The notes beneath the pieces were generated by a model that was not told where the DNA came from, did not search any database, and saw nothing but the letters and a program-made list of their open reading frames with translations. Position numbers and translations under genes: made by a program. DNA of 64,000 bases from Dendrobates tinctorius (lineage: Eukaryota), in contig NW_027361819.1 in assembly GCF_039654945.1 (NCBI RefSeq), forward strand, positions 6,448,001 through 6,512,000, written 5' to 3'. Of the stretch, positions 1 through 64,000 are shown piece after piece. Every line of letters starts with the position of its first letter. Positions within the stretch are counted from its first letter, which is position 1.

Positions 1-1495
1 ATAAAAACGCCGGGGAAATCCGCACGAAATCCGCATAAAAACGCCGGGGAAATCCGCACGAAATCTGCATTAAAACGCCGGGGAAATCTGCACGAAATCC
101 GCATAAAAACGCCGGGGAAATCTGCACGAAATCCGCATAAAAACGCCGGGGAAATCTGCACGAAATCCGCATAAAAACGCCGGGGAAATCCGCACGAAAT
201 CCGCATAAAAACGCCGGGGAAATCCGCACGAAATCCGCATAAAAACGCCGGGGAAATCCGCACGAAATCCGCATTAAAACGCCGGGGAAATCCGCACGAA
301 ATCCGCATAAAAACGCCGGGGAAATCCGCACAAAATCCGCATAAAAACGCCGGGGAAATCCGCACGAAATCCGCATTAAAACGCCGGGGAAATCCGCACG
401 AAATCTGCATAAAAACGCCGGGGAAATCCGCACGAAATCCGCATAAAAACGCCGGGGAAATCCGCACGAAATCCGCATAAAAACGCCGGGGAAATCCGCA
501 CGAAATCCGCATTAAAACGCCGGGGAAATCCGCACGAAATCCGCATTAAAACGCCGGGGAAATCCGCACGAAATCCGCATAAAAACGCCGGGGAAATCCG
601 CACAAAATCCGCATAAAAACGCCGGGGAAATCCGCACAAAATCCGCATAAAAACGCCAGGGAAATCCGCACGAAAGCCACATAAAAACGCCGGGGAAATC
701 CGCACGAAATCCACATAAAAACGCTGGGGAAATCCGCACGAAATCCGCATAAAAACGCCAGGGAAATTCGCACAAAATCCGCATAAAAACGCCAGGGAAA
801 TCCGCATAAAAACGCCGGGGAAATCCGCACGAAATCCGCATAAAAACGCAGGGGAAATCCGCACGAAATCCGCATAAAAACGCAGGGGAAATCCGCACGA
901 AATCCGCATAAAAACGCCGGGGAAATCCGCACCAAATCCGCATAAAAACGCCGGGGAAATCCGCACGAAATCTGCATAAAAACGCCAGGGAAATCCGCAC
1001 GAAATCCACATAAAAACCCCGGGGAAATCCGCACAAAATCCGCATAAAAACGCCAGGGAAATCCGCACGAAATCCGCATAAAAACGCTGGGGAAATCCGC
1101 ACGAAATCCGCATAAAAAACGCAGGGGAAATCCGCACGAAATCCGCATAAAAACGCCGGGGAAATCCGCACGAAATCCGCATAAAAACGCCGGGGAAATC
1201 CGCACGAAATCCGCATAAAAACGCCAGGGAAATCTGCACGAGATCCACATAAAAACGCCGGGGAAATCCGCACGAAATCCACATAAAAACGCCGGGGAAA
1301 TCCGCACGACATCCGCATAAAAACGCCGGGGAAATCCGCACTAAATCCGCATAAAAACGCCGGGGAAATCCGCACAAAATCCGCATAAAAACGCCGGGGA
1401 AATCCGCACGAAATCCGCATAAAAACGCCGGGGAAATCCGCACAAAATCCGCATAAAAACGCCGGGGAAATCCGCACGACATCCGCATTAAAACG
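1..1495. repeat. 34-bp tandem satellite (ATAAAAACGCCGGGGAAATCCGCACGAAATCCGC)n, running off the window start
   Basis: The period was counted directly from the sequence. There are ~43 near-identical copies. The minus-strand ORFs here are repeat translations. Confidence 0.95.
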
Positions 1496-1583
1496 CACGG
1501 ATTTTGACCTGCGGATTCTGCCAAGAGATGCAGATTCCGCGCAGAAAACTCCACACAGTAATCCGCAACGTGTGCACATCCCC
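1496..1583. mobile_element. Right terminus of a MITE (…AATCCGCAACGTGTGCACATCCCC-TAA) that encloses the 34-bp satellite
   Basis: It has the same CCGCA(A/G/C)CGTGTGCACA terminal motif as the complete MITEs at 7457-7834 and 36710-37031, and is followed by TAA. Confidence 0.7.
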
Positions 1584-1967
1584 TAAATGTCTGAGAATCT
1601 TGGTGGGAAATGTGGAATCCTCGGAGAATCCCTGGAAATCTGGCCCTGACCTCACCGTATAAGCAGTCCATGGCCGAGAACAGGTGCGAGCATCGGGGGC
1701 CCGGAACACAGCTGGATAGTGGGGGTCCCCCAGGGGTAGAGGGGGATCAGGTAGGGAACACGTCAGCCGTCTGCAGGGCTCTGCTGGAATTTGGCTGCAC
1801 AGCGTCGCTCCTCTGCGCAGATGTGAGCGAGGAATATGAGATCATAGTGAGATCCCATTACCCCCACACTACACCCCAGCTCTGCTACACCGCCGTGTGC
1901 ACTACAACAGATGCCAACCACAGGACAGCAACTTACGTGCGCGTACGACTATAAAAAGAAGTGCGGA

Positions 1968-2240
1968 TGTAGCAGAGCCGAGTGTGTCAGATATAGCAGA
2001 GCCAAGTGTGTCAGATATAGCAGAGCCAAGTGTGTCAGATATAGCAGAGCTGAGTGTGTCAGATAGCGGAGTCAAGTTTGTGAGATAGCAGAATCGAGTA
2101 TGTCAGATAAAGCAGAGCCAAGTGTGTCAGATATAGCAGAGCTAAGTGTGTCAGATATAGCAGAGCTGGGTGTGTCAGATATAGCAGAGCTGAGTGTGTC
2201 ACATGTGGCAGAGATGAATTTGTTAGATTAGGCAGAGCTA
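1968..2240. repeat. 24-bp minisatellite (GCAGAGCCAAGTGTGTCAGATATA)n
   Basis: The ORF 1897..2088 has an 8-aa periodicity (AEPSVSDI). There are ~11 copies, decaying rightwards. Confidence 0.9.
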
Positions 2241-2374
2241 AATTGTCCAGAAGTAGCTGAGATAATGTTTGCCAGATGTATTTGAGTTGAGTTTGTCAAA
2301 AGCGGCAAGGAAAGCGCCGTATAGATGAGTGTGTTTTCTCTGGGAGTTGTACAGTTATCTGAATGTAGACACAA

Positions 2375-3330
2375 ACACATGGGCCGTGCACACAGTGAAC
2401 AAGTCTGTATGACAATGTTCACACCACCAAAAGACTGAAACACAGAAAAACAAACGCATAAAAATACTCTGTTGTAAAAAAGTAACAGTAAACTGCAAGT
2501 GCTAGTAAAAAGATGATAACAAAACAGGGAATTTAGTTGTTACATTTTTGCAAAAAAAATGTATACTGAGCCGCTCTACCAACCGTGAAGGTATACCCAT
2601 CAGAGCAGTCCTAACCGATGTATTTAAAAACCTGACCATGTGTATAGTACCTGTATGAGCAGGATTCTGACAGGTAAGGACACGCTGTGGAAGGCGGCTT
2701 TTTGTGTGCATGGCCCATAAGGGAGGGGTGGAATCCTCCCCAATCTTGCAAAAACAAGAAACAAATTAGACATAAACCCATGGGCCATGCACACAGCGAA
2801 CAAGTCTGTATGACAGTGTTCACATCAAATTCCCTGTTTTGTTATCATCTTTTTACTAGCACTTGCAGTTTTCTGTTACTTTTTTACAACAGAGTATTTT
2901 TATACGTTTGTTTTTCTGTGTTTTTGTCTTTTGGTGGTGTGAGCTCTGTCACGTGCACGGCCCATGGGTTTGTGTCTATTGGTTTCTTGTTTTTGCAAGA
3001 TTGGGGAGGATTCCACCCCTCCCTTATGGGCCATGCACACAAAAAGCCGCCTTCCACAGCGTGTCCACATTGGACCTTACCTGTCAGAATCCTGCTCATA
3101 TAGGTACTATACACATGCTCAGGTTTTTAAATACATCGGTTAGGACTGCTCTGATGTGTGTATACCTTGACGTTTGGTAGAGCGGCTCAGTATACATTTT
3201 TTGCAAAAAACGTAACAACCAAATACCCTGTTTTGTTATCATCTTTTTACTAGCACTTGCAGTTTACTGTTACTTTTTTACAGCAGAGTATTTTTGCACG
3301 TTTGTTTTACTGTGTTTTTCTGTGTTTCAG
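2375..3330. repeat. ~400-bp unit present in direct and inverted orientation, forming a long imperfect palindrome
   Basis: CATGGGCC(G/A)TGCACACAG occurs at ~2377 and ~2779. The reverse-complement copy begins at ~2827. Arm 2434-2795 pairs with arm 2951-3330. Confidence 0.85.
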
Positions 3331-3949
3331 TTATCTAAGTGCGCCAACAATGGAGTTGTAAACAATGAAATGAAACATTCAGCTCTGCTGCATCAGTCGG
3401 TGCACTGTGCTGCATGGTTTGGAGCAGCAGAGCTGTGTGTGTCTCCGGCCATCTTACAATGTAGGGATGACTTACGATGATCCCCATTCTGCTTTCCTGA
3501 TTGCTGACTCCTGACCGAGCTGAGTGCCACCAGCAGGAGGAGGAGGATGTAGTGTCCGAGGCGCCCCGCAGCCTGCAACACAACAAGTCCTGGTCAGCAA
3601 GTACTATCCCTTTAAGATGAATTGTCCCCCACACACTCCATTAAGTCCTGCGGTGACCCCATTTTCATGCCAACCTCATCTGAACCCCCTGAGCCACATT
3701 CAGCCCCGGTGCCCCCCACAGACTACACTGCGCTCCCCCTTACCTCCATGTCTGCTGTGTCCTGTGTAGTGTGAGGCTGCTATTTAAGGTCTTGTATTTA
3801 TATGGTGCGTCTGGTCCTGGGCCCCCTCCTTCCACAGCCTCCCCTGCTCCAGGGATGTGAAGGGAGGACTGAAACAGGGGGGATGTGTAAATGGTGCGCA
3901 CAGGATGCGGGGTTGTGATGCCACCTTCCAGTCCTGTACATGTGCATCC

Positions 3950-5830
3950 TCAGCAGCACATGACAGGATGGTCCGAGGAAAGGTGAGGACCACAAAACAT
4001 GAAAAGAGGTGAAAAAAAAGAGAAAAATCCTTCCGGGACCAGAGGAGGCAACTGAGGACAAAGGTGAACGCCAAAGCAATACCAGAAATGGTCCAACACT
4101 CCGGAACACCAACTGTGGGCAGCACATGACAGGATGGTCCAAGGAAAGATGAGGACCACAAAACCTGAAAAGAGGTGAAAAATAAGAGAAAAATCCTTCC
4201 GGGACCAGAGGAGGCAACTGGGGACAAAGGTGAACGCCAAAGCAGTACCACAAATGGTCCAACACTCCGGAACACCAACTGTGGGCAGCACATGACAGGA
4301 TGGTCCGAGGAAAGGTGAGGACCACAAAACATGAAAAGAGGTGAAAAATAAGAGAAAAATCCTTCCGGGACCAGAGGAGGCAACTGGGGACAAAGGTGAA
4401 CGCCAAAGCAATACCACAAATGGTCCAACACTCCGGAACACCAACTGTGGGCAGCACATGACAGGATGGTCCGAGGAAAGGTGAGGACCACAAAACCTGA
4501 AAAGAGGTGAAAAATAAGAGAAAAATCCTTCCGGGACCAGAGGAGGCAACTGGGGACAAAGGTAAACGCCAAAGCAATACCACAAATGGTACAACACTCC
4601 GTAACACCAACTGTGGGCAGCACATGATAGGATGGTCCGAGGAAAGGTGAGGACCACAAAACTTGAAAAGTGGCAAAAATTTGAGAAAAAACCCTTTAGG
4701 ACCATAGGAGGCAACTGGGGACAAAGGAGAACTCCATAGCAATACCACAAATGGTCCAACACTCCGGACCACCAACCTTGGGCAACACATGACAGGATGT
4801 CTGGACTGATTGCGAGGAAAGGTGAGGACCACAAAACATGAAAAGAAGTGAAAAATAAGCGAAAAATCCCTCCGGGACCAGAGGAGGCAACTGGGGTCAA
4901 AGGAAAACTCTATAGCTATACCACAAATGGTCCAACACTTTGGATCACCAACCATGGAGCAACTCATAACAGGATGGTCCGGGCTGCAAACAAGAAAAGG
5001 TGGGGACCACAAAACATGAAAAGAGGCAAACACTAGAGAAATATCCCTCCGGGACCAAAGGAAACTGGAGACAAAGGTGCACTCTATAACAGTAACAAAA
5101 ATGGTCCAACACTCTGGACCACTAACCGTGAGCAGCACATGACAGGATGGTCTGGGTTTATTACCAAGGAAGGTGGGGATCACAAAACATTAAAAGAGGC
5201 AAAAATAAGTGAGAAATCCCTCCGGCGCTAGTGGAGGCAACTAGGGACAAAGGAAAACTCCTTAGCAATACCAAAAATGGTCCAATACTTTGGACCACCA
5301 ATAGTGGGTGGCACATGACAGGATGTTCCAGGGTGAGAGTGAGGAGAGGTGGGGACTGCAGAACTCGTAAAGAGGCGAAAAAAATAGAAAAATCCCACCA
5401 GGGCCAGAGGAGGTAACTGAGGACAAAGGAGAACTCCATAGCAAAACACGAAATGGTCCAACCGTCCGGACTACCAACCGTGGCGCAGTTGATATCAGGA
5501 TAGTCCAGTCTGATAGTGAGGAAAGGCGGGGACCACAAAACATTAAAAGAGGTGAAAAAATAGAAAAATCCCACTGGGACCAGAGGAGGCAACTGGGGAC
5601 AAAGGAGAACTCCATATCTATACCACAAATGGTCCAACACTTTAGATCACCAACCATGGAGCAACTCATAACAGGATGATCTAGGCAGATAGTGAGGAAA
5701 GGTGGGGACCACAAACCACGAAAAGAGAAGAAAAAAATAGAAAAATCACACCAGGGCTAGGAGGAGGCAACTGGGGACAAATGAGATATCTATAGGGTAC
5801 CCACAAATGGTCCAACACTTCAGACCTCTA
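3950..5830. repeat. ~166-bp tandem satellite, with ~178-bp diverged units on the right
   Basis: The AGCACA of AGCACATGA(C/T)AGG ends at 3960, 4126, 4292, 4458 and 4624 (period 166). Later units are longer and more diverged. Confidence 0.9.
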
Positions 5831-7456
5831 TTTATGGGGTGATAGAGCGATGCACAGAGGCCTACGCACCTACCATGCAATATTTAGAGTCACGCAACCT
5901 ACAAAAACCCATGAAACTTTCACCTGACTGTGGGTTGGCCCCCACAAAGTAGTATGTGATCCTTATGATGGAGGTTTGTGCAAAAGGACCAAAGAACCTT
6001 AATTTAAAAAAACAGGTGAAGTATAAAATATAGCGGATAAGAAAGATGTAAAGTTTGGAAGCTCAAGAAGTTAAGATGGAGACAAAAAAAGCCTCCAGTC
6101 AAGGAGCATGAAGAAAGAGTTGATGTGTAACTAAACATCTAATAGGGGTGGAAAAAGCAAGACCTTGAACATTTCCGTCACAAGAAGAAACCTCGTCCTC
6201 TCCCGGGACATTACAAGGAGATACCGTTTATCGGTGAAGACTGTATCACTGGAGAAAGTTCAAGAAAAGGGGAAGATGATGACTGTTATCAAGATGGACA
6301 ATCACAGAAATTGTGAAGATTCAACACACAAGAGAGCAGAAACTCTGGGGAAACAAAGATCATTCTAGCTCTAAGACTTGGGGACCATAGAGATGGACCA
6401 TAAGATGTTACCACAGGGTGAAGGACTTTGCAGACTCCTCAGATAGTTCATGCATTTTGGATATATACTTGTTTCCACAGTGTCAGTTGTGAGGAGGACC
6501 CTTAATATATGAATCTGTATTGATGGTATTATTAGATGCTGGAAACATCCATCAAAACAAGAAAATGAAGGGACGAGTTTCTAGCTCTGGTTGTTTGTCC
6601 TGGTTTTCTTCTGATTTGTATTCAGAGGTCATTAAGGGCAAAACACCAAGAAATGTCCTGACGTCATCAATAAAGGACCTAACCTTCTGGAGAAGATGCT
6701 GTGAACTCTGTGACTTGTTCCCTTGGCTTCACATCTTCCTGTCCCGCTCATCAATGCCTGATCCCTGGTCGTTTCCTAGCTAATAGTTTCTGGGCGCCTG
6801 CCAGTTCTGTCGTGGATGATTTATGGTGTTTTGTTATGATTTGTACATGGAGCCAAGAGGTGAGAGGTCAACTTCTAAAATGTGTATGAAGCTTCTAGCC
6901 TGTGACTTTCTGTTATCAGTGGTTTTATCTGCAATGTTAAGGTCTTCATGTGACACCATAACCTAATTCTCGCCCACGTGACTTTTCATGTATGAACTTT
7001 ACCTGATCCTCCTCCTCGTGAATCTTCATGTGTAACCCTCACCTCATCTTCCTCATTATTCTTCATGTATGATCTGCACCTGATCCTCCTTTTTGTGACA
7101 CTTCATGGATGATCCTCACCCGATGCTCCTCATGACTCTTCATTTATAATTCTCACCTGATCCTCAACCTCATTACTCTTCATGTATGATCCGCACCTGA
7201 TCCGCTTCATAGTGACTCTTCATTGATGATCCTCATCGATCCTGTTCCTCATTACACTTCATATATGAGCCTTAGCTGATCCTCCTCCTCCTTGTGACTC
7301 TTCATGTAGGATACTCACCTTATCCTCCTCCACCTCCTGACTCTTCATGTATGATCCTAACCTGATCCTCCTCGTCGTGATTCTTCATGTATGATCCTCA
7401 TTGATCTGCCTCCTCGGCCTCTTCATGTATAATTCTCACTTGATCCTTCTCTTCTA

Positions 7457-7834
7457 GCTGTGTGCACACGCTGCGGTTTATGTGCGGATTCATCCGCGCG
7501 GATTTTGTAAAATCCGCAGGTGAAACCGCAGGTCAAAAGACCTGCGGTTTTACCTGCGGATTGCTCTGCGGTTTTGCCCTGCGGTTTTTCATCTCCTCAA
7601 TGGAGGAGATGGCAAACCGCAGGAGAATCCGCAGAAAGAATTGACATGTCAATTCTTTCTGCGGATTGAAAACCGCAGATAATCCGCGCGGAAAATTCCG
7701 CACCGTCTGCACTGCGGTTTTTGATTCCCATAGGGAATCATGGTACTGTACACCGCAGCAGAAACTGCTGCGGGTCCGCAGCGGCCAAAACCGCTGCGGA
7801 ACCGCAGCAAAATCCGCAGCGTGTGCACACAGCC
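7457..7834. mobile_element. Non-autonomous DNA transposon (MITE), probably PIF/Harbinger-like
   Basis: TIRs are GCTGTGTGCACACGCTGCGG … CCGCAGCGTGTGCACACAGC(C). The flanks are CTA and TTA. The interior is palindromic with TGCGG/CCGCA motifs. Confidence 0.8.
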
Positions 7835-8099
7835 TTATTCTTCATGTATGATCCGCACCTGATCCTCCTTTTTCTGTGTCTTCATGGATGATCCTCACCT
7901 AATCCTCCTCCTCATGATGCTTCTTTTATAATACTCACCTGATCATCCTCCTCTTGACTTTTCATGTATAATTCTCACTGATTCTCCTCCTCATTACTCT
8001 TCATGTATGATCCGCACCTGATCCTCCTTTTTGTAACTCTTCATGGATGATCCTCACCTGATCCTCTTCGTCATTACTTTCATGTATAATCTACACCCG

Positions 8100-9157
8100 A
8101 CGGCTCATAGAATCTCACAGATTTCAGTATCACCTCAATGCTGATGACACACAGATCTACATCTCTGGACCAAATATCACCTTCATCCTTCTTCTCTGCT
8201 AGATTTCTAAAACTTAATATGGACAAAACAGAATTATTCATCTTTCCCCCAACGGACCTATCCAGTAAAGTAAACGGCTGCCCACTCTCTCCAGTCCCAC
8301 AAGCTCGCTGCCTCGGGGTAATCCTTGACTCTTATCTCTCCTTCAAACCACATATCCAAGCCCTTTCCACTTCCTGACGACTTCAACTCAAAAATATTTC
8401 CCGGGACCATACATTCCTCAACAAAGAATCTGCAAAAAACTCTAGTCCATGCCTTCATCATCTCCCGCCTTGACTACTGCAACCTCCTGCTCTGTGGCCT
8501 CACCTCTAACCACTCTCGCACCCTTCCAATCTATTCTAAACTCTGCTGCCCGGCTAATCCACCTGTCCCCCCGCTATTCCCCAGCTTCTCCCTTCTGTCA
8601 ATCCCTGTACTGGCTCCTCATTACCCAAAGACTCCAGTTCAAAACACTAACCATGACATACAAAGCCATCCACAACCTGAGTCCTCCATACATCTGTGAC
8701 CTCGTCTCCTGGTACTTACCTGCACGCAACCTCCGATCCTCACAAGATCTCCTTCTCTACTCCCCTCTTATCTCCTCTTCCTACAATCGCATATAAGGTT
8801 TCTCCCATGCATCCCCTCTACTCTGGAACTCTCTACCACAACATATCAGACTCTCACCTACCATGGAAACCTTCAAAAGGAACATGAAGACCCACCTCTT
8901 CCGACAAGGTTACAACCTGCAGTAACCACCGATCCACCAAACCGCTGCATGACCAGCTCTACCCTCGCCTACTGTATCCTCACCCATCCCATGTAGATTG
9001 TGAGCCCTCGCGGGCAGGGTCCTCTCTCATCCTGGACCAGTCGTGACTTGTATTGTGTAAGATTCCTGTACTTGTATGTATTATGTATACCCCTCCTCAC
9101 ATGTAAAGCGCCATGGAATAAATGGCGCTATAATAATAAATAATAATAATTAATAAT
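8100..9157 (+). mobile_element. 5'-truncated, decayed L2-clade LINE (RT C-terminal part plus 3' UTR)
   Basis: FQYHLNADDTQIY (YADD-like RT motif) is at ~8122. KLNMDKTEL and TLVHAFIISRLDYCNLLLCGL are typical L2 ORF2 motifs, and there are frameshifts. A 3' stem-loop AGCGCCAT-GGAATAA-ATGGCGCT (9107-9129) precedes a (TAA)n tail. Confidence 0.88.
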
Positions 9158-10477
9158 GTATTATCCTTGCCTGATCCTCATCCTTGTGACTCTTCATGGA
9201 TGATCCTCACCCAATCCTCTTCCTCATTACTCTTCATTTATGGTCCTCTCATGATCCCCTTCTAGTAACTGTTCAAGTAAGGATAAGGATATCACATGAT
9301 CCTCCTAGTGACTATATGTATGGTCCTCACATGATCCTCCTCCTCATGCCTCTCTTCATGTATGATCCTGACTTAATTCTCCTCGTGACTCTTCATGTAT
9401 GATCCACACCTGATCCTCCCTTTTGTGACTCTTCATGGATGATCCTCACGCAATCCTCCTTCTAAAGGCTCTTCATTTATAATTCTCACCTGATCCTCCT
9501 CCACGTGACTTTTCATGTATGATTCTCACCTGTTCCTTGCCCTCATGACTCTTCATGCATGATCCTCCCCTGATCCTCCTCATTACTCATGTGTGATCCA
9601 CACCTGATCCTTCTGTTTGTGACTCTTCATGGATGATCCTCCACCGATTTTTCTCCTCATGACTCTTCATTTATAATTCTCACCTGATCTTTCTTCTCGT
9701 GACTTTTCATGTAAGAACCTCACCCGATCCTCCTCCACATTACTTTTCATATATGATCCTCACCTGATCCTCCTCCACATTACTCTTCATGTATGATTCA
9801 TGGTTGATCCTCACCCAATCTTCCTCCTCATGACTCTTCATATATGATCTTCACCCGATCCTTCTCCTCGTCATGACTCTTCATGTATGATCGTCACCTG
9901 ATCCTCATCCTTGTGACTCTTCATGTATGATCGTCACCTGATCCTCATCCTTGTGACTCTTCATGTATGATCGTCACCTGATCCTCATCTTTGTGACTCT
10001 TCATGTATGATCCTCACCTGATCCGCTTTCTTGTGACTCTTCATGGATGATCCTCACCGATCCTCCAGCTCATTACTTTTCATGTATGTTCCTAACCTGA
10101 TCCTTGTCCTTGTGATTCTTCATGTATGATATGCACCTGATTATCGTTTTTCTGACTCCTCATGGATAGATCCTCAGCCAATCCTCCTCCACATTACTCT
10201 TCATTTATGGTCCTCTCATGATCTTTCTTCTCGTAGTTGTTCATGTATGGTCCTCACATGGTCCTCCTCCTCGTAACTGTACATTTAAGGTCTTGATATG
10301 ATCCTCCTCCTCGTAACTCTTCATATGTGATCCTCACCCTCATTATGTGTGATGTGAACCTGATCTTATTCCTCCACCTCATAACTCTTCTTCATTTATG
10401 ATCCTCCTCCTCTTGACTCTTCTTGTACATGATACATAGCTCAGCCACATCTGTATACGGAGGATTGTGGCATACTC

Positions 10478-12432
10478 CTTAGATACACAGCTCAGCAGTC
10501 AGTATCACACAGGAGAGGATTAGATACACGGCTCAGCAGTCAGTATCACACAGGAGAGGATTAGATACACGACTCAGCAGTCAGTATCACACAGGATAGG
10601 ATTAGATACACGGCTCAGCAGTCAGTATCACACAGGATAGGATTAGATACACGGCTCAGCAGTCAGTATCACACAGGAGAGGATTAGATACACGGCTCAG
10701 CAGTCAGTATCACACAGGATAGGATTAGATACACGACTCAGCAGTCAGTATCAGACGAGATAGGATTAGACACATGGCTCAGCAGTCAGTATCACACAGG
10801 AGGGGATTAGATACACGGCTCAGAAGTCAGTATCACACAGGAGAGGATTAGATACACGGCTCAGCAGTCAGTATCACACAGGAGAGGATTAGATACACGG
10901 CTCAGCAGTCAGTATCACACAGGAGAGGATTAGATACACGGCTCAGCAGACAGTATCACACGGGAGAGGATTAGATACACAGCTCAGCAGTCAGTATCAC
11001 ACGGGATAGGATTAGATACACAGCTCAGCAGTGAGTATCACACAGGAGGGGATTAGATACATGGCTCAGCAGTCAGTATCACACAGGAGAGGATTAGATA
11101 CACGGCTCAGCAGTCAGTATCACACAGGAGAGGATTATATACACGGCTCAGAAGTCAGTATCACACAGGAGAGGATTAGATACACGGCTCAGCAGTCAGT
11201 ATCACACAGGAGAGGATTAGATACACGGCTCAGCAGACAGTATCACACGGGAGAGGATTAGATACACAGCTCAGCAGTCAGTATCACACGGGATAGGATT
11301 AGATACACGGCTCAGCAGTCAGTATCACACAGGAGGGGATTAGATACACGCTCAGCAGTCAGTATCACACAGGAGAGGATTAGATACACAGCTCAGCAGT
11401 CAGTATCACACAGGATAGGATTAGATACACGGCTCAGCAGTTAGTATCACACAGGATAGGATTAGATACACGGCTCAGCAGTCAGTATCACACAGGAGAC
11501 GATTAGATACATGGCTCAGCAGTAAGTATCGCACAGGATAGGATTAGATACACGGCTCAGCAGTCAGTATCACACAGGAGAGGATTAGATACATGGCTCA
11601 GCAGTCAGTATCACACAGGATAGGATTAGATACACGGCTCAGCAGTCACTATCACAAAGGAGAGGATTAGATACATGGCTCAGCAGTCAGTATCACACAG
11701 GAGAGGATTAGATACACGGCTCAGCAGTCAGTATCACACAGGAGAGGATTAGATACATGGCTCAGCAGTCAGTATCACACAGGAGGGGATTAGATACACT
11801 GCTCAGCAGTCAGTATCACACAGGAGAAGATTAGATACACGGCTCAGCAGTCAGCATCACACAGGAGAGGATTAGATACACGGCTCAGCAGTCAGTATCA
11901 CACAGGAGAGGATTAGATATACGGCTCAGCAGTCAGTATCACACAGGAGAGGATTAGATATACGGCTCAGCAGTCAGTATCACACAGGAGAGGATTAGAT
12001 ATACGGCTCAGCAGTCAGTATCACACAGGAGAGGATTAGATATACGGCTCAGCAGTCAGTATCACACAGGAGAGGATTAGATACACTGCTCAGCAGTCAG
12101 TATCACACAGGAGAGGATTAGATACACGGCTCAGCAGTCAGTATCACACAGGATAGGATTAGATACATGGCTCAGCAGTCAGTCTCACACAGGAGAGGAT
12201 TAGATACACGGCTCAGCAGTCAGTATCACACAGGAGAGGATTAGATACACTGCTCAGCAGTCAGTATCACACAGGAGAGGATTAGATACACGGCTCAGCA
12301 GTCAGCATCACACAGGAGAGGATTAGAGACACGGCTCAGCAGTCAGTATCACACAGGAGAGGATTAGATATACGGCTCAGCAGTCAGTATCACACAGGAG
12401 AGGATTAGATACATGGCTCAGCAGTCAGTATC
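10478..12432. repeat. 41-bp satellite (GGATTAGATACACGGCTCAGCAGTCAGTATCACACAGGAGA)n
   Basis: The period was measured (10681 to 10722). There are ~47 highly similar copies. Confidence 0.95.
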
Positions 12433-12740
12433 CCCTTGTCGCTGGCAGACACACGGTTAAGCAGATAATGTAGTGCAGACCTCTGAGCTCGGGGGGAATG
12501 TTCTGCAGAATATGATGTAATTAGAGTTTGTTTCCAAGTGTCTGGGAACTCAGCCGAAATCCACAGACTAAACATTGAGGCCAAGTCTGAGACTGTACGA
12601 AGTGACAGCACCGACACCACAAGTCCCAGAGTTGTCAGGCTACAGCTCCCGGGTCCTCACTGTTTGGGTGCAGCATTTATTCCTCAGTCCTGGAGCACAG
12701 AGGCCTCCAGCAATGATCTGCACACAACATGAGCCTCACA

Positions 12741-12895
12741 CAGGGCCGGCTCCAAGTTTTCATGGGCCCCAAGTGAAGGAGTCTCAGTGGGCCCTTTACC
12801 ACGACTCATGATACGGCAGAGAAATATAGGTATAGTACAATGCCAAAGATTTCACTTCTCACATTGCATAAGTGATATCTATTGTAAATTCTACA
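12741..12895 (+). mobile_element. Probable left end of a non-autonomous hAT-like element (CAGGGCCGGCTCC…) leading into the 31-bp satellite
   Basis: The CAGGGCCGGC terminus followed by GGGCCC motifs resembles anuran hAT-type MITE ends as I recall them. No matching right end was found. Confidence 0.4.
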
Positions 12896-13952
12896 ATACC
12901 ATCCATATAGTATAATGCACAGCCCATAGTCATCCATACAGTATAATGCACAGCCCATAGTCCTCCATACAGTATAATGCACATCCCCTAGTCATCCATA
13001 TAGTATAATGCACAGCCCATAGTCCTCCATACAGTATAATGCACAGCCCATAGTCCTCCATACAGTATAATGCACAGCCCATAGTCATCCATATAGTATA
13101 ATGCACAGCCCATAGTCCTCCATACAGTATAATGCACAGCCCATAGTCCTCCATATAGTATAATGCACAGCCCATAGTCCTCCATATAGTATAATGCACA
13201 TCCCATAGTCATCCATATAGTATAATGCACAGCCCATAGTCCTCCATACAGTATAATGCACAGCCCATAGTCCTCCATATAGTATAATGCACATCCCATA
13301 GTCCTCCATATAGTATAATGCACAGCCCATAGTCATCCATGCAGTATAATGCACAGTCCATAGTCCTCCATACAGTATAATGCACAGCCCATAGTCCTCC
13401 ATATAGTATAATGCACATCCCATAATCCTCCATATAGTATAATGCACAGCCCATAGTCCTCCATACAGTATAATGCAGAGCCCATAGTCCTCCATATAGT
13501 ATAATGCACAGCCCATAGTCATCCATATAGTATAATGCACAGCGCATAGTCCTCCATACAGTATAATGCACAGCCCATAGTCCTCCATATATTATAATGC
13601 ACAGCCCATAGTCCTCCATACAGTATAATGCACAGCCCATAGTCCTCCATACAGTATAATGCAGAGCCCATAGTCCTCCATATAGTATAATGCACAGCCC
13701 ATAGTCCTCCATTTAGTATAATGCACAGCCCATAGTCCTCCATATAGTATAATGCACATCCCATAGTCATCCATATAGTATAATGCACAGCCCATAGTCC
13801 TCCATACAGTATAATGCACAGCCCATAGTCCTCCATATAGTATAATGCACATCCCATAGTCCTCCATATAGTATAATGCACAGCCCATAGTCATCCATGC
13901 AGTATAATGCACAGTCCATAGTCCTCCATACAGTATAATGCACAGCCCATAG
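12896..13952. repeat. 31-bp satellite (CCATATAGTATAATGCACAGCCCATAGTCCT)n, left part
   Basis: The minus-strand ORFs have a 31-aa periodicity (93 bp = 3x31). Confidence 0.95.
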
Positions 13953-14025
13953 AATCATAGAATCGTAGAGTTGGAAGGGACCTCCTGGGCCATCTGGTCC
14001 AACCCCCTGCTCAAAGCAGGATTCG

Positions 14026-16900
14026 CTAAATCATCCCAGTCAGATGTCTGTCCAGCCTCTGTTTGAAGACTTCCATTGAAGGAGAACTCACCACTTCTTG
14101 TGGCAGCCTGTTCCACTCATTGATCACTCTAACAGTCAAAAAGTTTTTTCTAATATCTAATCTGTGTCTCCTCCCATTCAGTTTCATCCCATTGCTTCTA
14201 GTCTTTCCTTGTGCAAATGAGAATAAAGTTGATCCTTCTACAATGTGACAGCCCTTTAGATATTTGTAGACAGCTATTAAGTCTCCTCTCAGTCTTCTCT
14301 TTTGCAAACTAAACATTCCCAAATCCTGCAACCTTTCCTCATAAGACAGGGTTTGCAGACCGGTCACCATTCTGGTCGCTCTTTTCTGAACTTGCTCCAG
14401 TTTGTTGATGTCTTTTTTAAAATGTGGTGCCCAAAACTGGACACAATATTCCAGATGAGGTCTGACCAAAGAGGAGTAGAGGGAAATAATGACTTCACGT
14501 GATCTAGACTGTATGCTTCTGTTAATACATCCTAGAATTGCATTTGCCTTTTTTGCTGCTGCATCACACTGTTGACTCATATTCAGTCTGTGATCTATTA
14601 GTATACCCAAGTCTTTTTCACATGTGCTGTCACTTAGCCCTATTCCTCCCATTCTATATATGCTTTTTCCATTTTTATTGCCCAGATGTAGTACTTTGCA
14701 TTTCTCCCTGTTAAAAACCATTCTGTTTGTTGCTGCCCACTTCTCCAGTTTATTTAAATCTTTTTGAATCCTCTCTCTCTTCTCTAGTATTAGCTATCCC
14801 TCCTAGCTTTGTGTCATCAGCAAATTTAATCAGTTTACCCTCAATGCCTTCATCTAAATCGTTGATAAAGATGTTGAACAATACAGGGCCCAGGACAGAG
14901 CCCTGTGGTACCCCACTTGAGACATTCTTCCAACTGGATGTGCAGCCATTTACGACCACTCTTTGGGTCCGATCACTAAGCCAGTTATGAATCCACCTAA
15001 CAGTTGCCTTGTCTATTCCATACTTAATCATTTTTTCAATAAGGATTGTATGAGAGACTTTGTCAAATGCTTTGCTGAAGTCAAGATATACTATATCTAC
15101 AGCATTTCCTTGATCCACCCAATCAGTGATACCGTCATAGAAGGAAATTAAGTTAGTCTGACATGACTTATTAGTTACAAACCCATGCTGACTCTGTTTA
15201 ATCACTTCATTCTTATCCAGGTATTGACATACATGTTGTTTAATAATTTGTTCAAAGATCTTTCCTGGTATAGAAGTCAGACTCACCGGCCTATAGTTAC
15301 CTGGGTCCACCTTCTTCCCCTTTTTGAAGATAGGAACAACATTTGCTCTTCTCCAGTCTTCTGGCACTTCTCCTGTTCTCCAAGAATTTTCAAAGATTAT
15401 AGAGAGGGGTTCAAAAATTTCTTCTGCTATCTCCTTCAGTACTCTGGGGTGTAATTCATCTGGACCTGGAGACTTGAATTCATTTAGGCTAGCTAAGTGT
15501 TTCCTCACTATCTTTCTGTTTATAGATATCCTGGATTCTTCTATTCCCTTAATAGGACAGTGAATAACAGTTGATGTTACATTTCCTTTCTGAGAGAAAA
15601 CAGATGCAAAATAGGAATTTAAAAGTTCAGCCTTCTCAACATCCTGTCTTACCATTTCATCATTTTCATCCTGTAAAAATCCTATAGCATCTTTGACTTT
15701 TCTTTTACTTTTGACATATCCCCAAAATCCTTTATTATTGCTTTTGACATCTCTTGCAAGCCTCAATTCATTTTCAGCTTTAGATAATCTGATTTGTGCC
15801 CTGCAGGTTCTGCAGACAGCATTATATTCTTCTTTAGATATGCCTCCCTCTTTCCATTTTATAAACATTTTTTTCTTCCTTTTTAGCATGTGCTTAAGTT
15901 CTGTGTTCATCCATCCTGGTTTCCTTAACTGCTTCCTATTCTTCCCTCTTTTCGGAATTGTTAACAACTGTGCTTTGAGAATTTCATTTTTCAAGATTTC
16001 CCATCCTTCCTGGACATTTTTGTCTTTAAGGATATCCAGCCATTGGATCCCTCCAATTCTCTTTCTGAATCCCTTAAAATCTGCCTTTCTGAAATCTAAC
16101 CTTGACGTCTGAGTCTTCACAGGTCTTCCGCCTCTAGTTATCCAAAATTCTAAAATAGCATGGTCGCTACCTCCTAGGGTCCCAGCCACTTTTACCTCCT
16201 CAACCATTTCCTCCCTGTTTATAAGGATTAGATCCAAGGTAGCAGTTCCCCTTGTTTTCTCCCTTACCTTTTGGAAGATAAAGTTGTCAGCAAGAGAGGA
16301 TAAGAATTTCCTTGACCTGTTAGTTTTGCCTGAGAGAGATTCCCAACAAATGTCTGGATAGTTGAAATCTCCCATGACAACTATGTCATATTTTTTGGAG
16401 AACTTGGCCATTTGATGCATAAAGAGTTCATCCATATCTTCAGCTTGCACAGGCGGCCTGTAGTAAATGCCTACAATGGTGTCCTTTCCATTGTTCTGTC
16501 CTTGTATTCTTACCCAAACAGTTTCCACAGAACTCCCAGTCTCTGAAGCTTCAATCTCTGTGCAGATATACGCGTTTCTAACATACAATGCGACACCTCC
16601 TCCTCGTTTATTAAGTCTGTTTCTTGCAAATAAGTTGTATCCTTCTAGTCTTGTATTCCAATCATGTGTATTGTCCCACCAAGTTTCAGTGATTCCAATG
16701 ACTTCATATTTCTTTTCCTGTGTTAGTAGTTCCAATTCTCCTTGTTTGTTGCCCATGCTTTGTGCATTAGTATAGAAACATTTTAGTTTGTGATTGGTTT
16801 CTCTTTCTCCAATATTTTTATAAATTAGATTCTTTCGTCTTTGTTCTTCCTTTCCACTTCTAATAGCAGAGTTCTCAATAGCATTTGTCAGGTGTATGGC
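14026..16900 (-). pseudogene. CR1 ORF2p (APE endonuclease plus reverse transcriptase) with a single 2-bp frameshift at ~14770
   Basis: APE motifs: [10 protein letters not shown]…GITETWW…MGDFNYPDI…SDH. RT motifs: [39 protein letters not shown]. The frame resumes as [12 protein letters not shown]…MVFNREKCKV (ORF 14026..14721). The 5' boundary is approximate. Confidence 0.9.
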
Positions 16901-16935
16901 TTTTTCTGGTCTTTTGCTTCCCTTCCCATGTTGTT

Positions 16936-17898
16936 CTAGTTTAAAGCTCTCCTTACAAGTGTAGCAAGGCGACTTCCAAATACATGCTTACCAGTCTTCG
17001 TAAGGTGCACCCCATCTCTAGCAAGTAGTCCATCGTATAAGTAGTTCACTCCGTGATCCAGAAATCCAAATCGTTGCTGACGGCACCATCGACGTAGCCA
17101 ATTGTTCACCTGCAGAATCTTATTCCACCTCCTTGTTCCATGGCCATCCACTGGGAGGATGGAAGAGAAGACGACCTGCGCTCCCAGTTCTTTCACTTTC
17201 TTACCTAAGTCTTCAAAGTCTCTGCAGATGGTTTCCAGGTCGTTTCTTGCGGTGTCATTTGTCCCCACATGTAGTAGCAGGAATGGGTAGTCATCTGTAG
17301 GTCTGAAGAGTCCTGATATCCTGTCAGACACATCTTTAATTTTTGCACCTGGAAGACAACACATTTCTCTTGAAGTTATATCCGGTCTGCAGATAGCGGC
17401 CTCAGTTCCTCTCAACAGGGAATCCCCCATGACCACCACTCTCCGTTTCTTCTTCACAACATTTTTCTTTCTCCATCCAGGAGGACTCTGAAGGCGTACA
17501 AGGTTGCTGCTTGTTGGCAAAGTCTTATCCTGATGTATTTCTTCATTGTTTTCCTGCGTGAGAGCCTGGTACTGGTTTCTGAGCAGTATGGGTGCTGACT
17601 GCCTCCTGATCCTCCTGCTTCTCTGGGTCACATGTCTCCATTCCTCTGTTTCTTCAGGTGCACTTCGAATTTCTTCTCTTTCTGTAACATGAAGAGATAA
17701 TTCTGCTCTGTCCAAGAACTCTTCACCTTCCTTAATGATCTTCAACGTAGCTAACCTCTCTTCGAGATTTTGCAACTTCTCCTCCAACAGGGACACAAGC
17801 TTGCATTTGTGGCATGTGAAGTTTGGCTTTTCCACTGGTAAGTCTGTGAACATGTAGCAAGAAATGCAGCTCACCAAATGGCTCCTGGCCTCTTCCAT
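16936..17898 (-). CDS. CR1 ORF1p (N-terminal zinc finger/coiled coil plus SGNH/GDSL esterase), 320 aa
   Basis: It starts [14 protein letters not shown]…CHKC, followed by a leucine-zipper-like segment. The SGNH blocks are [15 protein letters not shown] and DGVHL. The extension to 18144 in the ORF track runs into satellite. Confidence 0.9.
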
Positions 17899-17952
17899 CT
17901 TGAGATTTCTTAAAAACGATGAAAGATGAGCCCAAATTCGCGAGCCGATAGG

Positions 17953-19449
17953 CTCCATATAGTATAATGCACATCCCATAATCCTCCATATAGTATAATG
18001 CACAGCCCATAGTCCTCCATACAGTATAATGCAGAGCCCATAGTCCTCCATATAGTATAATGCACAGCCCATAGTCATCCATATAGTATAATGCACAGCG
18101 CATAGTCCTCCATACAGTATAATGCACAGCCCATAGTCCTCCATATATTATAATGCACAGCCCATAGTCCTCCATATAGTGTAATGCACAGCCCATAGTC
18201 ATCCATGCAGTATAATGCACAGTGCATAGTTCTCCATACAGAATAATGCACAGCCCATAATCCTCCATATAGTATAATGCACAGCCCATAGTCCTCCATA
18301 CAGTATAATGCACAGCCCATAGTCATCCATGCAGTATAATGCACAGCGCATAGTTCTCCATACAGTATAATGCACAGCCCATAGTCCTCCATTTAGTATA
18401 ATGCACAGCCCATAGTCCTCCATACAGAATAATGCACAGCCTATAGTCCTCCATATAGTATAATGCAAAGCCCATAGTCCTCCATATAATATAATGCACA
18501 GCCCATAGTCCTCCATACAGTATAATGCACAGCCCATAGTCCTCCATAGAGTATAATGAACTGCCCATAGTCCTCCATACAGTATAATGCACAGCCCATA
18601 GTCCTCCATATAGTATAATGCACATCCCATAGTCCTCCATATAGTATAATGCACAGCCCATAGTCATCCATGCAGCATAATGTACAGCGCATAGTTCTCC
18701 ATACAGTATAATGCACAGCCCATAGTCCTCCATATAGTATAATGCACAGCCCATAGTCCTCCATACAGTATAATGCACAGCCCATAGTCATCCATGCAGT
18801 ATAATGCACAGCGCATAGTTCTCCATACAGTATAATGTGCACAGCCCATAGTCCTCCATATAGTATAATGCACAGCCCATAGTCCTCCATGCAGAATAAT
18901 GCACAGCCTATAGTCCTCAATATAGTATAATGCACATCCCATAGTCATCCATATATTATAATGCATAGCACCTAGTCCTCCATACAGTATAATGCACAGC
19001 CCATAGTCCTCCATATAGTATAATGCACAGCCCATAGTCCTCCATACCGTATAATGCACAGCCCATAGTCATCCATACAGTATAACGCACAGTCCATATT
19101 CCTCCATATTCCTCCATGCACAGCCCATAGTCCTGCTTACAGTATAATGCACAGCCCATAGTCCTCTATATAGTATAATGCAAAGCCCATAGTCCTCCAT
19201 ATAGTATAATGCACCTCATAGTAATCTATGTAGTATAATGCACAGCCCATAGTCATCCAAGTAGTATACCGCACCCCCATAGTCATCAATGTAGTATAAT
19301 GCACAGTCTATACTCATCCATGTAGTTTAATACATAGCCCATAATCATCTATATAGTATAATGCACAGCCCACAGTGATCTTTAAAGTATAATGCACACC
19401 CCCATAGTCATCCATGTAGTATAATGAACAGCCAATAATCAATCATGTA
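17953..19449. repeat. 31-bp satellite, right part, degenerating distally
   Basis: The unit is the same as in 12896-13952. Confidence 0.93.
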
Positions 19450-20364
19450 TGTGGAAGCACAGCATTGTATCTTAATTAACCAGACGACTATTTTTAGTAA
19501 GCCAAGAAGAATAGACTTGTCTTTATGTTGATTTCTGGTTGGTCAAGAACACAGACTTTTGTTTACATAAGCCTGAAATATTGACTTGTAAGCTGATATT
19601 TGATATAACATAGATAAATAATCAATTAATGCTATCTGATCTCATCTTCATTCTTACCCTTTATATCAATACAGAAAGAAGGACACTTGTTAAGTATAAA
19701 AAGTGGTTACATGCCTCTTTAGAGAGAGGCAGAGAGACTGAGAGACAGCCAGAGATTCTGCCAAGACACCCAAACATCCAGGGGACCCTACAGGACTGCT
19801 GCCAATACATCATGGCTCCATCACGAGAGAAACTGATCTATCATTCTACAGGAAACAACCAAGGGGACTTCGGCCCCAGTTGGAAAAATACAGATCTGTT
19901 CCATTGACCATCGCTGAACCATGGATACGTTTGGCGAAACCCAAGATTGGAACCTGCCGATCGCCTGTCTCCATGGAGATGTTCGGAGAAACCAGGCTGT
20001 GATCCTTGGGTCAACTGGCCTTGTACCTCAATGGACTGTCATCTTCCTATGCTTGTCGATACCTCCTCTCTGTGTGCGTACCACAGGTGGGGTAGTCGAC
20101 CCTGGGAACTCTAAAGTAACAGCTGCCATTATCTGAATGAGTCAGTGGAGGGGTGAGACTCTGTAATGTGCACCATCTTGGGGTATTTTGCTGGGACTGT
20201 TCTACGTGTTCTCTGTTTTGTGGTTCAATAAAAGCACTGCCACAATGTTTTATCCTCACCCAGTGTTGTCTGAGTAGCGTTATACCCATGTTAAAGGGAG
20301 AGCGAGCGTTCATGTGGTTTCAGTTAGCGGACTGGGGCGCCCGCAGAACACCCGTGTCTCCACA
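19450..20364 (+). mobile_element. Solo LTR (915 bp) with 5-bp TSD
   Basis: Termini are TGTGGA…TCCACA. ATGTA is duplicated at 19445-19449 and 20365-20369. TATAAAA is at 19695 and AATAAA at 20227. The satellite continues on both sides. Confidence 0.85.
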
Positions 20365-20528
20365 ATGTAGAATAATGCACAGCACATAGTCATCCATACA
20401 GTATAACGTACATCTCCATAGTCATCCATGTAGTATAATACACAGCCCATAATCATCCATACAGTATAATGTACACCTCCATAGTCATCCATACAGTATA
20501 ATGTACACCTCCATAGTCATCCATGTAG

Positions 20529-20530
<2 letters not shown>
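20365..20530. repeat. Remnant of the 31-bp satellite
   Basis: CCATAGTCATCCATACAGTATAATG units are present. Confidence 0.85.
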
Positions 20531-22072
<1,542 letters not shown>

Positions 22073-22356
22073 TATAAAGATGCGGTGGTGGTGAGTCAGA
22101 AATGTAATATAAGGCAATAGTGCGACATCAGACCTAAATGCAGATCATCAAAAACAATATAGTTACCAGCGAACATTTCAAGAATGTGTCTAGTGTGTTG
22201 CAAGGAAAGACCAATTGGGTCATACAGGTGGCATTGTTAAAAGCTCTGTGCTTACCCATGGTATGAAGTGCCAAGTCACAAACACCACCGCAAACGCACT
22301 CAAGGGAGGTTTTGCCCATGTGATTTCTCAAGAGGAGTGTCACTTCCATAGGGAAT

Positions 22357-23000
22357 CATAGTCAGGATATAGCCAGAGGTCGGTACACGGAGCAGCAGTA
22401 TAGTTGGGAGAATAAGCAAGTAACGTAGTCAGGATATAGCCAGAGGTCGGTACACGGAGCAGCAGTATAGTTGGGAGAATAAGCAGGTAACGTATTCAGG
22501 AGATAACCAGAGGTCGGTACACGGAGCAGCAGTACAGTTGGGAGAATAAGCAGGTAACGTATTCAGGAGATAACCAGAGGTCGGTACACGGAGCAGCAGT
22601 ACAGTTGGGAGAATAAGCAGGTAACGTAGTCAGGATATAGTCAGAGGTCGGTACACAGAGCAGCAGTATAGTTGGGACAATAAGCAGGTAACGTAGTCAG
22701 GATATAGCCAGAGGTCGGTACACAGAGCAGCAGTATAGTTGGGAGAATAAGCAGGTAACGTAGTCAGGATATAGCCAGAGGTTGGTACATGGAGCAACAG
22801 TGTGGTTGGGAGGATAAGCAGATAACTTAGTAAGGATATAGCCAGAGGTCGGTACATGGAGCAGCAGTATAGTTGGGAGGATAAGCAGGAATCGTAGTCA
22901 GGATATAGCCAGAGGTCGGTACATGGAGCAACAGTGTAGTTAGGAGGATAAGCAGATAACTTAGTAAGGATATAGCCAGAGGTCGGTACAAGGAGCAGCA
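22357..23000. repeat. 67-bp tandem repeat (GTAGTCAGGATATAGCCAGAGGTCGGTACACGGAGCAGCAGTATAGTTGGGAGAATAAGCAGGTAAC)n
   Basis: The period is 67 (22361, 22428, 22495), with ~9.5 copies. Confidence 0.9.
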
Positions 23001-23344
23001 ATAGGATCTTGAGGATAAACAGCAGGTCTGCTACCCCGCTGCGCGGCGTCCTCTTCTGAATCCTGGCAGCTGACTTCAGCTTGCAAGGGACGGGAACATA
23101 TGACATCACTGCCATGCGCCCCCGGGTCACATGCACACCGATGTCAGCTGCTGGCCTCTGATTGTCTGGCAGCATATATTGCTGTGCATAGGCCCCATGG
23201 GTCAGAGGATGCACGTCCAGCTGCAGTATTCGCTGGTGTTGGAGGGTGCCTCACCAGCTGGCGGCAGCGGTTGCTGTCCTCAGATATCTCTGGAAATGGA
23301 AAGCAGCTGACATCAGCTTTAGTCCTGCAGAACAGCATTCTGCA

Positions 23345-25130
23345 GTGCAGCTCTGGAGTATAGTACAGGATGTAACTCAGGATCAGTAATGTAATGTATG
23401 TACACAGTGACTGCACCAGCAGAATAGTGAGTGCAGCTCTGGGGTATAATAGGGGATGTAACTCAGGATCAGTAATGTAATGTATGTACACAGTGACTGA
23501 ACCAGCAGAATAGTGAGTGCAGCTCTGGAGTATAATACTGGAGGTAACTCAGGATCAGTAATGTAATGTATGTACACAGTGACTGCACCAGCAGAATAGT
23601 GAGTGCAGCTCTGGGGTATAATACAGGATGTAACTCAGGATCAGTAATGTATGTACACAGTGACTGCACCAGCAGAATAGTGAGTGCAGCTCTGGAGTAT
23701 AATACAGGATGTAACTCAGGATCAGTAATGCAATGTATGTACACAGTGACTGCACCAGCAGAATAGTGAGTGCAGCTCTGGGGTATAATACAGGATGTAA
23801 CTCAGGATCAGTAATGTAATGTATGTACACAGTGACTGCCCCAGCAGAATAGTGAGCACAGCTCTGGAGTATAATACAGGAGGTAACTCAGGATCAGTAA
23901 TGTAATGTATGTACACAGTGATTGCACCAGCAGAATAGTGAGTGCAGCTCTGGAGTATAATACAGGATGCAACTCAGGATCAGTAGTACACAGTGACTGC
24001 AAAAGCAGAATAGTGAGTGCAGCTCTGTGGTATAATACAGGATGTAACTCAGGATCAGTAATGTAATGTATGTACACAATGACTGCACCAGCAGAATAGT
24101 GAGTGCAGCTCTGTGGTATAATACAGGATGTAACTCAGGATCAGTAATGTAATGTATGTACACAGTGACTGCACCAGCAGAATAGTGAGTGCAGCTCTGG
24201 GGTATAATACAGGATGTAACTCAGGATCAATAATGTAATGTATGTACACAGTGACTGCACCAGCAGAATAGTGAGTGCAGCTCTGGAGTATAATACAGGA
24301 TGTAACTCAGGATCAGTAATGTAATGTATGTACACAGTGACTGCACCAGCAGAATAGTGAGTGCAGCTCTGGGGTATAATACAGGATGTAACTCAGGATC
24401 AGTAATGCAATGTATGTACACAGTGACTGCACCAGCAGAATAGTGAGTGCAGCTCTGGGGTATAATACAGGATGTAACTCAGGATCAATAATGTAATGTA
24501 TGTACACAGTGACTGCCCCAGCAGAATAGTGAGCACAGCTCTGGAGTATAATACAGGAGGTAACTCAGGATCAGTAATGTAATGTATGTACACAGTGATT
24601 GCACCAGCAGAATAGTGAGTGCAGCTCTGGAGTATAAAACAGGATGTAACTCAGGATCAGTACTACACAGTGACTGCACCAGCAGAATAGTGAGTTCAGC
24701 TCTGTGGTATAATACAGGATGTAACTCAGTATCAGTAATGTATGTACACAGTGACTGCACCAGCAGAATAGTGAGTGCAGCTCTGGGGTATAATACAGGA
24801 TGTAACTCAGGATCAATAATGTAATGTATGTACACAGTGACTGCACCAGCAGAATAGTGAGTGCAGCTCTGGGGTATAATACAGGATGTAACTCAGGATC
24901 AGTAATGTAATGTATGTACACAGTGACTGCACCAGCAGAATAGTGAGTGCAGCTCTGGGGTATAATACATAATGTAACTCAGGATCAGTAATGTGATGTA
25001 TGTACACAGTGTCTGCACCAGCAGAATAGTGAGTGCAGCTCTGGAGTAGAATACAGGATGTAACTCAGGATCAGTAATGTATGCACACAGTGACTGCACC
25101 AGCAGAATAGTGAGTACAGCTCTGGAGTTC
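23345..25130. repeat. 86-bp satellite (GTGCAGCTCTGGAGTATAATACAGGATGTAACTCAGGATCAGTAATGTAATGTATGTACACAGTGACTGCACCAGCAGAATAGTGA)n
   Basis: ORF starts are spaced 86 bp apart. There are ~21 copies. Confidence 0.95.
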
Positions 25131-26425
25131 TGTAGTTTAGCACATTTCTGCAGTGCTTCTTCTGTGCTGTCACCATTGGTATATACAGGTGATTTTCTGG
25201 CGTCAGTTCACACTTCCGTCAGGGCAGAGGATATTACTGCGTTCTGTATTTTAGTCGTTATGGCCAGAATCCTGTCTTGGCCGCAGAACGTACCATTTCA
25301 GGATTGTTATATGGTGGAATAATGGGGGTGGTGAGAACTCAGATATTGTTATTACTGCAGATCTTGCATATTTGACCTCCAGCTCTGGGGACCTCCAACA
25401 CATGAGAACGCACCTACAGTATGTTGGGCGGGAGAGGGGAGGCGTCATCAGAAGAGGGGCTCAGTAGGAATCCACAGGGTTCACTCGGCCAAATTTGGAT
25501 CTTTTATTTGATGAATTTCACACTTGTAACAAAAGTAACAGGAACCTAACTCCAGTTTAATTCTTCATAATTTTTTAAAAAGTTTTTTGTCCAATTTGTA
25601 TCAGATTTTATCCTTCAGTTACTGCCAGAGCAGCATTCACAGTGCTTTTATGTTCTCTTCCAAGAGTATACTTTATAGATAAGCAGAATTGTGATTACAG
25701 CTCCGGATGTAATTAAAGTGACATACACAGTGATGCTCCATCTCATAGGGTAATCTGAATTACTATCACAAGACCCCTCAGTAATAAGATGAACCTAGCT
25801 CACCATAGAACTGTATCGGTCTCGGGGGCTCCAATTTCTCAAGGACCCCTCACATACTGTATGTGAGTCTTAGGCTCCTACCTGATCAGTAATTGTTGTT
25901 GCCGTTTAATAGCCTCCTGTGTAACGACCTTTCTCCCGAACTCTTGGGTTTTAGTCTTACTCATAAATGGCAACTGCCTCCCCAAAAAAAGGTGAGACCC
26001 CCATACACGTCAGCAATTCTCTGCAAAGGCCAAAAACATCCCAGAATCCAAATATTCGGGAAAGTTTCACACCCCCTGGTATCTCAGGCTGGAAAATAGG
26101 CCGGAGGGATGTAACTATTCCCAAAATGTTAAATAAGCTTCTCCAGGAGGCTAACTGTCCGAAATTGGCAAATATGGGGTAAGGTATACCAATCTGTCCA
26201 CCCAGGAAGCGGAGTTCCTATTACGGGGATTCACAAAGGAGACTTCCCTGGTCTTTGGCCATGTAAGAGATGGGGTCAATTGACTTACCAGTCCTAAAGT
26301 CACACACTCTTCATGATTGGGGATATCGGGGTCTTGTGGGGTTCATGCAGTTTTTATTATTAGGATCTTGCCCCAGAGAGGAGAAACCTGTGACAATACA
26401 ATAAACAGAAGGCCATATTGTAGGG

Positions 26426-29400
26426 TCAACGGAAGAATCGTCCCACAAGTGCAGAAAACCCGGTCTTCAGCAGAGCGACTGTTGTTGCTGCTACCTCCGT
26501 AGCCACCGTCTTCTCTACTGCTACCACCGCCGGCTGTGCCATGACGACAGTCCCCCTGGCTGCAGCTGCCCCAACCACCCCATATATCCCCAGACCGGCA
26601 GTGACGCCCAGCGTGACAGCATTCATTGTGAAACGAGTGGTGTAACCGGAGCAAAACTTCTCTTGCTCCTCCTGGAGATGGGACGCCAGCTCTACCTGCA
26701 GCTCGCGGTGATGAGACAGGTTGGGACCTAGGAGAGAGTCTTTGAATTTTGCTGTGAGTTCTGCCGACTTCTCCAAGACCAGGGTCCTCATGGTTGATGG
26801 TAGGAGGTGATACGGCTATGTAGAGAAGAGAGGAGCACAAGATGAGATTGATCACCAAGGTCTACTTTCCATGATCACAACCTCCAGGGTTAGGACCTTC
26901 ATGCCCGACAGCTCACAGGGCTTCTCCCAATCTTAGGTCTCCACCAGTGAAGCGTCTTTCGCAGTTTTAGTCGTGACTCACCTGATTCTTCAGGAATTCC
27001 TGGAGTTCATCTTTGATGCTTTCAAGGATCTTTTGGTTTTTGATGGCATAAAACATCTGCGAGGTGAAAAATGAATGACTGAGATACAGCGAGGAATGAT
27101 GGTGTTATAAAGACTGGTTAGTCGGACATAGATTGTGGTCTCCCCAACACTTTGACACATTACTCCCCAATATCAAGTAACGGACACATCCATAATGTGA
27201 AGAAAGATGATGGTTTCATTGGTTCACATTTCCTCCAATCTCCTCCTCTTCTCATTGGCTTCTTCCCCTTTCGCCAATATTCTCCTGTATTTTGTGTCCC
27301 CTCCTGTCAGTTGACTCCTTCTGCAGGTGGTCCTCCTCCTGTGGCCTTTCCTGCACATTTCCTCCCTGCCAAATCGCTCCTGTTACTCATACCTTTCCTC
27401 TAACTTCTAGCTCTCCCTTTCTTCTTCAAACCCTCCCTCCTAAGAGTCATCCTCCCGAGCTTCTTCCTACTCCTATGTCTCCACCTTCCCTTCTCGCAAT
27501 ATTCTCCCACTGCAGTATCTACCTTCTCTGGCCTCTCTCTCTATAGTCCCACCATCTGCAGCTCCTTGTCCAGGTATGACCATTTCTTCCACGTTTCCTC
27601 CTCTACCTACCTTGACCACTACATTCTCCCCATATCCTCCTCATTCAGCTCCTTCCTCTCTTCTCTCCATATTCTCTCTGTGCTCCTCTTTACTTCTGTG
27701 TCTCTTCTCACCCAATTCCTCCTTCTAAAGCTCCTCCCTTTTGTGGTTCTTCTGCCACATCTCCTGCTTCTGATGCTCCTCCCTTTCCTGTGACACCTCC
27801 ACCAAATCTCCTCCCCTGAAGCCCCTCGATCTCTCCTTTGGCTCTTCTGCTACAACTTCTCCCTCTGAATCTCCTCCTTCTCAAGCTCTTCCCTCTCTTG
27901 CGGATGCTCTACCCCATTTCCTCCCTTGGAAGCCCCTCTCTCTTCTGTAGCTCTTCCACCATATCTTCTCATCTGAAGTTCCACCCTCTCCCCTGGCTCT
28001 TCCACCACCTCGCCTCGCTCTCCTGTGGCTCTTCATCTAGATCTCCTTCCTCTGAGGTTTCTCTCTTCTGTAAGCTATCTTGTAATCTTGTAAAGATAAT
28101 TTCTTTATTTAAACCTCTGGGTGCACAGTACAGGAGAATTATGGACCCTAAGATCCTCTGATAATTAGCGGGTCATGGTGGGACATTTTTTTTTCTCAGC
28201 TTGTTCTAGAGGTAAGATGACATCACTCACCTCCATTGGGGTAGAGAAACCATAGTTCTGCTTCTCCAGAACATCAACAAAGACCTGAAGAAGAAACGCT
28301 CTTTAGAAGGTTAATCATAGTCATTTGGAAACACATAATAGTCAAGCAATAGAAATGGCTAAATAGCCGCTACATGACAGCAGTGCTGTTACTGCTCACC
28401 CTCCATGACACCCCTGCTGTCTATTAGTGCACAACCCCCACAATATCCCTACCCCTCAACCACAGCCCTGCCCCTCAGCCACACCACTGTTGACATAGCC
28501 CTGCCCCCTCAGCTACACCCCTGCTGATGTAGCCCTGCCCCCTCAGCCACTCCCCTGCTGATGTAGCCTTGCCCCTCAGCCACACCCCTGCTGACGTAGC
28601 CCTGCCCCTCAGCCACACCCCTGCTGACGTAGCCCTGCCCCTCAGCCACACCCCTGCTGACGTAGCCCTGCCCCTCAGCCACACCCCTGCTGACGTAGCC
28701 CTGCTCCCTCAGCTACACCCCTGCTGACATAGTCCTGCCCCTCAGCCACACCCCTGCTGACATAGCCCTGCCCCTCAGCCACACCCCTGCTGACATAGCC
28801 CTGCCCCTCAGCCACACCCCTGCTGACGTAGCCCTGCCTCTCAGCCACACCCCTGCTGACGTAGCCCTGCCCCTCAGCCACACCCCTGCTGACGTAGCCC
28901 TGCTCCCTCAACTACACCCCTGCTGACATAGTCCTGCCCCTCAGCCACACCCCTGCTGATGTAGCCTTGTCCATCAGCCACACCCCTGCTGACGTAGCCC
29001 TGCCCCTCAGCCACACCCCTGCTGACGTAGCCTTGTCCCTCAGCCACACCCCTGCTGACGTAGCCCTGCCCCTCAGCCACACCCCTGCTGACGTAGCCCT
29101 GCCCCTCAGCCACACCCATGCTGGCACCGTTTGTTCCCTTTGCCACTTTCCTTCTGTCGTGGCCTGCCTTTCTGCGTCACCCCTGCTGACGTAGCCCTGC
29201 CCCTCAGCCACACCCCTCCTGACGTAGCCCTGCCCCTCAGCCACACCCCTGCTGACGTAGCCCTGCCCCTCAGCAACACCCCTGCTGACATAGTCCTGAC
29301 CCTCAGCCACACCCATGCTGGTACCGTTTGTTCCCTTTGCCACTTTCCTTCTGTCGTGGCCTGCCTTTCTGCCTCACCCCTGCTGACGTAGCCCTGCCCC

Positions 29401-32400
29401 TCAGCCACACTCCTGCTGACATAGCCCTGCCCCTCAGCCACACCCCTGCTGACGTAGCCCTGCTCCCTCAGCTACACCCCTGCTGACGTAGCCCTGCTCC
29501 CTCAGCTACACCCCTGCTGACATAGTCCTGCCCCTCAGCCACACCCATGCTGGCACCGTTTGTTCCCTTTGCCACTTTCCTTCTGTCATGGCCTGCCTTT
29601 CCGCCTCACCCCTGCTGTCACCACCCTGCTCTCCATGATACCATGATGATAGTAATATGTTGGGTATAAATTATGGAGAAATCATAAAATTCCAGCTTTA
29701 CCTGTAACATGGAGGGGATGTGGCTGCAGGTCAGAACTTCTCCCCTCGCATCCATCTTAATCCGATGCCACACTCCCCGCACCACATCTGCCACGTACAT
29801 TCTCAGATTGTCCTGGAAATCCTCATCCATATCTGTCAGGAAGATGTTACAGGTGGTCGGTAAGGGGTGATCATTATACATGAAGAATAAAACTAACTCC
29901 AGGATCAGGAGATGATAAGACATAAAAAACATCACGTTACAGGCTAAAAACGTGACACCGTCCTCATGGTGTTACCTCCCCCAGCCCAGTGTTCATCCAC
30001 CATCCCGCACTCTGCAGAATGGAACTCCTCTAACACTGGACAGACTTCTGCAAAGTTTTTGATAGAAAAGCATCATGGCCTATAATTTGGGGCATTTCTC
30101 ACAAGCACAGATTTCTTATCTCACTCCATCATGGATCAGTTTCCAATCTCCCCAGTAAGGTCTCCATCACCCACCACGTTGAAGGACCTCACCTTGAAGT
30201 CTTCCTTGGCTCTCTCCAGTAATTCCTTTTCCTGGATGTGGCAGTAGGAAGCAGCGAGTGTGACTGCTCTTCAGACCCCATAAAACTTTGGGGTAACTAC
30301 GGCCTTTCTGGAGTTTCTAACATGGATATAAGAACATAGATAAATCAAATCTCATATTCCGAAAACAGAGAAGGAATATAAAAGTCTGCAGCACTGGGAT
30401 ATGGTGAGCTATATGGAGGTTGGCTTGGTCAGTAGTGGAGGCTGTCAGCTAAGATGGCTTCAGTCCTCATGGACCAAACGGCCTGAGCTGCCACCAAGGC
30501 CAATGCTCCGAAAAGTCCAATGTCACCATGGCAGATCTCATACTGAATAGACTGAGATGTTTGGAGGCTGCGTCCATGGATTTTCATACCTCAATTTCCC
30601 GACTGATATAAAACCGAGCTGCGTCTCTTCCACAATTGTCGGAGTCGTGCCAGTCTCTGATTAAAATGTCCAGGAACTGAATCAACGTACAGAAGATACA
30701 TGAAATGTCAGTGATAGGAAATATGGAGCTACAGAGAAAACAGAAACCTACATCCTATATCACCCCTTCCACCCACCACGATCATCCGCGGATTATAGGC
30801 CGGTCAGGGTCACCTACCTGTAACCGCTCAGAACCAAACTCCTCTCCCATGTTGAGGTACATCTGAAAGGACATTATCATCATTAGTCTGGAATGTTGCA
30901 CACAGAACACACTTGCACCCATCTTGAAGGACCTCAGAATTAATTAGTCATTTTATGGAGGACACAACCATTTGGAGGAACCCTCTCCTTACCTTATTCA
31001 CAATCAATCCCGAATGAGCCTTTTTTATGAAGGACAAAACTTATCAAAGCAGCTCCATTTCATGCCCATTCCAATGGACCTCACGATCAAACTGAGATAA
31101 GAAATTATTTTTGAGGACACAACCTATTGGAGTCTTCTATTCACCCCTGTCCTGACAGACCTCACAAAGTCTAAACTATGCCGGCCATTGTATAGGAAGA
31201 GACAACCTATCGGAGGAGCCCTCTCTTCACATTTATCCTGAAAGACCTCATAGTTATATAGACTGAAAAAAGACCTTGGTCCATCAAGGTCTCCGTTTCT
31301 CCACTAATTGTACATTTTGTCACTAATTTATCTATAACCCCCAATGTTATGTGTAGTGACTATTGAGGAAATCATCCAGCCCTTGTATAAAAGCTGCCAT
31401 AGTGTCGGCCATTACTACCTCTTGTGGTCGACATACCACAGTCTGACTGCTCCAACCGTAAAGAACCCTTTCCTATTTAGCTGGAGGGATCGCCTTTCTT
31501 CACCTCTTGATATAATCTGGAGTATATCGGACACATGTGACTCAATTCATTGAAAACCTTACAGTAGAAGGTCAAAGCCCAACTTTCCGTAAACATCCAA
31601 ATTTGGTCCAGTAATGATATTTTCACAGTTCTATCTGCCAGTAGATCCTGTTCCTCAGTTATCCAAACTATGGGTCCATTATCAACCGGACATCTCAAAC
31701 CAGTCCTGCAGCCTCGTAGAGTGACTAACATGTCGCTCCATATTATACTAAGGAGCAGTCATAAATGCCAGTTACATTCCTCTTTAGATCATCCACGTGG
31801 TCACAATTTCATGTCTGCCTCAAACGTATCTAGTCAGCTCTTGAGGAAGCATCAAGAACCGATCACATCCCTTCAAGAACTAGACCTGGATATCAGATTT
31901 CCAAAATATGATTTAAGACTTAGTATAAAATCTACTCATATTTTGAGGAACCAGCAAGTCCTCAGTTTCATTCCTATGTATTCGGAGCACCAAGAAATAA
32001 TCCAGTCACTATTCAGTCCTACATCCCAGTAGAAACCATTCAAGAACCCATACACTCCGATAGACCCTACAGAAACACGTCAAATCAGGACCTCTTCAGT
32101 ATAACACTCATCCCGATCCTAACGAGGTCCATCTGTATGGCTGAAGGACTTGTAGACCCGTGATCTACCAAATGTCCACACAACACTCACCTCCATGTAG
32201 TCTAGTTCTGTCTCCTTCAAACTTCCAGCCACATTGAAAACCTACAAGATTCGACAAATTAGCCGTTAAATCCCTCATTTTTGTTTTTTGAACGGACCCA
32301 ATAAGATCTATAGAAAATAGTAGACCCCTCACCAAATGAGAGCTGAGTAGCATGGACAATGCCGAAAGCTTAATGCAGCTCTCCCGGTCACCCTCGATAT

Positions 32401-35091
32401 CCAGTGAACCCTCTGTGTCCAAAACATAGACCACTACCTAGGGGAATAGATTTGAGTCAGCGAGGTACAGAACAAAGGAACATTGCCAATGATGTTATGA
32501 AGGAGTAGAACTCTCAGATGAGATGGACGCCATGCCAGAGATGTGAATCCTGATCTCACCTTCTCTCCCTTCTGGCCCACCATGAAAGGTCTGTTCCAGA
32601 TCCAGATCCCCTTTGTAGTGCTGTCGATGCCACATTTCCATTCGAAACCTTGGAGGGGTTCATCATTTGCTCCAAGACTGAAGTCCTCGCCCTTCTCCTA
32701 CAAGAAGTTACAAAGGAGTCTGGTAACATCAAGCGGAGCTATAGGATCCCTCAGGTTAGAGGAGCAAATAAAGGGTCTTATCTCATTGGCGAGCCACACT
32801 GAAAATCCTCAACCGTCAGTCGCTGTATGAGAGCTACCGAGACCCCTATTCAGATCAAGGCCCTAGAATGAAGCTGACTGGTGTGTCACAGGTCGTGGGA
32901 GCCTCACAGAGAATTGAGCATCACTTGACATCCCCAGATACCCTCGGGCATCCAGTAATATCCATGGAAATCACCGTACAATGGCGCCAGGTTATCCCAG
33001 CACATCATATAAACATTTGTAGTGACTCGCGCACTATAAGTTTATGCCCCCCTTGGCCTCCGCTCACCTGACTCTCCAAGGCCCTCAAGACATAATTCAT
33101 CAGGAACGACTTCCCGCGCCGCTTTTCTCCGATGACGCAGAGCAGATAGACAGGATAAGTGGACAGATGGCTGTTCATGAAGCAGTTGTAGACCACCGAC
33201 TCATCCAGGTGTAAGCGGCCATTGCCATCCGTCCACACCAGCTGTAACGGGTAACCCTGCTCCGGAGGTTGCAGACATTCCTGTAGAATAACAGATGCTG
33301 GTAACGCCAAGATCTGATTTTTTCTGGATTGATTAGCCTGCTGGTCACATTGTTACCTGCTCTCTGGTTTTGTCCTGGATTCCCTTTTGGATCTTGTCGA
33401 TGAGGTTCATCAGACGATAGTCGGGTGCAATCTGATTTCGGGGACACTGTGTCCTGCACTCGGGGCAGAGGTAACCGGCTGGGTGTGGGGTGCTCCAGTG
33501 TGTGGTAATACAGTTTCGGCAGAAGGTGTGCCCGCAGGCGATGGACACCGGATTCTGCAGGTCATCAAGGCACACTGAGCAGGTGATGTCCTCTGCTAGG
33601 ACCTGGAAGCCAACGGCACCATCTGAAGGTAGCGGGGGGTCATTACTAAAGAAAACAGAGCACCAATTCAACTCGAGTCACTACAGGCAGTTGGCTACAC
33701 GGTTACGCTGGTGATTGAACGGGACAGGGTGGCTATGCCAGAGATCGAGTGGGGAAGGGGGCATCGCCAGCAATCGAGCCGGACAGGGCACCTACGCCAG
33801 CGATCGAGTCGAGCAGGGGGGGCTACGTCAGCAATCGAGCGGGACAGGGCAGCTATGCCAGCGATTTAGTGGCTTTTCACAGCGATGGAGCAGGACAGGG
33901 CAGCTATGCCAACGATCGAGTCGGGCAGGGGGGGCTACGTCAGCAATCGAGTGGGACAGGGCAGCTATGCCAGTGATTAAGTCAGGCAGGGGGCATCGCC
34001 AGCAGTCGAGCGGGACAGGGCAGCTATGCCAGTGATTAAGTCAGGCAGGGGGCATCGCCAGCAGTCGAGCGGGACAGGGCAGCTATGCCAGTGATTGAGT
34101 CGGGCAGGGGGCATCGCCAGCAATTGAGCGGTACAGGGCAGCTACGCCAGCGATCGAGTCGAGCAGGGGGGGCTATGTCAGCAATCGAGTGGGACAGGGC
34201 AGCTATGCCAGCGATTGAGTGGCTTTTCACAGCGATGGAGCAGGACAGGGCAGCTACGCCAACGATCGAGTCAAGCAGGGGGGCTACGTCAGCGATCGAG
34301 CGGGACAGGGCAGTTATGCCAGCGATCGAGCGGGACAGGGCAGTTATGCCAGCGATCGAGCGGGACAGGGCAGTTATGCCAGCGATCGAGCGGGACAGGG
34401 CAGTTATGCCAGCGATCGAGCGGGACAGGGCAGTTATGACCAGCGATCGAGCGGGACAGGGCAGTTATGCCAGCGATCGAGCGGGACAGGGCAGTTATGA
34501 CCAGCGATCGAGCGGGACAGGGCAGTTATGCCAGCGATCGAGCGGGACAGGGCAGCTATGCCAGTGATTGAGCGGGACAGGGCAGTTATGCCAGCGATCG
34601 AGCGGGACAGGGCAGTTATGCCAGCGATCGAGTGGGACAGGGCAGTTATGCCAGCGATCGAGTGGCTTTTCCCAGCGATGGAGTTGGACATGGCGGCTAT
34701 GCTGTCGATAGAGTGGGATAGTGGAACTATGCAGGGCATGAGCAGGCGGTGCAGCTATGCTGGCGGCAGCAAAAGTTAGTGCGGCTATGCTTGCGATGGA
34801 GCAGAAGAGTGCGTCTTCTCAGGCGGCAGGGCAGGGCGGCTATGCTGGCGTTGGAGCTGACGCGACTCTCCTACAACCCGGACTACATATTTCAGTGCTG
34901 TCGTCGGTGTACAGACTGTCACTGTGGCCCCCGGCCTCTCACCTCACAGTCTCGGCGCTCTCGCTGGGTCTGGCCGCTCGCTCTCGCCGTGGTCTCTTTC
35001 TCACCCTCTTCCTCTGGGGCTCAGTCTGTGGTTGCGCCGGCCTGAGTGAGGTTTGCGGCCTCTCTGCCGCCCTGTGCCTCCTGGCCTCCAT
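26426..35091 (-). CDS. RNF112-like: RNF112-like RING finger / GBP-atlastin-type GTPase, paralogue B (~616 aa, 13 coding exons)
   Basis: Exons: 35091-34943, 33645-33357, 33280-33068, 32697-32560, 32437-32333, 32241-32191, 30862-30818, 30676-30590, 30316-30193, 29832-29702, 28284-28231, 27056-26982, 26815-26426. All introns are GT-AG and the total of 1851 nt stays in frame. Motifs: C3HC4 RING CSVC…CGHTFCRNC…CPEC, G1 GEKRRGKS, G2 STTKGIW, G3 DTEG, G4 IRDW, FLLPHPG, and a hydrophobic C-terminus. The first coding exon is the least certain. Confidence 0.9.
28440..29617. repeat. 33-bp minisatellite (CCCCTCAGCCACACCCCTGCTGACGTAGCCCTG)n with a ~60-bp spacer repeated three times; intronic in gene B
   Basis: The 11-aa periodicity is GVAEGQGYVSR. 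The spacer CATGCTGGCACCGTTTGTTCCC… occurs at ~29117, 29314 and 29546. Confidence 0.9.
31249..31510 (-). mobile_element. Short 3' fragment of a second CR1 family, intronic in gene B
   Basis: CATAGTTATATAGACTGAAAAAAGAC…GGTCCATCAAG is a CR1-type 3' end. The minus strand reads RKGFFTVGAVRLW, like the CR1 ORF2 C-terminus (compare RKNFLTVRVINEWN in the full element). Confidence 0.65.
33712..34700. repeat. 30-bp minisatellite (CCAGCGATCGAGCGGGACAGGGCAGTTATG)n in the first coding intron of gene B
   Basis: The 10-aa periodicity is MPAIERDRAV. Confidence 0.9.
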
Positions 35092-35123
35092 GTTTGTTTG
35101 TCTGCCTCCAGTGACAGTCACCG

Positions 35124-35450
35124 CTCCTCCTCCTCCTCCTCCTCCTCCTTCTCCTTCTCCTTCTCCTCCTCCTCCTCCTCCTCTGTGCAGCTGTTCTTCC
35201 AGTTCCTCACTACACCCCACCTGCCTCTGATGCAGCAGAGCTGAGCTGCTCCTTTGTTTCAGTTGTGGAATCTGAACTGTTGTGAGCAGTCTGGAGACAA
35301 TAAGGAACATGAAATCCTCCCAAGATGTCCGGACGGTGGCGGGGCGGGAGCGCTGCGCCTTGGATGGCGCTCAGTGTGTATGGAAGCAATTAGTGACTGT
35401 AATGGGCCGGCGCCGCGTCTTCTGCGCATCGTGCCCGATCACGGAGTGCA
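35124..35450 (-). promoter_or_regulatory. Putative 5' UTR/promoter of gene B: (CCT)n microsatellite, GC boxes and a CpG-rich patch
   Basis: (CCT/CTT)n spans 35124-35182. GGCGGGGCGGG is at ~35338. A CpG cluster at 35330-35445 lies just upstream of the first coding exon. Confidence 0.5.
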
Positions 35451-36188
35451 AAGTCCTGTAACTTTCTCGTAGACTCTGGGGCGCTGTCATTATTGCATTT
35501 TCTCTTTTTTTTTTCTTAGTTTGTGACTTTTTTTTCGCCCGTTTTTCATTTGCGCCTTGTTCCTTGTTTTCGATGGACGCTGTTGGGTTTGGGATTTCCA
35601 GAAGTTCGCGGTTGTGAATGATAAAAAAAGTCAGAGAAGTTTTGCAGTTTGCGAATGTTGTGACATTGTGGAAGAAGGCGTCACATTACTGATTACGGAC
35701 AACGCGCACGGAACCTTCGCTTTTTTTTGTCACTTTGTCGTCTGCTGCTCACTGAGGAGTCTCTGCCGAATCTATCAAAATGGCGCAGGCGGCTCAATAT
35801 GGTGACAAGTAAAAAAAAAAAGTTCAAAAACCTCCTTAAGGCTTTGTTCACACGTTGCGTTTTTTTTCCGCCGTTTTACCAAATAAACCGCATCAGAAGC
35901 ACTTAAAAGCTTACCATTCGTTTTAATGAATTCCGCACTTTTTGTGCAGATGTATGTGTCTTTACCGCGAAAAAAAACGCTTTGCGGTAACAGGCTCATT
36001 CATTTGTCGGAAAATTCCGCATTTCTAGCTATTTTCTATGTGACTGGGGACGCGCAAAAAACGCACGTTTTCTGGGAAGGAGTCCAGTTTTCATGCAGAA
36101 ATTTTCTGCATACGCCGGCATTATTCTGTCTGTAAATATTTTACTGCTTTACACAACAAAAATCCTGTCCTTCAGGAAATCGCTCCGG

Positions 36189-36660
36189 GGAGGACTCGAG
36201 CACTGGAGGACTGGACGTCTGGAAGACTGGAGGACTAGAGCACTGGAGGTTTGGAAGACTGGAGGACTAGAGCACTGGAGGTCTGGAAGACTGGAGGACT
36301 AGAGCACTGGAGGTCTGGAAGACTGGAGGAAATGAGGACTGGAGGACTCGAGCACTGGAGGACTGGACGTCTGGAAGACTGGAGGACTAGAGCACTGGAG
36401 GTCTGGAAGACTGGAGGAAATGAGGACTGGAAGACTGGAGGACTAGAGCACTAGAGGTCTGGAAGACTGGAGGACTAGAGCACTGGAGGTCTGGAAGACT
36501 GGAGGACTAGAGCACTGGAGGTCTGGAAGACTGGAGGAAATGAGGACTGGAGGACTAGAGCACTGGAGGTCTGGAAGACTGGAGGAAATGAGGACTGGAG
36601 GACTAGAGCACTGGAGGTCTGGAAGACTGGAAGTCTAGGAGACTGGAGGACAGGAGGACA
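36189..36660. repeat. 32-bp minisatellite (GGAGGACTAGAGCACTGGAGGTCTGGAAGACT)n
   Basis: The period is 32 (36261 to 36293). Confidence 0.88.
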
Positions 36661-36709
36661 AGTTTTTCTTATTTTGTGTAAAAAGTATAAACCTGGAGCG
36701 AGACTTTAA

Positions 36710-37031
36710 GGCCCTGTGCACACGGTGCAGATTCTGTGCAGTTCTGCAGCAGATTTGGCCCTGCGGATCTGCAGCAGAACTGCAGGTGGTGTACAGTACC
36801 ATATAAGGCTATGTAAAACAAAACTGCTGTGCACATGCTGCAGATTTTTCCGCGCAGATTTGGTGCAGATTTAAAACTGCAGCATGTCGCTTCTTTTGTG
36901 CAGTAATATAGAAATCCGCTGGTGAAAACTGCACTAAATCTGCAGGTAAAGCGCAGGTCATTTTATCTGCAGATTCAGCAAAATCAGCGCGGAAAATTCC
37001 CCAGCAGAATCCGCACCGTGTGCACACAGCC
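36710..37031. mobile_element. MITE of the same TIR class as 7457-7834
   Basis: TAA-GGCCCTGTGCACACGGTGCAGATT … AATCCGCACCGTGTGCACACAGCC-TGA. Confidence 0.8.
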
Positions 37032-37688
37032 TGAAGAGTGCAGCACAAACCATGAGCGATGGCCGTCAGCGCTCTGATCCTTCGGGTTGAGGCCCGTAAT
37101 CTCTTTTTCTTATATCTGAGGGTTTGTTACAATTGTTTCCCGTCTACACCATGATCTGGGAGTGGAGCAATGGTCACCGATCTCTCTGCTGTCCTCATCG
37201 TTTGTTACAGTGTGTCAGCGCAGGGAGCGGGTATCACTCAGGACGGCACTGCGGGGTTATGCACCGATCCATAGTAACAACCCTCCAGCTCTGAGGAGTA
37301 GTCGCTCTGTGAAGAGTTTTTCCAGAATGCTGCAAAAAGTGAATAAACTTCTCCTGTTTGTCACCTTGGCCCCTCCCTCTTGGCCATGACAGTTTGAAAA
37401 GCCCATGACTTGGTGCACAGCGAATCCCCTTCATTGTCTTCTAGTTCCTCTCATTTTTAAGATCTCTGCTTGCTGTTGATCAGAGGATTGAGTGGGATGC
37501 GGCCCTTCACAAAAAGCAATAATATACCGCCACCTGCTGCTGTCACTGAGAATTGCAACTCATAAAGCAGAGTGACCCAACAAACTGCTGATTTCCCACA
37601 TTGCACTGCATGATTATTACACCTTTCAAAAATGTTATTAAATACGTATATGTGATGTCTGACAACAAGGAGGAGAAAAAGACAGCAG

Positions 37689-40375
37689 TCATGTATCTCT
37701 GTATACAGGGAGCTCCCCCTAGTGGTGGCTGCAGACAGGACCTTATCATGTATCTCTGTATACAGGGAGCTCCCCCTAGTGGTGGCTGCAGATAGGATCT
37801 TATCATGTATCTCTGTATACAGGGAGCTCCCCCTAGAGGTGACTGCAGACTGGATCTTATCATGTATCTCTGTATACAGGGAGCTCCCCCTAGTGGTGAC
37901 TGCAGACTGGATCTTATCATGTATCTCTGTATACAGGGAGCTCCCCCTAGTGGTGGCTGCAGACAGGATATTATCATGTATCTCTGTATACAGGGAGCTC
38001 CCCCTAGAGGTGACTGCAGACAGGATCTTATCATGTATCTCTGTGTACAGGGAGCGCCCCCTAGAGGTGACTGCAGACAGGATCTTATCATGTATCTCTG
38101 TATACAGGGAGCTCCCCCTAGTGGTGGCTGCAGACAGGATCTTATCATGTATCTCTGTATACAGGGAGCTCCCCCTAGTGGTGGCTGCAGACAGGATCTT
38201 ATCATGTATCTCTGTATACAGGGAGCTCCCCCTAGTGGTGACTGCAGACAGGATCTTATCATGTGTCTCTGTATACAGGGAGCTCCCCCTAGTGGTGGCT
38301 GCAGACAGGATCTTATCATGTGTCTCTGTATACAGGGAGCTCCCCCTAGTACTGGCTGCAGACAGGATCTTATCATGTATCTCTGTATACAGGGAGCTCC
38401 CCTAGTGGTGGCTGCAGACAGGATCTTATCATGTGTCTCTGTATACAGGGAGCTCCCCCTAGTGGTGGCTGCAGACAGGATCATATCATGTATCTCTGTA
38501 TACAGGCAGCTCCCTCTAGTGGTAACTGCAGATTGGATCTTATCATGTATCTCTGTATACAGGGAGCTCCCCCTAATGGTGACTGCAGACAGGATCTTAT
38601 CATGTATCTCTGTATACAGGGAGCTCCCCCTAGTGGTGGCTGCAGACAGGATCTAATCATGTATCTCTGTATACAGGGAGCTCCCCCTAGTGGTGGCTGC
38701 AGACAGGATCTTATCATGTATCTCTGTATACAGGGAGCTCCCCCTAGTGGTGACTGCAGAGAGGATCTTATCATGTATCTCTGTATACAGGGAGCTCCCC
38801 CTAGAGGTGAATGCAGCCAGGATCTTATCATGTATCTCTGTATACAGGGAGCTCCCCCTAGTGGTGGCTGCAGACAGGATCTTATCATGTATCTCTGTAT
38901 ACAGGAAGCTCCCCCTAGTGGTGGCTGCAGACAGGATCTTATCATGTATCTCTGTATACAGGGAGCTCCCCCTAGTGGTGACTGCAGACAGGATCTTATC
39001 ATGTGTCTCTGTATAATAAGAGCTCCCCCTAGTGGTGACTGCAGACAGGATCTTATCATGTATCTCTGTATACAGGGAGCTCCCCTTAGTGGTGGCTGCA
39101 AGCAGGATCTTATCATGTGTCTCTGTATACAGGGAGCTCCCCCTAGTGCTGGCTGCAGACAGGATCTTATCATGTATCTCTGTATACTGGGAGCTCCCCC
39201 TAGTGCTGGCTGCAGACAGGATCTTATCATGTATCTCTGTATACAGGGAGCTCCCCCTAGTGGTGGCTGCAGACAGGATCTTATCATGTATCTCTGTATA
39301 CAGGGAGCTCCCCCTAGTGGTGACTGCAGACAGGATCTTATCATGTATCTCTGTATACAGGGAGCTCCCCCTAGTGGTGACTGCAGACAGGATCTTATCA
39401 TGTATCTCTGTATATACGGAGCTCCCCCTAGTGGTGGCTGCAGACAGGATCTTATCATGTGTCTCTGTATACAGGGAGCTCCCCCTAGTGCTGGCTGCAG
39501 ACAGGATCTTATCATGTATCTCTGTATACAGGGAGCTCCCCCTAGTGGTGGCTGCAGACAGGATCTTATGTGTCTCTGTATACAGGGAGCTCCCCCTAGT
39601 GGTGGCTGCAGGCAGGATCTTATCATGTTTCTCTGTATACAGGGAGCTCCCCCTAGTGGTGACTGCAGACAAGATCTTGTCATGCATCTCTGTATACAGG
39701 GAGCTCCCCCTAGTGGTGACTGCAGACAGAATCTTGTCATGCATCTCTGTATACAGGGAGCTCCCCCTAGTGGTGACTGCAGACAGGATCTTATCCTGTA
39801 ACTCTGTATACAGGGAGCTCCCCCTAGTGGTGACTGCAGACAGGTTCTTATCCTGTATCTTTGTATACAGGGAGCTCCCCCTAGTGGTGACTGCAGACAG
39901 GATCTTATCATGTATCTCTGTATAATAAGAGCTCCCCCTAGTGGTGACTGCAGACAGGATCTTATCATGTATCTCTGTATACAGGGAGCTCCCCCTAGTG
40001 GTGGCTGCAGACAGGATCTTATCCTGTATCTTTGTATACAGGGAGCTCCCCCTAGTGGTGGCTGCAGACAGGATCTTATCCTGTATCTCTGTATACAGGG
40101 AGATCCCCCTAGTGGTGACTGCAGACAGGATCTTTTCATGTATCTCTGTATACAGGGAGCTCCCCCTAGTGGTGGCTGCAGGCAGGATCTTATGTATCTC
40201 TGTATACAGGGAGCTCCCTCTAGTGGTGACTGCAGACAGGATCTTATCATGTATCTCTGTATACAGGGAGCTCCCCCTAGTGGTGACTGCAGACAGGATC
40301 TTATGTATCTCTGTATACAGGGAGCTCCCCCTAGTGGTGACTGTAGACAGGATCTTACCACATATCTCTGTATTC
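37689..40375. repeat. 57-bp satellite (ATCATGTATCTCTGTATACAGGGAGCTCCCCCTAGTGGTGGCTGCAGACAGGATCTT)n with a CTCF-like motif per unit
   Basis: The periodicity is 19 aa, with ~47 copies. The reverse complement contains CCACTAGGGGGAGC. Confidence 0.93.
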
Positions 40376-40464
40376 AAGGAGACATATAGAGATACATAAG
40401 CCAGTGTATAACTGGGTGAATAAGACACAGGATTTGGTGCTCTGTATCAGAACATGTATAAACT

Positions 40465-40482
40465 TTTATTATAGAATTTATT
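40465..40482 (-). terminator. Tandem AATAAA polyadenylation signals of gene A
   Basis: TTTATT occurs at 40465-40470 and 40477-40482 on the + strand, ~600 bp past the stop codon, at the end of an AU-rich 3' UTR. Confidence 0.65.
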
Positions 40483-41074
40483 AGAACAAAAAAATAAACA
40501 GTATTTTCATTTTAAGAAAAATTCTCCCACATTGATACTTTTGTTTGTAACATTCAATTGATATAAAATTGTAAACAATCTATAAACCATATATTTATCG
40601 TTTTATCTATTAATATTTAGTTCTATTTACTGTAAATTTCATAAATTAGCGACAATCTCTTTGGAGTCACAGACTCGATATCTGATATTACACGGTACCC
40701 GGACTGCCAATTTTGGACATGTGCTGGACCTCTTGGAACCCTGAGAAGCTCATCCTAGGGGACAAGTGGCAGCGGCGCAGGATCACTCCCCAATAATGTG
40801 AATGGAAGACATGGAAACAGCGGAGTGGGCGCTCCGCCGGCCCTGACCTTGCTCATCACTTCTCCAGTGAATGAGTCTTTGATGGATGTCCTGTTACTTC
40901 TATTTTAAAGTCTTTTCTGTTTAGCGCCCCCTAGAGGACACATAGCCAGTACATCCAATTCAGTGTTATCGGAAGACTTTGGTCTCCAGGGTAAAGAACA
41001 TGAACATCTTGCTGCAATTTGCCACTTTTGGGAGGTTATGTCTTCTTTTGGGGTCTGATGATGGCGGTCACTCT

Positions 41075-44000
41075 TCACTCCGCTTTGGGCACCAGCTTTT
41101 GGGTGTCTTCAGGCGTTGAGCCATTGGTATCACCTTGGTCATCGGGCGTCTGATCCTTCTTCTTCTTCTCTATATGCCCAATAATCCCCCCCACACCTCC
41201 TCCAACTCCTGTCCCAATAGCCCCTCCGACGGACCCTCCGACTGCCCCGCCGATTATGATAGCCTCCGTAGCCAGGACCGTTCCAGCCACGGCTGCTCCC
41301 ACGATGCCTCCTGCCAGGGTGAGGATCCCTCCACCCACCGCACACCCGATCCCCACAGCGCACTTTGTGAAGCGCTTGGAGTATTCGGAGCAGAATTTCT
41401 CCACTTCTTGGTCCAGTAGAGCCTTCATCTCATAGGTCAGATTTATCCTCGCCGCGTCATTGCTGCCCCTCAGATTCTGCTCGTACTCCTGAAGGAGCCG
41501 TAAGGCCTCCTCGCTGACGACCTCCCTCATAGTAGAGGGCCTAACCTTCAACACCTTGATAGGAGAAGACGGGCTTGGAGCCTGAGGAGGACACGAGAAG
41601 ATACGTTACATTTCATGGTCTATGACTACAGCCTGGTATGGACAGATGGACGAGGCTGGCGATGATCTATAACCATGCCGCCATGGCCGATCGCTCCGGA
41701 TACAGAACGTCCCCACATGGGACGAGGGATCTTACCTTATTTGCAACAAAATCTTGGAATATTTTCACCGTGATCTTCAAGTTTTTGTGGTTTTCGAGGG
41801 CATAGAACATCTGGAGGAAGAGAACGAGGCGTTAATGTGATGACCGGAGACGAGGAGCCTCATCCCATCCTGTATGTAGGATACCGGGGTGAGAACTAAC
41901 GATGGAGGAGAAACGATACGGCCATGGGAACATGGAGGGGAATCATCCTGAGGGATTACATCCTATGTGTCCGACTGGATCTTATGTGTCCGACTGGATC
42001 TTATGTGTCCGACTGGATCTTATGTGTCCGACTGGATCTTATGTGTCCGACTGGATCTTATGTGTCCGACTGGATCTTATGTGTCCGACTGGATCTTATG
42101 TGTCCGACTGGATCTTATGTGTCCGACTGGATCTTATGTGTCCGACTGGATCTTATGTGTCCGACTGGATCTTATGTGTCCGACTGGATCTTATGTGTCC
42201 GACTGGATCTTATGTGTCCGACTGGATCTTATGTGTCCGACTGGATCTTATGTGTCCGACTGGATCTTATGTGTCCGACTGGATCTTATGTGTCCGACTG
42301 GATCTTATGTGTCCGACTGGATCTTATGTTTCTTGGAATGTTTCAGAACTATGTATCCTGAGTGTTTCCTGTATGTGAATGACATGGGACTGGACATCGG
42401 GGAGAGGCCGGGCCCCAGTCGGCCACGATTCATGCAGATTAGGGGTCACCGTGATTTTGTGGATTGTAGCGCGCTGCCTCTAGTGGACGACATAGGACAT
42501 GACACAATTACCTCTATAGGGGAAGCAAAGCTGAAGTTTTCTTGCTGCAAAGTACTGACGAAATCCTGAAAAATAAACAACACAGGAGAGAGAAGGGTTA
42601 ACAAAGAAAAAAAAGAAAAAGACATATATATAAAAAGTACATAGTGGCTGAGAAGGTGGACATAATGTCAGCTGAGCATCAGTAGATGCAGACATGGCCG
42701 GAATGGAACGGGAGAAAAAAACAGTTCAAGCGCAGTGAAATGGGGAGTCGGGGGGGATTCTGGTTTTTGGGGTTTTGTTTCTAGGCTTTCACTAATAATG
42801 TGAATTTTCTTCGTAGTCATTTTCAGTCCTTTATTGCCCGTGATAACCAGCTGTGTGCGGGCAGAAGAGGACGCGGTTACTTGGATTACAGGGGAGGATT
42901 TTTTTTTTATAATTTTGGGGGAGGACGGGAAGGCAAAAATGTGACCCTCAGCGGCATTAATTACGGGCACTCAGGGCGCCATCACTGAGTCAGGGGGCCC
43001 ATGCGTGCCTTGCCCGGGTGCCGGTAGCACACAATTTGACACTCTTCTTTTCCAATTTTTCTCCTTGCTGCTCGTTCTGCTCTCGGCATTAAAGCCTCCT
43101 CTTCAACCTTCAGTCCGGACACCCGTCGCTCATATTCTTCCTCTTTTTTCATCCACAAAAAACCGTACTGATGCCACGTCACGACCCCAATATAGCACTT
43201 GAGTCATTTAATGACCCTCTTAAAGGGATTACTTACAGAAAAGTCAGGGTTCCTCGCACCGTGCCATCGTTAGCTGATAAGAAGGAATTATTAACCCTTT
43301 TCTTGGTAATGGGTCTTATCAATTTACAAGAAATGATGAGCGAGGAGACTCTACACCGACAGGTCCCTAGCGCGGACCATAGCGCTACTGTAGCAGCGGA
43401 AAATGCCATATAACGCCCCGAGATAATCGTCAGAAGATCTGTGATAACATTTCATGTCCGACCTTCAGCATTCGGCCCAGCTGGCCGCACGTGATCCTCT
43501 CTCCATGGACATCGGTTTTACGGTGGAGCCAAACGTCTTCCATGACGCTGGAGATGTACGTGGTCAGGTGGCTCCTGAAGTCATCGTCCATGTCTGTGAA
43601 GAGAGGCAATAATCATCACACTGGAATATACAGGTATATTCTACCGGGTGGGAGCAGTCCTAGGGTCTCTTACCCTCCCGGCTTGCAGGTAATTTGGGGT
43701 GAGCAGTGTGTGGCGGGTGGAGGGGAAATGTAACACTGGATGGCGCCCATATCACGGTGGAGCAATGTTTCCATTGGTGGTGTCCCTCATCGCTCCGACT
43801 GATCGGTCTGTAGAGGATAGTCCCTCTAACTCGAGTCTTACCCGATAGCCGCCCTTCACTGGATCTCAGGAATGTTTTCCCCGGATGAGGCAGGAGGAAG
43901 CCGCTCACGGACGGACTGCGCAGAGTCTCCAGCACACGGCGGTATGTCGCGCTCTTCCGCAGCTTCTACAAAAACAGAGTGTAACTTTCCATCCTCAGTG

Positions 44001-47000
44001 TCAGGTTCGTACACCTCCTGGGATGGCCGATACCCACCCAAGATTTTATTCACGTAGCCATGTGTTGGAGACTTGCAGCTCCCCGAGTGTCACCAAAGTT
44101 TGGTGAAAAAACATCCAAATACAGACCGGCGCAGTTTGCAAAGGGCATCAGAAAAAAACCTCTTCTCAACAATTAGTGACCAATGACAACAAAAGACCTT
44201 TTGTAAATTGTGATAATCTGGAAGTCGGCACAAATTATGGCTCCGATGTGGTCACAGCCGGACAGTCCTAAATACAATAGGAGCTCTGTCATACCTCCGT
44301 CTCGTGCTCCAAGTAGGACTTTGCCGCTTCTCGACCACAGTCGTCGGGGTTATGCCAATCACGAACCAGAATATTCAGGTGCTAAAGTGTAGAAGACATC
44401 AAAGATGGAGAGATGCAACCACTGGGAGATGCAGGAAGTCAAAGGACGATGGGGACACTAAAAAGGCGGAGAAAGTATCTGCTCTGCTCCTAATCTTCAG
44501 GAAGGTGACCCCCACTGGTTTTCCATTGCTTATTACTGGAGCTCAGGTGGAGAGGACAAGCACTCAAGCTCACAATGGCTGACCGTAGTTGTGGTCCTTC
44601 ATCTACACATCACCAGAGCGGACATAGGAGATGCCATAAACTCAACCAGAGAAAAGAAGACAGCTACAGTAATGTGCCAAGAAGTAGTGGTCACGATTTT
44701 GGTAAAATAGCCTGAAGGTTGCTGGGAAGAAGCTGAAGACATTGACCAATGATGTCATCAAGATGCCAGAAATGAACCCTATCAAAAACTGCACTCTAGA
44801 GATCCTGCAAAACATTCCCTACAGGATTGGTAAGAATGTGTGGAGAGAGCGACGCCGAGAGGAGGTCACCTGTAGATACTGTAGACAGAAGGATTCCCCT
44901 GTGAGCTCCGACACGTGGAGATACATCTGAAAAGACACAAATACATCTCGATCGATCCAGTCCATCTCGTAGAAATGAAACTCAAGGTTACATGGGCAGA
45001 AGCCTCTTCATTCCACTGATACATTGTAGTGACAATGTAACGATGGTCCGTGATACATTCAAGGACTGACATCGAGGAGAACAACAACAGATTTTTGTAG
45101 AGATGTCCTCGACTTCCGTACCTCCAGATAATCCAGCTCTGTTGTTTTCAAGCTTGCATTAATGTTGAAGATCTGAGGACACAAACAAACGTCACATGAG
45201 AAGATGTTCATGAAGAGGATGGACGCCCCATCACCAAGACGTTACATGAAATTACATCAACCCCCACTAGAGATCGCGTGAGTGACACAAGTATAGTAAT
45301 CCTGCCATTGACAAGGGCGGTGGGCTACATCAATATCTAGGGGGTCTATACAAACTGCAGAGTGCAGCCACTCATTTATCTTTTATGCGGTTTGATTAGT
45401 GTGCCAAAACAAAAATATATATTGTGGTCATACATGTGTATTACACTCTCCAAAATCTCTTGAGGGAGTAAAGAGGTGTGTGGGCATGGGTATTCAGGGC
45501 TCCGCGAAGACCTCACATACCAGGTAGGAGCTGAGGAGCATGGACAAGGCGGAGAGCTTCACACAGGTCTCCCTATCACCTTCGATGTCCAGTGAACCCT
45601 CTGTGTCCAGGACAAACACGGCCATCTGTACAGAGAAGAAAGAAGGGTCACATCATAACCAAGGACCATGACGTCAATCGTGAAATCCAGTCTGTGCTTC
45701 TGTAAATGACATGTGATCGAGTAGCTGCAATCAGATCTGACATTCATCCATGATTTACAGAGACCGGAGATCGAAGCGATAATCGTTACATTGATCTTAC
45801 CGGCGGCTCACGATAAAGAGTGCGAGGACAGACCTGATGAGAGACATACATTGTGCCCTTTACCTTTTCTCCGTTCCTCTCCAGGATAAAGGGTCTACTC
45901 CACAACCATATCCCTTTGGTGAGACTGTCTGTCCCGGATCGCCACTCAAAACCGTGGAGGGGCTCGTCCTGTTCCCCTAGGCGGATCGGCTGACCCTTCT
46001 CCTATACAGAAAAAATAAATTTGTGAAATCATTCTGAAACTATTTTCTCAATACCAAGGATGGATCCCCATCAATAACATATCTCCAAATGCAAGTCCCC
46101 CTCCCAGGGTAAGCATGTGCCGAACTCCTCTATAAAAACAAGTAACTTTGGGGTGGAGCAGATACAAGCATGAGGCCCCCCTAACCCTTGACTTGAGGGG
46201 TGATGATATGATCCCATTTAGTCCCTGTGACATTGGATGTTGCCCTTTATCCTGCAGGTTATGACTCCTCACCAGGCTGTAAAGTGCTCTCAGAATATAG
46301 TTCATCAGGCTGGACTTTCCTCTTCTCTTCTCTCCAATCACACAGATAAGGCACAGGGGGTAATCGGAGATCTTACGGTCCAAAAAGCAGCCATCAAGAA
46401 CGGATTCATCCAGCCCCATTTTGTTGCAAGCATTGGTATAGACCAGCTGGACGGCACGTGGAGGAGCCTAGGAGGACATTAGTCATAGTCAATATTTACG
46501 CAGATCATTGCATCTCATATCTATGAAGTAGACAGATAGGAATGTCTAATGGTCTGCCATCTGTGATTACCCACAGGCTTCTCCTCCCCCATATCAAATA
46601 AACTTCCATGTATAACATTGTCACCGGTGTATTAACTGAAGACTGGCATGGCCCAAGTACCCATGGCGTTCCCTACTATTCTCTAACAACCCAAATGATA
46701 CAACAAAGGTATGGGGCCATGATAAAGGTTTGTGTCATACATCTTTATGAATGTGTGGAATTTGCACCAGATAAAACTGTTTCTCTGTATTTGGCATTAA
46801 ATTATTATCACTTTAAAGGCTCTAAAAACCACTTTTACCTACTAGTTTGGACTGTTATTTTTGACAGCTAAACCATTGGTATGAATCTTCAAGTATTAAC
46901 CCATTCATTGTCTGAACAGTGGGCGTGGTTGAAATACCCATGGCGGTCCCTACAGTTTTTCAATAGCCAACATAATACTCTTATCTGTGTTATGATAAGT

Positions 47001-47696
47001 TAACATAAGTCTGTGCTGTAAATCTCAGCTAAGCGTAGACTTTGTACAAGCTATAACCATTGTTACTCAGCGTTCATTATTAAGTTATAGAAGGGCACAC
47101 ATGCTACAGAACGTGCAACTTTCTTACTTTCACCTACCAGTCTGGACTGCTCTTCTTTGACAACCAGCTGAACCTTTGACACCAGTTGCTGCAGGCGGTA
47201 GGCAGGTATGAGCTGATCTCTCGGACAGACTTTCCTGCATTCTGGACAGCGATACCCAAAGGGTTGTGGGGTGGACCAGTAGGAAGAGATACAGGGTTTA
47301 CAAAAATTGTGCCCGCAGGTGATAGATACCGGGTCACGGAGCTCATGGAGACAAATGGAGCATGTGATATCGTCTTTTAGTTTGGAGAAATGTGCAGACC
47401 CTTCATTTGGCATGGCTGCCCTAATTCACAGAGACATCCGGCAGAAAGAAAAGGAAAGTTACAAGTCTCATCATGATAAGTTATGTGAAGTCAGGGAGTA
47501 AAGTAAAAGCAAAGTAGACGAAAACAGCAAAGCTGTGACGGAGCATGGATCAGACGATGCTGGGGATAAGTACAAACATGGACGACAATATGATAACGAG
47601 TCACATGACCTGCGCCTGGAATAAAAGGAGCTAAAGACTATAAACACCACAGGAAAAGTAAGGGATGACTTACGGCTTAGAGCGGCTGCTTCCCAT
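41075..47696 (-). CDS. RNF112-like: RNF112-like RING finger / GBP-atlastin-type GTPase, paralogue A (~609 aa, 13 coding exons)
   Basis: Coding exons: 47696-47674, 47420-47138, 46467-46273, 46001-45864, 45625-45521, 45172-45122, 44926-44870, 44381-44295, 43965-43842, 43593-43463, 42565-42512, 41810-41736, 41581-41075. All introns are GT-AG, the total of 1830 nt stays in frame, and phases are identical to gene B. Motifs: RING CSIC…CGHNFCKPC…CPEC, GEKRRGKS, SLTKGIW, DTEG, VRDW, FLLPHPG, and the Gly-rich tail AVGGGILTLAGGIVGAAVAG typical of RNF112. Confidence 0.93.
41963..42328. repeat. Perfect 19-bp minisatellite (CTTATGTGTCCGACTGGAT)x~19, intronic in gene A
   Basis: The copies are invariant and give a 19-aa periodicity in all three frames. 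Confidence 0.97.
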
Positions 47697-48565
47697 GTGG
47701 CGAGTGCAGGGCGCCCTGATATCTATGGAGCCTGCGGGACAGAGGTCGATGACTGACATAGGAGGAGAAAAAGCAAACATATCAGACATGGAAACACCCT
47801 GACGGAGTTAACCCCTGAGCTACTGACACCGCGCAGAAAAGGCGAAGTACAGGAAGATCAACAGCCCTGACTGCACAGTGTATGCGCTCCATCACCTAGA
47901 TTATGTCCATACACTGTATGCCCAGTTATAGCCACACATCGTACGTGTTCCATAGCGTCACAAAAGTTACAAACATGACCATAAATGTATAAAGATACAT
48001 GCATTATTATTACAGCAAAACATACAATACACAGGATAACAGAGGGGACATCAAGAAAACTCCCACAGATGACAGAAAGGATGTAAATCCGGCACCAATG
48101 ACAACACACACAGCGGATGCGGGGATGCGAAGGTGGATGCCAAGGAACAGCAGAAAGGGCTATGAAAAATCATCTCACAAGAAGATCGACAGCAGTGTAA
48201 AGTAACCATGATGCATAGCGGGTATCACCTATAAGCACCCGACAAGCGTGGCTTCTTCCAAAGGGGCAAAATGCATGTCAGGTGCAGACAGGTGATACCT
48301 GAGTCATTCCTTTTGGCTGTTTGCACATGTTGTGTTTTTGCTCTCTATTACTAGCACCAGGTCTTGATGTCAGCTCTGTGTTTGGACAATTCACAGTTGT
48401 CATCAACCCCAAGACCCATTACTCCGATTGTCACTGTACCAAGGCAGGAGGAGTCGGGCGAAGTGCCAGAATTGACGAATTGCACATGACGCTCCAATTC
48501 TGTGTAGGCTGCGGACTGCTCTAATTAGGCTGGGAAGGGGCCATTATCCATGGACTATCCCAGAC

Positions 48566-51219
48566 TGTGTATCCGTACACCCCCGTGTCTCCATCGTATC
48601 CGTACACCCCCCCCGTGTCTCCATCGTATCCGTACAACCCCCCCGTGTCCCCATCGTATCCCAACACCCCCGTGTCCCCATCGTATCCGTACACCCCCCC
48701 GTGTCCCCATCGTATCCGTACACCCCCCCGTGCCTCCATCGTATCCGTACACCCCCCCGTGTCTCCATCGTATCCGTACACCCCCCCCGTGTCCCCATCG
48801 TATCCGTACACCCCCCCGTGTCCCCATCGTATCCGTACACCCCCCGTGTCTCCATCGTATCCGTACACCCCCCGTGTCTCCATCGTATCCGTACACCCCC
48901 CCCGTGTCCCCATCGTATCCGTACACCCCCCCCGTGTCCCCATCGTATCCGTACACCCCCCGTGTCTCCATCGTATCCGTACACCCCCCGTGTCTCCATC
49001 GTATCCGTACACCCCCCCCCGTGTCCCCATCGTATCCGTACACCCCCCGTGTCTCCATCGTATCCGTACACCCCCCGTGTCTCCATCGTATCCGTACACC
49101 CCCCCGTGTCCCCATCGTATCCGTACACCCCCCCGTGTCTCCATCGTATCCGTACACCCCCCCCGTGTCCCCATCGTATCCGTACACCCCCCCCCCGTGT
49201 CCCCATCGTATCCGTACACCCCCCGTGTCCCCATCGTATCCGTACACCCCCCGTGTCTCCATCGTATCCGTACATCCCCCCCGTGTCCCCATCGTATCCG
49301 TACACCCCCCGTGTCCCCATCGTATCCGTACACCCCCCGTGTCCCCATCGTATCCGTACACCCCCCGTGTCCCCATCGTATCCGTACACCCCCCGTGTCC
49401 CCATCGTATCCGTACACCCCCCGTGTCTCCATCGTATCCGTACACCCCCCGTGTCCCCATCGTATCCGTACACCCCCCGTGTCCCCATCGTATCCGTACA
49501 CCCCCCGTGTCTCCATCGTATCCGTACATCCCCCCCGTGTCCCCATCGTATCCGTACACCCCCCGTGTCCCCATCGTATCCGTACACCCCCCGTGTCCCC
49601 ATCGTATCCGTACACCCCCCGTGTCCCCATCGTATCCGTACACCCCCCGTGTCCCCATCGTATCCGTACACCCCCCGTGTCTCCATCGTATCCGTACACC
49701 CCCCGTGTCCCCATCGTATCCGTACACCCCCCGTGTCCCCATCGTATCCGTACAACCCCCCCCCCGTGTCTCCATCGTATCCGTACACCCCCCCCCCCGT
49801 GTCTCCATCGTATCCGTACACCCCCCCCCCCGTGTCCCCATCGTATCCGTACACCCCCCGTGTCTCCATCGTATCCGTACACCCCCCCGTGTCTCCATCG
49901 TATCCGTACACCCCCCCCGTGTCCCCATCGTATCCGTACACCCCCCCGTGTCTCCATCGTATCCGTACACCCCCCCCGTGTCCCCATCGTATCCGTACAC
50001 CCCCCCCCCCCGTGTCCCCATCGTATCCGTACACCCCCCGTGTCCCCATCGTATCCGTACACCCCCCGTGTCTCCATCGTATCCGTACATCCCCGTGTCC
50101 CCATCGTATCCGTACACCCCCCCCCCGTGTCTCCATCGTATCCGTACACCCCCCCCCCCGTGTCTCCATCGTATCCGTACACCCCCCCCCCGTGTCCCCA
50201 TCGTATCCGTACATCCCCCGTGTCTCCATCGTATCCGTACCCCCCCCCGTGTCTCCATCGTATCCGTACACCCCCCCCCCCCGTGTCTCCATCGTATCCG
50301 TACACCCCCCCCGTGTCTCCATCGTATCCGTACACCCCCCCCCCCCCGTGTCCCCATCGTATCCGTACATCCCCGTGTCCCCATCGTATCCGTACACCCC
50401 CCCCCCCGTGTCCCCATCGTATCCGTACATCCCCCGTGTCTCCATCGTATCCGTACACCCCCCCGTGTCTCCATCGTATCCGTACACCCCCCCCGCGTGT
50501 CTCCATCGTATCCGTACACCCCCCCCCCGTGTCCCCATCGTATCCGTACATCCCCGAGTCCCCATCGTATCCGTACACCCCCCCCCCGTGTCCCCATCGT
50601 ATCCGTACACCCCCCCCCCCCCCGTGTCCCCATCGTATCCGTACATCCCCCGTGTCCCCATCGTATCCGTACATCCCCCGTGTCTCCATCGTATCCGTAC
50701 ATCCCCCGTGTCTCCATCGTATCCGTACACCCCCCCGTGTCTCCATCGTATCCGTACACCCCCCCCCCCGTGTCCCCATCGTATCCGTACACCCCCCCCC
50801 CCCCGTGTCCCCATCGTATCCGTACATCCCCCGTGTCTCCATCGTATCCGTACACCCCCCCGTGTCCCCATCGTATCCGTACACCCCCCCCCCCGTGTCC
50901 CCATCGTATCCGTACACCCCCCCCCCCCCCGTGTCCCCATCGTATCCGTACATCCCCCGTGTCTCCATCGTATCCGTACACCCCCCCGTGTCCCCATCGT
51001 ATCCGTACACCCCCCCGTGTCTCCATCGTATCCGTACACCCCCCCGTGTCTCCATCGTATCCGTACACCCCCCCCGTGTCTCCATCGTATCCGTACACCC
51101 CCCGTGTCCCCATCGTATCCGTACACCCCCCACCGTGTCCCCGTCGTATCCGTACACCCCCCACCGTGTCCCCGTCGTATCCGTACACCCCCGTGTCCCC
51201 GTCGTATCCGTACACCCCC
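48566..51219. repeat. C-rich ~28-35-bp minisatellite (CCATCGTATCCGTACA-Cn-GTGTCY)n in the 5' intron of gene A
   Basis: It has a constant core with variable poly-C. There are no stops in any of the six frames, which explains the huge spurious ORFs. Confidence 0.95.
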
Positions 51220-51781
51220 GGTCAGTGCTCCGCAGCCCCCCGTTCCCCCCCCCGGTCAGTGCTCCGCAGCCCCCCGGTCAGTGCTCCGCAGCCCCCCGTT
51301 CCCCCCCCCGGTCAGTGCTCCGCAGCCCCCCGGTCAGTGCTCCGCAGCCCCCCGGTCCCCCGCCCGGTCAGTGCTCCGCAGCCCCCCGGTCAGTGCTCCG
51401 CAGCCCCCCGGTCCCCCGCCCGGTCAGTGCTCCGCAGCCCCCCGGTCAGTGCTCCGCAGCCCCCCGTTCCCCCCCCCCCGGTCAGTGCTCCGCAGCCCCC
51501 CGTTCCCCCCCCCGGTCAGTGCTCCGCAGCCCCCCGGTCAGTGCTCCGCAGCCCCCCGTTCCCCCCCCCCGGTCAGTGCTCCGCAGCCCCCCGGTCAGTG
51601 CTCCGCAGCCCCCCGTTCCCCCCCCCGGTCAGTGCTCCGCAGCCCCCCGGTCAGTGCTCCGCAGCCCCCCGTTCCCCCCCCCGGTCAGTGCTCCGCAGCC
51701 CCCCGGTCCCCCCCCCGGTCAGTGCTCCGCAGCCCCCCGTTCCCCCCCCCGGTCAGTGCTCCGCAGCCCCCCGTTCCCCCC
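51219..51781. repeat. C-rich ~23/35-bp minisatellite (GGTCAGTGCTCCGCAGCCCCCC[GTT-Cn])n
   Basis: It is directly visible and abuts the putative exon-1 splice donor. Confidence 0.93.
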
Positions 51782-51791
51782 GTGTCTGTAC

Positions 51792-51835
51792 CTCTCCTCT
51801 CCTCCCTTCTCTTCTCTTTCTCCTCAGTTTGCAGG
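51792..51835 (-). other. Putative non-coding exon 1 of gene A
   Basis: A purine-rich segment ends in the donor GAG|GTACAG at 51792/51791, immediately downstream of the promoter motifs. It could splice to the acceptor cccgcag|G at 47731. The TSS is approximate. Confidence 0.55.
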
Positions 51836-51920
51836 AAGCCGGAACAGAAAGTGAAAGTGCTGGCGCCGCCCCCCGCGCTGTGATTGGCGGAGACTTGTGC
51901 AGGAGGCGGAGCTTTCCCTG
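51836..51920 (-). promoter_or_regulatory. Gene A promoter: ISRE/IRF-E, GC box, CCAAT box, NF-kB-like site
   Basis: GAAAGTGAAAGT at 51847-51858; CCGCCC at 51866-51871; ATTGG (CCAAT on the minus strand) at 51883-51887; GGGAAAGCTCC (minus strand) at 51908-51918. Confidence 0.7.
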
Positions 51921-52083
51921 TGTCTGGTGACTGATACATTTGCATCCCGCAGCCGCTGTCTGATTAACCCTTCGCTCTCCGGTGTCAGCCTCCTCCGCCC
52001 TCACTGCGGCCTCTCCGGGTGATCAGCTCTGGTTTCTCCAGGAGATTTTAGATTTTTTATTGCTGATTTTACCTTTAAATACT

Positions 52084-55000
52084 GGAGGAGAGCGGTGCGG
52101 CCCCTGAGTGAGGAGAGCAGTGTGAGGAGAGTACTGCGGCCCCTGAGTGAGGAGAGCAGTGTGAGGAGAGTACTGCGGCCCCTGTGTGAGGAGAGCAGTG
52201 TGAGGAGAGTACTGCGGCCCCTGTGTGAGGAGAGCAGTGTGAGGAGAGTACTGCGGCCCCTGTGTGAGGAGAGCAGTGTGAGGAGAGTACTGCGGCCCCC
52301 GTGTGAGGAGAGCAGTGTGAGGAGAGTACTGCGGCCCCCGTGTGAGGAGAGCAGTGTGAGGAGAGCGGTGCGGCCCCCGTGTGAGGAGAGTACTGCGGCC
52401 CCCGTGTGAGGAGAGCAGTGTGAGGAGAGCAGTGTGAGGAGAGCAGTGTGAGGAGAGTACTGCGGCCCCTGTGTGAGGAGAGCAGTGTGAGGAGAGTACT
52501 GCGGCCCCTGTGTGAGGAGAGCAGTGTGAGGAGAGCGGTGCGGCCCCCGTGTGAGGAGAGCAGTGTGAGGAGAGCGGTGCGGCCCCCGTGTGAGGAGAGC
52601 AGTGTAAGGAGAGCAGTGCGGCCCCTGTGTGAGGTGAGCAGTGTGAGGAGAGCGGTGGGGCCCCCGTGTGGGGAGAGCAGTGTGAGGAGAGCAGTGTGGG
52701 AAGAGCGGTGCGGCCCCTGTGTGAGGAGAGCAGTGTGAGGAGAGTACTGCGGCCCCCGTGTGAGGAGAGCAGTGTGAGGAGAGTACTGCGGCCCCCGTGT
52801 GAGGAGAGCAGTGTGAGGAGAGTACTGCGGCCCCCGTGTGAGGAGAGCAGTGTGAGGAGAGTACTGTGGCCCCCGTGTGAGGAGAGCAGTGTGAGGAGAG
52901 TACTGTGGCCCCAGTGTGAGGAGAGCAGTGTGAGGAGAGCGGTGCGGCCCCTGTGTGAGGAGAGTACTGCAGCCCCCGTGTGAGGAGAGCAGCGTGAGGA
53001 GAGTACTGCGGCCCCAGTGTGAGGAGAGCGGTGCGGCCCCCGTGTGAGGAGAGCGGTGTGAGGAGAGCGGTGCGGCCCCCGTGTGAGGAGAGCGGTGCGG
53101 CCCCCGTGTGGGGAGAGCAGTGTGAGGAGAGCAGTGTGAGGAGAGCGGTGCGGCCCCCGTGTGAGGAGAGCAGTGTGGGGAGAGCGGTGCGGCCCCCGTG
53201 TGGGGAGAGCAGTGTGGGGAGAGCGGTGCGGCCCCCGTGTGAGGAGAGCAGTGTGGGGAGAGCGGTGCGGCCCCCTTGTGAGGAGAGCAGTGTGGGGAGA
53301 GCGGTGCGGCCCCCGTGTGAGGAGAGCAGTGTGGGGAGAGCGGTGCGGCCCCCGTGTGAGGAGAGCAGTGTGGGGAGAGCGGTGCGGCCCCCGTGTGAGG
53401 AGAGCAGTGTGGGGAGAGCGGTGCGGCCCCCGTGTGGGGAGAGCGGTGCGGCCCCCGTGTGGGGAGAGCAGTGTGGCCCCCGTGTGGGGAGAGCAGTGTG
53501 AGGAGAGCGGTGGGGCCCCCGTGTGGGGAGAGCAGTGTGAGGAGAGCGGTGGGGCCCCCGTGTGGGGAGAGCAGTGTGAGTAGAGCGGTGCGGCCCCCGT
53601 GTGGGGAGAGCAGTGTGAGGAGAGCGGTGCGGCCCCCGTGTGAGGAGAGCAGTGTGAGGAGAGCAGTGTGAGGAGAGAGGTGGGGCCCCCGTGTGGGGAG
53701 AGCAGTGTGAGTAGAGCGGTGCGGCCCCCGTGTGGGGAGAGCAGTGTGAGGAGAGCGGTGCGGCCCCCGTGTGAGGAGAGCAGTGTGAGGAGAGCGGTGC
53801 GGCCCCCGTGTGAGGAGAGCAGTGTGAGGAGAGCGGTGCGGCCCCCGTGTGAGGAGAGCAGTGTGAGGAGAGCGGTGCGGCCCCCGTGTGAGGAGAGCAG
53901 TGTGGGGAGAGCAGTGTGAGGAGAGCGGTGCGGCCCCCGTGTGAGGAGAGCAGTGCGGCCCCCGTGTGAGGGGAGCAGTGTGAGGAGAGCGGTGTGAGGA
54001 GAGCGGTGCGGCCCCCGTGTGAGGAGAGCAGTGCGGCCCCCGTGTGAGGGGAGCAGTGTGAGGAGAGCGGTGTGAGGAGAGCGGTGCGGCCCCTGTGTGA
54101 GGAGAGCAGTGTGAGGAGAGCGGTGCGGCCCCTGTGTGAGGAGAGCAGTGTGGGGAGAGCGGTGGGGCCCCCGTGTGGGGAGAGCAGTGTGAGGAGAGCG
54201 GTGCGGCCCCTGTGTGAGGAGAGCAGTGCGAGGAGAGCGGTGCGGCCCCCGTGTGAGGAGAGCGGTGCGGCCCCCGTGTGAGGAGAGCGGTGCGGCCCCC
54301 GTGTGAGGAGAGCGGTGCGGCCCCCGTGTGAGGAGAGCGGTGCGGCCCCCGTATGAGGAGAGCAGTGCGGCCCCTGTGTGGGGAGAGCAGTGTGAGGAGA
54401 GCGGTGGGGCCCCCGTGTGGGGAGAGCAGTGTGAGGAGAGCAGTGCGGCCCCCGTGTGGGGAGAGCAGTGTGAGGAGAGCAGTGTGAGGATAGCGGTGGG
54501 GCCCCCGTGTGGGGAGAGCAGTGTGAGGAGAGCAGTGCGGCCCCTGTGTGGGGAGAGCCGTGTGAGAAGAGCGGTGTGGCCCCCGTGTGAGGAGAGCGGT
54601 GAGAGGAGAGCGGTGCGGCCCCCGTGTGAGGAGAGCAGTGCGGCCCCCGTGTGAGGAGAGCAGTGTGAGGAGAGCGGTGCGGCCCCCGTGTGACGAGAGC
54701 AGTGTGAGGAGAGCGGTGCGGCCCCGTGTGAGGAGAGCAGTGTGAGGAGAGCGGTGCGGCCCCTGTGTGAGGAGAGCAATGTGGCCCCCGTGTGAGGAGA
54801 GCAGTGGGAGGAGAGCGGTGCGGCCCCTGTGTGAGGAGAGCGGTGTGAGGAGAGCGGTGCGGCCCCTGTGTGAGGAGAGCGGTGCGGCCCCTGTGTGAGG
54901 AGAGCGGTGCGGCCCCTGTGTGAGGAGAGCGGTGCGGCCCCTGTGTGAGGAGAGCAGTGTGGGGAGAGCTCTGTGAGGAGAGCAGTGCGGCCCCTGTGTG

Positions 55001-58000
55001 AGGAGAGCAGTGTGAGGAGAGTGGTGCGGCCCCCGTGTGAGGAGAGCAGTGTGAGGAGAGCGGTGCGGCCCCCGTGTGAGGAGAGCAGTGTGAGGAGAGC
55101 AGTGCGGCCCCTGTGTGAGGTGAGCAGTGTGAGGAGAGCGGTGGGGCCCCCGTGTGGGGAGAGCAGTGTGGGGAGAGCGGTGCGGCCCCTGTGTGAGGAG
55201 AGCAGTGTGGGGAGAGCTCTGTGAGGAGAGCGGTGCGGCCCCGTGTGAGGAAAGCAGTGCGGCCCCTGTGTGAGGAGAGCAGTGTGAGGAGAGCGGTGCG
55301 GCCCCCGTGTGAGGAGAGCAGTGTGAGGAGAGCTGTGCGGCCCCCGTGTGAGGAGAGCAGTGTGAGGAGAGCAGTGCGGCCCCTGTGTGAGGTGAGCAGT
55401 GTGAGGAGAGCGGTGGGGCCCCCGTGTGGGGAGAGCAGTGTGGGGAGAGCGGTGCGGCCCCTGTGTGAGGAGAGCAGTGTGGGAAGAGCGGTGCGGCCCC
55501 TGTGTGAGGAGAGCAGTGTGAGGAGAGTACTGCGGCCCCCGTGTGAGGAGAGCAGTGTGAGGAGAGTACTGCGGCCCCCGTGTGAGGAGAGCAGTGTGAG
55601 GAGAGTACTGCGGCCCCAGTGTGAGGAGAGCAGTGTGAGGAGAGCGGTGCGGCCCCTGTGTGAGGAGAGTACTGCAGCCCCCGTGTGAGGAGAGCAGCGT
55701 GAGGAGAGTACTGCGGCCCCAGTGTGAGGAGAGCAGTGTGAGGAGAGCAGTGTGAGGAGAGCGGTGTGAGGAGAGCTGTGCGGCCCCCGTGTGAGGAGAG
55801 CAGTGTGAGGAGAGCGGTGCGGCCCCCGTGTGGGGAGAGCAGTGTGAGGAGAGCGGTGCGGCCCCCGTGTGGGGAGAGCAGTGTGAGGAGAGCGGTGCGG
55901 CCCCCGTGTGAGGAGAGCAGTGTGGGGAGAGCGGTGCGGCCCCCGTGTGAGGAGAGCAGTGTGGGGAGAGCAGTGTGGGGAGAGCAGTGCGGCCCCCGTG
56001 TGAGGAGAGCTGTGTGGGGAGAGCGGTGCGGCCCCCGTGTGAGGAGAGCAGTGTGGGGAGAGCGGTGCGGCCCCCGTGTGAGAAGAGCAGTGTGGGGAGA
56101 GCGGTGCGGCCCCCGTGTGAGGAGAGCAGTTTGGGGAGAGCGGTGCGGCCCCCGTGTCAGGAGAGCAGTGTGGGGAGAGCGGTGCGGCCCCCGTGTGGGG
56201 AGAGCAGTGTGGGGAGAGCGGTGGGGCCCCCGTGTGGGGAGAGCAGTGTGAGGAGAGCGGTGCGGCCCCCGTGTAGGGAGAGCAGTGTGAGGAGAGCGGT
56301 GGGGCCCCCGTGTGGGGAGAGCAGTGTGAGTAGAGCGGTGGGGCCCCCGTGTGGGGAGAGCAGTGTGAGGAGAGCGGTGCGGCCCCCGTGTGAGGAGAGC
56401 AGTGTGGGGAGAGCGGTGCGGCCCCCGTGTGAGGAGAGCAGTGTGAGGAGAGCGGTGCGGCCCCCGTGTGAGGAGAGCAGTGTGGGGAGAGCGGTGCGGC
56501 CCCCGTGTGGGGAGAGCAGTGTGGGGAGAGCGGTGCGGCCCCCGTGTGGGGAGAGCAGTGTGAGGAGAGCGGTGGGGCCCCCGTGTGGGGAGAGCAGTGT
56601 GAGGAGAGCGGTGGGGCCCCCGTGTGGGGAGAGCAGTGTGAGGAGAGCGGTGCGGCCCCTGTGTGGGGAGAGCAGTGTGAGGAGAGAGGTGGGGCCCCCG
56701 TGTGGGGAGAGCAGTGTGAGTAGAGCGGTGCGGCCCCCGTGTGGGGAGAGCAGTGTGAGGAGAGCGGTGTGGCCCCCGTGTGAGGAGAGCAGTGTGAGGA
56801 GAGAGGTGGGGAGAGCAGTGTGAGTAGAGCGGTGCGGCCCCCGTGTGGGGAGAGCAGTGTGAGGAGAGCGGTGCGGCCCCCGTGTGAGGAGAGCAGTGTG
56901 AGGAGAGCGGTGCGGCCCCCGTGTGAGGAGAGCAGTGTGAGGAGAGCGGTGCGGCCCCCTTGTGAGGAGAGCAGTGTGGGGAGAGCGGTGGGGCCCCCGT
57001 GTGGGGAGAGCAGTGTGAGGAGAGCAGTGTGAGGAGAGCGGTACGGCCCCTGTGTGAGGAGAGCAGTGTGAGGAGAGCAGTGCGGCCCCCGTGTGAGGAG
57101 AGCAGTGTGAGGAGAGCGGTGGGGCCCCCGTGTGAGGAGAGCAGTGGGAGGAGAGCGGTGGGACCCCCGTATGAGGAGAGCAGTGTGGGGAGAGCGGTGC
57201 GGCCCCCGTGTGAGGAGAGCAGTGCGGCCCCTGTGTGGGGAGAGCGGTGGGGCCCCCGTGTGAGGAGAGCAGTGTGGGGAGAGCGGTGGGACCCCCGTAT
57301 GAGGAGAGCAGTGTGGGGAGAGCGGTGCGGCCCCCGTGTGAGGAGAGCAGTGTGAGGAGAGCGGTGCGGCCCCCGTGTGACGAGAGCAGTGTGAGGAGAG
57401 CGGTGTGAGGAGAGCGGTGCGGCCCCGTGTGAGGAGAGCAGTGTGAGGAGAGCGGTGCGGCCCCTGTGTGAGGAGAGCAGTGTGAGGAGAGCGGTGCGGC
57501 CCCTGTGTGAGGAGAGCAGTGTGAGGAGAGCGGTGCGGCCCCTGTGTGAGGAGAGCAATGTGAGGAGAGCAGTGTGGCTCCTGTGTGGGGAGAGCGGTGC
57601 AGCCCCCCTGTGAGGAGAGCAATGTGAGGAGAGCAGTGCGGCCCCCGTGTGAGGAGAGCAGTGTGAGGAGAGCGGTGCGGCCCCCGTGTGACGATAGCAG
57701 TGTGAGGAGAGCGGTGCGGCCCCGTGTGAGGAGAGCAGTGTGAGGAGAGCGGTGCGGCCCCTGTGTGAGGAGAGCAGTGTGAGGAGAGCGGTGCGGCCCC
57801 TGTGTGAGGAGAGCAGTGTGAGGAGAGCAGTGCGGCCCCTGTGTGAGGTGAGCAGTGTGGGGAGAGCTGTGCGGACTCTGTGTGAGGAGAGCAGTGTGAG
57901 GAGAGCGGTGCGGCCCCTGTGTGAGGAGAGCGGTGCGGCCCCTGTGTGAGGAGAGCGGTGCGGCCCCTGTGTGAGGAGAGCAATGTGAGGAGAGCAGTGT

Positions 58001-61000
58001 GGCTCCTGTGTGGGGAGAGCGGTGCAGCCCCCCTGTGAGGAGAGCAATGTGAGGAGAGCAGTGCGGCTCCTGTGTGGGGAGAGCAGTGCGGCTCCTGTGT
58101 GGGGAGAGCAGTGCGGCTCCTGTGTGGGGAGAGCAGTGCGGCTCCTGTGTGGGGAGAGCAGTGCGGCTCCTGTGTGGGGAGAGCAGTGCGGCTCCTGTGT
58201 GGGGAGAGCAGTGCGGCTCCTGTGTGGGGAGAGCAGTGCGGCTCCTGTGTGGGGAGAGCAGTGCGGCCCCTGTGTGGGGAGAGCGGTGGGGCCCCCGTGT
58301 GAGCAGAGCAGTGTGGGGAGAGCGGTGGGACCCCCGTATGAGGAGAGCAGTGTGGGGAGAGCGGTGGGGCCCCCGTGTGAGGAGAGCAGTGCGGCCCCTG
58401 TATGAGGAGAGCAGTGTGAGGAGAGCGGTGCGGCCCCCGTGGGAGGAGAGCGGTGCGGCCCCCGTGTGAGGAGAGCGGTGTGGCCCCCGTGTGAGGAGAG
58501 CAGTGTGAGGAGAGCGGTGCGGCCCCCGTGTGAGGAGAGCAGTGTGAGGAGAGCGGTGCGGCCCCGGTGTGAGGAGAGCAGTGTGGGGAGAGCGGTGGGG
58601 CCCCCGTGTGGGGAGAGCAGTGTGAGGAGAGCAGTGTGAGGAGAGCGGTGCGGCCCCGGTGTGAGGAGAGCAGTGTGGGGAGAGCGGTGGGGCCCCCGTG
58701 TGGGGAGAGCAGTGTGAGGAGAGCAGTGTGAGGAGAGCGGTGCGGCCCCTGTGTGAGGAGAGCAGTGTGAGGAGAGCAGTGTGAGGAGAGCGGTGCGGCC
58801 CCCGTGTGAGGAGAGCAGTGTGAGGAGAGCGGTGCGGCCCCTGTGTGAGGAGAGCAGTGTGAGGAGAGCAGTGTGAGGAGAGCGGTGCGGCCCCCGTGTG
58901 AGGAGAGCAGTGTGAGGAGAGCGGTGCGGCCCCCGTGTGAGGAGAGCAGTGTGAGGAGAGCGGTGCGGCCCCCGTGTGAGGAGAGCAGTGTGAGGAGAGC
59001 GGTGCGGCCCCCGTGTGAGGAGAGCAGTGTGAGAGCGGTGGGGCCCCCGTGTGAGGAGAGCAGTGGGAGGAGAGCGGTGCGGCCCCCGTGTGAGGAGAGC
59101 AGTGTGAGGAGAGCGGTGCGGCCCCCGTGTGAGGAGAGCAGTGTGAGGAGAGCGGTGCTGCCCCCGTGTGAGGAGAGCAGTGTGAGGAGAGCGGTGCGGC
59201 CCCGGTGTGAGGAGAGCAGTGTGGGGAGAGCGGTGGGGCCCCCGTGTGGGGAGAGCAGTGTGAGGAGAGCAGTGTGAGGAGAGCGGTGCGGCCCCCGTGT
59301 GTGGAGAGCAGTGTGAGGAGAGCGGTGCGGCCCCTGTGTGAGGAGAGCGGTGCGGCCCCTGTGTGAGGAGAGCGGTGCGGCCCCTGTGTGAGGAGAGCGG
59401 TGCGGCCCCTGTGTGAGGAGAGCGGTGCGGCCCCCGTGTGAGGAGAGCGGTGCGGCCCCCGTGTGAGGAGAGCGGTGCGGCCCCCGTATGAGGAGAGCAG
59501 TGCGGCCCCTGTGTGGGGAGAGCAGTGTGAGGAGAGCGGTGGGGCCCCCGTGTGGGGAGAGCAGTGTGAGGAGAGCAGTGCGGCCCCCGTGTGGGGAGAG
59601 CAGTGTGAGGAGAGCGGTGGGGCCCCTGTGTGAGGAGAGCAGTGTGAGGAGAGCAGTGCGGCCCCTGTGTGAGGTGAGCAGTGTGAGGAGAGCGGTGGGG
59701 CCCCCGTGTGGGGAGAGCTGTGCGGCCTCTGTGTGAGGAGAGCAGTGTGAGGAGAGCGGTGCGGCCCCTGTGTGAGGAGAGCAGTGTGAGGAGAGCGGTG
59801 CGGCCCCTGTGTGAGGAGAGCGGTGCGGCCCCTGTGTGTGGAGAGCAATGTGAGGAGAGCAGTGTGGCTCCTGTGTGGGGAGAGCGGTGCAGCCCCCCTG
59901 TGAGGAGAGCAATGTGAGGAGAGCAGTGTGGCTCCTGTGTGGGGAGAGCAGTGCGGCTCCTGTGTGGGGAGAGCAGTGCGGCCCCTGTGTGGGGAGAGCG
60001 GTGGGGCCCCCGTGTGGGGAGAGCGGTGGGACCCCCGTATGAGGAGAGCAGTGTGGGGAGAGCGGTGGGGCCCCCGTGTGAGGAGAGCAGTGCGGCCCCT
60101 GTATGAGGAGAGCAGTGTGAGGAGAGCGGTGGGGCCCCCGTGTGAGGAGAGCAGTGGGAGGAGAGCGGTGCGGCCCCCGTGTGAGGAGAGCAGTGTGAGG
60201 AGAGCGGTGCGGCCCCCGTGTGAGGAGAGCAGTGTGAGGAGAGCGGTGCGGCCCCGGTGTGAGGAGAGCAGTGTGGGGAGAGTGGTGGGGCCCCCGTGTG
60301 GGGAGAGCAGTGTGAGGAGAGCAGTGTGAGGAGAGCGGTGCGGCCCCTGTGTGAGGAGAGCAGTGTGAGGAGAGCAGTGCGGCCCCCGTGTGAGGAGAGC
60401 AGTGTGAGGAGAGCGGTGCGGCCCCCGTGTTTGGAGAGCAGTGTGAGGAGAGCAGTGCGGCCCCTGTGTGAGGTGAGCAGTGTGGGGAGAGCTGTGCGGC
60501 CTCTGTGTGAGGAGAGCAGTGTGAGGAGAGCGGTGCGGCCCCTGTGTGAGGAGAGCAGTGTGAGGAGAGCGGTGCGGCCCCTGTGTGAGGAGAGCGGTGC
60601 GGCCCCTGTGTGAGGAGAGCAATGTGAGGAGAGCAGTGTGGCTCCTGTGTGGGGAGAGCGGTGCAGCCCCCCTGTGAGGAGAGCAATGTGAGGAGAGCAG
60701 TGTGGCTCCTGTGTGGGGAGAGCGGTGCAGCCCCCCTGTGAGGAGAGCAATGTGAGGAGAGCAGTGTGGCTCCTGTGTGGGGAGGGCAGTGCGGCTCCTG
60801 TGTGGGGAGGGCAGTGCGGCTCCTGTGTGGGGAGAGCAGTGCGGCTCCTGTGTGGGGAGAGCAGTGCGGCCCCTGTGTGGGGAGAGCGGTGGGGCCCCCG
60901 TGTGAGGAGAGCAGTGTGAGGAGAGCGGTGCGGCCCCTGTGTGAGGAGAGCAGTGCGAGGAGAGCGGTGCGGCCCCCGTGTGAGGAAAGCGGTGCGGCCC

Positions 61001-64000
61001 CCGTGTGAGGAGAGCGGTGCGGCCCCCGTGTGAGGAGAGCGGTGCGGCCCCCGTATGAGGAGAGCAGTGCGGCCCCTGTGTGGGGAGAGCAGTGTGAGGA
61101 GAGCGGTGGGGCCCCCGTGTGGGGAGAGCAGTGTGAGGAGAGCAGTGCGGCCCCCGTGTGGGGAGAGCAGTGTGAGGAGAGCAGTGTGAGGATAGCGGTG
61201 GGGCCCCCGTGTGGGGAGAGCAGTGTGAGGAGAGCAGTGCGGCCCCTGTGTGGGGAGAGCCGTGTGAGAAGAGCGGTGTGGCCCCCGTGTGAGGAGAGCG
61301 GTGAGAGGAGAGCGGTGCGGCCCCCGTGTGAGGAGAGCAGTGCGGCCCCCGTGTGAGGAGAGCAGTGTGAGGAGAGCGGTGCGGCCCCCGTGTGACGAGA
61401 GCAGTGTGAGGAGAGCGGTGTGAGGAGAGCGGTGCGGCCCCGTGTGAGGAGAGCAGTGTGAGGAGAGCCGTGCGGCCCCTGTGTGAGGAGAGCAATGTGG
61501 CCCCCGTGTGAGGAGAGCAGTGGGAGGAGAGCGGTGCGGCCCCTGTGTGAGGAGAGCGGTGCGGCCCCTGTGTGAGGAGAGCGGTGCGGCCCCTGTGTGA
61601 GGAGAGCGGTGCGGCCCCTGTGTGAGGAGAGCAGTGTGGGGAGAGCTCTGTGAGGAGAGCGGTGCGGCCCCGTGTGAGGAGAGTAGTGCGGCCCCTGTGT
61701 GAGGAGAGCAGTGTGAGGAGAGCGGTGCGGCCCCCGTGTGAGGAGAGCAGTGTGAGGAGAGCGGTGCGGCCCCCGTGTGAGGAGAGCAGTGTGAGGAGAG
61801 CGGTGCGGCCCCCGTGTGAGGAGAGCAGTGTGAGGAGAGCAGTGCGGCCCCTGTGTGAGGTGAGCAGTGTGAGGAGAGCGGTGGGGCCCCCGTGTGGGGA
61901 GAGCAGTGTGGGGAGAGCGGTGCGGCCCCTGTGTGAGGAGAGCAGTGTGGGAAGAGCGGTGCGGCCCCTGTGTGAGGAGAGCAGTGTGAGGAGAGTACTG
62001 CGGCCCCCGTGTGAGGAGAGCAGTGTGAGGAGAGTACTGCGGCCCCCGTGTGAGGAGAGCAGTGTGAGGAGAGTACTGCGGCCCCAGTGTGAGGAGAGCA
62101 GTGTGAGGAGAGCGGTGCGGCCCCTGTGTGAGGAGAGTACTGCAGCCCCCGTGTGAGGAGAGCAGCGTGAGGAGAGTACTGCGGCCCCAGTGTGAGGAGA
62201 GCAGTGTGAGGAGAGCGGTGCGGCCCCCGTGTGAGGAGAGCAGTGTGAGGAGAGCGGTGTGAGGAGAGCGGTGCGGCCCCCGTGTGAGGAGAGCAGTGTG
62301 AGGAGAGCGGTGCGGCCCCCGTGTGGGGAGAGCAGTGTGAGGAGAGCGGTGCGGCCCCCGTGTGGGGAGAGCAGTGTGAGGAGAGCGGTGCGGCCCCCGT
62401 GTGGGGAGAGAAGTGTGAGGAGAGCGGTGCGGCCCCCGTGTGAGGAGAGCAGTGTGGGGAGAGCGGTGCGGCCCCCGTGTGAGGAGAGCAGTGTGGGGAG
62501 AGCAGTGTGGGGAGAGCGGTGCGGCCCCCGTGTGAGGAGAGCAGTGTGGGGAGAGCGGTGCGGCCCCCGTGTGAGGAGAGCAGTGTGGGGAGAGCGGTGC
62601 GGCCCCCGTGTGAGAAGAGCAGTGTGGGGAGAGCGGTGCGGCCCCCGTGTGAGGAGAGCAGTGTGGGGAGAGCGGTGCGGCCCCCGTGTGAGGAGAGCAG
62701 TGTGAGGAGAGCGGTGGGGCCCCCGTGTGGGGAGAGCAGTGTGAGGAGAGCGGTGGGGCCCCCGTGTGGGGAGAGCAGTGTGAGTAGAGCGGTGGGGCCC
62801 CCGTGTGGGGAGAGCAGTGTGAGGAGAGCGGTGCGGCCCCCGTGTGAGGAGAGCGGTGCGGCCCCCGTGTGAGGAGAGCAGTGTGAGGAGAGCTGTGCGG
62901 CCCCCGTGTGAGGAGAGCAGTGTGGGGAGAGCGGTGCGGCCCCCGTGTGAGGAGAGCAGTGTGGGGAGAGCGGTGCGGCCCCCGTGGGGGGAGAGCAGTG
63001 TGAGGAGAGCGGTGGGGCCCCCGTGTGGGGAGAGCAGTGTGAGGAGAGCGGTGGGGCCCCCGTGTGGGGAGAGCAGTGTGAGGAGAGCGGTGCGGCCCCT
63101 GTGTGGGGAGAGCAGTGTGATGAGAGAGGTGGGGCCCCCGTGTGGGGAGAGCAGTGTGAGGAGAGCGGTGCGGCCCCCGTGTGGGGAGAGCAGTGTGAGG
63201 AGAGCGGTGCGGCCCCCGTGTGAGGGCCCCCGTGTGAGGAGAGCAGTGTGAGGAGAGAGGTGGGGCCCCCGTGTGGGGAGAGCAGTGTGAGTAGAGCGGT
63301 GCGGCCCCCGTGTGGGTAGAGCAGTGTGAGGAGAGCGGTGCGGCCCCCGTGTGAGGGCCCCCGTGTGAGGAGAGCAGTGTGAGGAGAGCGGTGCGGCCCC
63401 CGTGTGAGGAGAGCAGTGTGAGGAGAGCGGTGCGGCCCCCGTGTGAGGAGAGCAGTGTGGGGAGAGCGGTGGGGCCCCCGTGTGAGGAGAGCAGTGTGAG
63501 GAGAGCGGTGCGGCCCCGTGTGAGGAGAGCAGTGTGAGGAGAGCGGTGGGGCCCCCGTGTGAGGAGAGCAGTGGGAGGAGAGCGGTGGGACCCCCGTATG
63601 AGGAGAGCAGTGTGGGGAGAGCGGTGCGGCCCCCGTGTGAGGAGAGCAGTGCGGCCCCTGTGTGGGGAGAGCGGTGGGGCCCCCGTGTGAGGAGAGCAGT
63701 GTGGGGAGAGCGGTGGGACCCCCGTATGAGGAGAGCAGTGTGGGGAGAGCGGTGCGGCCCCCGTGTGAGGAGAGCAGTGTGAGGAGAGAGGTGCAGCCCC
63801 CGTGTGACGAGAGCAGTGTGAGGAGAGCGGTGTGAGGAGAGCGGTGCGGCCCCGTGTGAGGAGAGCAGTGTGAGGAGAGCGGTGCGGCCCCTGTGTGAGG
63901 AGAGCAGTGTGAGGAGAGCGGTGCGGCCCCTGTGTGAGGAGAGCAGTGTGAGGAGAGCGGTGCGGCCCCTGTGTGAGGAGAGCAGTGTGAGGAGAGCGGT
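52084..64000. repeat. G-rich modular satellite built from 14-bp (GTGTGAGGAGAGCA) and 25-bp (GCGGTGCGGCCCCCGTGTGAGGAGA) modules, running off the window end
   Basis: It is directly visible. The commonest composite period is 39 bp, and there are internal kb-scale duplications. Confidence 0.95.

Follow-up and report, generated by a model that had tools for sequence, protein, structure and literature searches.

Introduction

The literature regards RNF112 (neurolastin/ZNF179) as one brain-specific, dynamin-like E3 ligase; to our knowledge, its structures come only from a Xenopus protein. The structures and mechanism of that protein have been described (PDB 9jju-9jjx; PMC12012479). Mammalian RNF112 is single-copy and brain-enriched, the human and mouse proteins lack a P-loop arginine carried by the frog protein, and engineered RNF112 can substitute for the ER fusogen in yeast (PMC12012479).

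Here we describe two neighboring genes, G1 and G2, in a 64-kb window (the whole stretch of DNA analyzed, 64,000 nucleotides) of the Dendrobates tinctorius genome. In our view this interval is likely to be the RNF112 locus of frogs, carrying two tandem co-orthologs of the single amniote RNF112, with G2 probably under IRF or interferon control. Both genes are ordinary representatives of a family that was known before, and NCBI already annotates them as ‘RING finger protein 112-like’. A literature search found no paper describing the tandem frog pair, its interferon-stimulated response element (ISRE) or the MG-start findings reported below.

Gene models and transcript support

Self-comparison and spliced models give two complete, intact minus-strand genes (Table 1). 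As the preliminary description had stated, each has 13 coding exons (35091 to 26426 in G1, 47696 to 41075 in G2) with the same intron phases (2,0,0,0,0,0,0,0,1,0,0,0), and the two are clearly diverged (49.9% protein identity); G2 has a further, non-coding first exon, for a total of 14. All introns are GT-AG. The G2 product is identical to XP_073403624.1 at 609/609 residues, and that of G1 to residues 74-689 of XP_073403621.1 at 616/616 (both D. tinctorius).

RNA contigs (four runs, two studies) support ten junctions of G2, those between E11 and E1; coverage by these contigs stops at E11, so that the E12/E11 and E13/E12 junctions lie outside the covered stretch. The junction of the exon encoding the MG start (47674|47420) is present in three of the four runs. 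Exon 1 is joined to this MG exon over a 4,039-nt, satellite-filled intron with its acceptor AG at 47754-47753: the loose end of an RNA contig at 47754 matches 51794-51823 in reverse complement, and the NCBI isoform X1 protein crosses the same junction. For G1, transcript evidence consists of the NCBI model. In models without the MG exon, G2 starts at an internal ATG at 47413, within the RING exon.

It is very improbable that either gene is a decaying or unexpressed duplicate. Reading frames and splice sites are intact and catalytic and zinc-binding residues complete in both, both have orthologs across frogs and a low dN/dS (see below), and for G2 the idea is contradicted by spliced transcripts that are abundant in four RNA runs.

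Table 1. Features of the RNF112 locus (positions in the window; exons listed from high to low coordinates)
Feature	Position	Strand	Remarks
G1, clade-I RNF112 paralog	26426..35091	minus	616 aa from MEARR; XP_073403621.1 minus first 73 residues
G1 coding exons 1-7	35091-34943, 33645-33357, 33280-33068, 32697-32560, 32437-32333, 32241-32191, 30862-30818	minus	spliced model
G1 coding exons 8-13	30676-30590, 30316-30193, 29832-29702, 28284-28231, 27056-26982, 26815-26426	minus	spliced model
G1 first coding exon	34943..35091	minus	K/R-rich, NLS-like; ends phase 2
G1 RING exon	33357..33645	minus	C3HC4, residues 72-113
G1 last exon	26426..26815	minus	middle-domain end, one hydrophobic segment (~553-572), amphipathic tail ending GRFFR, stop
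57-bp satellite, 47 copies	37689..40381		fills most of 6-kb G2-G1 spacer
G2, clade-II RNF112 paralog	41075..51843	minus	609 aa; XP_073403624.1 ‘RNF112-like isoform X2’
G2 exons 1-2	non-coding exon 1 ends 51792, RNA up to ~51843; exon 2 47752-47674 (ATG 47696)	minus	
G2 exons 3-8	47420-47138, 46467-46273, 46001-45864, 45625-45521, 45172-45122, 44926-44870	minus	spliced model
G2 exons 9-14	44381-44295, 43965-43842, 43593-43463, 42565-42512, 41810-41736, 41581-41075	minus	spliced model
G2 exon 2 (MG exon)	47674..47752	minus	5′UTR and 23 coding nt, MGSSRSKP, myristoylation-type start; ends phase 2
G2 RING exon	47138..47420	minus	C3HC4, residues 28-69
G2 last exon	41075..41581	minus	middle-domain end, long Gly/Ala/Val-rich hydrophobic stretch (~515-556), KKKK-acidic tail, stop
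28-bp and 56-bp G/C-skewed satellites	48569..51739		within G2 intron 1
G2 non-coding first exon, observed part	51792..51843	minus	donor GT 51791-51790; RNA and NCBI isoform X1
IRF-E/ISRE core	51847..51858	minus	GAAAGTGAAAGT on + strand, ACTTTCACTTTC in gene orientation
CCAAT box (51883-51887) and GC box (51866-51874)	51866..51887	minus	directly upstream of ISRE

Protein architecture

Pfam assigns to both proteins a zf-C3HC4_4 RING (8e-15 for the G1 exon and 2e-12 for the G2 exon, all eight ligands retained) and a GBP N-terminal domain (PF02263, E 3e-32). The best PDB matches of the RING are TRIM25, TRIM21 and TRIM5 (1e-12 to 1e-10). The GTPase motifs GEKRRGKS, including its P-loop arginine finger, T(T)KGIW, DTEG and (I/L)(L/V)RD occur in both, with motifs G1-G4 intact. 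The alignment of G2 with 9jju spans residues 3-399 of the latter, covering the GTPase and middle domains, with an E-value of 1e-118; atlastins come next (1e-42), whereas GBP chains give a partial match of ~90 residues at ~1e-7. The G1 exon is 72% identical to the solved RNF112 protein across the first 64 residues. By sequence, the complete RNF112 layout is present in G1 as well as G2: C3HC4 RING, linker helix, atlastin-like GTPase, helical middle domain and C-terminal hydrophobic anchor, the last being predicted from Kyte-Doolittle windows of at least 1.6 (residues 553-572 in G1, 515-556 in G2). The proposal of a TRIM-type RING fused to a GBP/atlastin-type GTPase therefore stands for the RING and for the atlastin likeness; the GTPase is atlastin/RNF112-like and not GBP-like.

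The termini of the two proteins differ. MGSSRSKP at the start of G2 fits the myristoylation pattern PS00008, G-{EDRKHPFYW}-x(2)-[STAGCN]-{P}, and the G1 start does not; the first coding exon of G1 has 15 K+R in 49 aa, including RKRVRKRPRR. A CaaX motif is absent from both G1 (ending in GRFFR) and G2 (ending in LVPKAE), and Pfam returns RING models but no B-box in either. Myristoylation, membrane anchoring, and GTPase and E3 activities would be expected from these features.

One alternative reading is that at least G2 is an interferon-induced cell-autonomous effector, a frog-specific fusion that combines GBP-like coating of pathogen or vacuole membranes with TRIM-like ubiquitylation. The TRIM-like RING, the lipid-anchor-type N-terminus of G2 and its hydrophobic tail are consistent with such a role. 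However, the match of the GTPase to atlastin/RNF112 exceeds that to GBP by 35 orders of magnitude, and neither protein has a B-box, coiled coil or CaaX. Because B-box, coiled coil and PRY-SPRY domain are all missing, G1 and G2 are not TRIM proteins.

Duplication, orthology and selection

In our tree, frog genes form one clade (100/100) containing clades I (with G1) and II (with G2), each supported at 100, and salamanders, amniotes, lungfish and coelacanth fall outside. The two frog clades together are thus the counterpart of RNF112 in those groups, and G1 and G2 are co-orthologs. Tandem pairs occur in Xenopus, Eleutherodactylus and Pyxicephalus, and the order in X. laevis (trypsin-like gene, then clade II, then clade I) is repeated in E. 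coqui, where the two genes lie 13.8 kb apart, and in Pyxicephalus. Tree and gene order place the duplication in the frog stem, before crown frogs, with the copies in tandem since, and not in this lineage as the preliminary description had supposed. G1 is the ortholog of X. laevis rnf112.L, and G2 is equally a co-ortholog of amniote RNF112.

An MG start is present in RNF112 of coelacanth, lungfish, lizards and turtles, and throughout clade-I frog genes a K/R-rich first exon stands in for the MG exon. The myristoylation-type start noted earlier on one gene, with its pattern fit and its junction in RNA, is real, but it is ancestral to RNF112 rather than an innovation, with G1 as the derived copy. 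Its occurrence in single-copy amniote RNF112 also counts against the immune-effector reading.

Clade II has gained extra lineage-specific copies, in keeping with the wider expansion envisaged earlier, and its copy number turns over, unlike that of clade I. In Bufo, Mixophyes, Xenopus and Pyxicephalus there are RING-less derivatives and birth-and-death expansion within clade II, and turtles have a large RNF112-like expansion; both observations favor the immune-effector reading, as does the catalytic arginine kept in frogs and lost from mammalian neuronal RNF112. Against it, gene-wide dN/dS relative to E. coqui is ~0.18 for G1 and for G2, which points to purifying selection on both and gives no arms-race signal at the gene-wide level.

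Purifying selection and a one-to-one tandem pair that is stable among frogs would also suit a second alternative, in which G1 and G2 are subfunctionalized housekeeping or neuronal duplicates and the promoter 12-mer described below is a constitutive or tissue-type IRF site (e.g. IRF1/2/6/8) or another promoter/5′UTR element unrelated to interferon. The brain enrichment of mammalian RNF112 and its endosome, mitochondrial and synapse biology (PMC12012479) point the same way, whereas copy-number turnover in clade II and not in clade I does not.

The G2 promoter

The promoter of G2 appears to be TATA-less, of a CCAAT/GC/IRF-E type. The sequence GAAAGTGAAAGT, a textbook IRF-E/ISRE core, lies 55 nt upstream of the exon 1 donor (exon end 51792), so the ISRE promoter reported earlier for one gene is real. 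The core pattern GAAANNGAAAST has two matches in the 64-kb window against 0.14 expected. The second (47448-47459) forms the polypyrimidine tract at the acceptor of the RING exon and was rejected as an ISRE. For the G1 start, no ISRE was found nearby.

The exact 12-mer occurs in gene orientation in four of four neobatrachians (Dendrobates, Eleutherodactylus, Nanorana and Pyxicephalus), each time within a conserved, aligned CCAAT-ISRE-donor module upstream of the ortholog, against a chance of ~6e-4 per species for one strand in 10 kb. Among five aligned promoter copies the CCAAT box does not vary, and the invariant 12-mer sits between flanks with only about 63-65% identity. At three pipid loci (two in X. 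laevis, one in Hymenochirus), no ISRE was found in the 10 kb preceding the clade-II gene, so its presence may be confined to Neobatrachia. For isoform X1, NCBI places the start at an in-frame ATG close to 51945, on the upstream side of the ISRE; should this transcript be real, exon 1 would include the ISRE, and the glycine of the MG start would not be at the N-terminus of isoform X1.

An invariant IRF/ISRE core at its promoter makes regulation of G2 by IRF or interferon signaling probable, and we lean modestly towards it. For the housekeeping or neuronal alternative, the position of the 12-mer at or within the first exon is favorable; its match to the textbook core, its invariance between diverged flanks and the lack of any RE1/NRSE site in the window are not, and we regard that alternative as possible but doubtful. 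The conserved element likewise favors the immune-effector reading, which we nevertheless consider unlikely, as no ISRE turned up in the upstream regions of the pipid loci and a literature search found no paper tying RNF112 to interferon in any vertebrate.

Proposed mechanism and significance

For the reading we prefer, an RNF112 pair with a probably IRF-regulated G2, a mechanism can be carried over by analogy from the solved Xenopus protein, the ortholog of G1. A protein of this type would sit on endomembranes, its GTPase domains dimerizing during GTP hydrolysis, and the middle domain would be released and swing, which could tether or remodel membranes; the RING would ubiquitylate its own protein and substrates independently of the GTPase. 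The upstream copy, G2, retains the ancestral form: its start is of the myristoylation type, MGxxxS/K, and its hydrophobic tail is long and rich in glycine. In the downstream copy, G1, the MG exon has been swapped for the K/R-rich NLS-like exon and the tail shortened. In a speculative extension, which we think rather unlikely, clade-II proteins would be IRF/interferon-induced, N-myristoylated, membrane-remodeling E3-GTPases, a further interferon-inducible dynamin-like family of frogs and perhaps turtles, and the brain-enriched, arginine-less mammalian RNF112 would be a specialized remnant of an immune- or stress-responsive gene.

The crystallized Xenopus RNF112 is one of two ancient frog paralogs, the derived copy that has lost the ancestral myristoylation-type start, which bears on carrying results from its structure over to mammalian RNF112. 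Its sister paralog has an interferon-type promoter element, invariant among the neobatrachian frogs examined, and frogs and turtles both show repeated expansion of the family. Paralog identity, conserved promoter element and copy-number change together make an immune- or stress-inducible side of RNF112 a direct, testable question.

Comparison with known systems

RNF112 shares with G1 and G2 its RING, atlastin-like GTPase, helical middle domain and hydrophobic C-terminus. The X. laevis gene rnf112.L (LOC432253; PDB 9jju) is the direct ortholog of G1, at 60% identity, and its protein aligns end to end with that of G2; Xenopus RNF112 has the G1-G4 motifs and P-loop arginine common to both. Like G1 and unlike G2, the crystallized protein has a derived K/R-rich N-terminus. 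Instead of one gene, frogs have two ancient tandem co-orthologs, one of them, G2, with an MG start and an IRF-E/ISRE promoter. TRIM25, TRIM21 and TRIM5 have the same RING subtype (zf-C3HC4_4), but G1 and G2 lack the B-box, coiled coil and PRY-SPRY domain. Interferon-inducible GBPs, which are lipid-anchored large GTPases, share PF02263 with both proteins and an ISRE-type promoter element with G2, yet they match weakly and partially, and G1 and G2 have neither the GBP C-terminal helical domain nor a CaaX. Atlastins (ATL1-3) have the next-closest GTPase and middle domains and the same logic of membrane-anchored, GTP-dependent dimerization, but they are ER-resident, lack a RING and have two clear transmembrane helices, while RNF112 has GTPase-middle domain contacts of its own kind.

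Gene models and annotation

A protein-level self-comparison resolved ten matching minus-strand blocks between the two halves of the interval. Guided by full-length relatives, themselves located through a search with the P-loop exon, we built spliced models for two tandem RNF112 paralogues, the downstream G1 and the upstream G2. All introns of both genes are GT-AG, and the two share the phase series 2,0,0,0,0,0,0,0,1,0,0,0 at a protein identity of 49.9%. For both proteins Pfam reports a TRIM-type C3HC4 RING and a GBP-type GTPase domain; the zinc ligands are complete, and the GTPase motifs G1 to G4 (GEKRRGKS, TKGIW, DTEG, RD) are all there. The preliminary description of two intact genes joining a RING to a large GTPase was therefore correct at the positions given.

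Both genes match NCBI proteins and are thus already in the automatic annotation. XP_073403624.1 (‘RING finger protein 112-like isoform X2’, Dendrobates tinctorius) is identical to G2 over 609/609 residues, while residues 74-689 of XP_073403621.1, on the same contig, are identical to G1 over 616/616. The extra 73 residues of XP_073403621.1 come from an upstream ATG used by no orthologue. The longer NCBI models of both genes start at in-frame upstream ATGs, and their extensions are shared by no orthologue; use of the isoform X1 ATG would abolish the N-terminal glycine of G2. A second G1-type D. tinctorius protein (P0287, XP_073429614.1; partial, 564 aa, 94.5% identity to G1) lies on another contig (72.8 Mb), pointing to a recent additional copy, or else a divergent haplotype, in another part of the assembly.

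Genes, promoter features and repeats of the window
Feature	Position	Strand	Remarks
G1	35091-26426	-	13 coding exons, 616 aa; spliced model
G2	47696-41075	-	13 coding exons, 609 aa; spliced model
Upstream ATG, longer G1 model	35310	-	689 aa
Upstream ATG, G2 isoform X1	51939-51945		679 aa
End of G2 non-coding first exon	51792		
Donor GT of G2 first exon	51791-51790		
Acceptor AG of G2 first intron	47754-47753		
IRF-E/ISRE 12-mer	51847-51858		
Second core-pattern match	47448		rejected as ISRE
CR1/L2-like LINE	14026-18144	-	long open frames; between 31-bp satellite arrays
LINE ORF1	16936-18144		402 aa; upstream ORF, esterase-like C-terminus
LINE endonuclease and reverse-transcriptase ORF	14750-16756		668 aa
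Continuation of that ORF	14026-14721		231 aa
Tc1/mariner-type transposase ORF	20655-21626	-	323 aa; apparently intact
Intronic repeat array	28464-29552		
Intronic repeat array	33713-34662		
Intronic repeat array	41960-42329		19-bp repeat at 41964-42329
57-bp satellite	37689-40381		47 copies, 93% alike
28-bp satellite	48569-51219		
39/117-bp satellite	52085-64000		at least 12 kb; GC-rich (~68%), strongly G-skewed

Family assignment

The P-loop exon of G1 strongly matches one solved structure, 9jju (‘LOC432253 protein’), which is a truncated Xenopus laevis RNF112 (Zhong et al., PNAS 2025; PMC12012479). Full-length G2 aligns end to end with the 9jju chain (E 1e-118); atlastins come next at ~1e-42, and GBPs reach ~1e-7 over only ~90 residues. 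The best matches of the RING are TRIM25, TRIM21 and TRIM5. On these alignments, G1 and G2 belong to the RNF112 family, with a GTPase that is atlastin-like and not GBP-like. The proposed fusion of a TRIM-type RING to a GBP/atlastin-type GTPase thus keeps its RING and its atlastin side, but not its GBP side. Published work already covers the family and its architecture as well as a frog structure.

Origin of the tandem pair

In database searches, practically all sequenced frogs had ‘RNF112-like’ proteins, with several on one chromosome in many cases. Two trees, one built quickly from 76 proteins and one built carefully from 43, agree: the frog proteins form a single clade (support 100/100), whose two branches are clade I (100/100) and clade II (100/99), with salamander, amniote, lungfish and coelacanth RNF112 outside. 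Clade I includes G1, X. laevis rnf112.L (the crystallised protein), Bombina and Ascaphus; clade II includes G2, Bombina, Discoglossus, pelobatoids and pipids. This topology places the duplication in the frog stem, not in the present lineage as had been supposed, and makes G1 and G2 co-orthologues of amniote RNF112. With a length of 0.50, the clade I stem exceeds the clade II stem (0.28). Clade I is essentially single-copy, and extra lineage-specific copies and RING-less derivatives belong to clade II.

The tandem order of the pair is conserved. Eleutherodactylus coqui has its clade I gene 13.8 kb downstream of clade II on the same strand; X. laevis has, in this order, a trypsin-like gene, the clade II gene and a 612-aa protein equal in length to rnf112.L; Pyxicephalus has a RING-less copy followed by clade II and then a clade-I-type gene; and in Nanorana clade II adjoins a trypsin-like gene. 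Two clade-II-type RING exons lie 22 kb apart in Pyxicephalus (L007, 16543-39325), which seem to mark two tandem clade II genes merged in one annotated model. Long RING-less RNF112-like derivatives were also seen in Xenopus and Hyla, and turtles carry a large RNF112-like expansion: several species have at least 10 genes per genome, and some of these genes are fused to additional C-terminal domains.

The termini of the two proteins differ. G2 begins with MGSSRSK, a match to the Prosite myristoylation pattern; such a start had been noted for one gene. RNF112 of coelacanth, lungfish, salamander, lizard and turtle likewise begins with MG(N/S)xxxK, as do most clade II frog proteins, which makes this start ancestral to RNF112 and not an innovation. 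Every clade I protein has a K/R-rich first exon instead (RKRVRKRPRR in G1), so that the novelty is on the G1 side, where the first exon was exchanged at an identical phase-2 junction. The C-termini diverge in the same direction: G2 carries a long hydrophobic stretch rich in Gly/Ala/Val together with a charged tail, and G1 a single short hydrophobic segment, its sequence ending in GRFFR.

Selection was estimated by pairwise Nei-Gojobori and YN00 comparison with the E. coqui orthologues only. The values are nearly the same for G2 (dN 0.134, dS 0.758, dN/dS 0.18; 549 codons) and G1 (dN 0.135, dS 0.734, dN/dS 0.18; limited to 332 mappable codons). Moderate purifying selection acts on both genes, and neither of these pairwise comparisons shows a gene-wide sign of an arms race.

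A conserved promoter element in clade II

Beside the non-coding first exon of G2 stands GAAAGTGAAAGT, an IRF-E/ISRE core. It precedes the exon-1 donor by 55 nt, and a GC box and a CCAAT box lie immediately upstream of it. In the 64 kb window, where 0.14 matches to the core pattern GAAANNGAAAST would be expected, there are two; the second corresponds to the polypyrimidine tract at the acceptor of the RING exon. The identical 12-mer occurs, in gene orientation, upstream of the clade II gene in E. coqui (L001:603), Nanorana parkeri (L002:8550) and Pyxicephalus adspersus (L007:8088 and 9686, a duplicated module). It is invariant in promoter alignments together with the CCAAT box, within surroundings of 63-65% identity, and is followed ~45-55 nt downstream by a GGTGAG donor in the three other species and by Dendrobates’ own donor at the corresponding position. 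By an arithmetic estimate, the chance of this 12-mer on one strand of 10 kb is ~6e-4 per species. We regard this conservation as the decisive evidence on the ISRE, and the earlier attribution of an ISRE promoter to one gene is borne out.

The CCAAT-ISRE-exon-1 module of Pyxicephalus (L007, 8025-9765) is duplicated 1.6 kb apart. In the pipids X. laevis (L004, L005) and Hymenochirus (L006), the 10 kb upstream of the clade II gene showed no ISRE. Despite this, intron 3 of the X. laevis clade II gene holds the exact 12-mer (L005:15774), perhaps as an IRF site within the intron or else by chance. Near a G1-type gene, the sole IRF-E match found is in E. coqui (L003:918 = L001:23141); it sits in the spacer, ~9 kb upstream of the G1 orthologue and 4.7 kb downstream of that of G2. 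A search of the window for RE1/NRSE sites as a sign of neuronal control, allowing up to two mismatches, gave none.

RNA contigs from four runs in two studies were compared with 42335-47800, the E12/E11 and E13/E12 junctions being outside this stretch. Ten G2 junctions, E11 to E1, appear exactly as modelled. Three of the four runs show the micro-exon junction 47674|47420, and the fourth run’s contig is unspliced through that intron. Past 47754, the contig of run X2 equals the reverse complement of 51794-51823, which defines the non-coding first exon; the NCBI isoform X1 protein spans the same splice junction. G2 is spliced, and present at appreciable depth in all four runs, and these data indicate its transcription from the island bearing the conserved IRF-E.

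With satellites on both sides, one starting ~200 bp upstream, the G2 promoter is a unique island of ~300 bp. Another satellite, of 57 bp, fills the spacer between G2 and G1, and repeat arrays occupy introns of both genes. A degenerate CTCF core pattern had no match in the window, the 57-bp satellite included, although the pattern was simplified and the evidence is weak; CCCCCTAGTGGTGGC in the 57-bp unit deviates from the CTCF consensus at conserved positions.

Proposed function and relation to known systems

Judged by the Xenopus structure paper (PMC12012479), the G1 and G2 proteins would be membrane-anchored dynamin-like GTPases. Dimerisation of their GTPase domains at the transition state would release the middle domain, and the proteins may be able to remodel membranes; the RING would carry out (auto)ubiquitylation independently of the GTPase. 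From its promoter, we lean slightly towards G2 being responsive to IRF or interferon signalling. Direct action of G2 on pathogen compartments, part of the immune-effector role first proposed, is speculative and rather unlikely.

Our literature search found no paper on frog RNF112 paralogues or their frog-wide tandem duplication, on the exon swap in the crystallised paralogue, on RNF112 expansions in frogs or turtles, or linking RNF112 to interferon. G1 and G2 are real, ordinary members of a known family, with one interesting and testable regulatory feature. They resemble TRIM proteins in their RING but have no B-box in Pfam. GBPs match them only weakly, and neither C-terminus has the CaaX box. 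Whereas the P-loop arginine required for hydrolysis is absent in human and mouse RNF112 (PMC12012479), both frog genes retain it.

Follow-up and report, generated by a model that had tools for sequence, protein, structure and literature searches.

A 58-nt micro-exon supplies a frog RNF112 gene with a Met-Gly start predicted to be N-myristoylated

A 58-nt micro-exon lies within the stretch of Dendrobates tinctorius DNA analysed here (64,000 nucleotides of contig NW_027361819.1, referred to below as the window), and was confirmed to be real and part of a functional mRNA. In the reading that we favour, with a probability of about 0.68, it is the first coding exon of gene A and gives the protein a Met-Gly start with predicted N-myristoylation, while retention of the following intron gives a second form of the transcript. 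Gene A and its tandem neighbour, termed paralogue B, are frog co-orthologues of RNF112 (ZNF179/neurolastin). The original prediction had described the exon as hidden. It was indeed missed by the open reading frame track, yet it already opens the RefSeq models of this D. tinctorius gene and of at least 20 further amphibian genes; since XP_073403624.1 includes the micro-exon, it was hidden from that track alone, and at the level of genome annotation there is nothing new. The exon is real but ordinary, and the predicted lipidation is well supported yet unproven. The features to which the text refers are as follows, all on the minus strand.

51792 to 51944, minus strand: exon 1 and promoter island, with donor AG/gtacag at 51792/51791 and in-frame ATGs at 51944 and 51938.
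47732 to 47752, minus strand: 21-nt extension of the micro-exon, behind the upstream acceptor ttctcctcctatgtcag; 5′ UTR in the Met-Gly reading, residues VIDLCPAG in isoform X1.
47674 to 47731, minus strand: 58-nt micro-exon, comprising 35 nt of 5′ UTR and 23 coding nt (seven codons, MGSSRSK, plus two bases for Pro), with a phase 2 end; donor junction in RNA.
47694 to 47696, minus strand: Met-Gly start codon, context CGCCACATGG, with ATG GGA at 47696-47691.
47421 to 47673, minus strand: 253-nt intron, spliced or retained, from retained-form contigs in four runs and open reading frame analysis.
47138 to 47420, minus strand: RING-finger exon (C3HC4), with Met-11 at 47413-47411; both junctions in RNA, GT-AG boundaries checked.
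41736 to 46467, minus strand: ten internal coding exons, atlastin/GBP-like GTPase and middle domain, from three RNA junctions and guided splicing.
46467-46273, 46001-45864, 45625-45521, 45172-45122 and 44926-44870, minus strand: internal exons 1-5.
44381-44295, 43965-43842, 43593-43463, 42565-42512 and 41810-41736, minus strand: internal exons 6-10.
41075 to 41581, minus strand: last coding exon, with stop codon TGA at 41077-41075 and the Gly/Ala-rich hydrophobic residues 512-578 (41371-41171).
34945 to 35091, minus strand: first coding exon of paralogue B (MEARRHR...), Arg/Lys-rich, without Gly-2, with a phase 2 junction to the RING exon.

The sequence of the micro-exon matches what had been predicted for 47731-47674, including the MGSSRSK start. 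Its acceptor reads ...gtcccgcag/G with exon base 1 at 47731, the exon opens GCTCC and runs to CGCCAC before the ATG, and its 3′ part is ATG GGA AGC AGC CGC TCT AAG CC, followed by gtaagt (47696-47674 on the minus strand, the donor being 47673-47668). The downstream acceptor, ...gaattag/G, lies at 47421/47420, and joining in phase 2 to the RING exon gives MGSSRSKPAAMPNEG. The initiator Met directly precedes Gly (ATG GGA, 47696-47691), as in substrates of N-myristoyltransferase (NMT). The bases at -3 are also those claimed earlier, C at ATG 47696 and G at ATG 47413, with G and C, respectively, at +4.

RNA contigs were placed on positions 45400-48400 from four runs, X1 and X17 (organism A) and X5 and X6 (organism B, 3-5% diverged). 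The phase 2 splice of the original prediction was found in them, as a joint at 47674/47420 (CT..AC ends on the plus strand) at a depth of 44.6 in X17 and 11 in X6. Three further canonical GT-AG introns (47137-46468, 46272-46002 and 45863-45626) are removed in the contigs, and the contig sets therefore represent RNA. A processed retrocopy was rejected as the source of the spliced contigs, because retained forms stand beside the spliced ones and the contig sets have the size of transcriptomes. Splicing the 13 coding exons from the window yields a protein of 609 aa that is identical at 609/609 positions to XP_073403624.1 (here P0171), RING finger protein 112-like isoform X2 [Dendrobates tinctorius] (RefSeq); the first three internal exons were taken from RNA junctions and the others from GT-AG splicing guided by P0171. 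The surroundings are repeat-rich. Long GC-rich satellite arrays flank the promoter island (48520-51780 and 52100-64000), tandem repeats fill 37540-40430, 33700-34740 and 41900-42380 (between the two paralogues, within intron 1 of B and within intron 12 of gene A), and very long spurious open reading frames occur in all frames of these arrays and repeats.

The 5′ edge of the micro-exon may vary (47731 or 47752), the coding part being identical either way. The acceptor 21 nt upstream (cag at 47753/47752) is the one chosen in X6 and in RefSeq isoform X1, and also in a transcript contig from a hyloid (L003, approximately 81% identical to a Dendropsophus protein); the contig from X6 extends as far as 47754 before passing into the end of exon 1, whose last 11 nt are joined to 47752. 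An X17 contig (depth 26.9) halts exactly at cag/G (47731) and continues as Illumina adapter sequence, which would fit an RNA 5′ end at this position or a library artefact. The 35 nt of 5′ UTR before the Met-Gly codon (47697-47731) share the block TATCAGGGCG.CCTGC...CAC with positions 61-95 of L003, whose protein is only about 80% identical to that of its nearest hyloid relatives. The leaders of the ranoid and the newt lack it. The block may serve to control translation or splicing; a coding role was rejected, the substitutions showing no apparent synonymous bias and L003 having an in-frame stop upstream.

The N-terminus encoded by the micro-exon has the features of an NMT substrate. By the PROSITE-type rule, position 3 is not charged, aromatic or Pro, position 6 is S, T, A, G, C or N, and position 7 is not Pro. 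MGSSRSKP, with Gly-2, Ser-3, Ser-6, Lys-7 and Pro-8 all present, fits this classic pattern, G-{EDRKHPFYW}-x(2)-[STAGCN]-{P}, and Lys-7 is the Src-type determinant. Compared with MGSSKSKPK of avian c-Src and v-Src, seven of eight residues are equal, with Gly-2, Ser-6, the critical Lys-7 and a second basic residue in common; the sole difference over the eight residues is conservative, Arg at position 5 in gene A and Lys in Src. The avian Src signal serves as a transferable myristoylation tag (PMC4966669), and Kaplan et al. (1988) describe the first seven residues of v-Src as sufficient for the signal, with Lys-7 critical. Membrane binding, according to PMC2289653, needs N-terminal lysines in addition to myristate. 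The likeness to Src is convergent and not homologous, gene A encoding a RING/GTPase protein and not a kinase, and since only two basic residues follow its Gly-2, myristate and basic patch together would be weaker than in Src. The start M-G-x-x-x-S-K that had been called an ideal substrate is supplied by an exon that is used, while the modification itself is a prediction; action of NMT on the frog protein is inferred from the Src and PROSITE-type rules. Motif quality and deep conservation give good support to a predicted N-myristoylation of Gly-2 in gene A. In the literature searched, no link of RNF112, ZNF179 or neurolastin with myristoylation was found, the co-occurrences being single mentions, incidental or off-topic by title.

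To follow the start across the family, 356 proteins were gathered by a full-library search with the RING exon and two word searches, and 173 of these have both RING and P-loop. Relatives from the RING-exon search align from residue 9-10, the same 8-residue offset as in the gene A model, and have N-termini such as MGNSTNKP, MGNTNKKQ and MGNKNTKR. A Met-Gly start within 40 residues of the RING is present in 75 of the 173. Of these, 62 have Asn and 7 have Ser at position 3, 64 have N, T, S or A at position 6, and 62 have Lys at position 7; the classic myristoylation pattern is fitted by 64/75, and around 11 carry Lys at position 6, a residue not favoured there by the simple rule. Ten more of the 173 have an internal MGN, MGS, MGT or MGG just before the RING, mostly behind seemingly over-extended models. 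The start occurs, usually with Lys-7, in frogs, salamanders, squamates, turtles, lungfish and coelacanth, and Dendrobates, Phyllobates, two Ranitomeya species, Anomaloglossus and Eleutherodactylus share all of the first eight residues. Conservation of MGxxxS among orthologues, on which the earlier claim had partly been staked, was in this way borne out over the sarcopterygian range. Exon structure in the other genomes was judged from proteins and three transcript contigs. A word search with the RING exon only, over a limited length window, gave one match, a 100-aa Staurois fragment beginning at the equivalent of Met-11, which is uninformative on the micro-exon. The protein set covers reptile and turtle paralogues in its last word search, with mammalian and bird RNF112 N-termini lying outside it, and a pattern search of all gathered proteins found no mammal-like sequence. 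Mammalian RNF112 may have this motif too, as MGN..., downstream of the start that is annotated.

Several members of the family begin differently. P0190 of Phyllobates terribilis (595 aa), a third dendrobatid member placed inside the A clade on a long branch, starts MAESSEGSVHF without the Met-Gly exon and is about 68% identical to gene A in the RING exon; no copy of it was seen in the 64-kb window. In turtles the RNF112-like genes have expanded greatly, to dozens of models in each species and with extra domains fused to some, and many of these proteins begin at the RING (MERLREDVTCSICL) without the Met-Gly exon.

In a tree of 52 proteins (a quick search with SH-aLRT support only), frog clade A is sister to frog clade B (SH-aLRT 100) and gene A falls with the dendrobatid A-type proteins inside RNF112. 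The two frog clades together form the sister group of the RNF112 proteins of salamanders and amniotes; outside A+B lie the proteins of salamanders, squamates, turtles, lungfish and coelacanth, and all of these outgroups have the Met-Gly start. Since every outgroup to the frog duplication has it, the tree indicates that the Met-Gly start is ancestral for the RNF112 family and was lost by paralogue B. The latter spans 35091 to 26429 in the window (33647-26429 beyond its first coding exon) with exon phases as in gene A and a different first coding exon, where tblastn with residues 1-51 of the Anomaloglossus B-type protein gave 78% identity at 34945-35091. This Arg/Lys-rich exon (MEARR...QRKR.KRRPRRER) is conserved in B-type proteins of many frogs. 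The A/B duplication falls on the frog stem in the tree, and the sole crystallised member of the family (PDB 9jju) is B-type.

The domains of the gene A protein are those of RNF112. The RING matches PF15227 (E 3.5e-12) and PF00097 (E 1.9e-10) at 47413-47066, and PF02263, the GBP/atlastin-type G domain, is recorded for P0171. The long hydrophobic C-terminal segment that had been claimed was also found, as 67 residues (512-578) rich in Gly, Ala, Val and Ile with hydropathy windows above 1.4; the last exon gives in addition a weak holin-like hydrophobic match. Against known structures, the A-type relative from X. laevis gave 8e-122 with PDB 9jju and 8e-41 with atlastin-1. The X. laevis protein RNF112.L (PDB 9jju-9jjx; PMC12012479) has the same C3HC4 RING, G domain, middle domain and C-terminal hydrophobic region as gene A. 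However, it is B-type, starting MEGPS..., Arg-rich and without Gly-2, whereas gene A belongs to the sister A clade with the Met-Gly start; the crystallised protein scores 914 bits to P0217 (B-type) versus 411 bits to the A-type P0178. In that 2025 structural paper the N-terminus was removed and lipidation is unmentioned, and foreign transmembrane domains were grafted onto RNF112 to test membrane remodelling (PMC12012479).

Other large GTPases and ligases offer partial parallels. Atlastins, the nearest solved structures after RNF112 (E ~1e-40), use a C-terminal hydrophobic hairpin as anchor but have neither a RING nor an N-terminal lipidation motif. Irga6 and other interferon-inducible IRG GTPases are N-myristoylated on a Met-Gly start. 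The original prediction likened gene A to Irga6, both being large GTPases with this start, but the G domain proved to be of the atlastin/GBP type: for P0171 only GBP and RING families are recorded, with no IIGP-type G domain, so the comparison with Irga6 is an analogy only. Moreover, the IRG GTPases lack the RING and the C-terminal hydrophobic region of gene A. Neuralized-like 1 is a RING E3 that is recruited to the membrane through an N-terminal myristate (Koutelou et al. 2008); it resembles gene A in combining a RING E3 with an N-terminal myristate motif, but its other domains are unrelated and it has no GTPase.

The 253-nt intron between the micro-exon and the RING exon is also found unspliced. 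Intron-retaining contigs are present in all four runs, at depths of 50.6 in X1, 18.4 in X17, 182 in X5 and 5.2 in X6. These values are exon-like, whereas the neighbouring introns of the same four runs stand at 0-4, and carry-over of genomic DNA or of pre-mRNA in general was rejected as the source on this ground. One X1 contig runs from the GTPase exons straight through the intron. The contigs listed for X1 and X5 show the intron-retaining form only, so the spliced form may be minor in some tissues, and in X17 and X6 the spliced path has the greater depth of the two, contig depths not being reliable as isoform ratios. The acceptor of this intron, with pyrimidines at 10/18 positions, is the weakest of the 13 (the others having 12-16). 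When the intron is retained, TAA at 47672-47670 ends the Met-Gly frame as an 8-codon uORF (MGSSRSKP and stop, ATG...CCG TAA), another six upstream ATGs come after it, and the frame is closed by TGA at 47428-47426, ahead of ATG 47413. Retention hence places a non-lipidated or silenced output at the RNA level, and it explains the non-lipidated form in RNA better than leaky scanning alone, the route proposed originally. Leaky scanning to Met-11 is possible, given a pyrimidine at -3 of the first ATG in four species and the keeping of Met-11 in 22/24 frog A-type proteins.

Three other accounts of the micro-exon were weighed. That it is chance sequence or assembly noise outside any functional mRNA has next to no probability: its small size is the only point in favour, against a junction seen in the RNA contigs of two organisms, a window model identical to RefSeq and orthologous exons in dozens of species, on which evidence chance and noise were rejected. 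A more serious account, though an unlikely one, is that the main protein starts at Met-11 (MPNEG...) and is unlipidated, the Met-Gly codon being mostly the start of a regulatory uORF or skipped by leaky scanning. It draws on the retained form, which occurs in every run, is the sole form listed in X1 and X5 and ends the Met-Gly frame after 8 codons; on the -3 pyrimidine of the first ATG in the four species; and on Met-11 itself, which stands at a fixed distance from the RING in 22/24 frog A-type proteins and begins many RefSeq isoforms of other frogs. However, Gly-2 and Lys-7 are kept from coelacanth to frogs, including lineages without an equivalent of Met-11, and a uORF needs neither residue. 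Furthermore, seven upstream ATGs precede Met-11 in the retained form, so that its reading frame should be translated poorly there, whereas the spliced forms are the assembled transcripts in three other species and have the deeper path in X17 and X6.

Less likely again is that the main product is RefSeq isoform X1, read from ATG 51944 through the 47752 acceptor, in which Met-Gly is internal and without a role in lipidation. RefSeq carries both forms, the Met-Gly start (609 aa) and one that is 70 aa longer. The longer, XP_073403623.1 (P0357; 679 aa), starts MQMYQSPDTG... in exon 1, follows this reading exactly and adds its 70 aa by way of the acceptor 21 nt upstream of 47731; were it the main mRNA, the Gly would be residue 72 and could not be myristoylated. 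The frame is open in the window up to ATGs 51944 and 51938, because exon 1 has CAA where L003 has an in-frame TAA, the 47752 acceptor is joined to the end of exon 1 in X6, and a TATA-like tatttaaa was noted by eye at approximately 52079-52072. Against this, the 70-aa extension spans the CCAAT, GC-box and ISRE-like motifs of the island and is missing from the models of all other species listed, and L003, besides its TAA in exon 1, begins within the ISRE-like motif and not upstream of it; on these points we think that the extension is an annotation of promoter or 5′ UTR sequence. RefSeq isoform X2 starts at Met-Gly, which requires an mRNA without ATGs 51944 and 51938. Translation from these two ATGs would need a transcription start further upstream, and a transcription start downstream of 51938 would make ATG 47696 the first AUG in the spliced mRNA. 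In L003 and in two further contigs, ranoid L001 (87% identical to a Nanorana protein) and newt L002 (94% identical to a Lissotriton protein), an in-frame stop lies upstream of the Met-Gly codon with no in-frame ATG between them, and the codon has a pyrimidine at -3 and G at +4.

The reading in which the micro-exon encodes a lipidated start implies the following course of events. A short exon 1 is spliced to the micro-exon at 47731 or 47752, ATG 47696 opens the frame, and the junction to the RING exon, in phase 2 after 23 coding bases, leads into MGSSRSKPAAMPNEG.... Methionine aminopeptidase would then remove Met-1, and N-myristoyltransferase would place myristate on Gly-2 during translation, Ser-6 and Lys-7 being favourable as they are in Src. 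Arg-5, Lys-7 and the lipid would jointly hold the RING end at the cytosolic face of a membrane, with the C-terminal hydrophobic region in the same membrane. Paralogue B exchanged the ancestral Met-Gly start for its Arg/Lys-rich exon after the duplication on the frog stem, and the intron-retaining mRNA should give little protein, any of it from Met-11 and unlipidated.

A broader proposal, which we put at somewhat below even odds, is that N-myristoylation may be the ancestral membrane-targeting device of the RNF112 family as a whole, retained between coelacanth and reptiles and in frog paralogue A, lost in B, the sole member with a studied structure and biochemistry, and gated in frogs by the retained intron and its 8-codon uORF. 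Splicing would then decide between lipidated and silent or non-lipidated output, possibly under an interferon-type promoter. RNF112 joins a dynamin-superfamily GTPase to an E3 ligase, and its route to endosomal and mitochondrial membranes is unsettled. As the structurally studied frog paralogue is without the Met-Gly start, results from that paralogue may miss a feature of the family. A conserved Src-like myristoylation start, if true, would provide a second anchor at the RING end and fix the ligase domain at the membrane surface.

Follow-up and report, generated by a model that had tools for sequence, protein, structure and literature searches.

The window analysed here, a 64,000-nucleotide stretch of Dendrobates tinctorius DNA free of N, carries on its minus strand a gene, called gene A below, that NCBI names RNF112-like. 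Its exons encode a C3HC4 RING finger, which lies in exon 3 (47138-47420, minus strand), and a GBP-type G domain (Pfam zf-C3HC4_4, E 2.4e-12, and GBP, 3.8e-6, respectively, when single exons are searched). The product of gene A matches exactly the NCBI protein XP_073403624.1, ‘RING finger protein 112-like isoform X2’ (P0170), a protein of 609 residues with the N-terminus MGSSRSKPAAMPNEG, for which both domains are precomputed on the full-length sequence, the domain combination of the RNF112 family. In addition to the RING finger and the GBP/dynamin-like GTPase, the product has a C-terminal hydrophobic segment. Its start codon lies in exon 2, a micro-exon of 79 nt (47674-47752, minus strand) in which the ATG at 47696-47694 opens the peptide MGSSRSKP. 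The relatives of this protein in other frogs have the N-termini MGNSTNK, MGNTNKK and MGNKNTK, and because they begin MGN..K we regard the myristoylation-type start as a feature of the family. The window also holds a second gene, paralogue B (26.4-35.1 kb), which has ~50% identity to gene A and the same exon plan, and whose first coding exon differs from that of gene A. The 5′ region of paralogue B (34943-35500) is CpG-rich and has a purine-rich run just upstream of the ATG at 35093.

Upstream of the coding part of gene A lie several satellite arrays. A 28-bp array (48569-51219) precedes a C-rich 22/34/56-bp array (51215-51781), and a G-rich 39/25-bp array begins at 52085 and fills the rest of the window, to 64000. 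In the Tandem Repeats Finder result, 51782-52084 alone is free of repeats between the two satellites, an island of 303 bp, ordinary in complexity, with a GC content of 0.54 and a CpG observed/expected ratio of 0.64, which is read below on the minus strand, in the sense of gene A. A blastn search of the island against the window found no second copy, returning the island itself and short low-complexity matches; one match (35136-35168) was considered as a copy and rejected, as it corresponds to the purine/pyrimidine run near paralogue B. The preliminary description of this DNA had called the island the sole unique sequence amid the satellites, and both searches agree. An Rfam scan of the whole window returned zero RNA families.

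The island as the first exon of gene A

The connection between the island and gene A was followed in Logan RNA contigs from four runs, aligned to 51760-52130. Contigs from runs X5, X6 and X7 (study P2) and from run X15 (study P4) share a join from 51792 to 47752 that obeys the GT..AG rule on the minus strand; they leave the island exactly at 51792, and in four of four runs the next 22 to 80 letters correspond to window positions 47723-47752. Because the contigs skip from 51792 to 47752 with GT..AG borders, some 4 kb of satellite must be removed as intron 1 (47753-51791, minus strand; GT at 51791-51790, AG at 47754-47753), which consists mostly of the 22/34/56-bp and 28-bp arrays. The minus-strand donor that follows 51792 (GAG/GTACAG) is weak by consensus, yet it is used in RNA. 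The NCBI model of isoform X1 agrees with this exon, its reading frame beginning inside the island. The island thus supplies the first exon of gene A.

A splice donor pointing into gene A had been predicted in the preliminary description as one end of a join from 51792 to 47731. The donor end holds, in four runs from two studies as well as in NCBI isoform X1; the 47731 end does not, and is replaced in the RNA contigs by 47752. We also rejected 47731 as an acceptor by comparison with Phyllobates terribilis, in which its AG reads GG, while the acceptor CAG at 47755-47753 is kept in three of three dendrobatoids (alignment A1). The same alignment contains a block of ~45 nt (near 47800-47850 on the minus strand; roughly columns 210-250 of A1), situated 60-110 nt before the exon-2 acceptor, in which D. 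tinctorius is near-identical to P. terribilis and A. baeobatrachus. Its conservation exceeds that of the coding micro-exon, and it may act as an intronic element in splicing or as a second, proximal promoter. The satellite directly past the exon-1 donor (48569-51781) belongs to a family common to several frogs. We compared this stretch with 1077-3891 of the Rhinoderma locus (L006) and 2319-4401 of the Anomaloglossus locus (L002), and in gene sense the 28-bp unit of D. tinctorius proves related to the 36-bp units of both: local alignment of the units scored 24 for D. tinctorius vs Rhinoderma (shuffle maximum 17) and 51 for Rhinoderma vs Anomaloglossus (shuffle maximum 21). No satellite related to the 39-bp array upstream of the island was found in the Rhinoderma/Anomaloglossus comparison.

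Isoform X1 (XP_073403623.1, P0267; 679 residues; gene range of 10871 bases, 51945..41075) exceeds isoform X2 by 70 N-terminal residues. Residues 1-51 come from the island, read on its minus strand from the ATG at 51945-51943 down to 51792, and the remaining residues of the extension come from the 5′ part of exon 2 (47697-47752). A search among 5.8 billion proteins returned zero relatives of the 70-residue extension, and since it is without relatives we read it as probably a 5′ UTR with an upstream ATG, or an over-extended model, rather than a conserved isoform. The upstream ATG at 51945, if used, would make the myristoylation glycine of MGSSRSK internal.

Motifs of the island and their conservation

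The preliminary description had listed an ISRE, a GC box, a CCAAT box, a kB-like site and ETS-like cores in the island, and each can be located. The ISRE (IRF-E) lies at 51847-51858 on the minus strand, reading GAAAGTGAAAGT on the plus strand and ACTTTCACTTTC in gene sense, and GAAAGTGAAAGT agrees with the ISRE consensus GAAANNGAAA(C/G)(T/C). The gene-sense centre of the element is TCACTTT, with its A at 51852, which by its letters would match the initiator consensus as well. A CCAAT box lies at 51883-51887 (minus strand), GGGCGG boxes at 51866-51871 and 51995-52000 (minus strand), the kB-like GGAGCTTTCC at 51908-51917 and an AGGAAG ETS core at 51833-51838, the last within a plus-strand stretch of ETS cores with the look of an ETS-IRF composite (51833-51850). 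Within this stretch GGAACAGAAA (51841-51850) abuts the ISRE and fits the ETS-IRF composite form GGAANNGAAA, and an ETS block, TTCCGGCTTCCTGCAAAC, stands just downstream of the ISRE in gene sense. From the CCAAT box to the donor there is no TATA box. The ISRE core is absent from paralogue B, so that between the two paralogues A alone carries the IRF element.

Several further matches were considered and set aside. A second strict ISRE match (47448-47459) coincides with the polypyrimidine tract of the exon-3 acceptor, seen from the opposite strand, and the P. terribilis orthologue lacks it. An ‘octamer’, ATTTGCAT (51938-51945), is the reverse strand of the ATG CAA ATG that opens the X1 frame and is not conserved. 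A plus-strand polypyrimidine tract with CAG that resembles an acceptor (51793-51826) arises from reading the purine-rich 3′ part of exon 1 in reverse, and the RNA contigs show no plus-strand splice use at 51793-51826.

Conservation was examined in RNF112-like loci, orthologous or closely related, of seven other frogs, each taken with 10 kb of upstream flank. The 11-mer CTTTCACTTTC, the conserved part of the ISRE, occurs in gene sense upstream of the MG... micro-exon in three of the seven species: 9 kb upstream in Rhinoderma darwinii, 6.5 kb upstream in Mixophyes fleayi, and 0.3 kb upstream in Pyxicephalus adspersus with a duplicate at 1.9 kb. Antisense copies of CTTTCACTTTC are absent from the upstream flanks of all seven frogs. 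In all three species a CCAAT box precedes the 11-mer by 29-30 nt (25 nt in D. tinctorius), and a G/GTRAG donor follows 40-68 nt downstream (54 nt in D. tinctorius). In alignment A3 (five sequences, four species) the invariant columns are CCAAT and CTTTCACTTTC..TTC. The putative promoter core with homology to other frogs spans 51827-51912 (minus strand) by blastn: 51912-51827 aligns to Rhinoderma L006 959-1047 with 77% identity over 90 nt (E 3e-10), the homology stopping about 25 nt upstream of the CCAAT box, and 51857-51808 aligns to the Mixophyes locus L007 (E 3e-7). The Pyxicephalus duplicate reflects a tandem duplication of the whole unit of promoter, exon 1, intron 1 and micro-exon acceptor, 1.6 kb apart, whose two copies (L005 7900-8400 and 9480-10024) are near-identical with both ISREs intact.

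The other flanks gave a different picture. In the two nearest relatives compared, 10 kb of upstream flank yielded neither an island homologue nor an ISRE core: the flank of P. terribilis is a 30-bp satellite up to the edge of the locus, and that of A. baeobatrachus contains a transposon end and a 36-bp satellite; in both the module may lie further out. Likewise the 10-kb flanks of Hyperolius and the bullfrog hold no CCAAT-ISRE module, which may lie further upstream. The architecture of the gene is nevertheless shared by the bullfrog, in whose RNA contigs the micro-exon is joined to a short non-coding exon 1 located beyond the 10-kb flank.

These comparisons bear directly on whether the ISRE is a chance spacer match without function. 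It is a single 12-mer picked by eye in a 64-kb window, and the degenerate pattern GAAANNGAAAST gives two matches in the 64 kb against a shuffle mean of 0.14, a count that 2 of 100 shuffles also reach; ISRE cores as such are rare in the window, at 5 per 64 kb. Against chance stands the identical 11-mer on the same strand, in the same position and with the same neighbours in three other frog families: across 2000 shuffles of the seven flanks the mean was 0.013 species with the 11-mer and the maximum was one, where three were observed. Conservation already contradicts a chance origin, to which we give next to no credence. The preliminary description had suspected selection from the persistence of the island amid satellite. 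When orthologous promoters were checked, the ISRE was found with the same neighbours in Rhinoderma, Mixophyes and Pyxicephalus, and the order, spacing and orientation of ISRE and CCAAT recur upstream of the orthologous micro-exon in these three frogs, which upholds that suspicion. As far as sequence comparison can tell, selection acts on both the ISRE and the CCAAT box, and the pair is kept at fixed spacing just before the exon-1 donor in four frog families.

Conservation does not extend to every motif. The kB-like GGAGCTTTCC departs from GGGRNNYYCC at position 3 and aligns to unrelated bases in Rhinoderma, so the island has no conserved kB site such as an NF-kB-responsive promoter would have. 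The GGGCGG at 51866-51871 is found in D. tinctorius only, the other aligned species having an unrelated spacer there, and the island likewise has no conserved GC box of the kind expected of an Sp1 promoter. The layout typical of a TATA-less interferon-stimulated gene promoter, as the preliminary description had put it, is therefore sustained for the conserved CCAAT box and ISRE without TATA, and not for the GC box and the kB-like site.

The factor that acts on the element could also be of another kind. With the same promoter and the same exon, the element may work as an ETS-IRF composite, bound by a PU.1-type factor with IRF8 or IRF4, giving constitutive myeloid or lymphoid expression instead of induction by ISGF3. 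The half-site of the classical ISGF3 consensus is GAAACT, and the 3′ half-site of the island is GAAAGT; GGAACAGAAA, as noted, fits the composite form and abuts the ISRE, and the ETS-rich TTCCGGCTTCCTGCAAAC is near-identical in Rhinoderma, where the 32-nt block of ISRE plus TTCCGGCTTCCTGCAAAC differs from that of D. tinctorius by one base. The deeper comparisons favour the IRF part over the ETS part, which is only partly kept in Mixophyes and is not kept in Pyxicephalus, where a third GAAA repeat replaces it, while the tandem GAAA repeats are invariant. As a replacement for interferon induction we consider the composite unlikely. The two modes are compatible, and a constitutive mode in immune cells, through a PU.1-type factor and IRF8, is live as a rival or as a second mode because GGAACAGAAA fits the composite form.

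Transcript forms and the join at 52018

Assembled contigs bound a transcript start but cannot show one, and the contigs used here are unstranded; the forms of exon 1 described below are to be read accordingly. The short form (51792-51845, minus strand; 54 nt, depth 17.8) comes from run X15, whose contig has its tip at 51845, 2 nt downstream of the ISRE, and has no continuation. Such an end would be expected if transcription began at 51845 or slightly upstream of it. The long form (51792-52018, minus strand) comes from X5, X6 and X7, and since a single contig spans 51792-52018 in these runs, the ISRE, the CCAAT box and the X1 ATG all lie inside RNA there. The idea in the preliminary description that the island is DNA directly upstream of the donor hence suits the short exon of X15, whereas in X5-X7 the island is transcribed throughout. 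Sampled words of the island are present at 76-96% in four P2 runs; runs of three other studies hold 0-4% of the island words and 82-87% of those of the 5′ coding region of gene A, shares that are consistent with two forms of exon 1. The simplest reading is that a short exon 1 begins at the ISRE region and that a longer form exists in the P2 samples, where transcription comes from upstream or from the other strand.

Two side observations come from the word counts over 47063-47731. The organism-A runs hold 82-87% of the words of this region, a share high enough to imply that many contigs retain the 253-nt intron 2. The organism-B runs hold 42% of its sampled words, roughly the share that lies wholly within the two exons, which suggests that organism B is a very close relative with near-identical exons.

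The long form raises the question of whether the island is a promoter at all, or a 5′ UTR exon only, with transcription starting in the 39-bp satellite or beyond the window and the motifs conserved for another reason. The X5-X7 contigs do cover 51792-52018 and then pass into satellite or outside sequence, and the NCBI X1 ATG at 51945 lies upstream of the motifs. We nevertheless find this account improbable. The X15 exon halts at 51845, at a depth of 17.8, without continuation; the fixed-spacing CCAAT-ISRE pair of three frogs, 40-68 nt before the donor, is arranged as in a promoter and not as in a UTR; homology ends about 25 nt upstream of the CCAAT box; the join at 52018 is non-canonical on the strand of the gene; and the N-terminal extension of X1 is without a relative.

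At position 52018 the assembly graph branches. One path is colinear and continues through 52019-52084 into the 39-bp satellite, and the other leads, in X5, X6 and X7, to a 30-mer from outside the window. The foreign partner (the 30-mer, and a 23-mer, ACCGGCTCTTCAGGTTACAGGGG) is absent from the window and from L003, which covers 10 kb upstream of the X1 start. The branch point is followed by GT at 52019-52020, a canonical donor on the plus strand only; on the strand of the gene the join would end in AC. These features raise the possibility of a bidirectional promoter, in which a plus-strand transcript with its donor at 52019 is spliced to an exon beyond 64000. The dinucleotides at the join, GT on the plus strand and ..AC on the minus strand, would be accounted for by such a transcript, as would a partner sequence that is found in three runs and missing from the window and L003, and k-mers of the 39/25-bp satellite that are present in the RNA contigs of the same three P2 runs and absent in X15. 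The contigs are unstranded, however, and the three runs belong to a single study; the contig is continuous from 51792 to 52018, so that both transcripts would need to overlap. A further join to the same foreign sequence, seen in one of these runs (X7) at 52124-52128, has an AGGA microhomology and fits no splice rule; it looks like a collapse of the array by the assembler or template switching, and as it appears artefactual the join at 52018 could be so too. The latter may therefore reflect a divergent transcript across the satellite, or an artefact of assembly or reverse transcription. A bidirectional promoter, which would be compatible with our preferred reading of the island as a promoter of gene A, is in our judgement somewhat unlikely.

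A candidate interferon-regulated promoter in a frog RNF112-like family

Our preferred reading, to which we assign a probability of roughly 0.6, is that the island is a conserved TATA-less core promoter with a short non-coding first exon, whose transcription is raised by IRF-family factors. Its order in gene sense would be a CCAAT box, presumably bound by NF-Y, a spacer of 25 nt, ACTTTCACTTTC, ETS cores and, after about 54 nt, the GT donor at 51791. Tandem GAAAGT repeats are the hexamer arrangement classically associated with responses to virus and interferon. Here they would be bound, at or just upstream of the start site, by IRF-family factors (ISGF3, IRF1, IRF3/7, or IRF8 with an ETS partner), so that antiviral or interferon signalling would raise transcription. 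Transcription would begin at the edge of the ISRE, with a putative start near 51846-51860. Splicing across 4 kb of satellite links exon 1 to 47752 in exon 2, where the MGSSRSK start codon lies. In some samples transcription from further upstream would cover the island and yield the long exon 1 with the in-frame ATG at 51945. Because three distantly related frogs have the ISRE at the equivalent position, gene A is probably immune-regulated, and if its transcription is raised by IRF factors in antiviral signalling it would be an interferon-stimulated gene.

A TATA-less promoter with an ISRE is a well-known kind, with examples in the ISRE of IFIT2/ISG54 (GGGAAAGTGAAACT), the AAGTGA repeats of IFN-beta PRDI and the KCS-ISRE promoter of PKR. 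Like these, the island has tandem GAAA half-sites at 2-nt spacing close to the putative transcript start, and a CCAAT box and ETS sites without TATA, and the product of gene A belongs to the GTPase/RING class common among interferon-induced effectors. Unlike them, it has GAAAGT and not GAAACT as the 3′ half-site; its ISRE apparently coincides with, or lies a few nucleotides from, the beginning of exon 1 in the short form, and falls within exon 1 in the long form; and it is embedded in kilobases of satellite.

Gene A shares with the interferon-inducible GTPase families (GBPs, IRGs, Mx and the GTPase-linked RING/TRIM effectors) a GBP-type G domain, a promoter with an ISRE, duplication in tandem and lipid or membrane anchoring; in contrast to these families, a RING E3 is fused to its GTPase, and it is through its promoter that we would place it among them. 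Mammalian RNF112 (ZNF179/neurolastin) is a brain-specific RING GTPase of the dynamin superfamily (PMC12012479). The frog protein resembles it in the RING finger, the GBP/atlastin-like GTPase and the C-terminal hydrophobic region; the frog gene differs in belonging to a multi-copy family of tandem paralogues and in having a micro-exon with an MG..S/K myristoylation-type start and an ISRE/CCAAT promoter. The literature searched contains no report of interferon control of RNF112, and no paper tying frog RNF112-like genes to interferon, nor any bearing on the frog paralogues, was found there.

A wider reading, which we put forward tentatively and at rather less than even odds, is that the frog RNF112-like ‘A’ genes form an unrecognised interferon-stimulated family of membrane-anchored, dynamin-like RING E3 ligases. 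The CCAAT-ISRE promoter would then predate the hyloid/myobatrachoid/ranoid split and, in D. tinctorius, have survived as the 300-bp island within more than 15 kb of satellite. The choice of start would decide between a short, myristoylated protein and an N-terminally extended, non-myristoylated one, and a divergent transcript may fire as well.

For annotation, the locus indicates that NCBI isoform X1 is likely an over-extended model, whose 70-residue extension would mask the myristoylation signal. For genome biology, it shows a regulatory core of 90 bp and an exon of 54 nt that persist, and are spliced correctly, amid kilobases of satellite. The interferon-stimulated genes of amphibians are poorly catalogued, at a time when frogs are under viral (ranavirus) and fungal epidemics. 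An element fixed in position across frog superfamilies provides a concrete candidate for that catalogue, a lipid-anchored fusion of a RING E3 with a dynamin/GBP-like GTPase whose relative in mammals is known solely as a gene specific to the brain. If the ISRE reading is true, the implication for frog RNF112-like genes would reach the level of the family, and it is testable.
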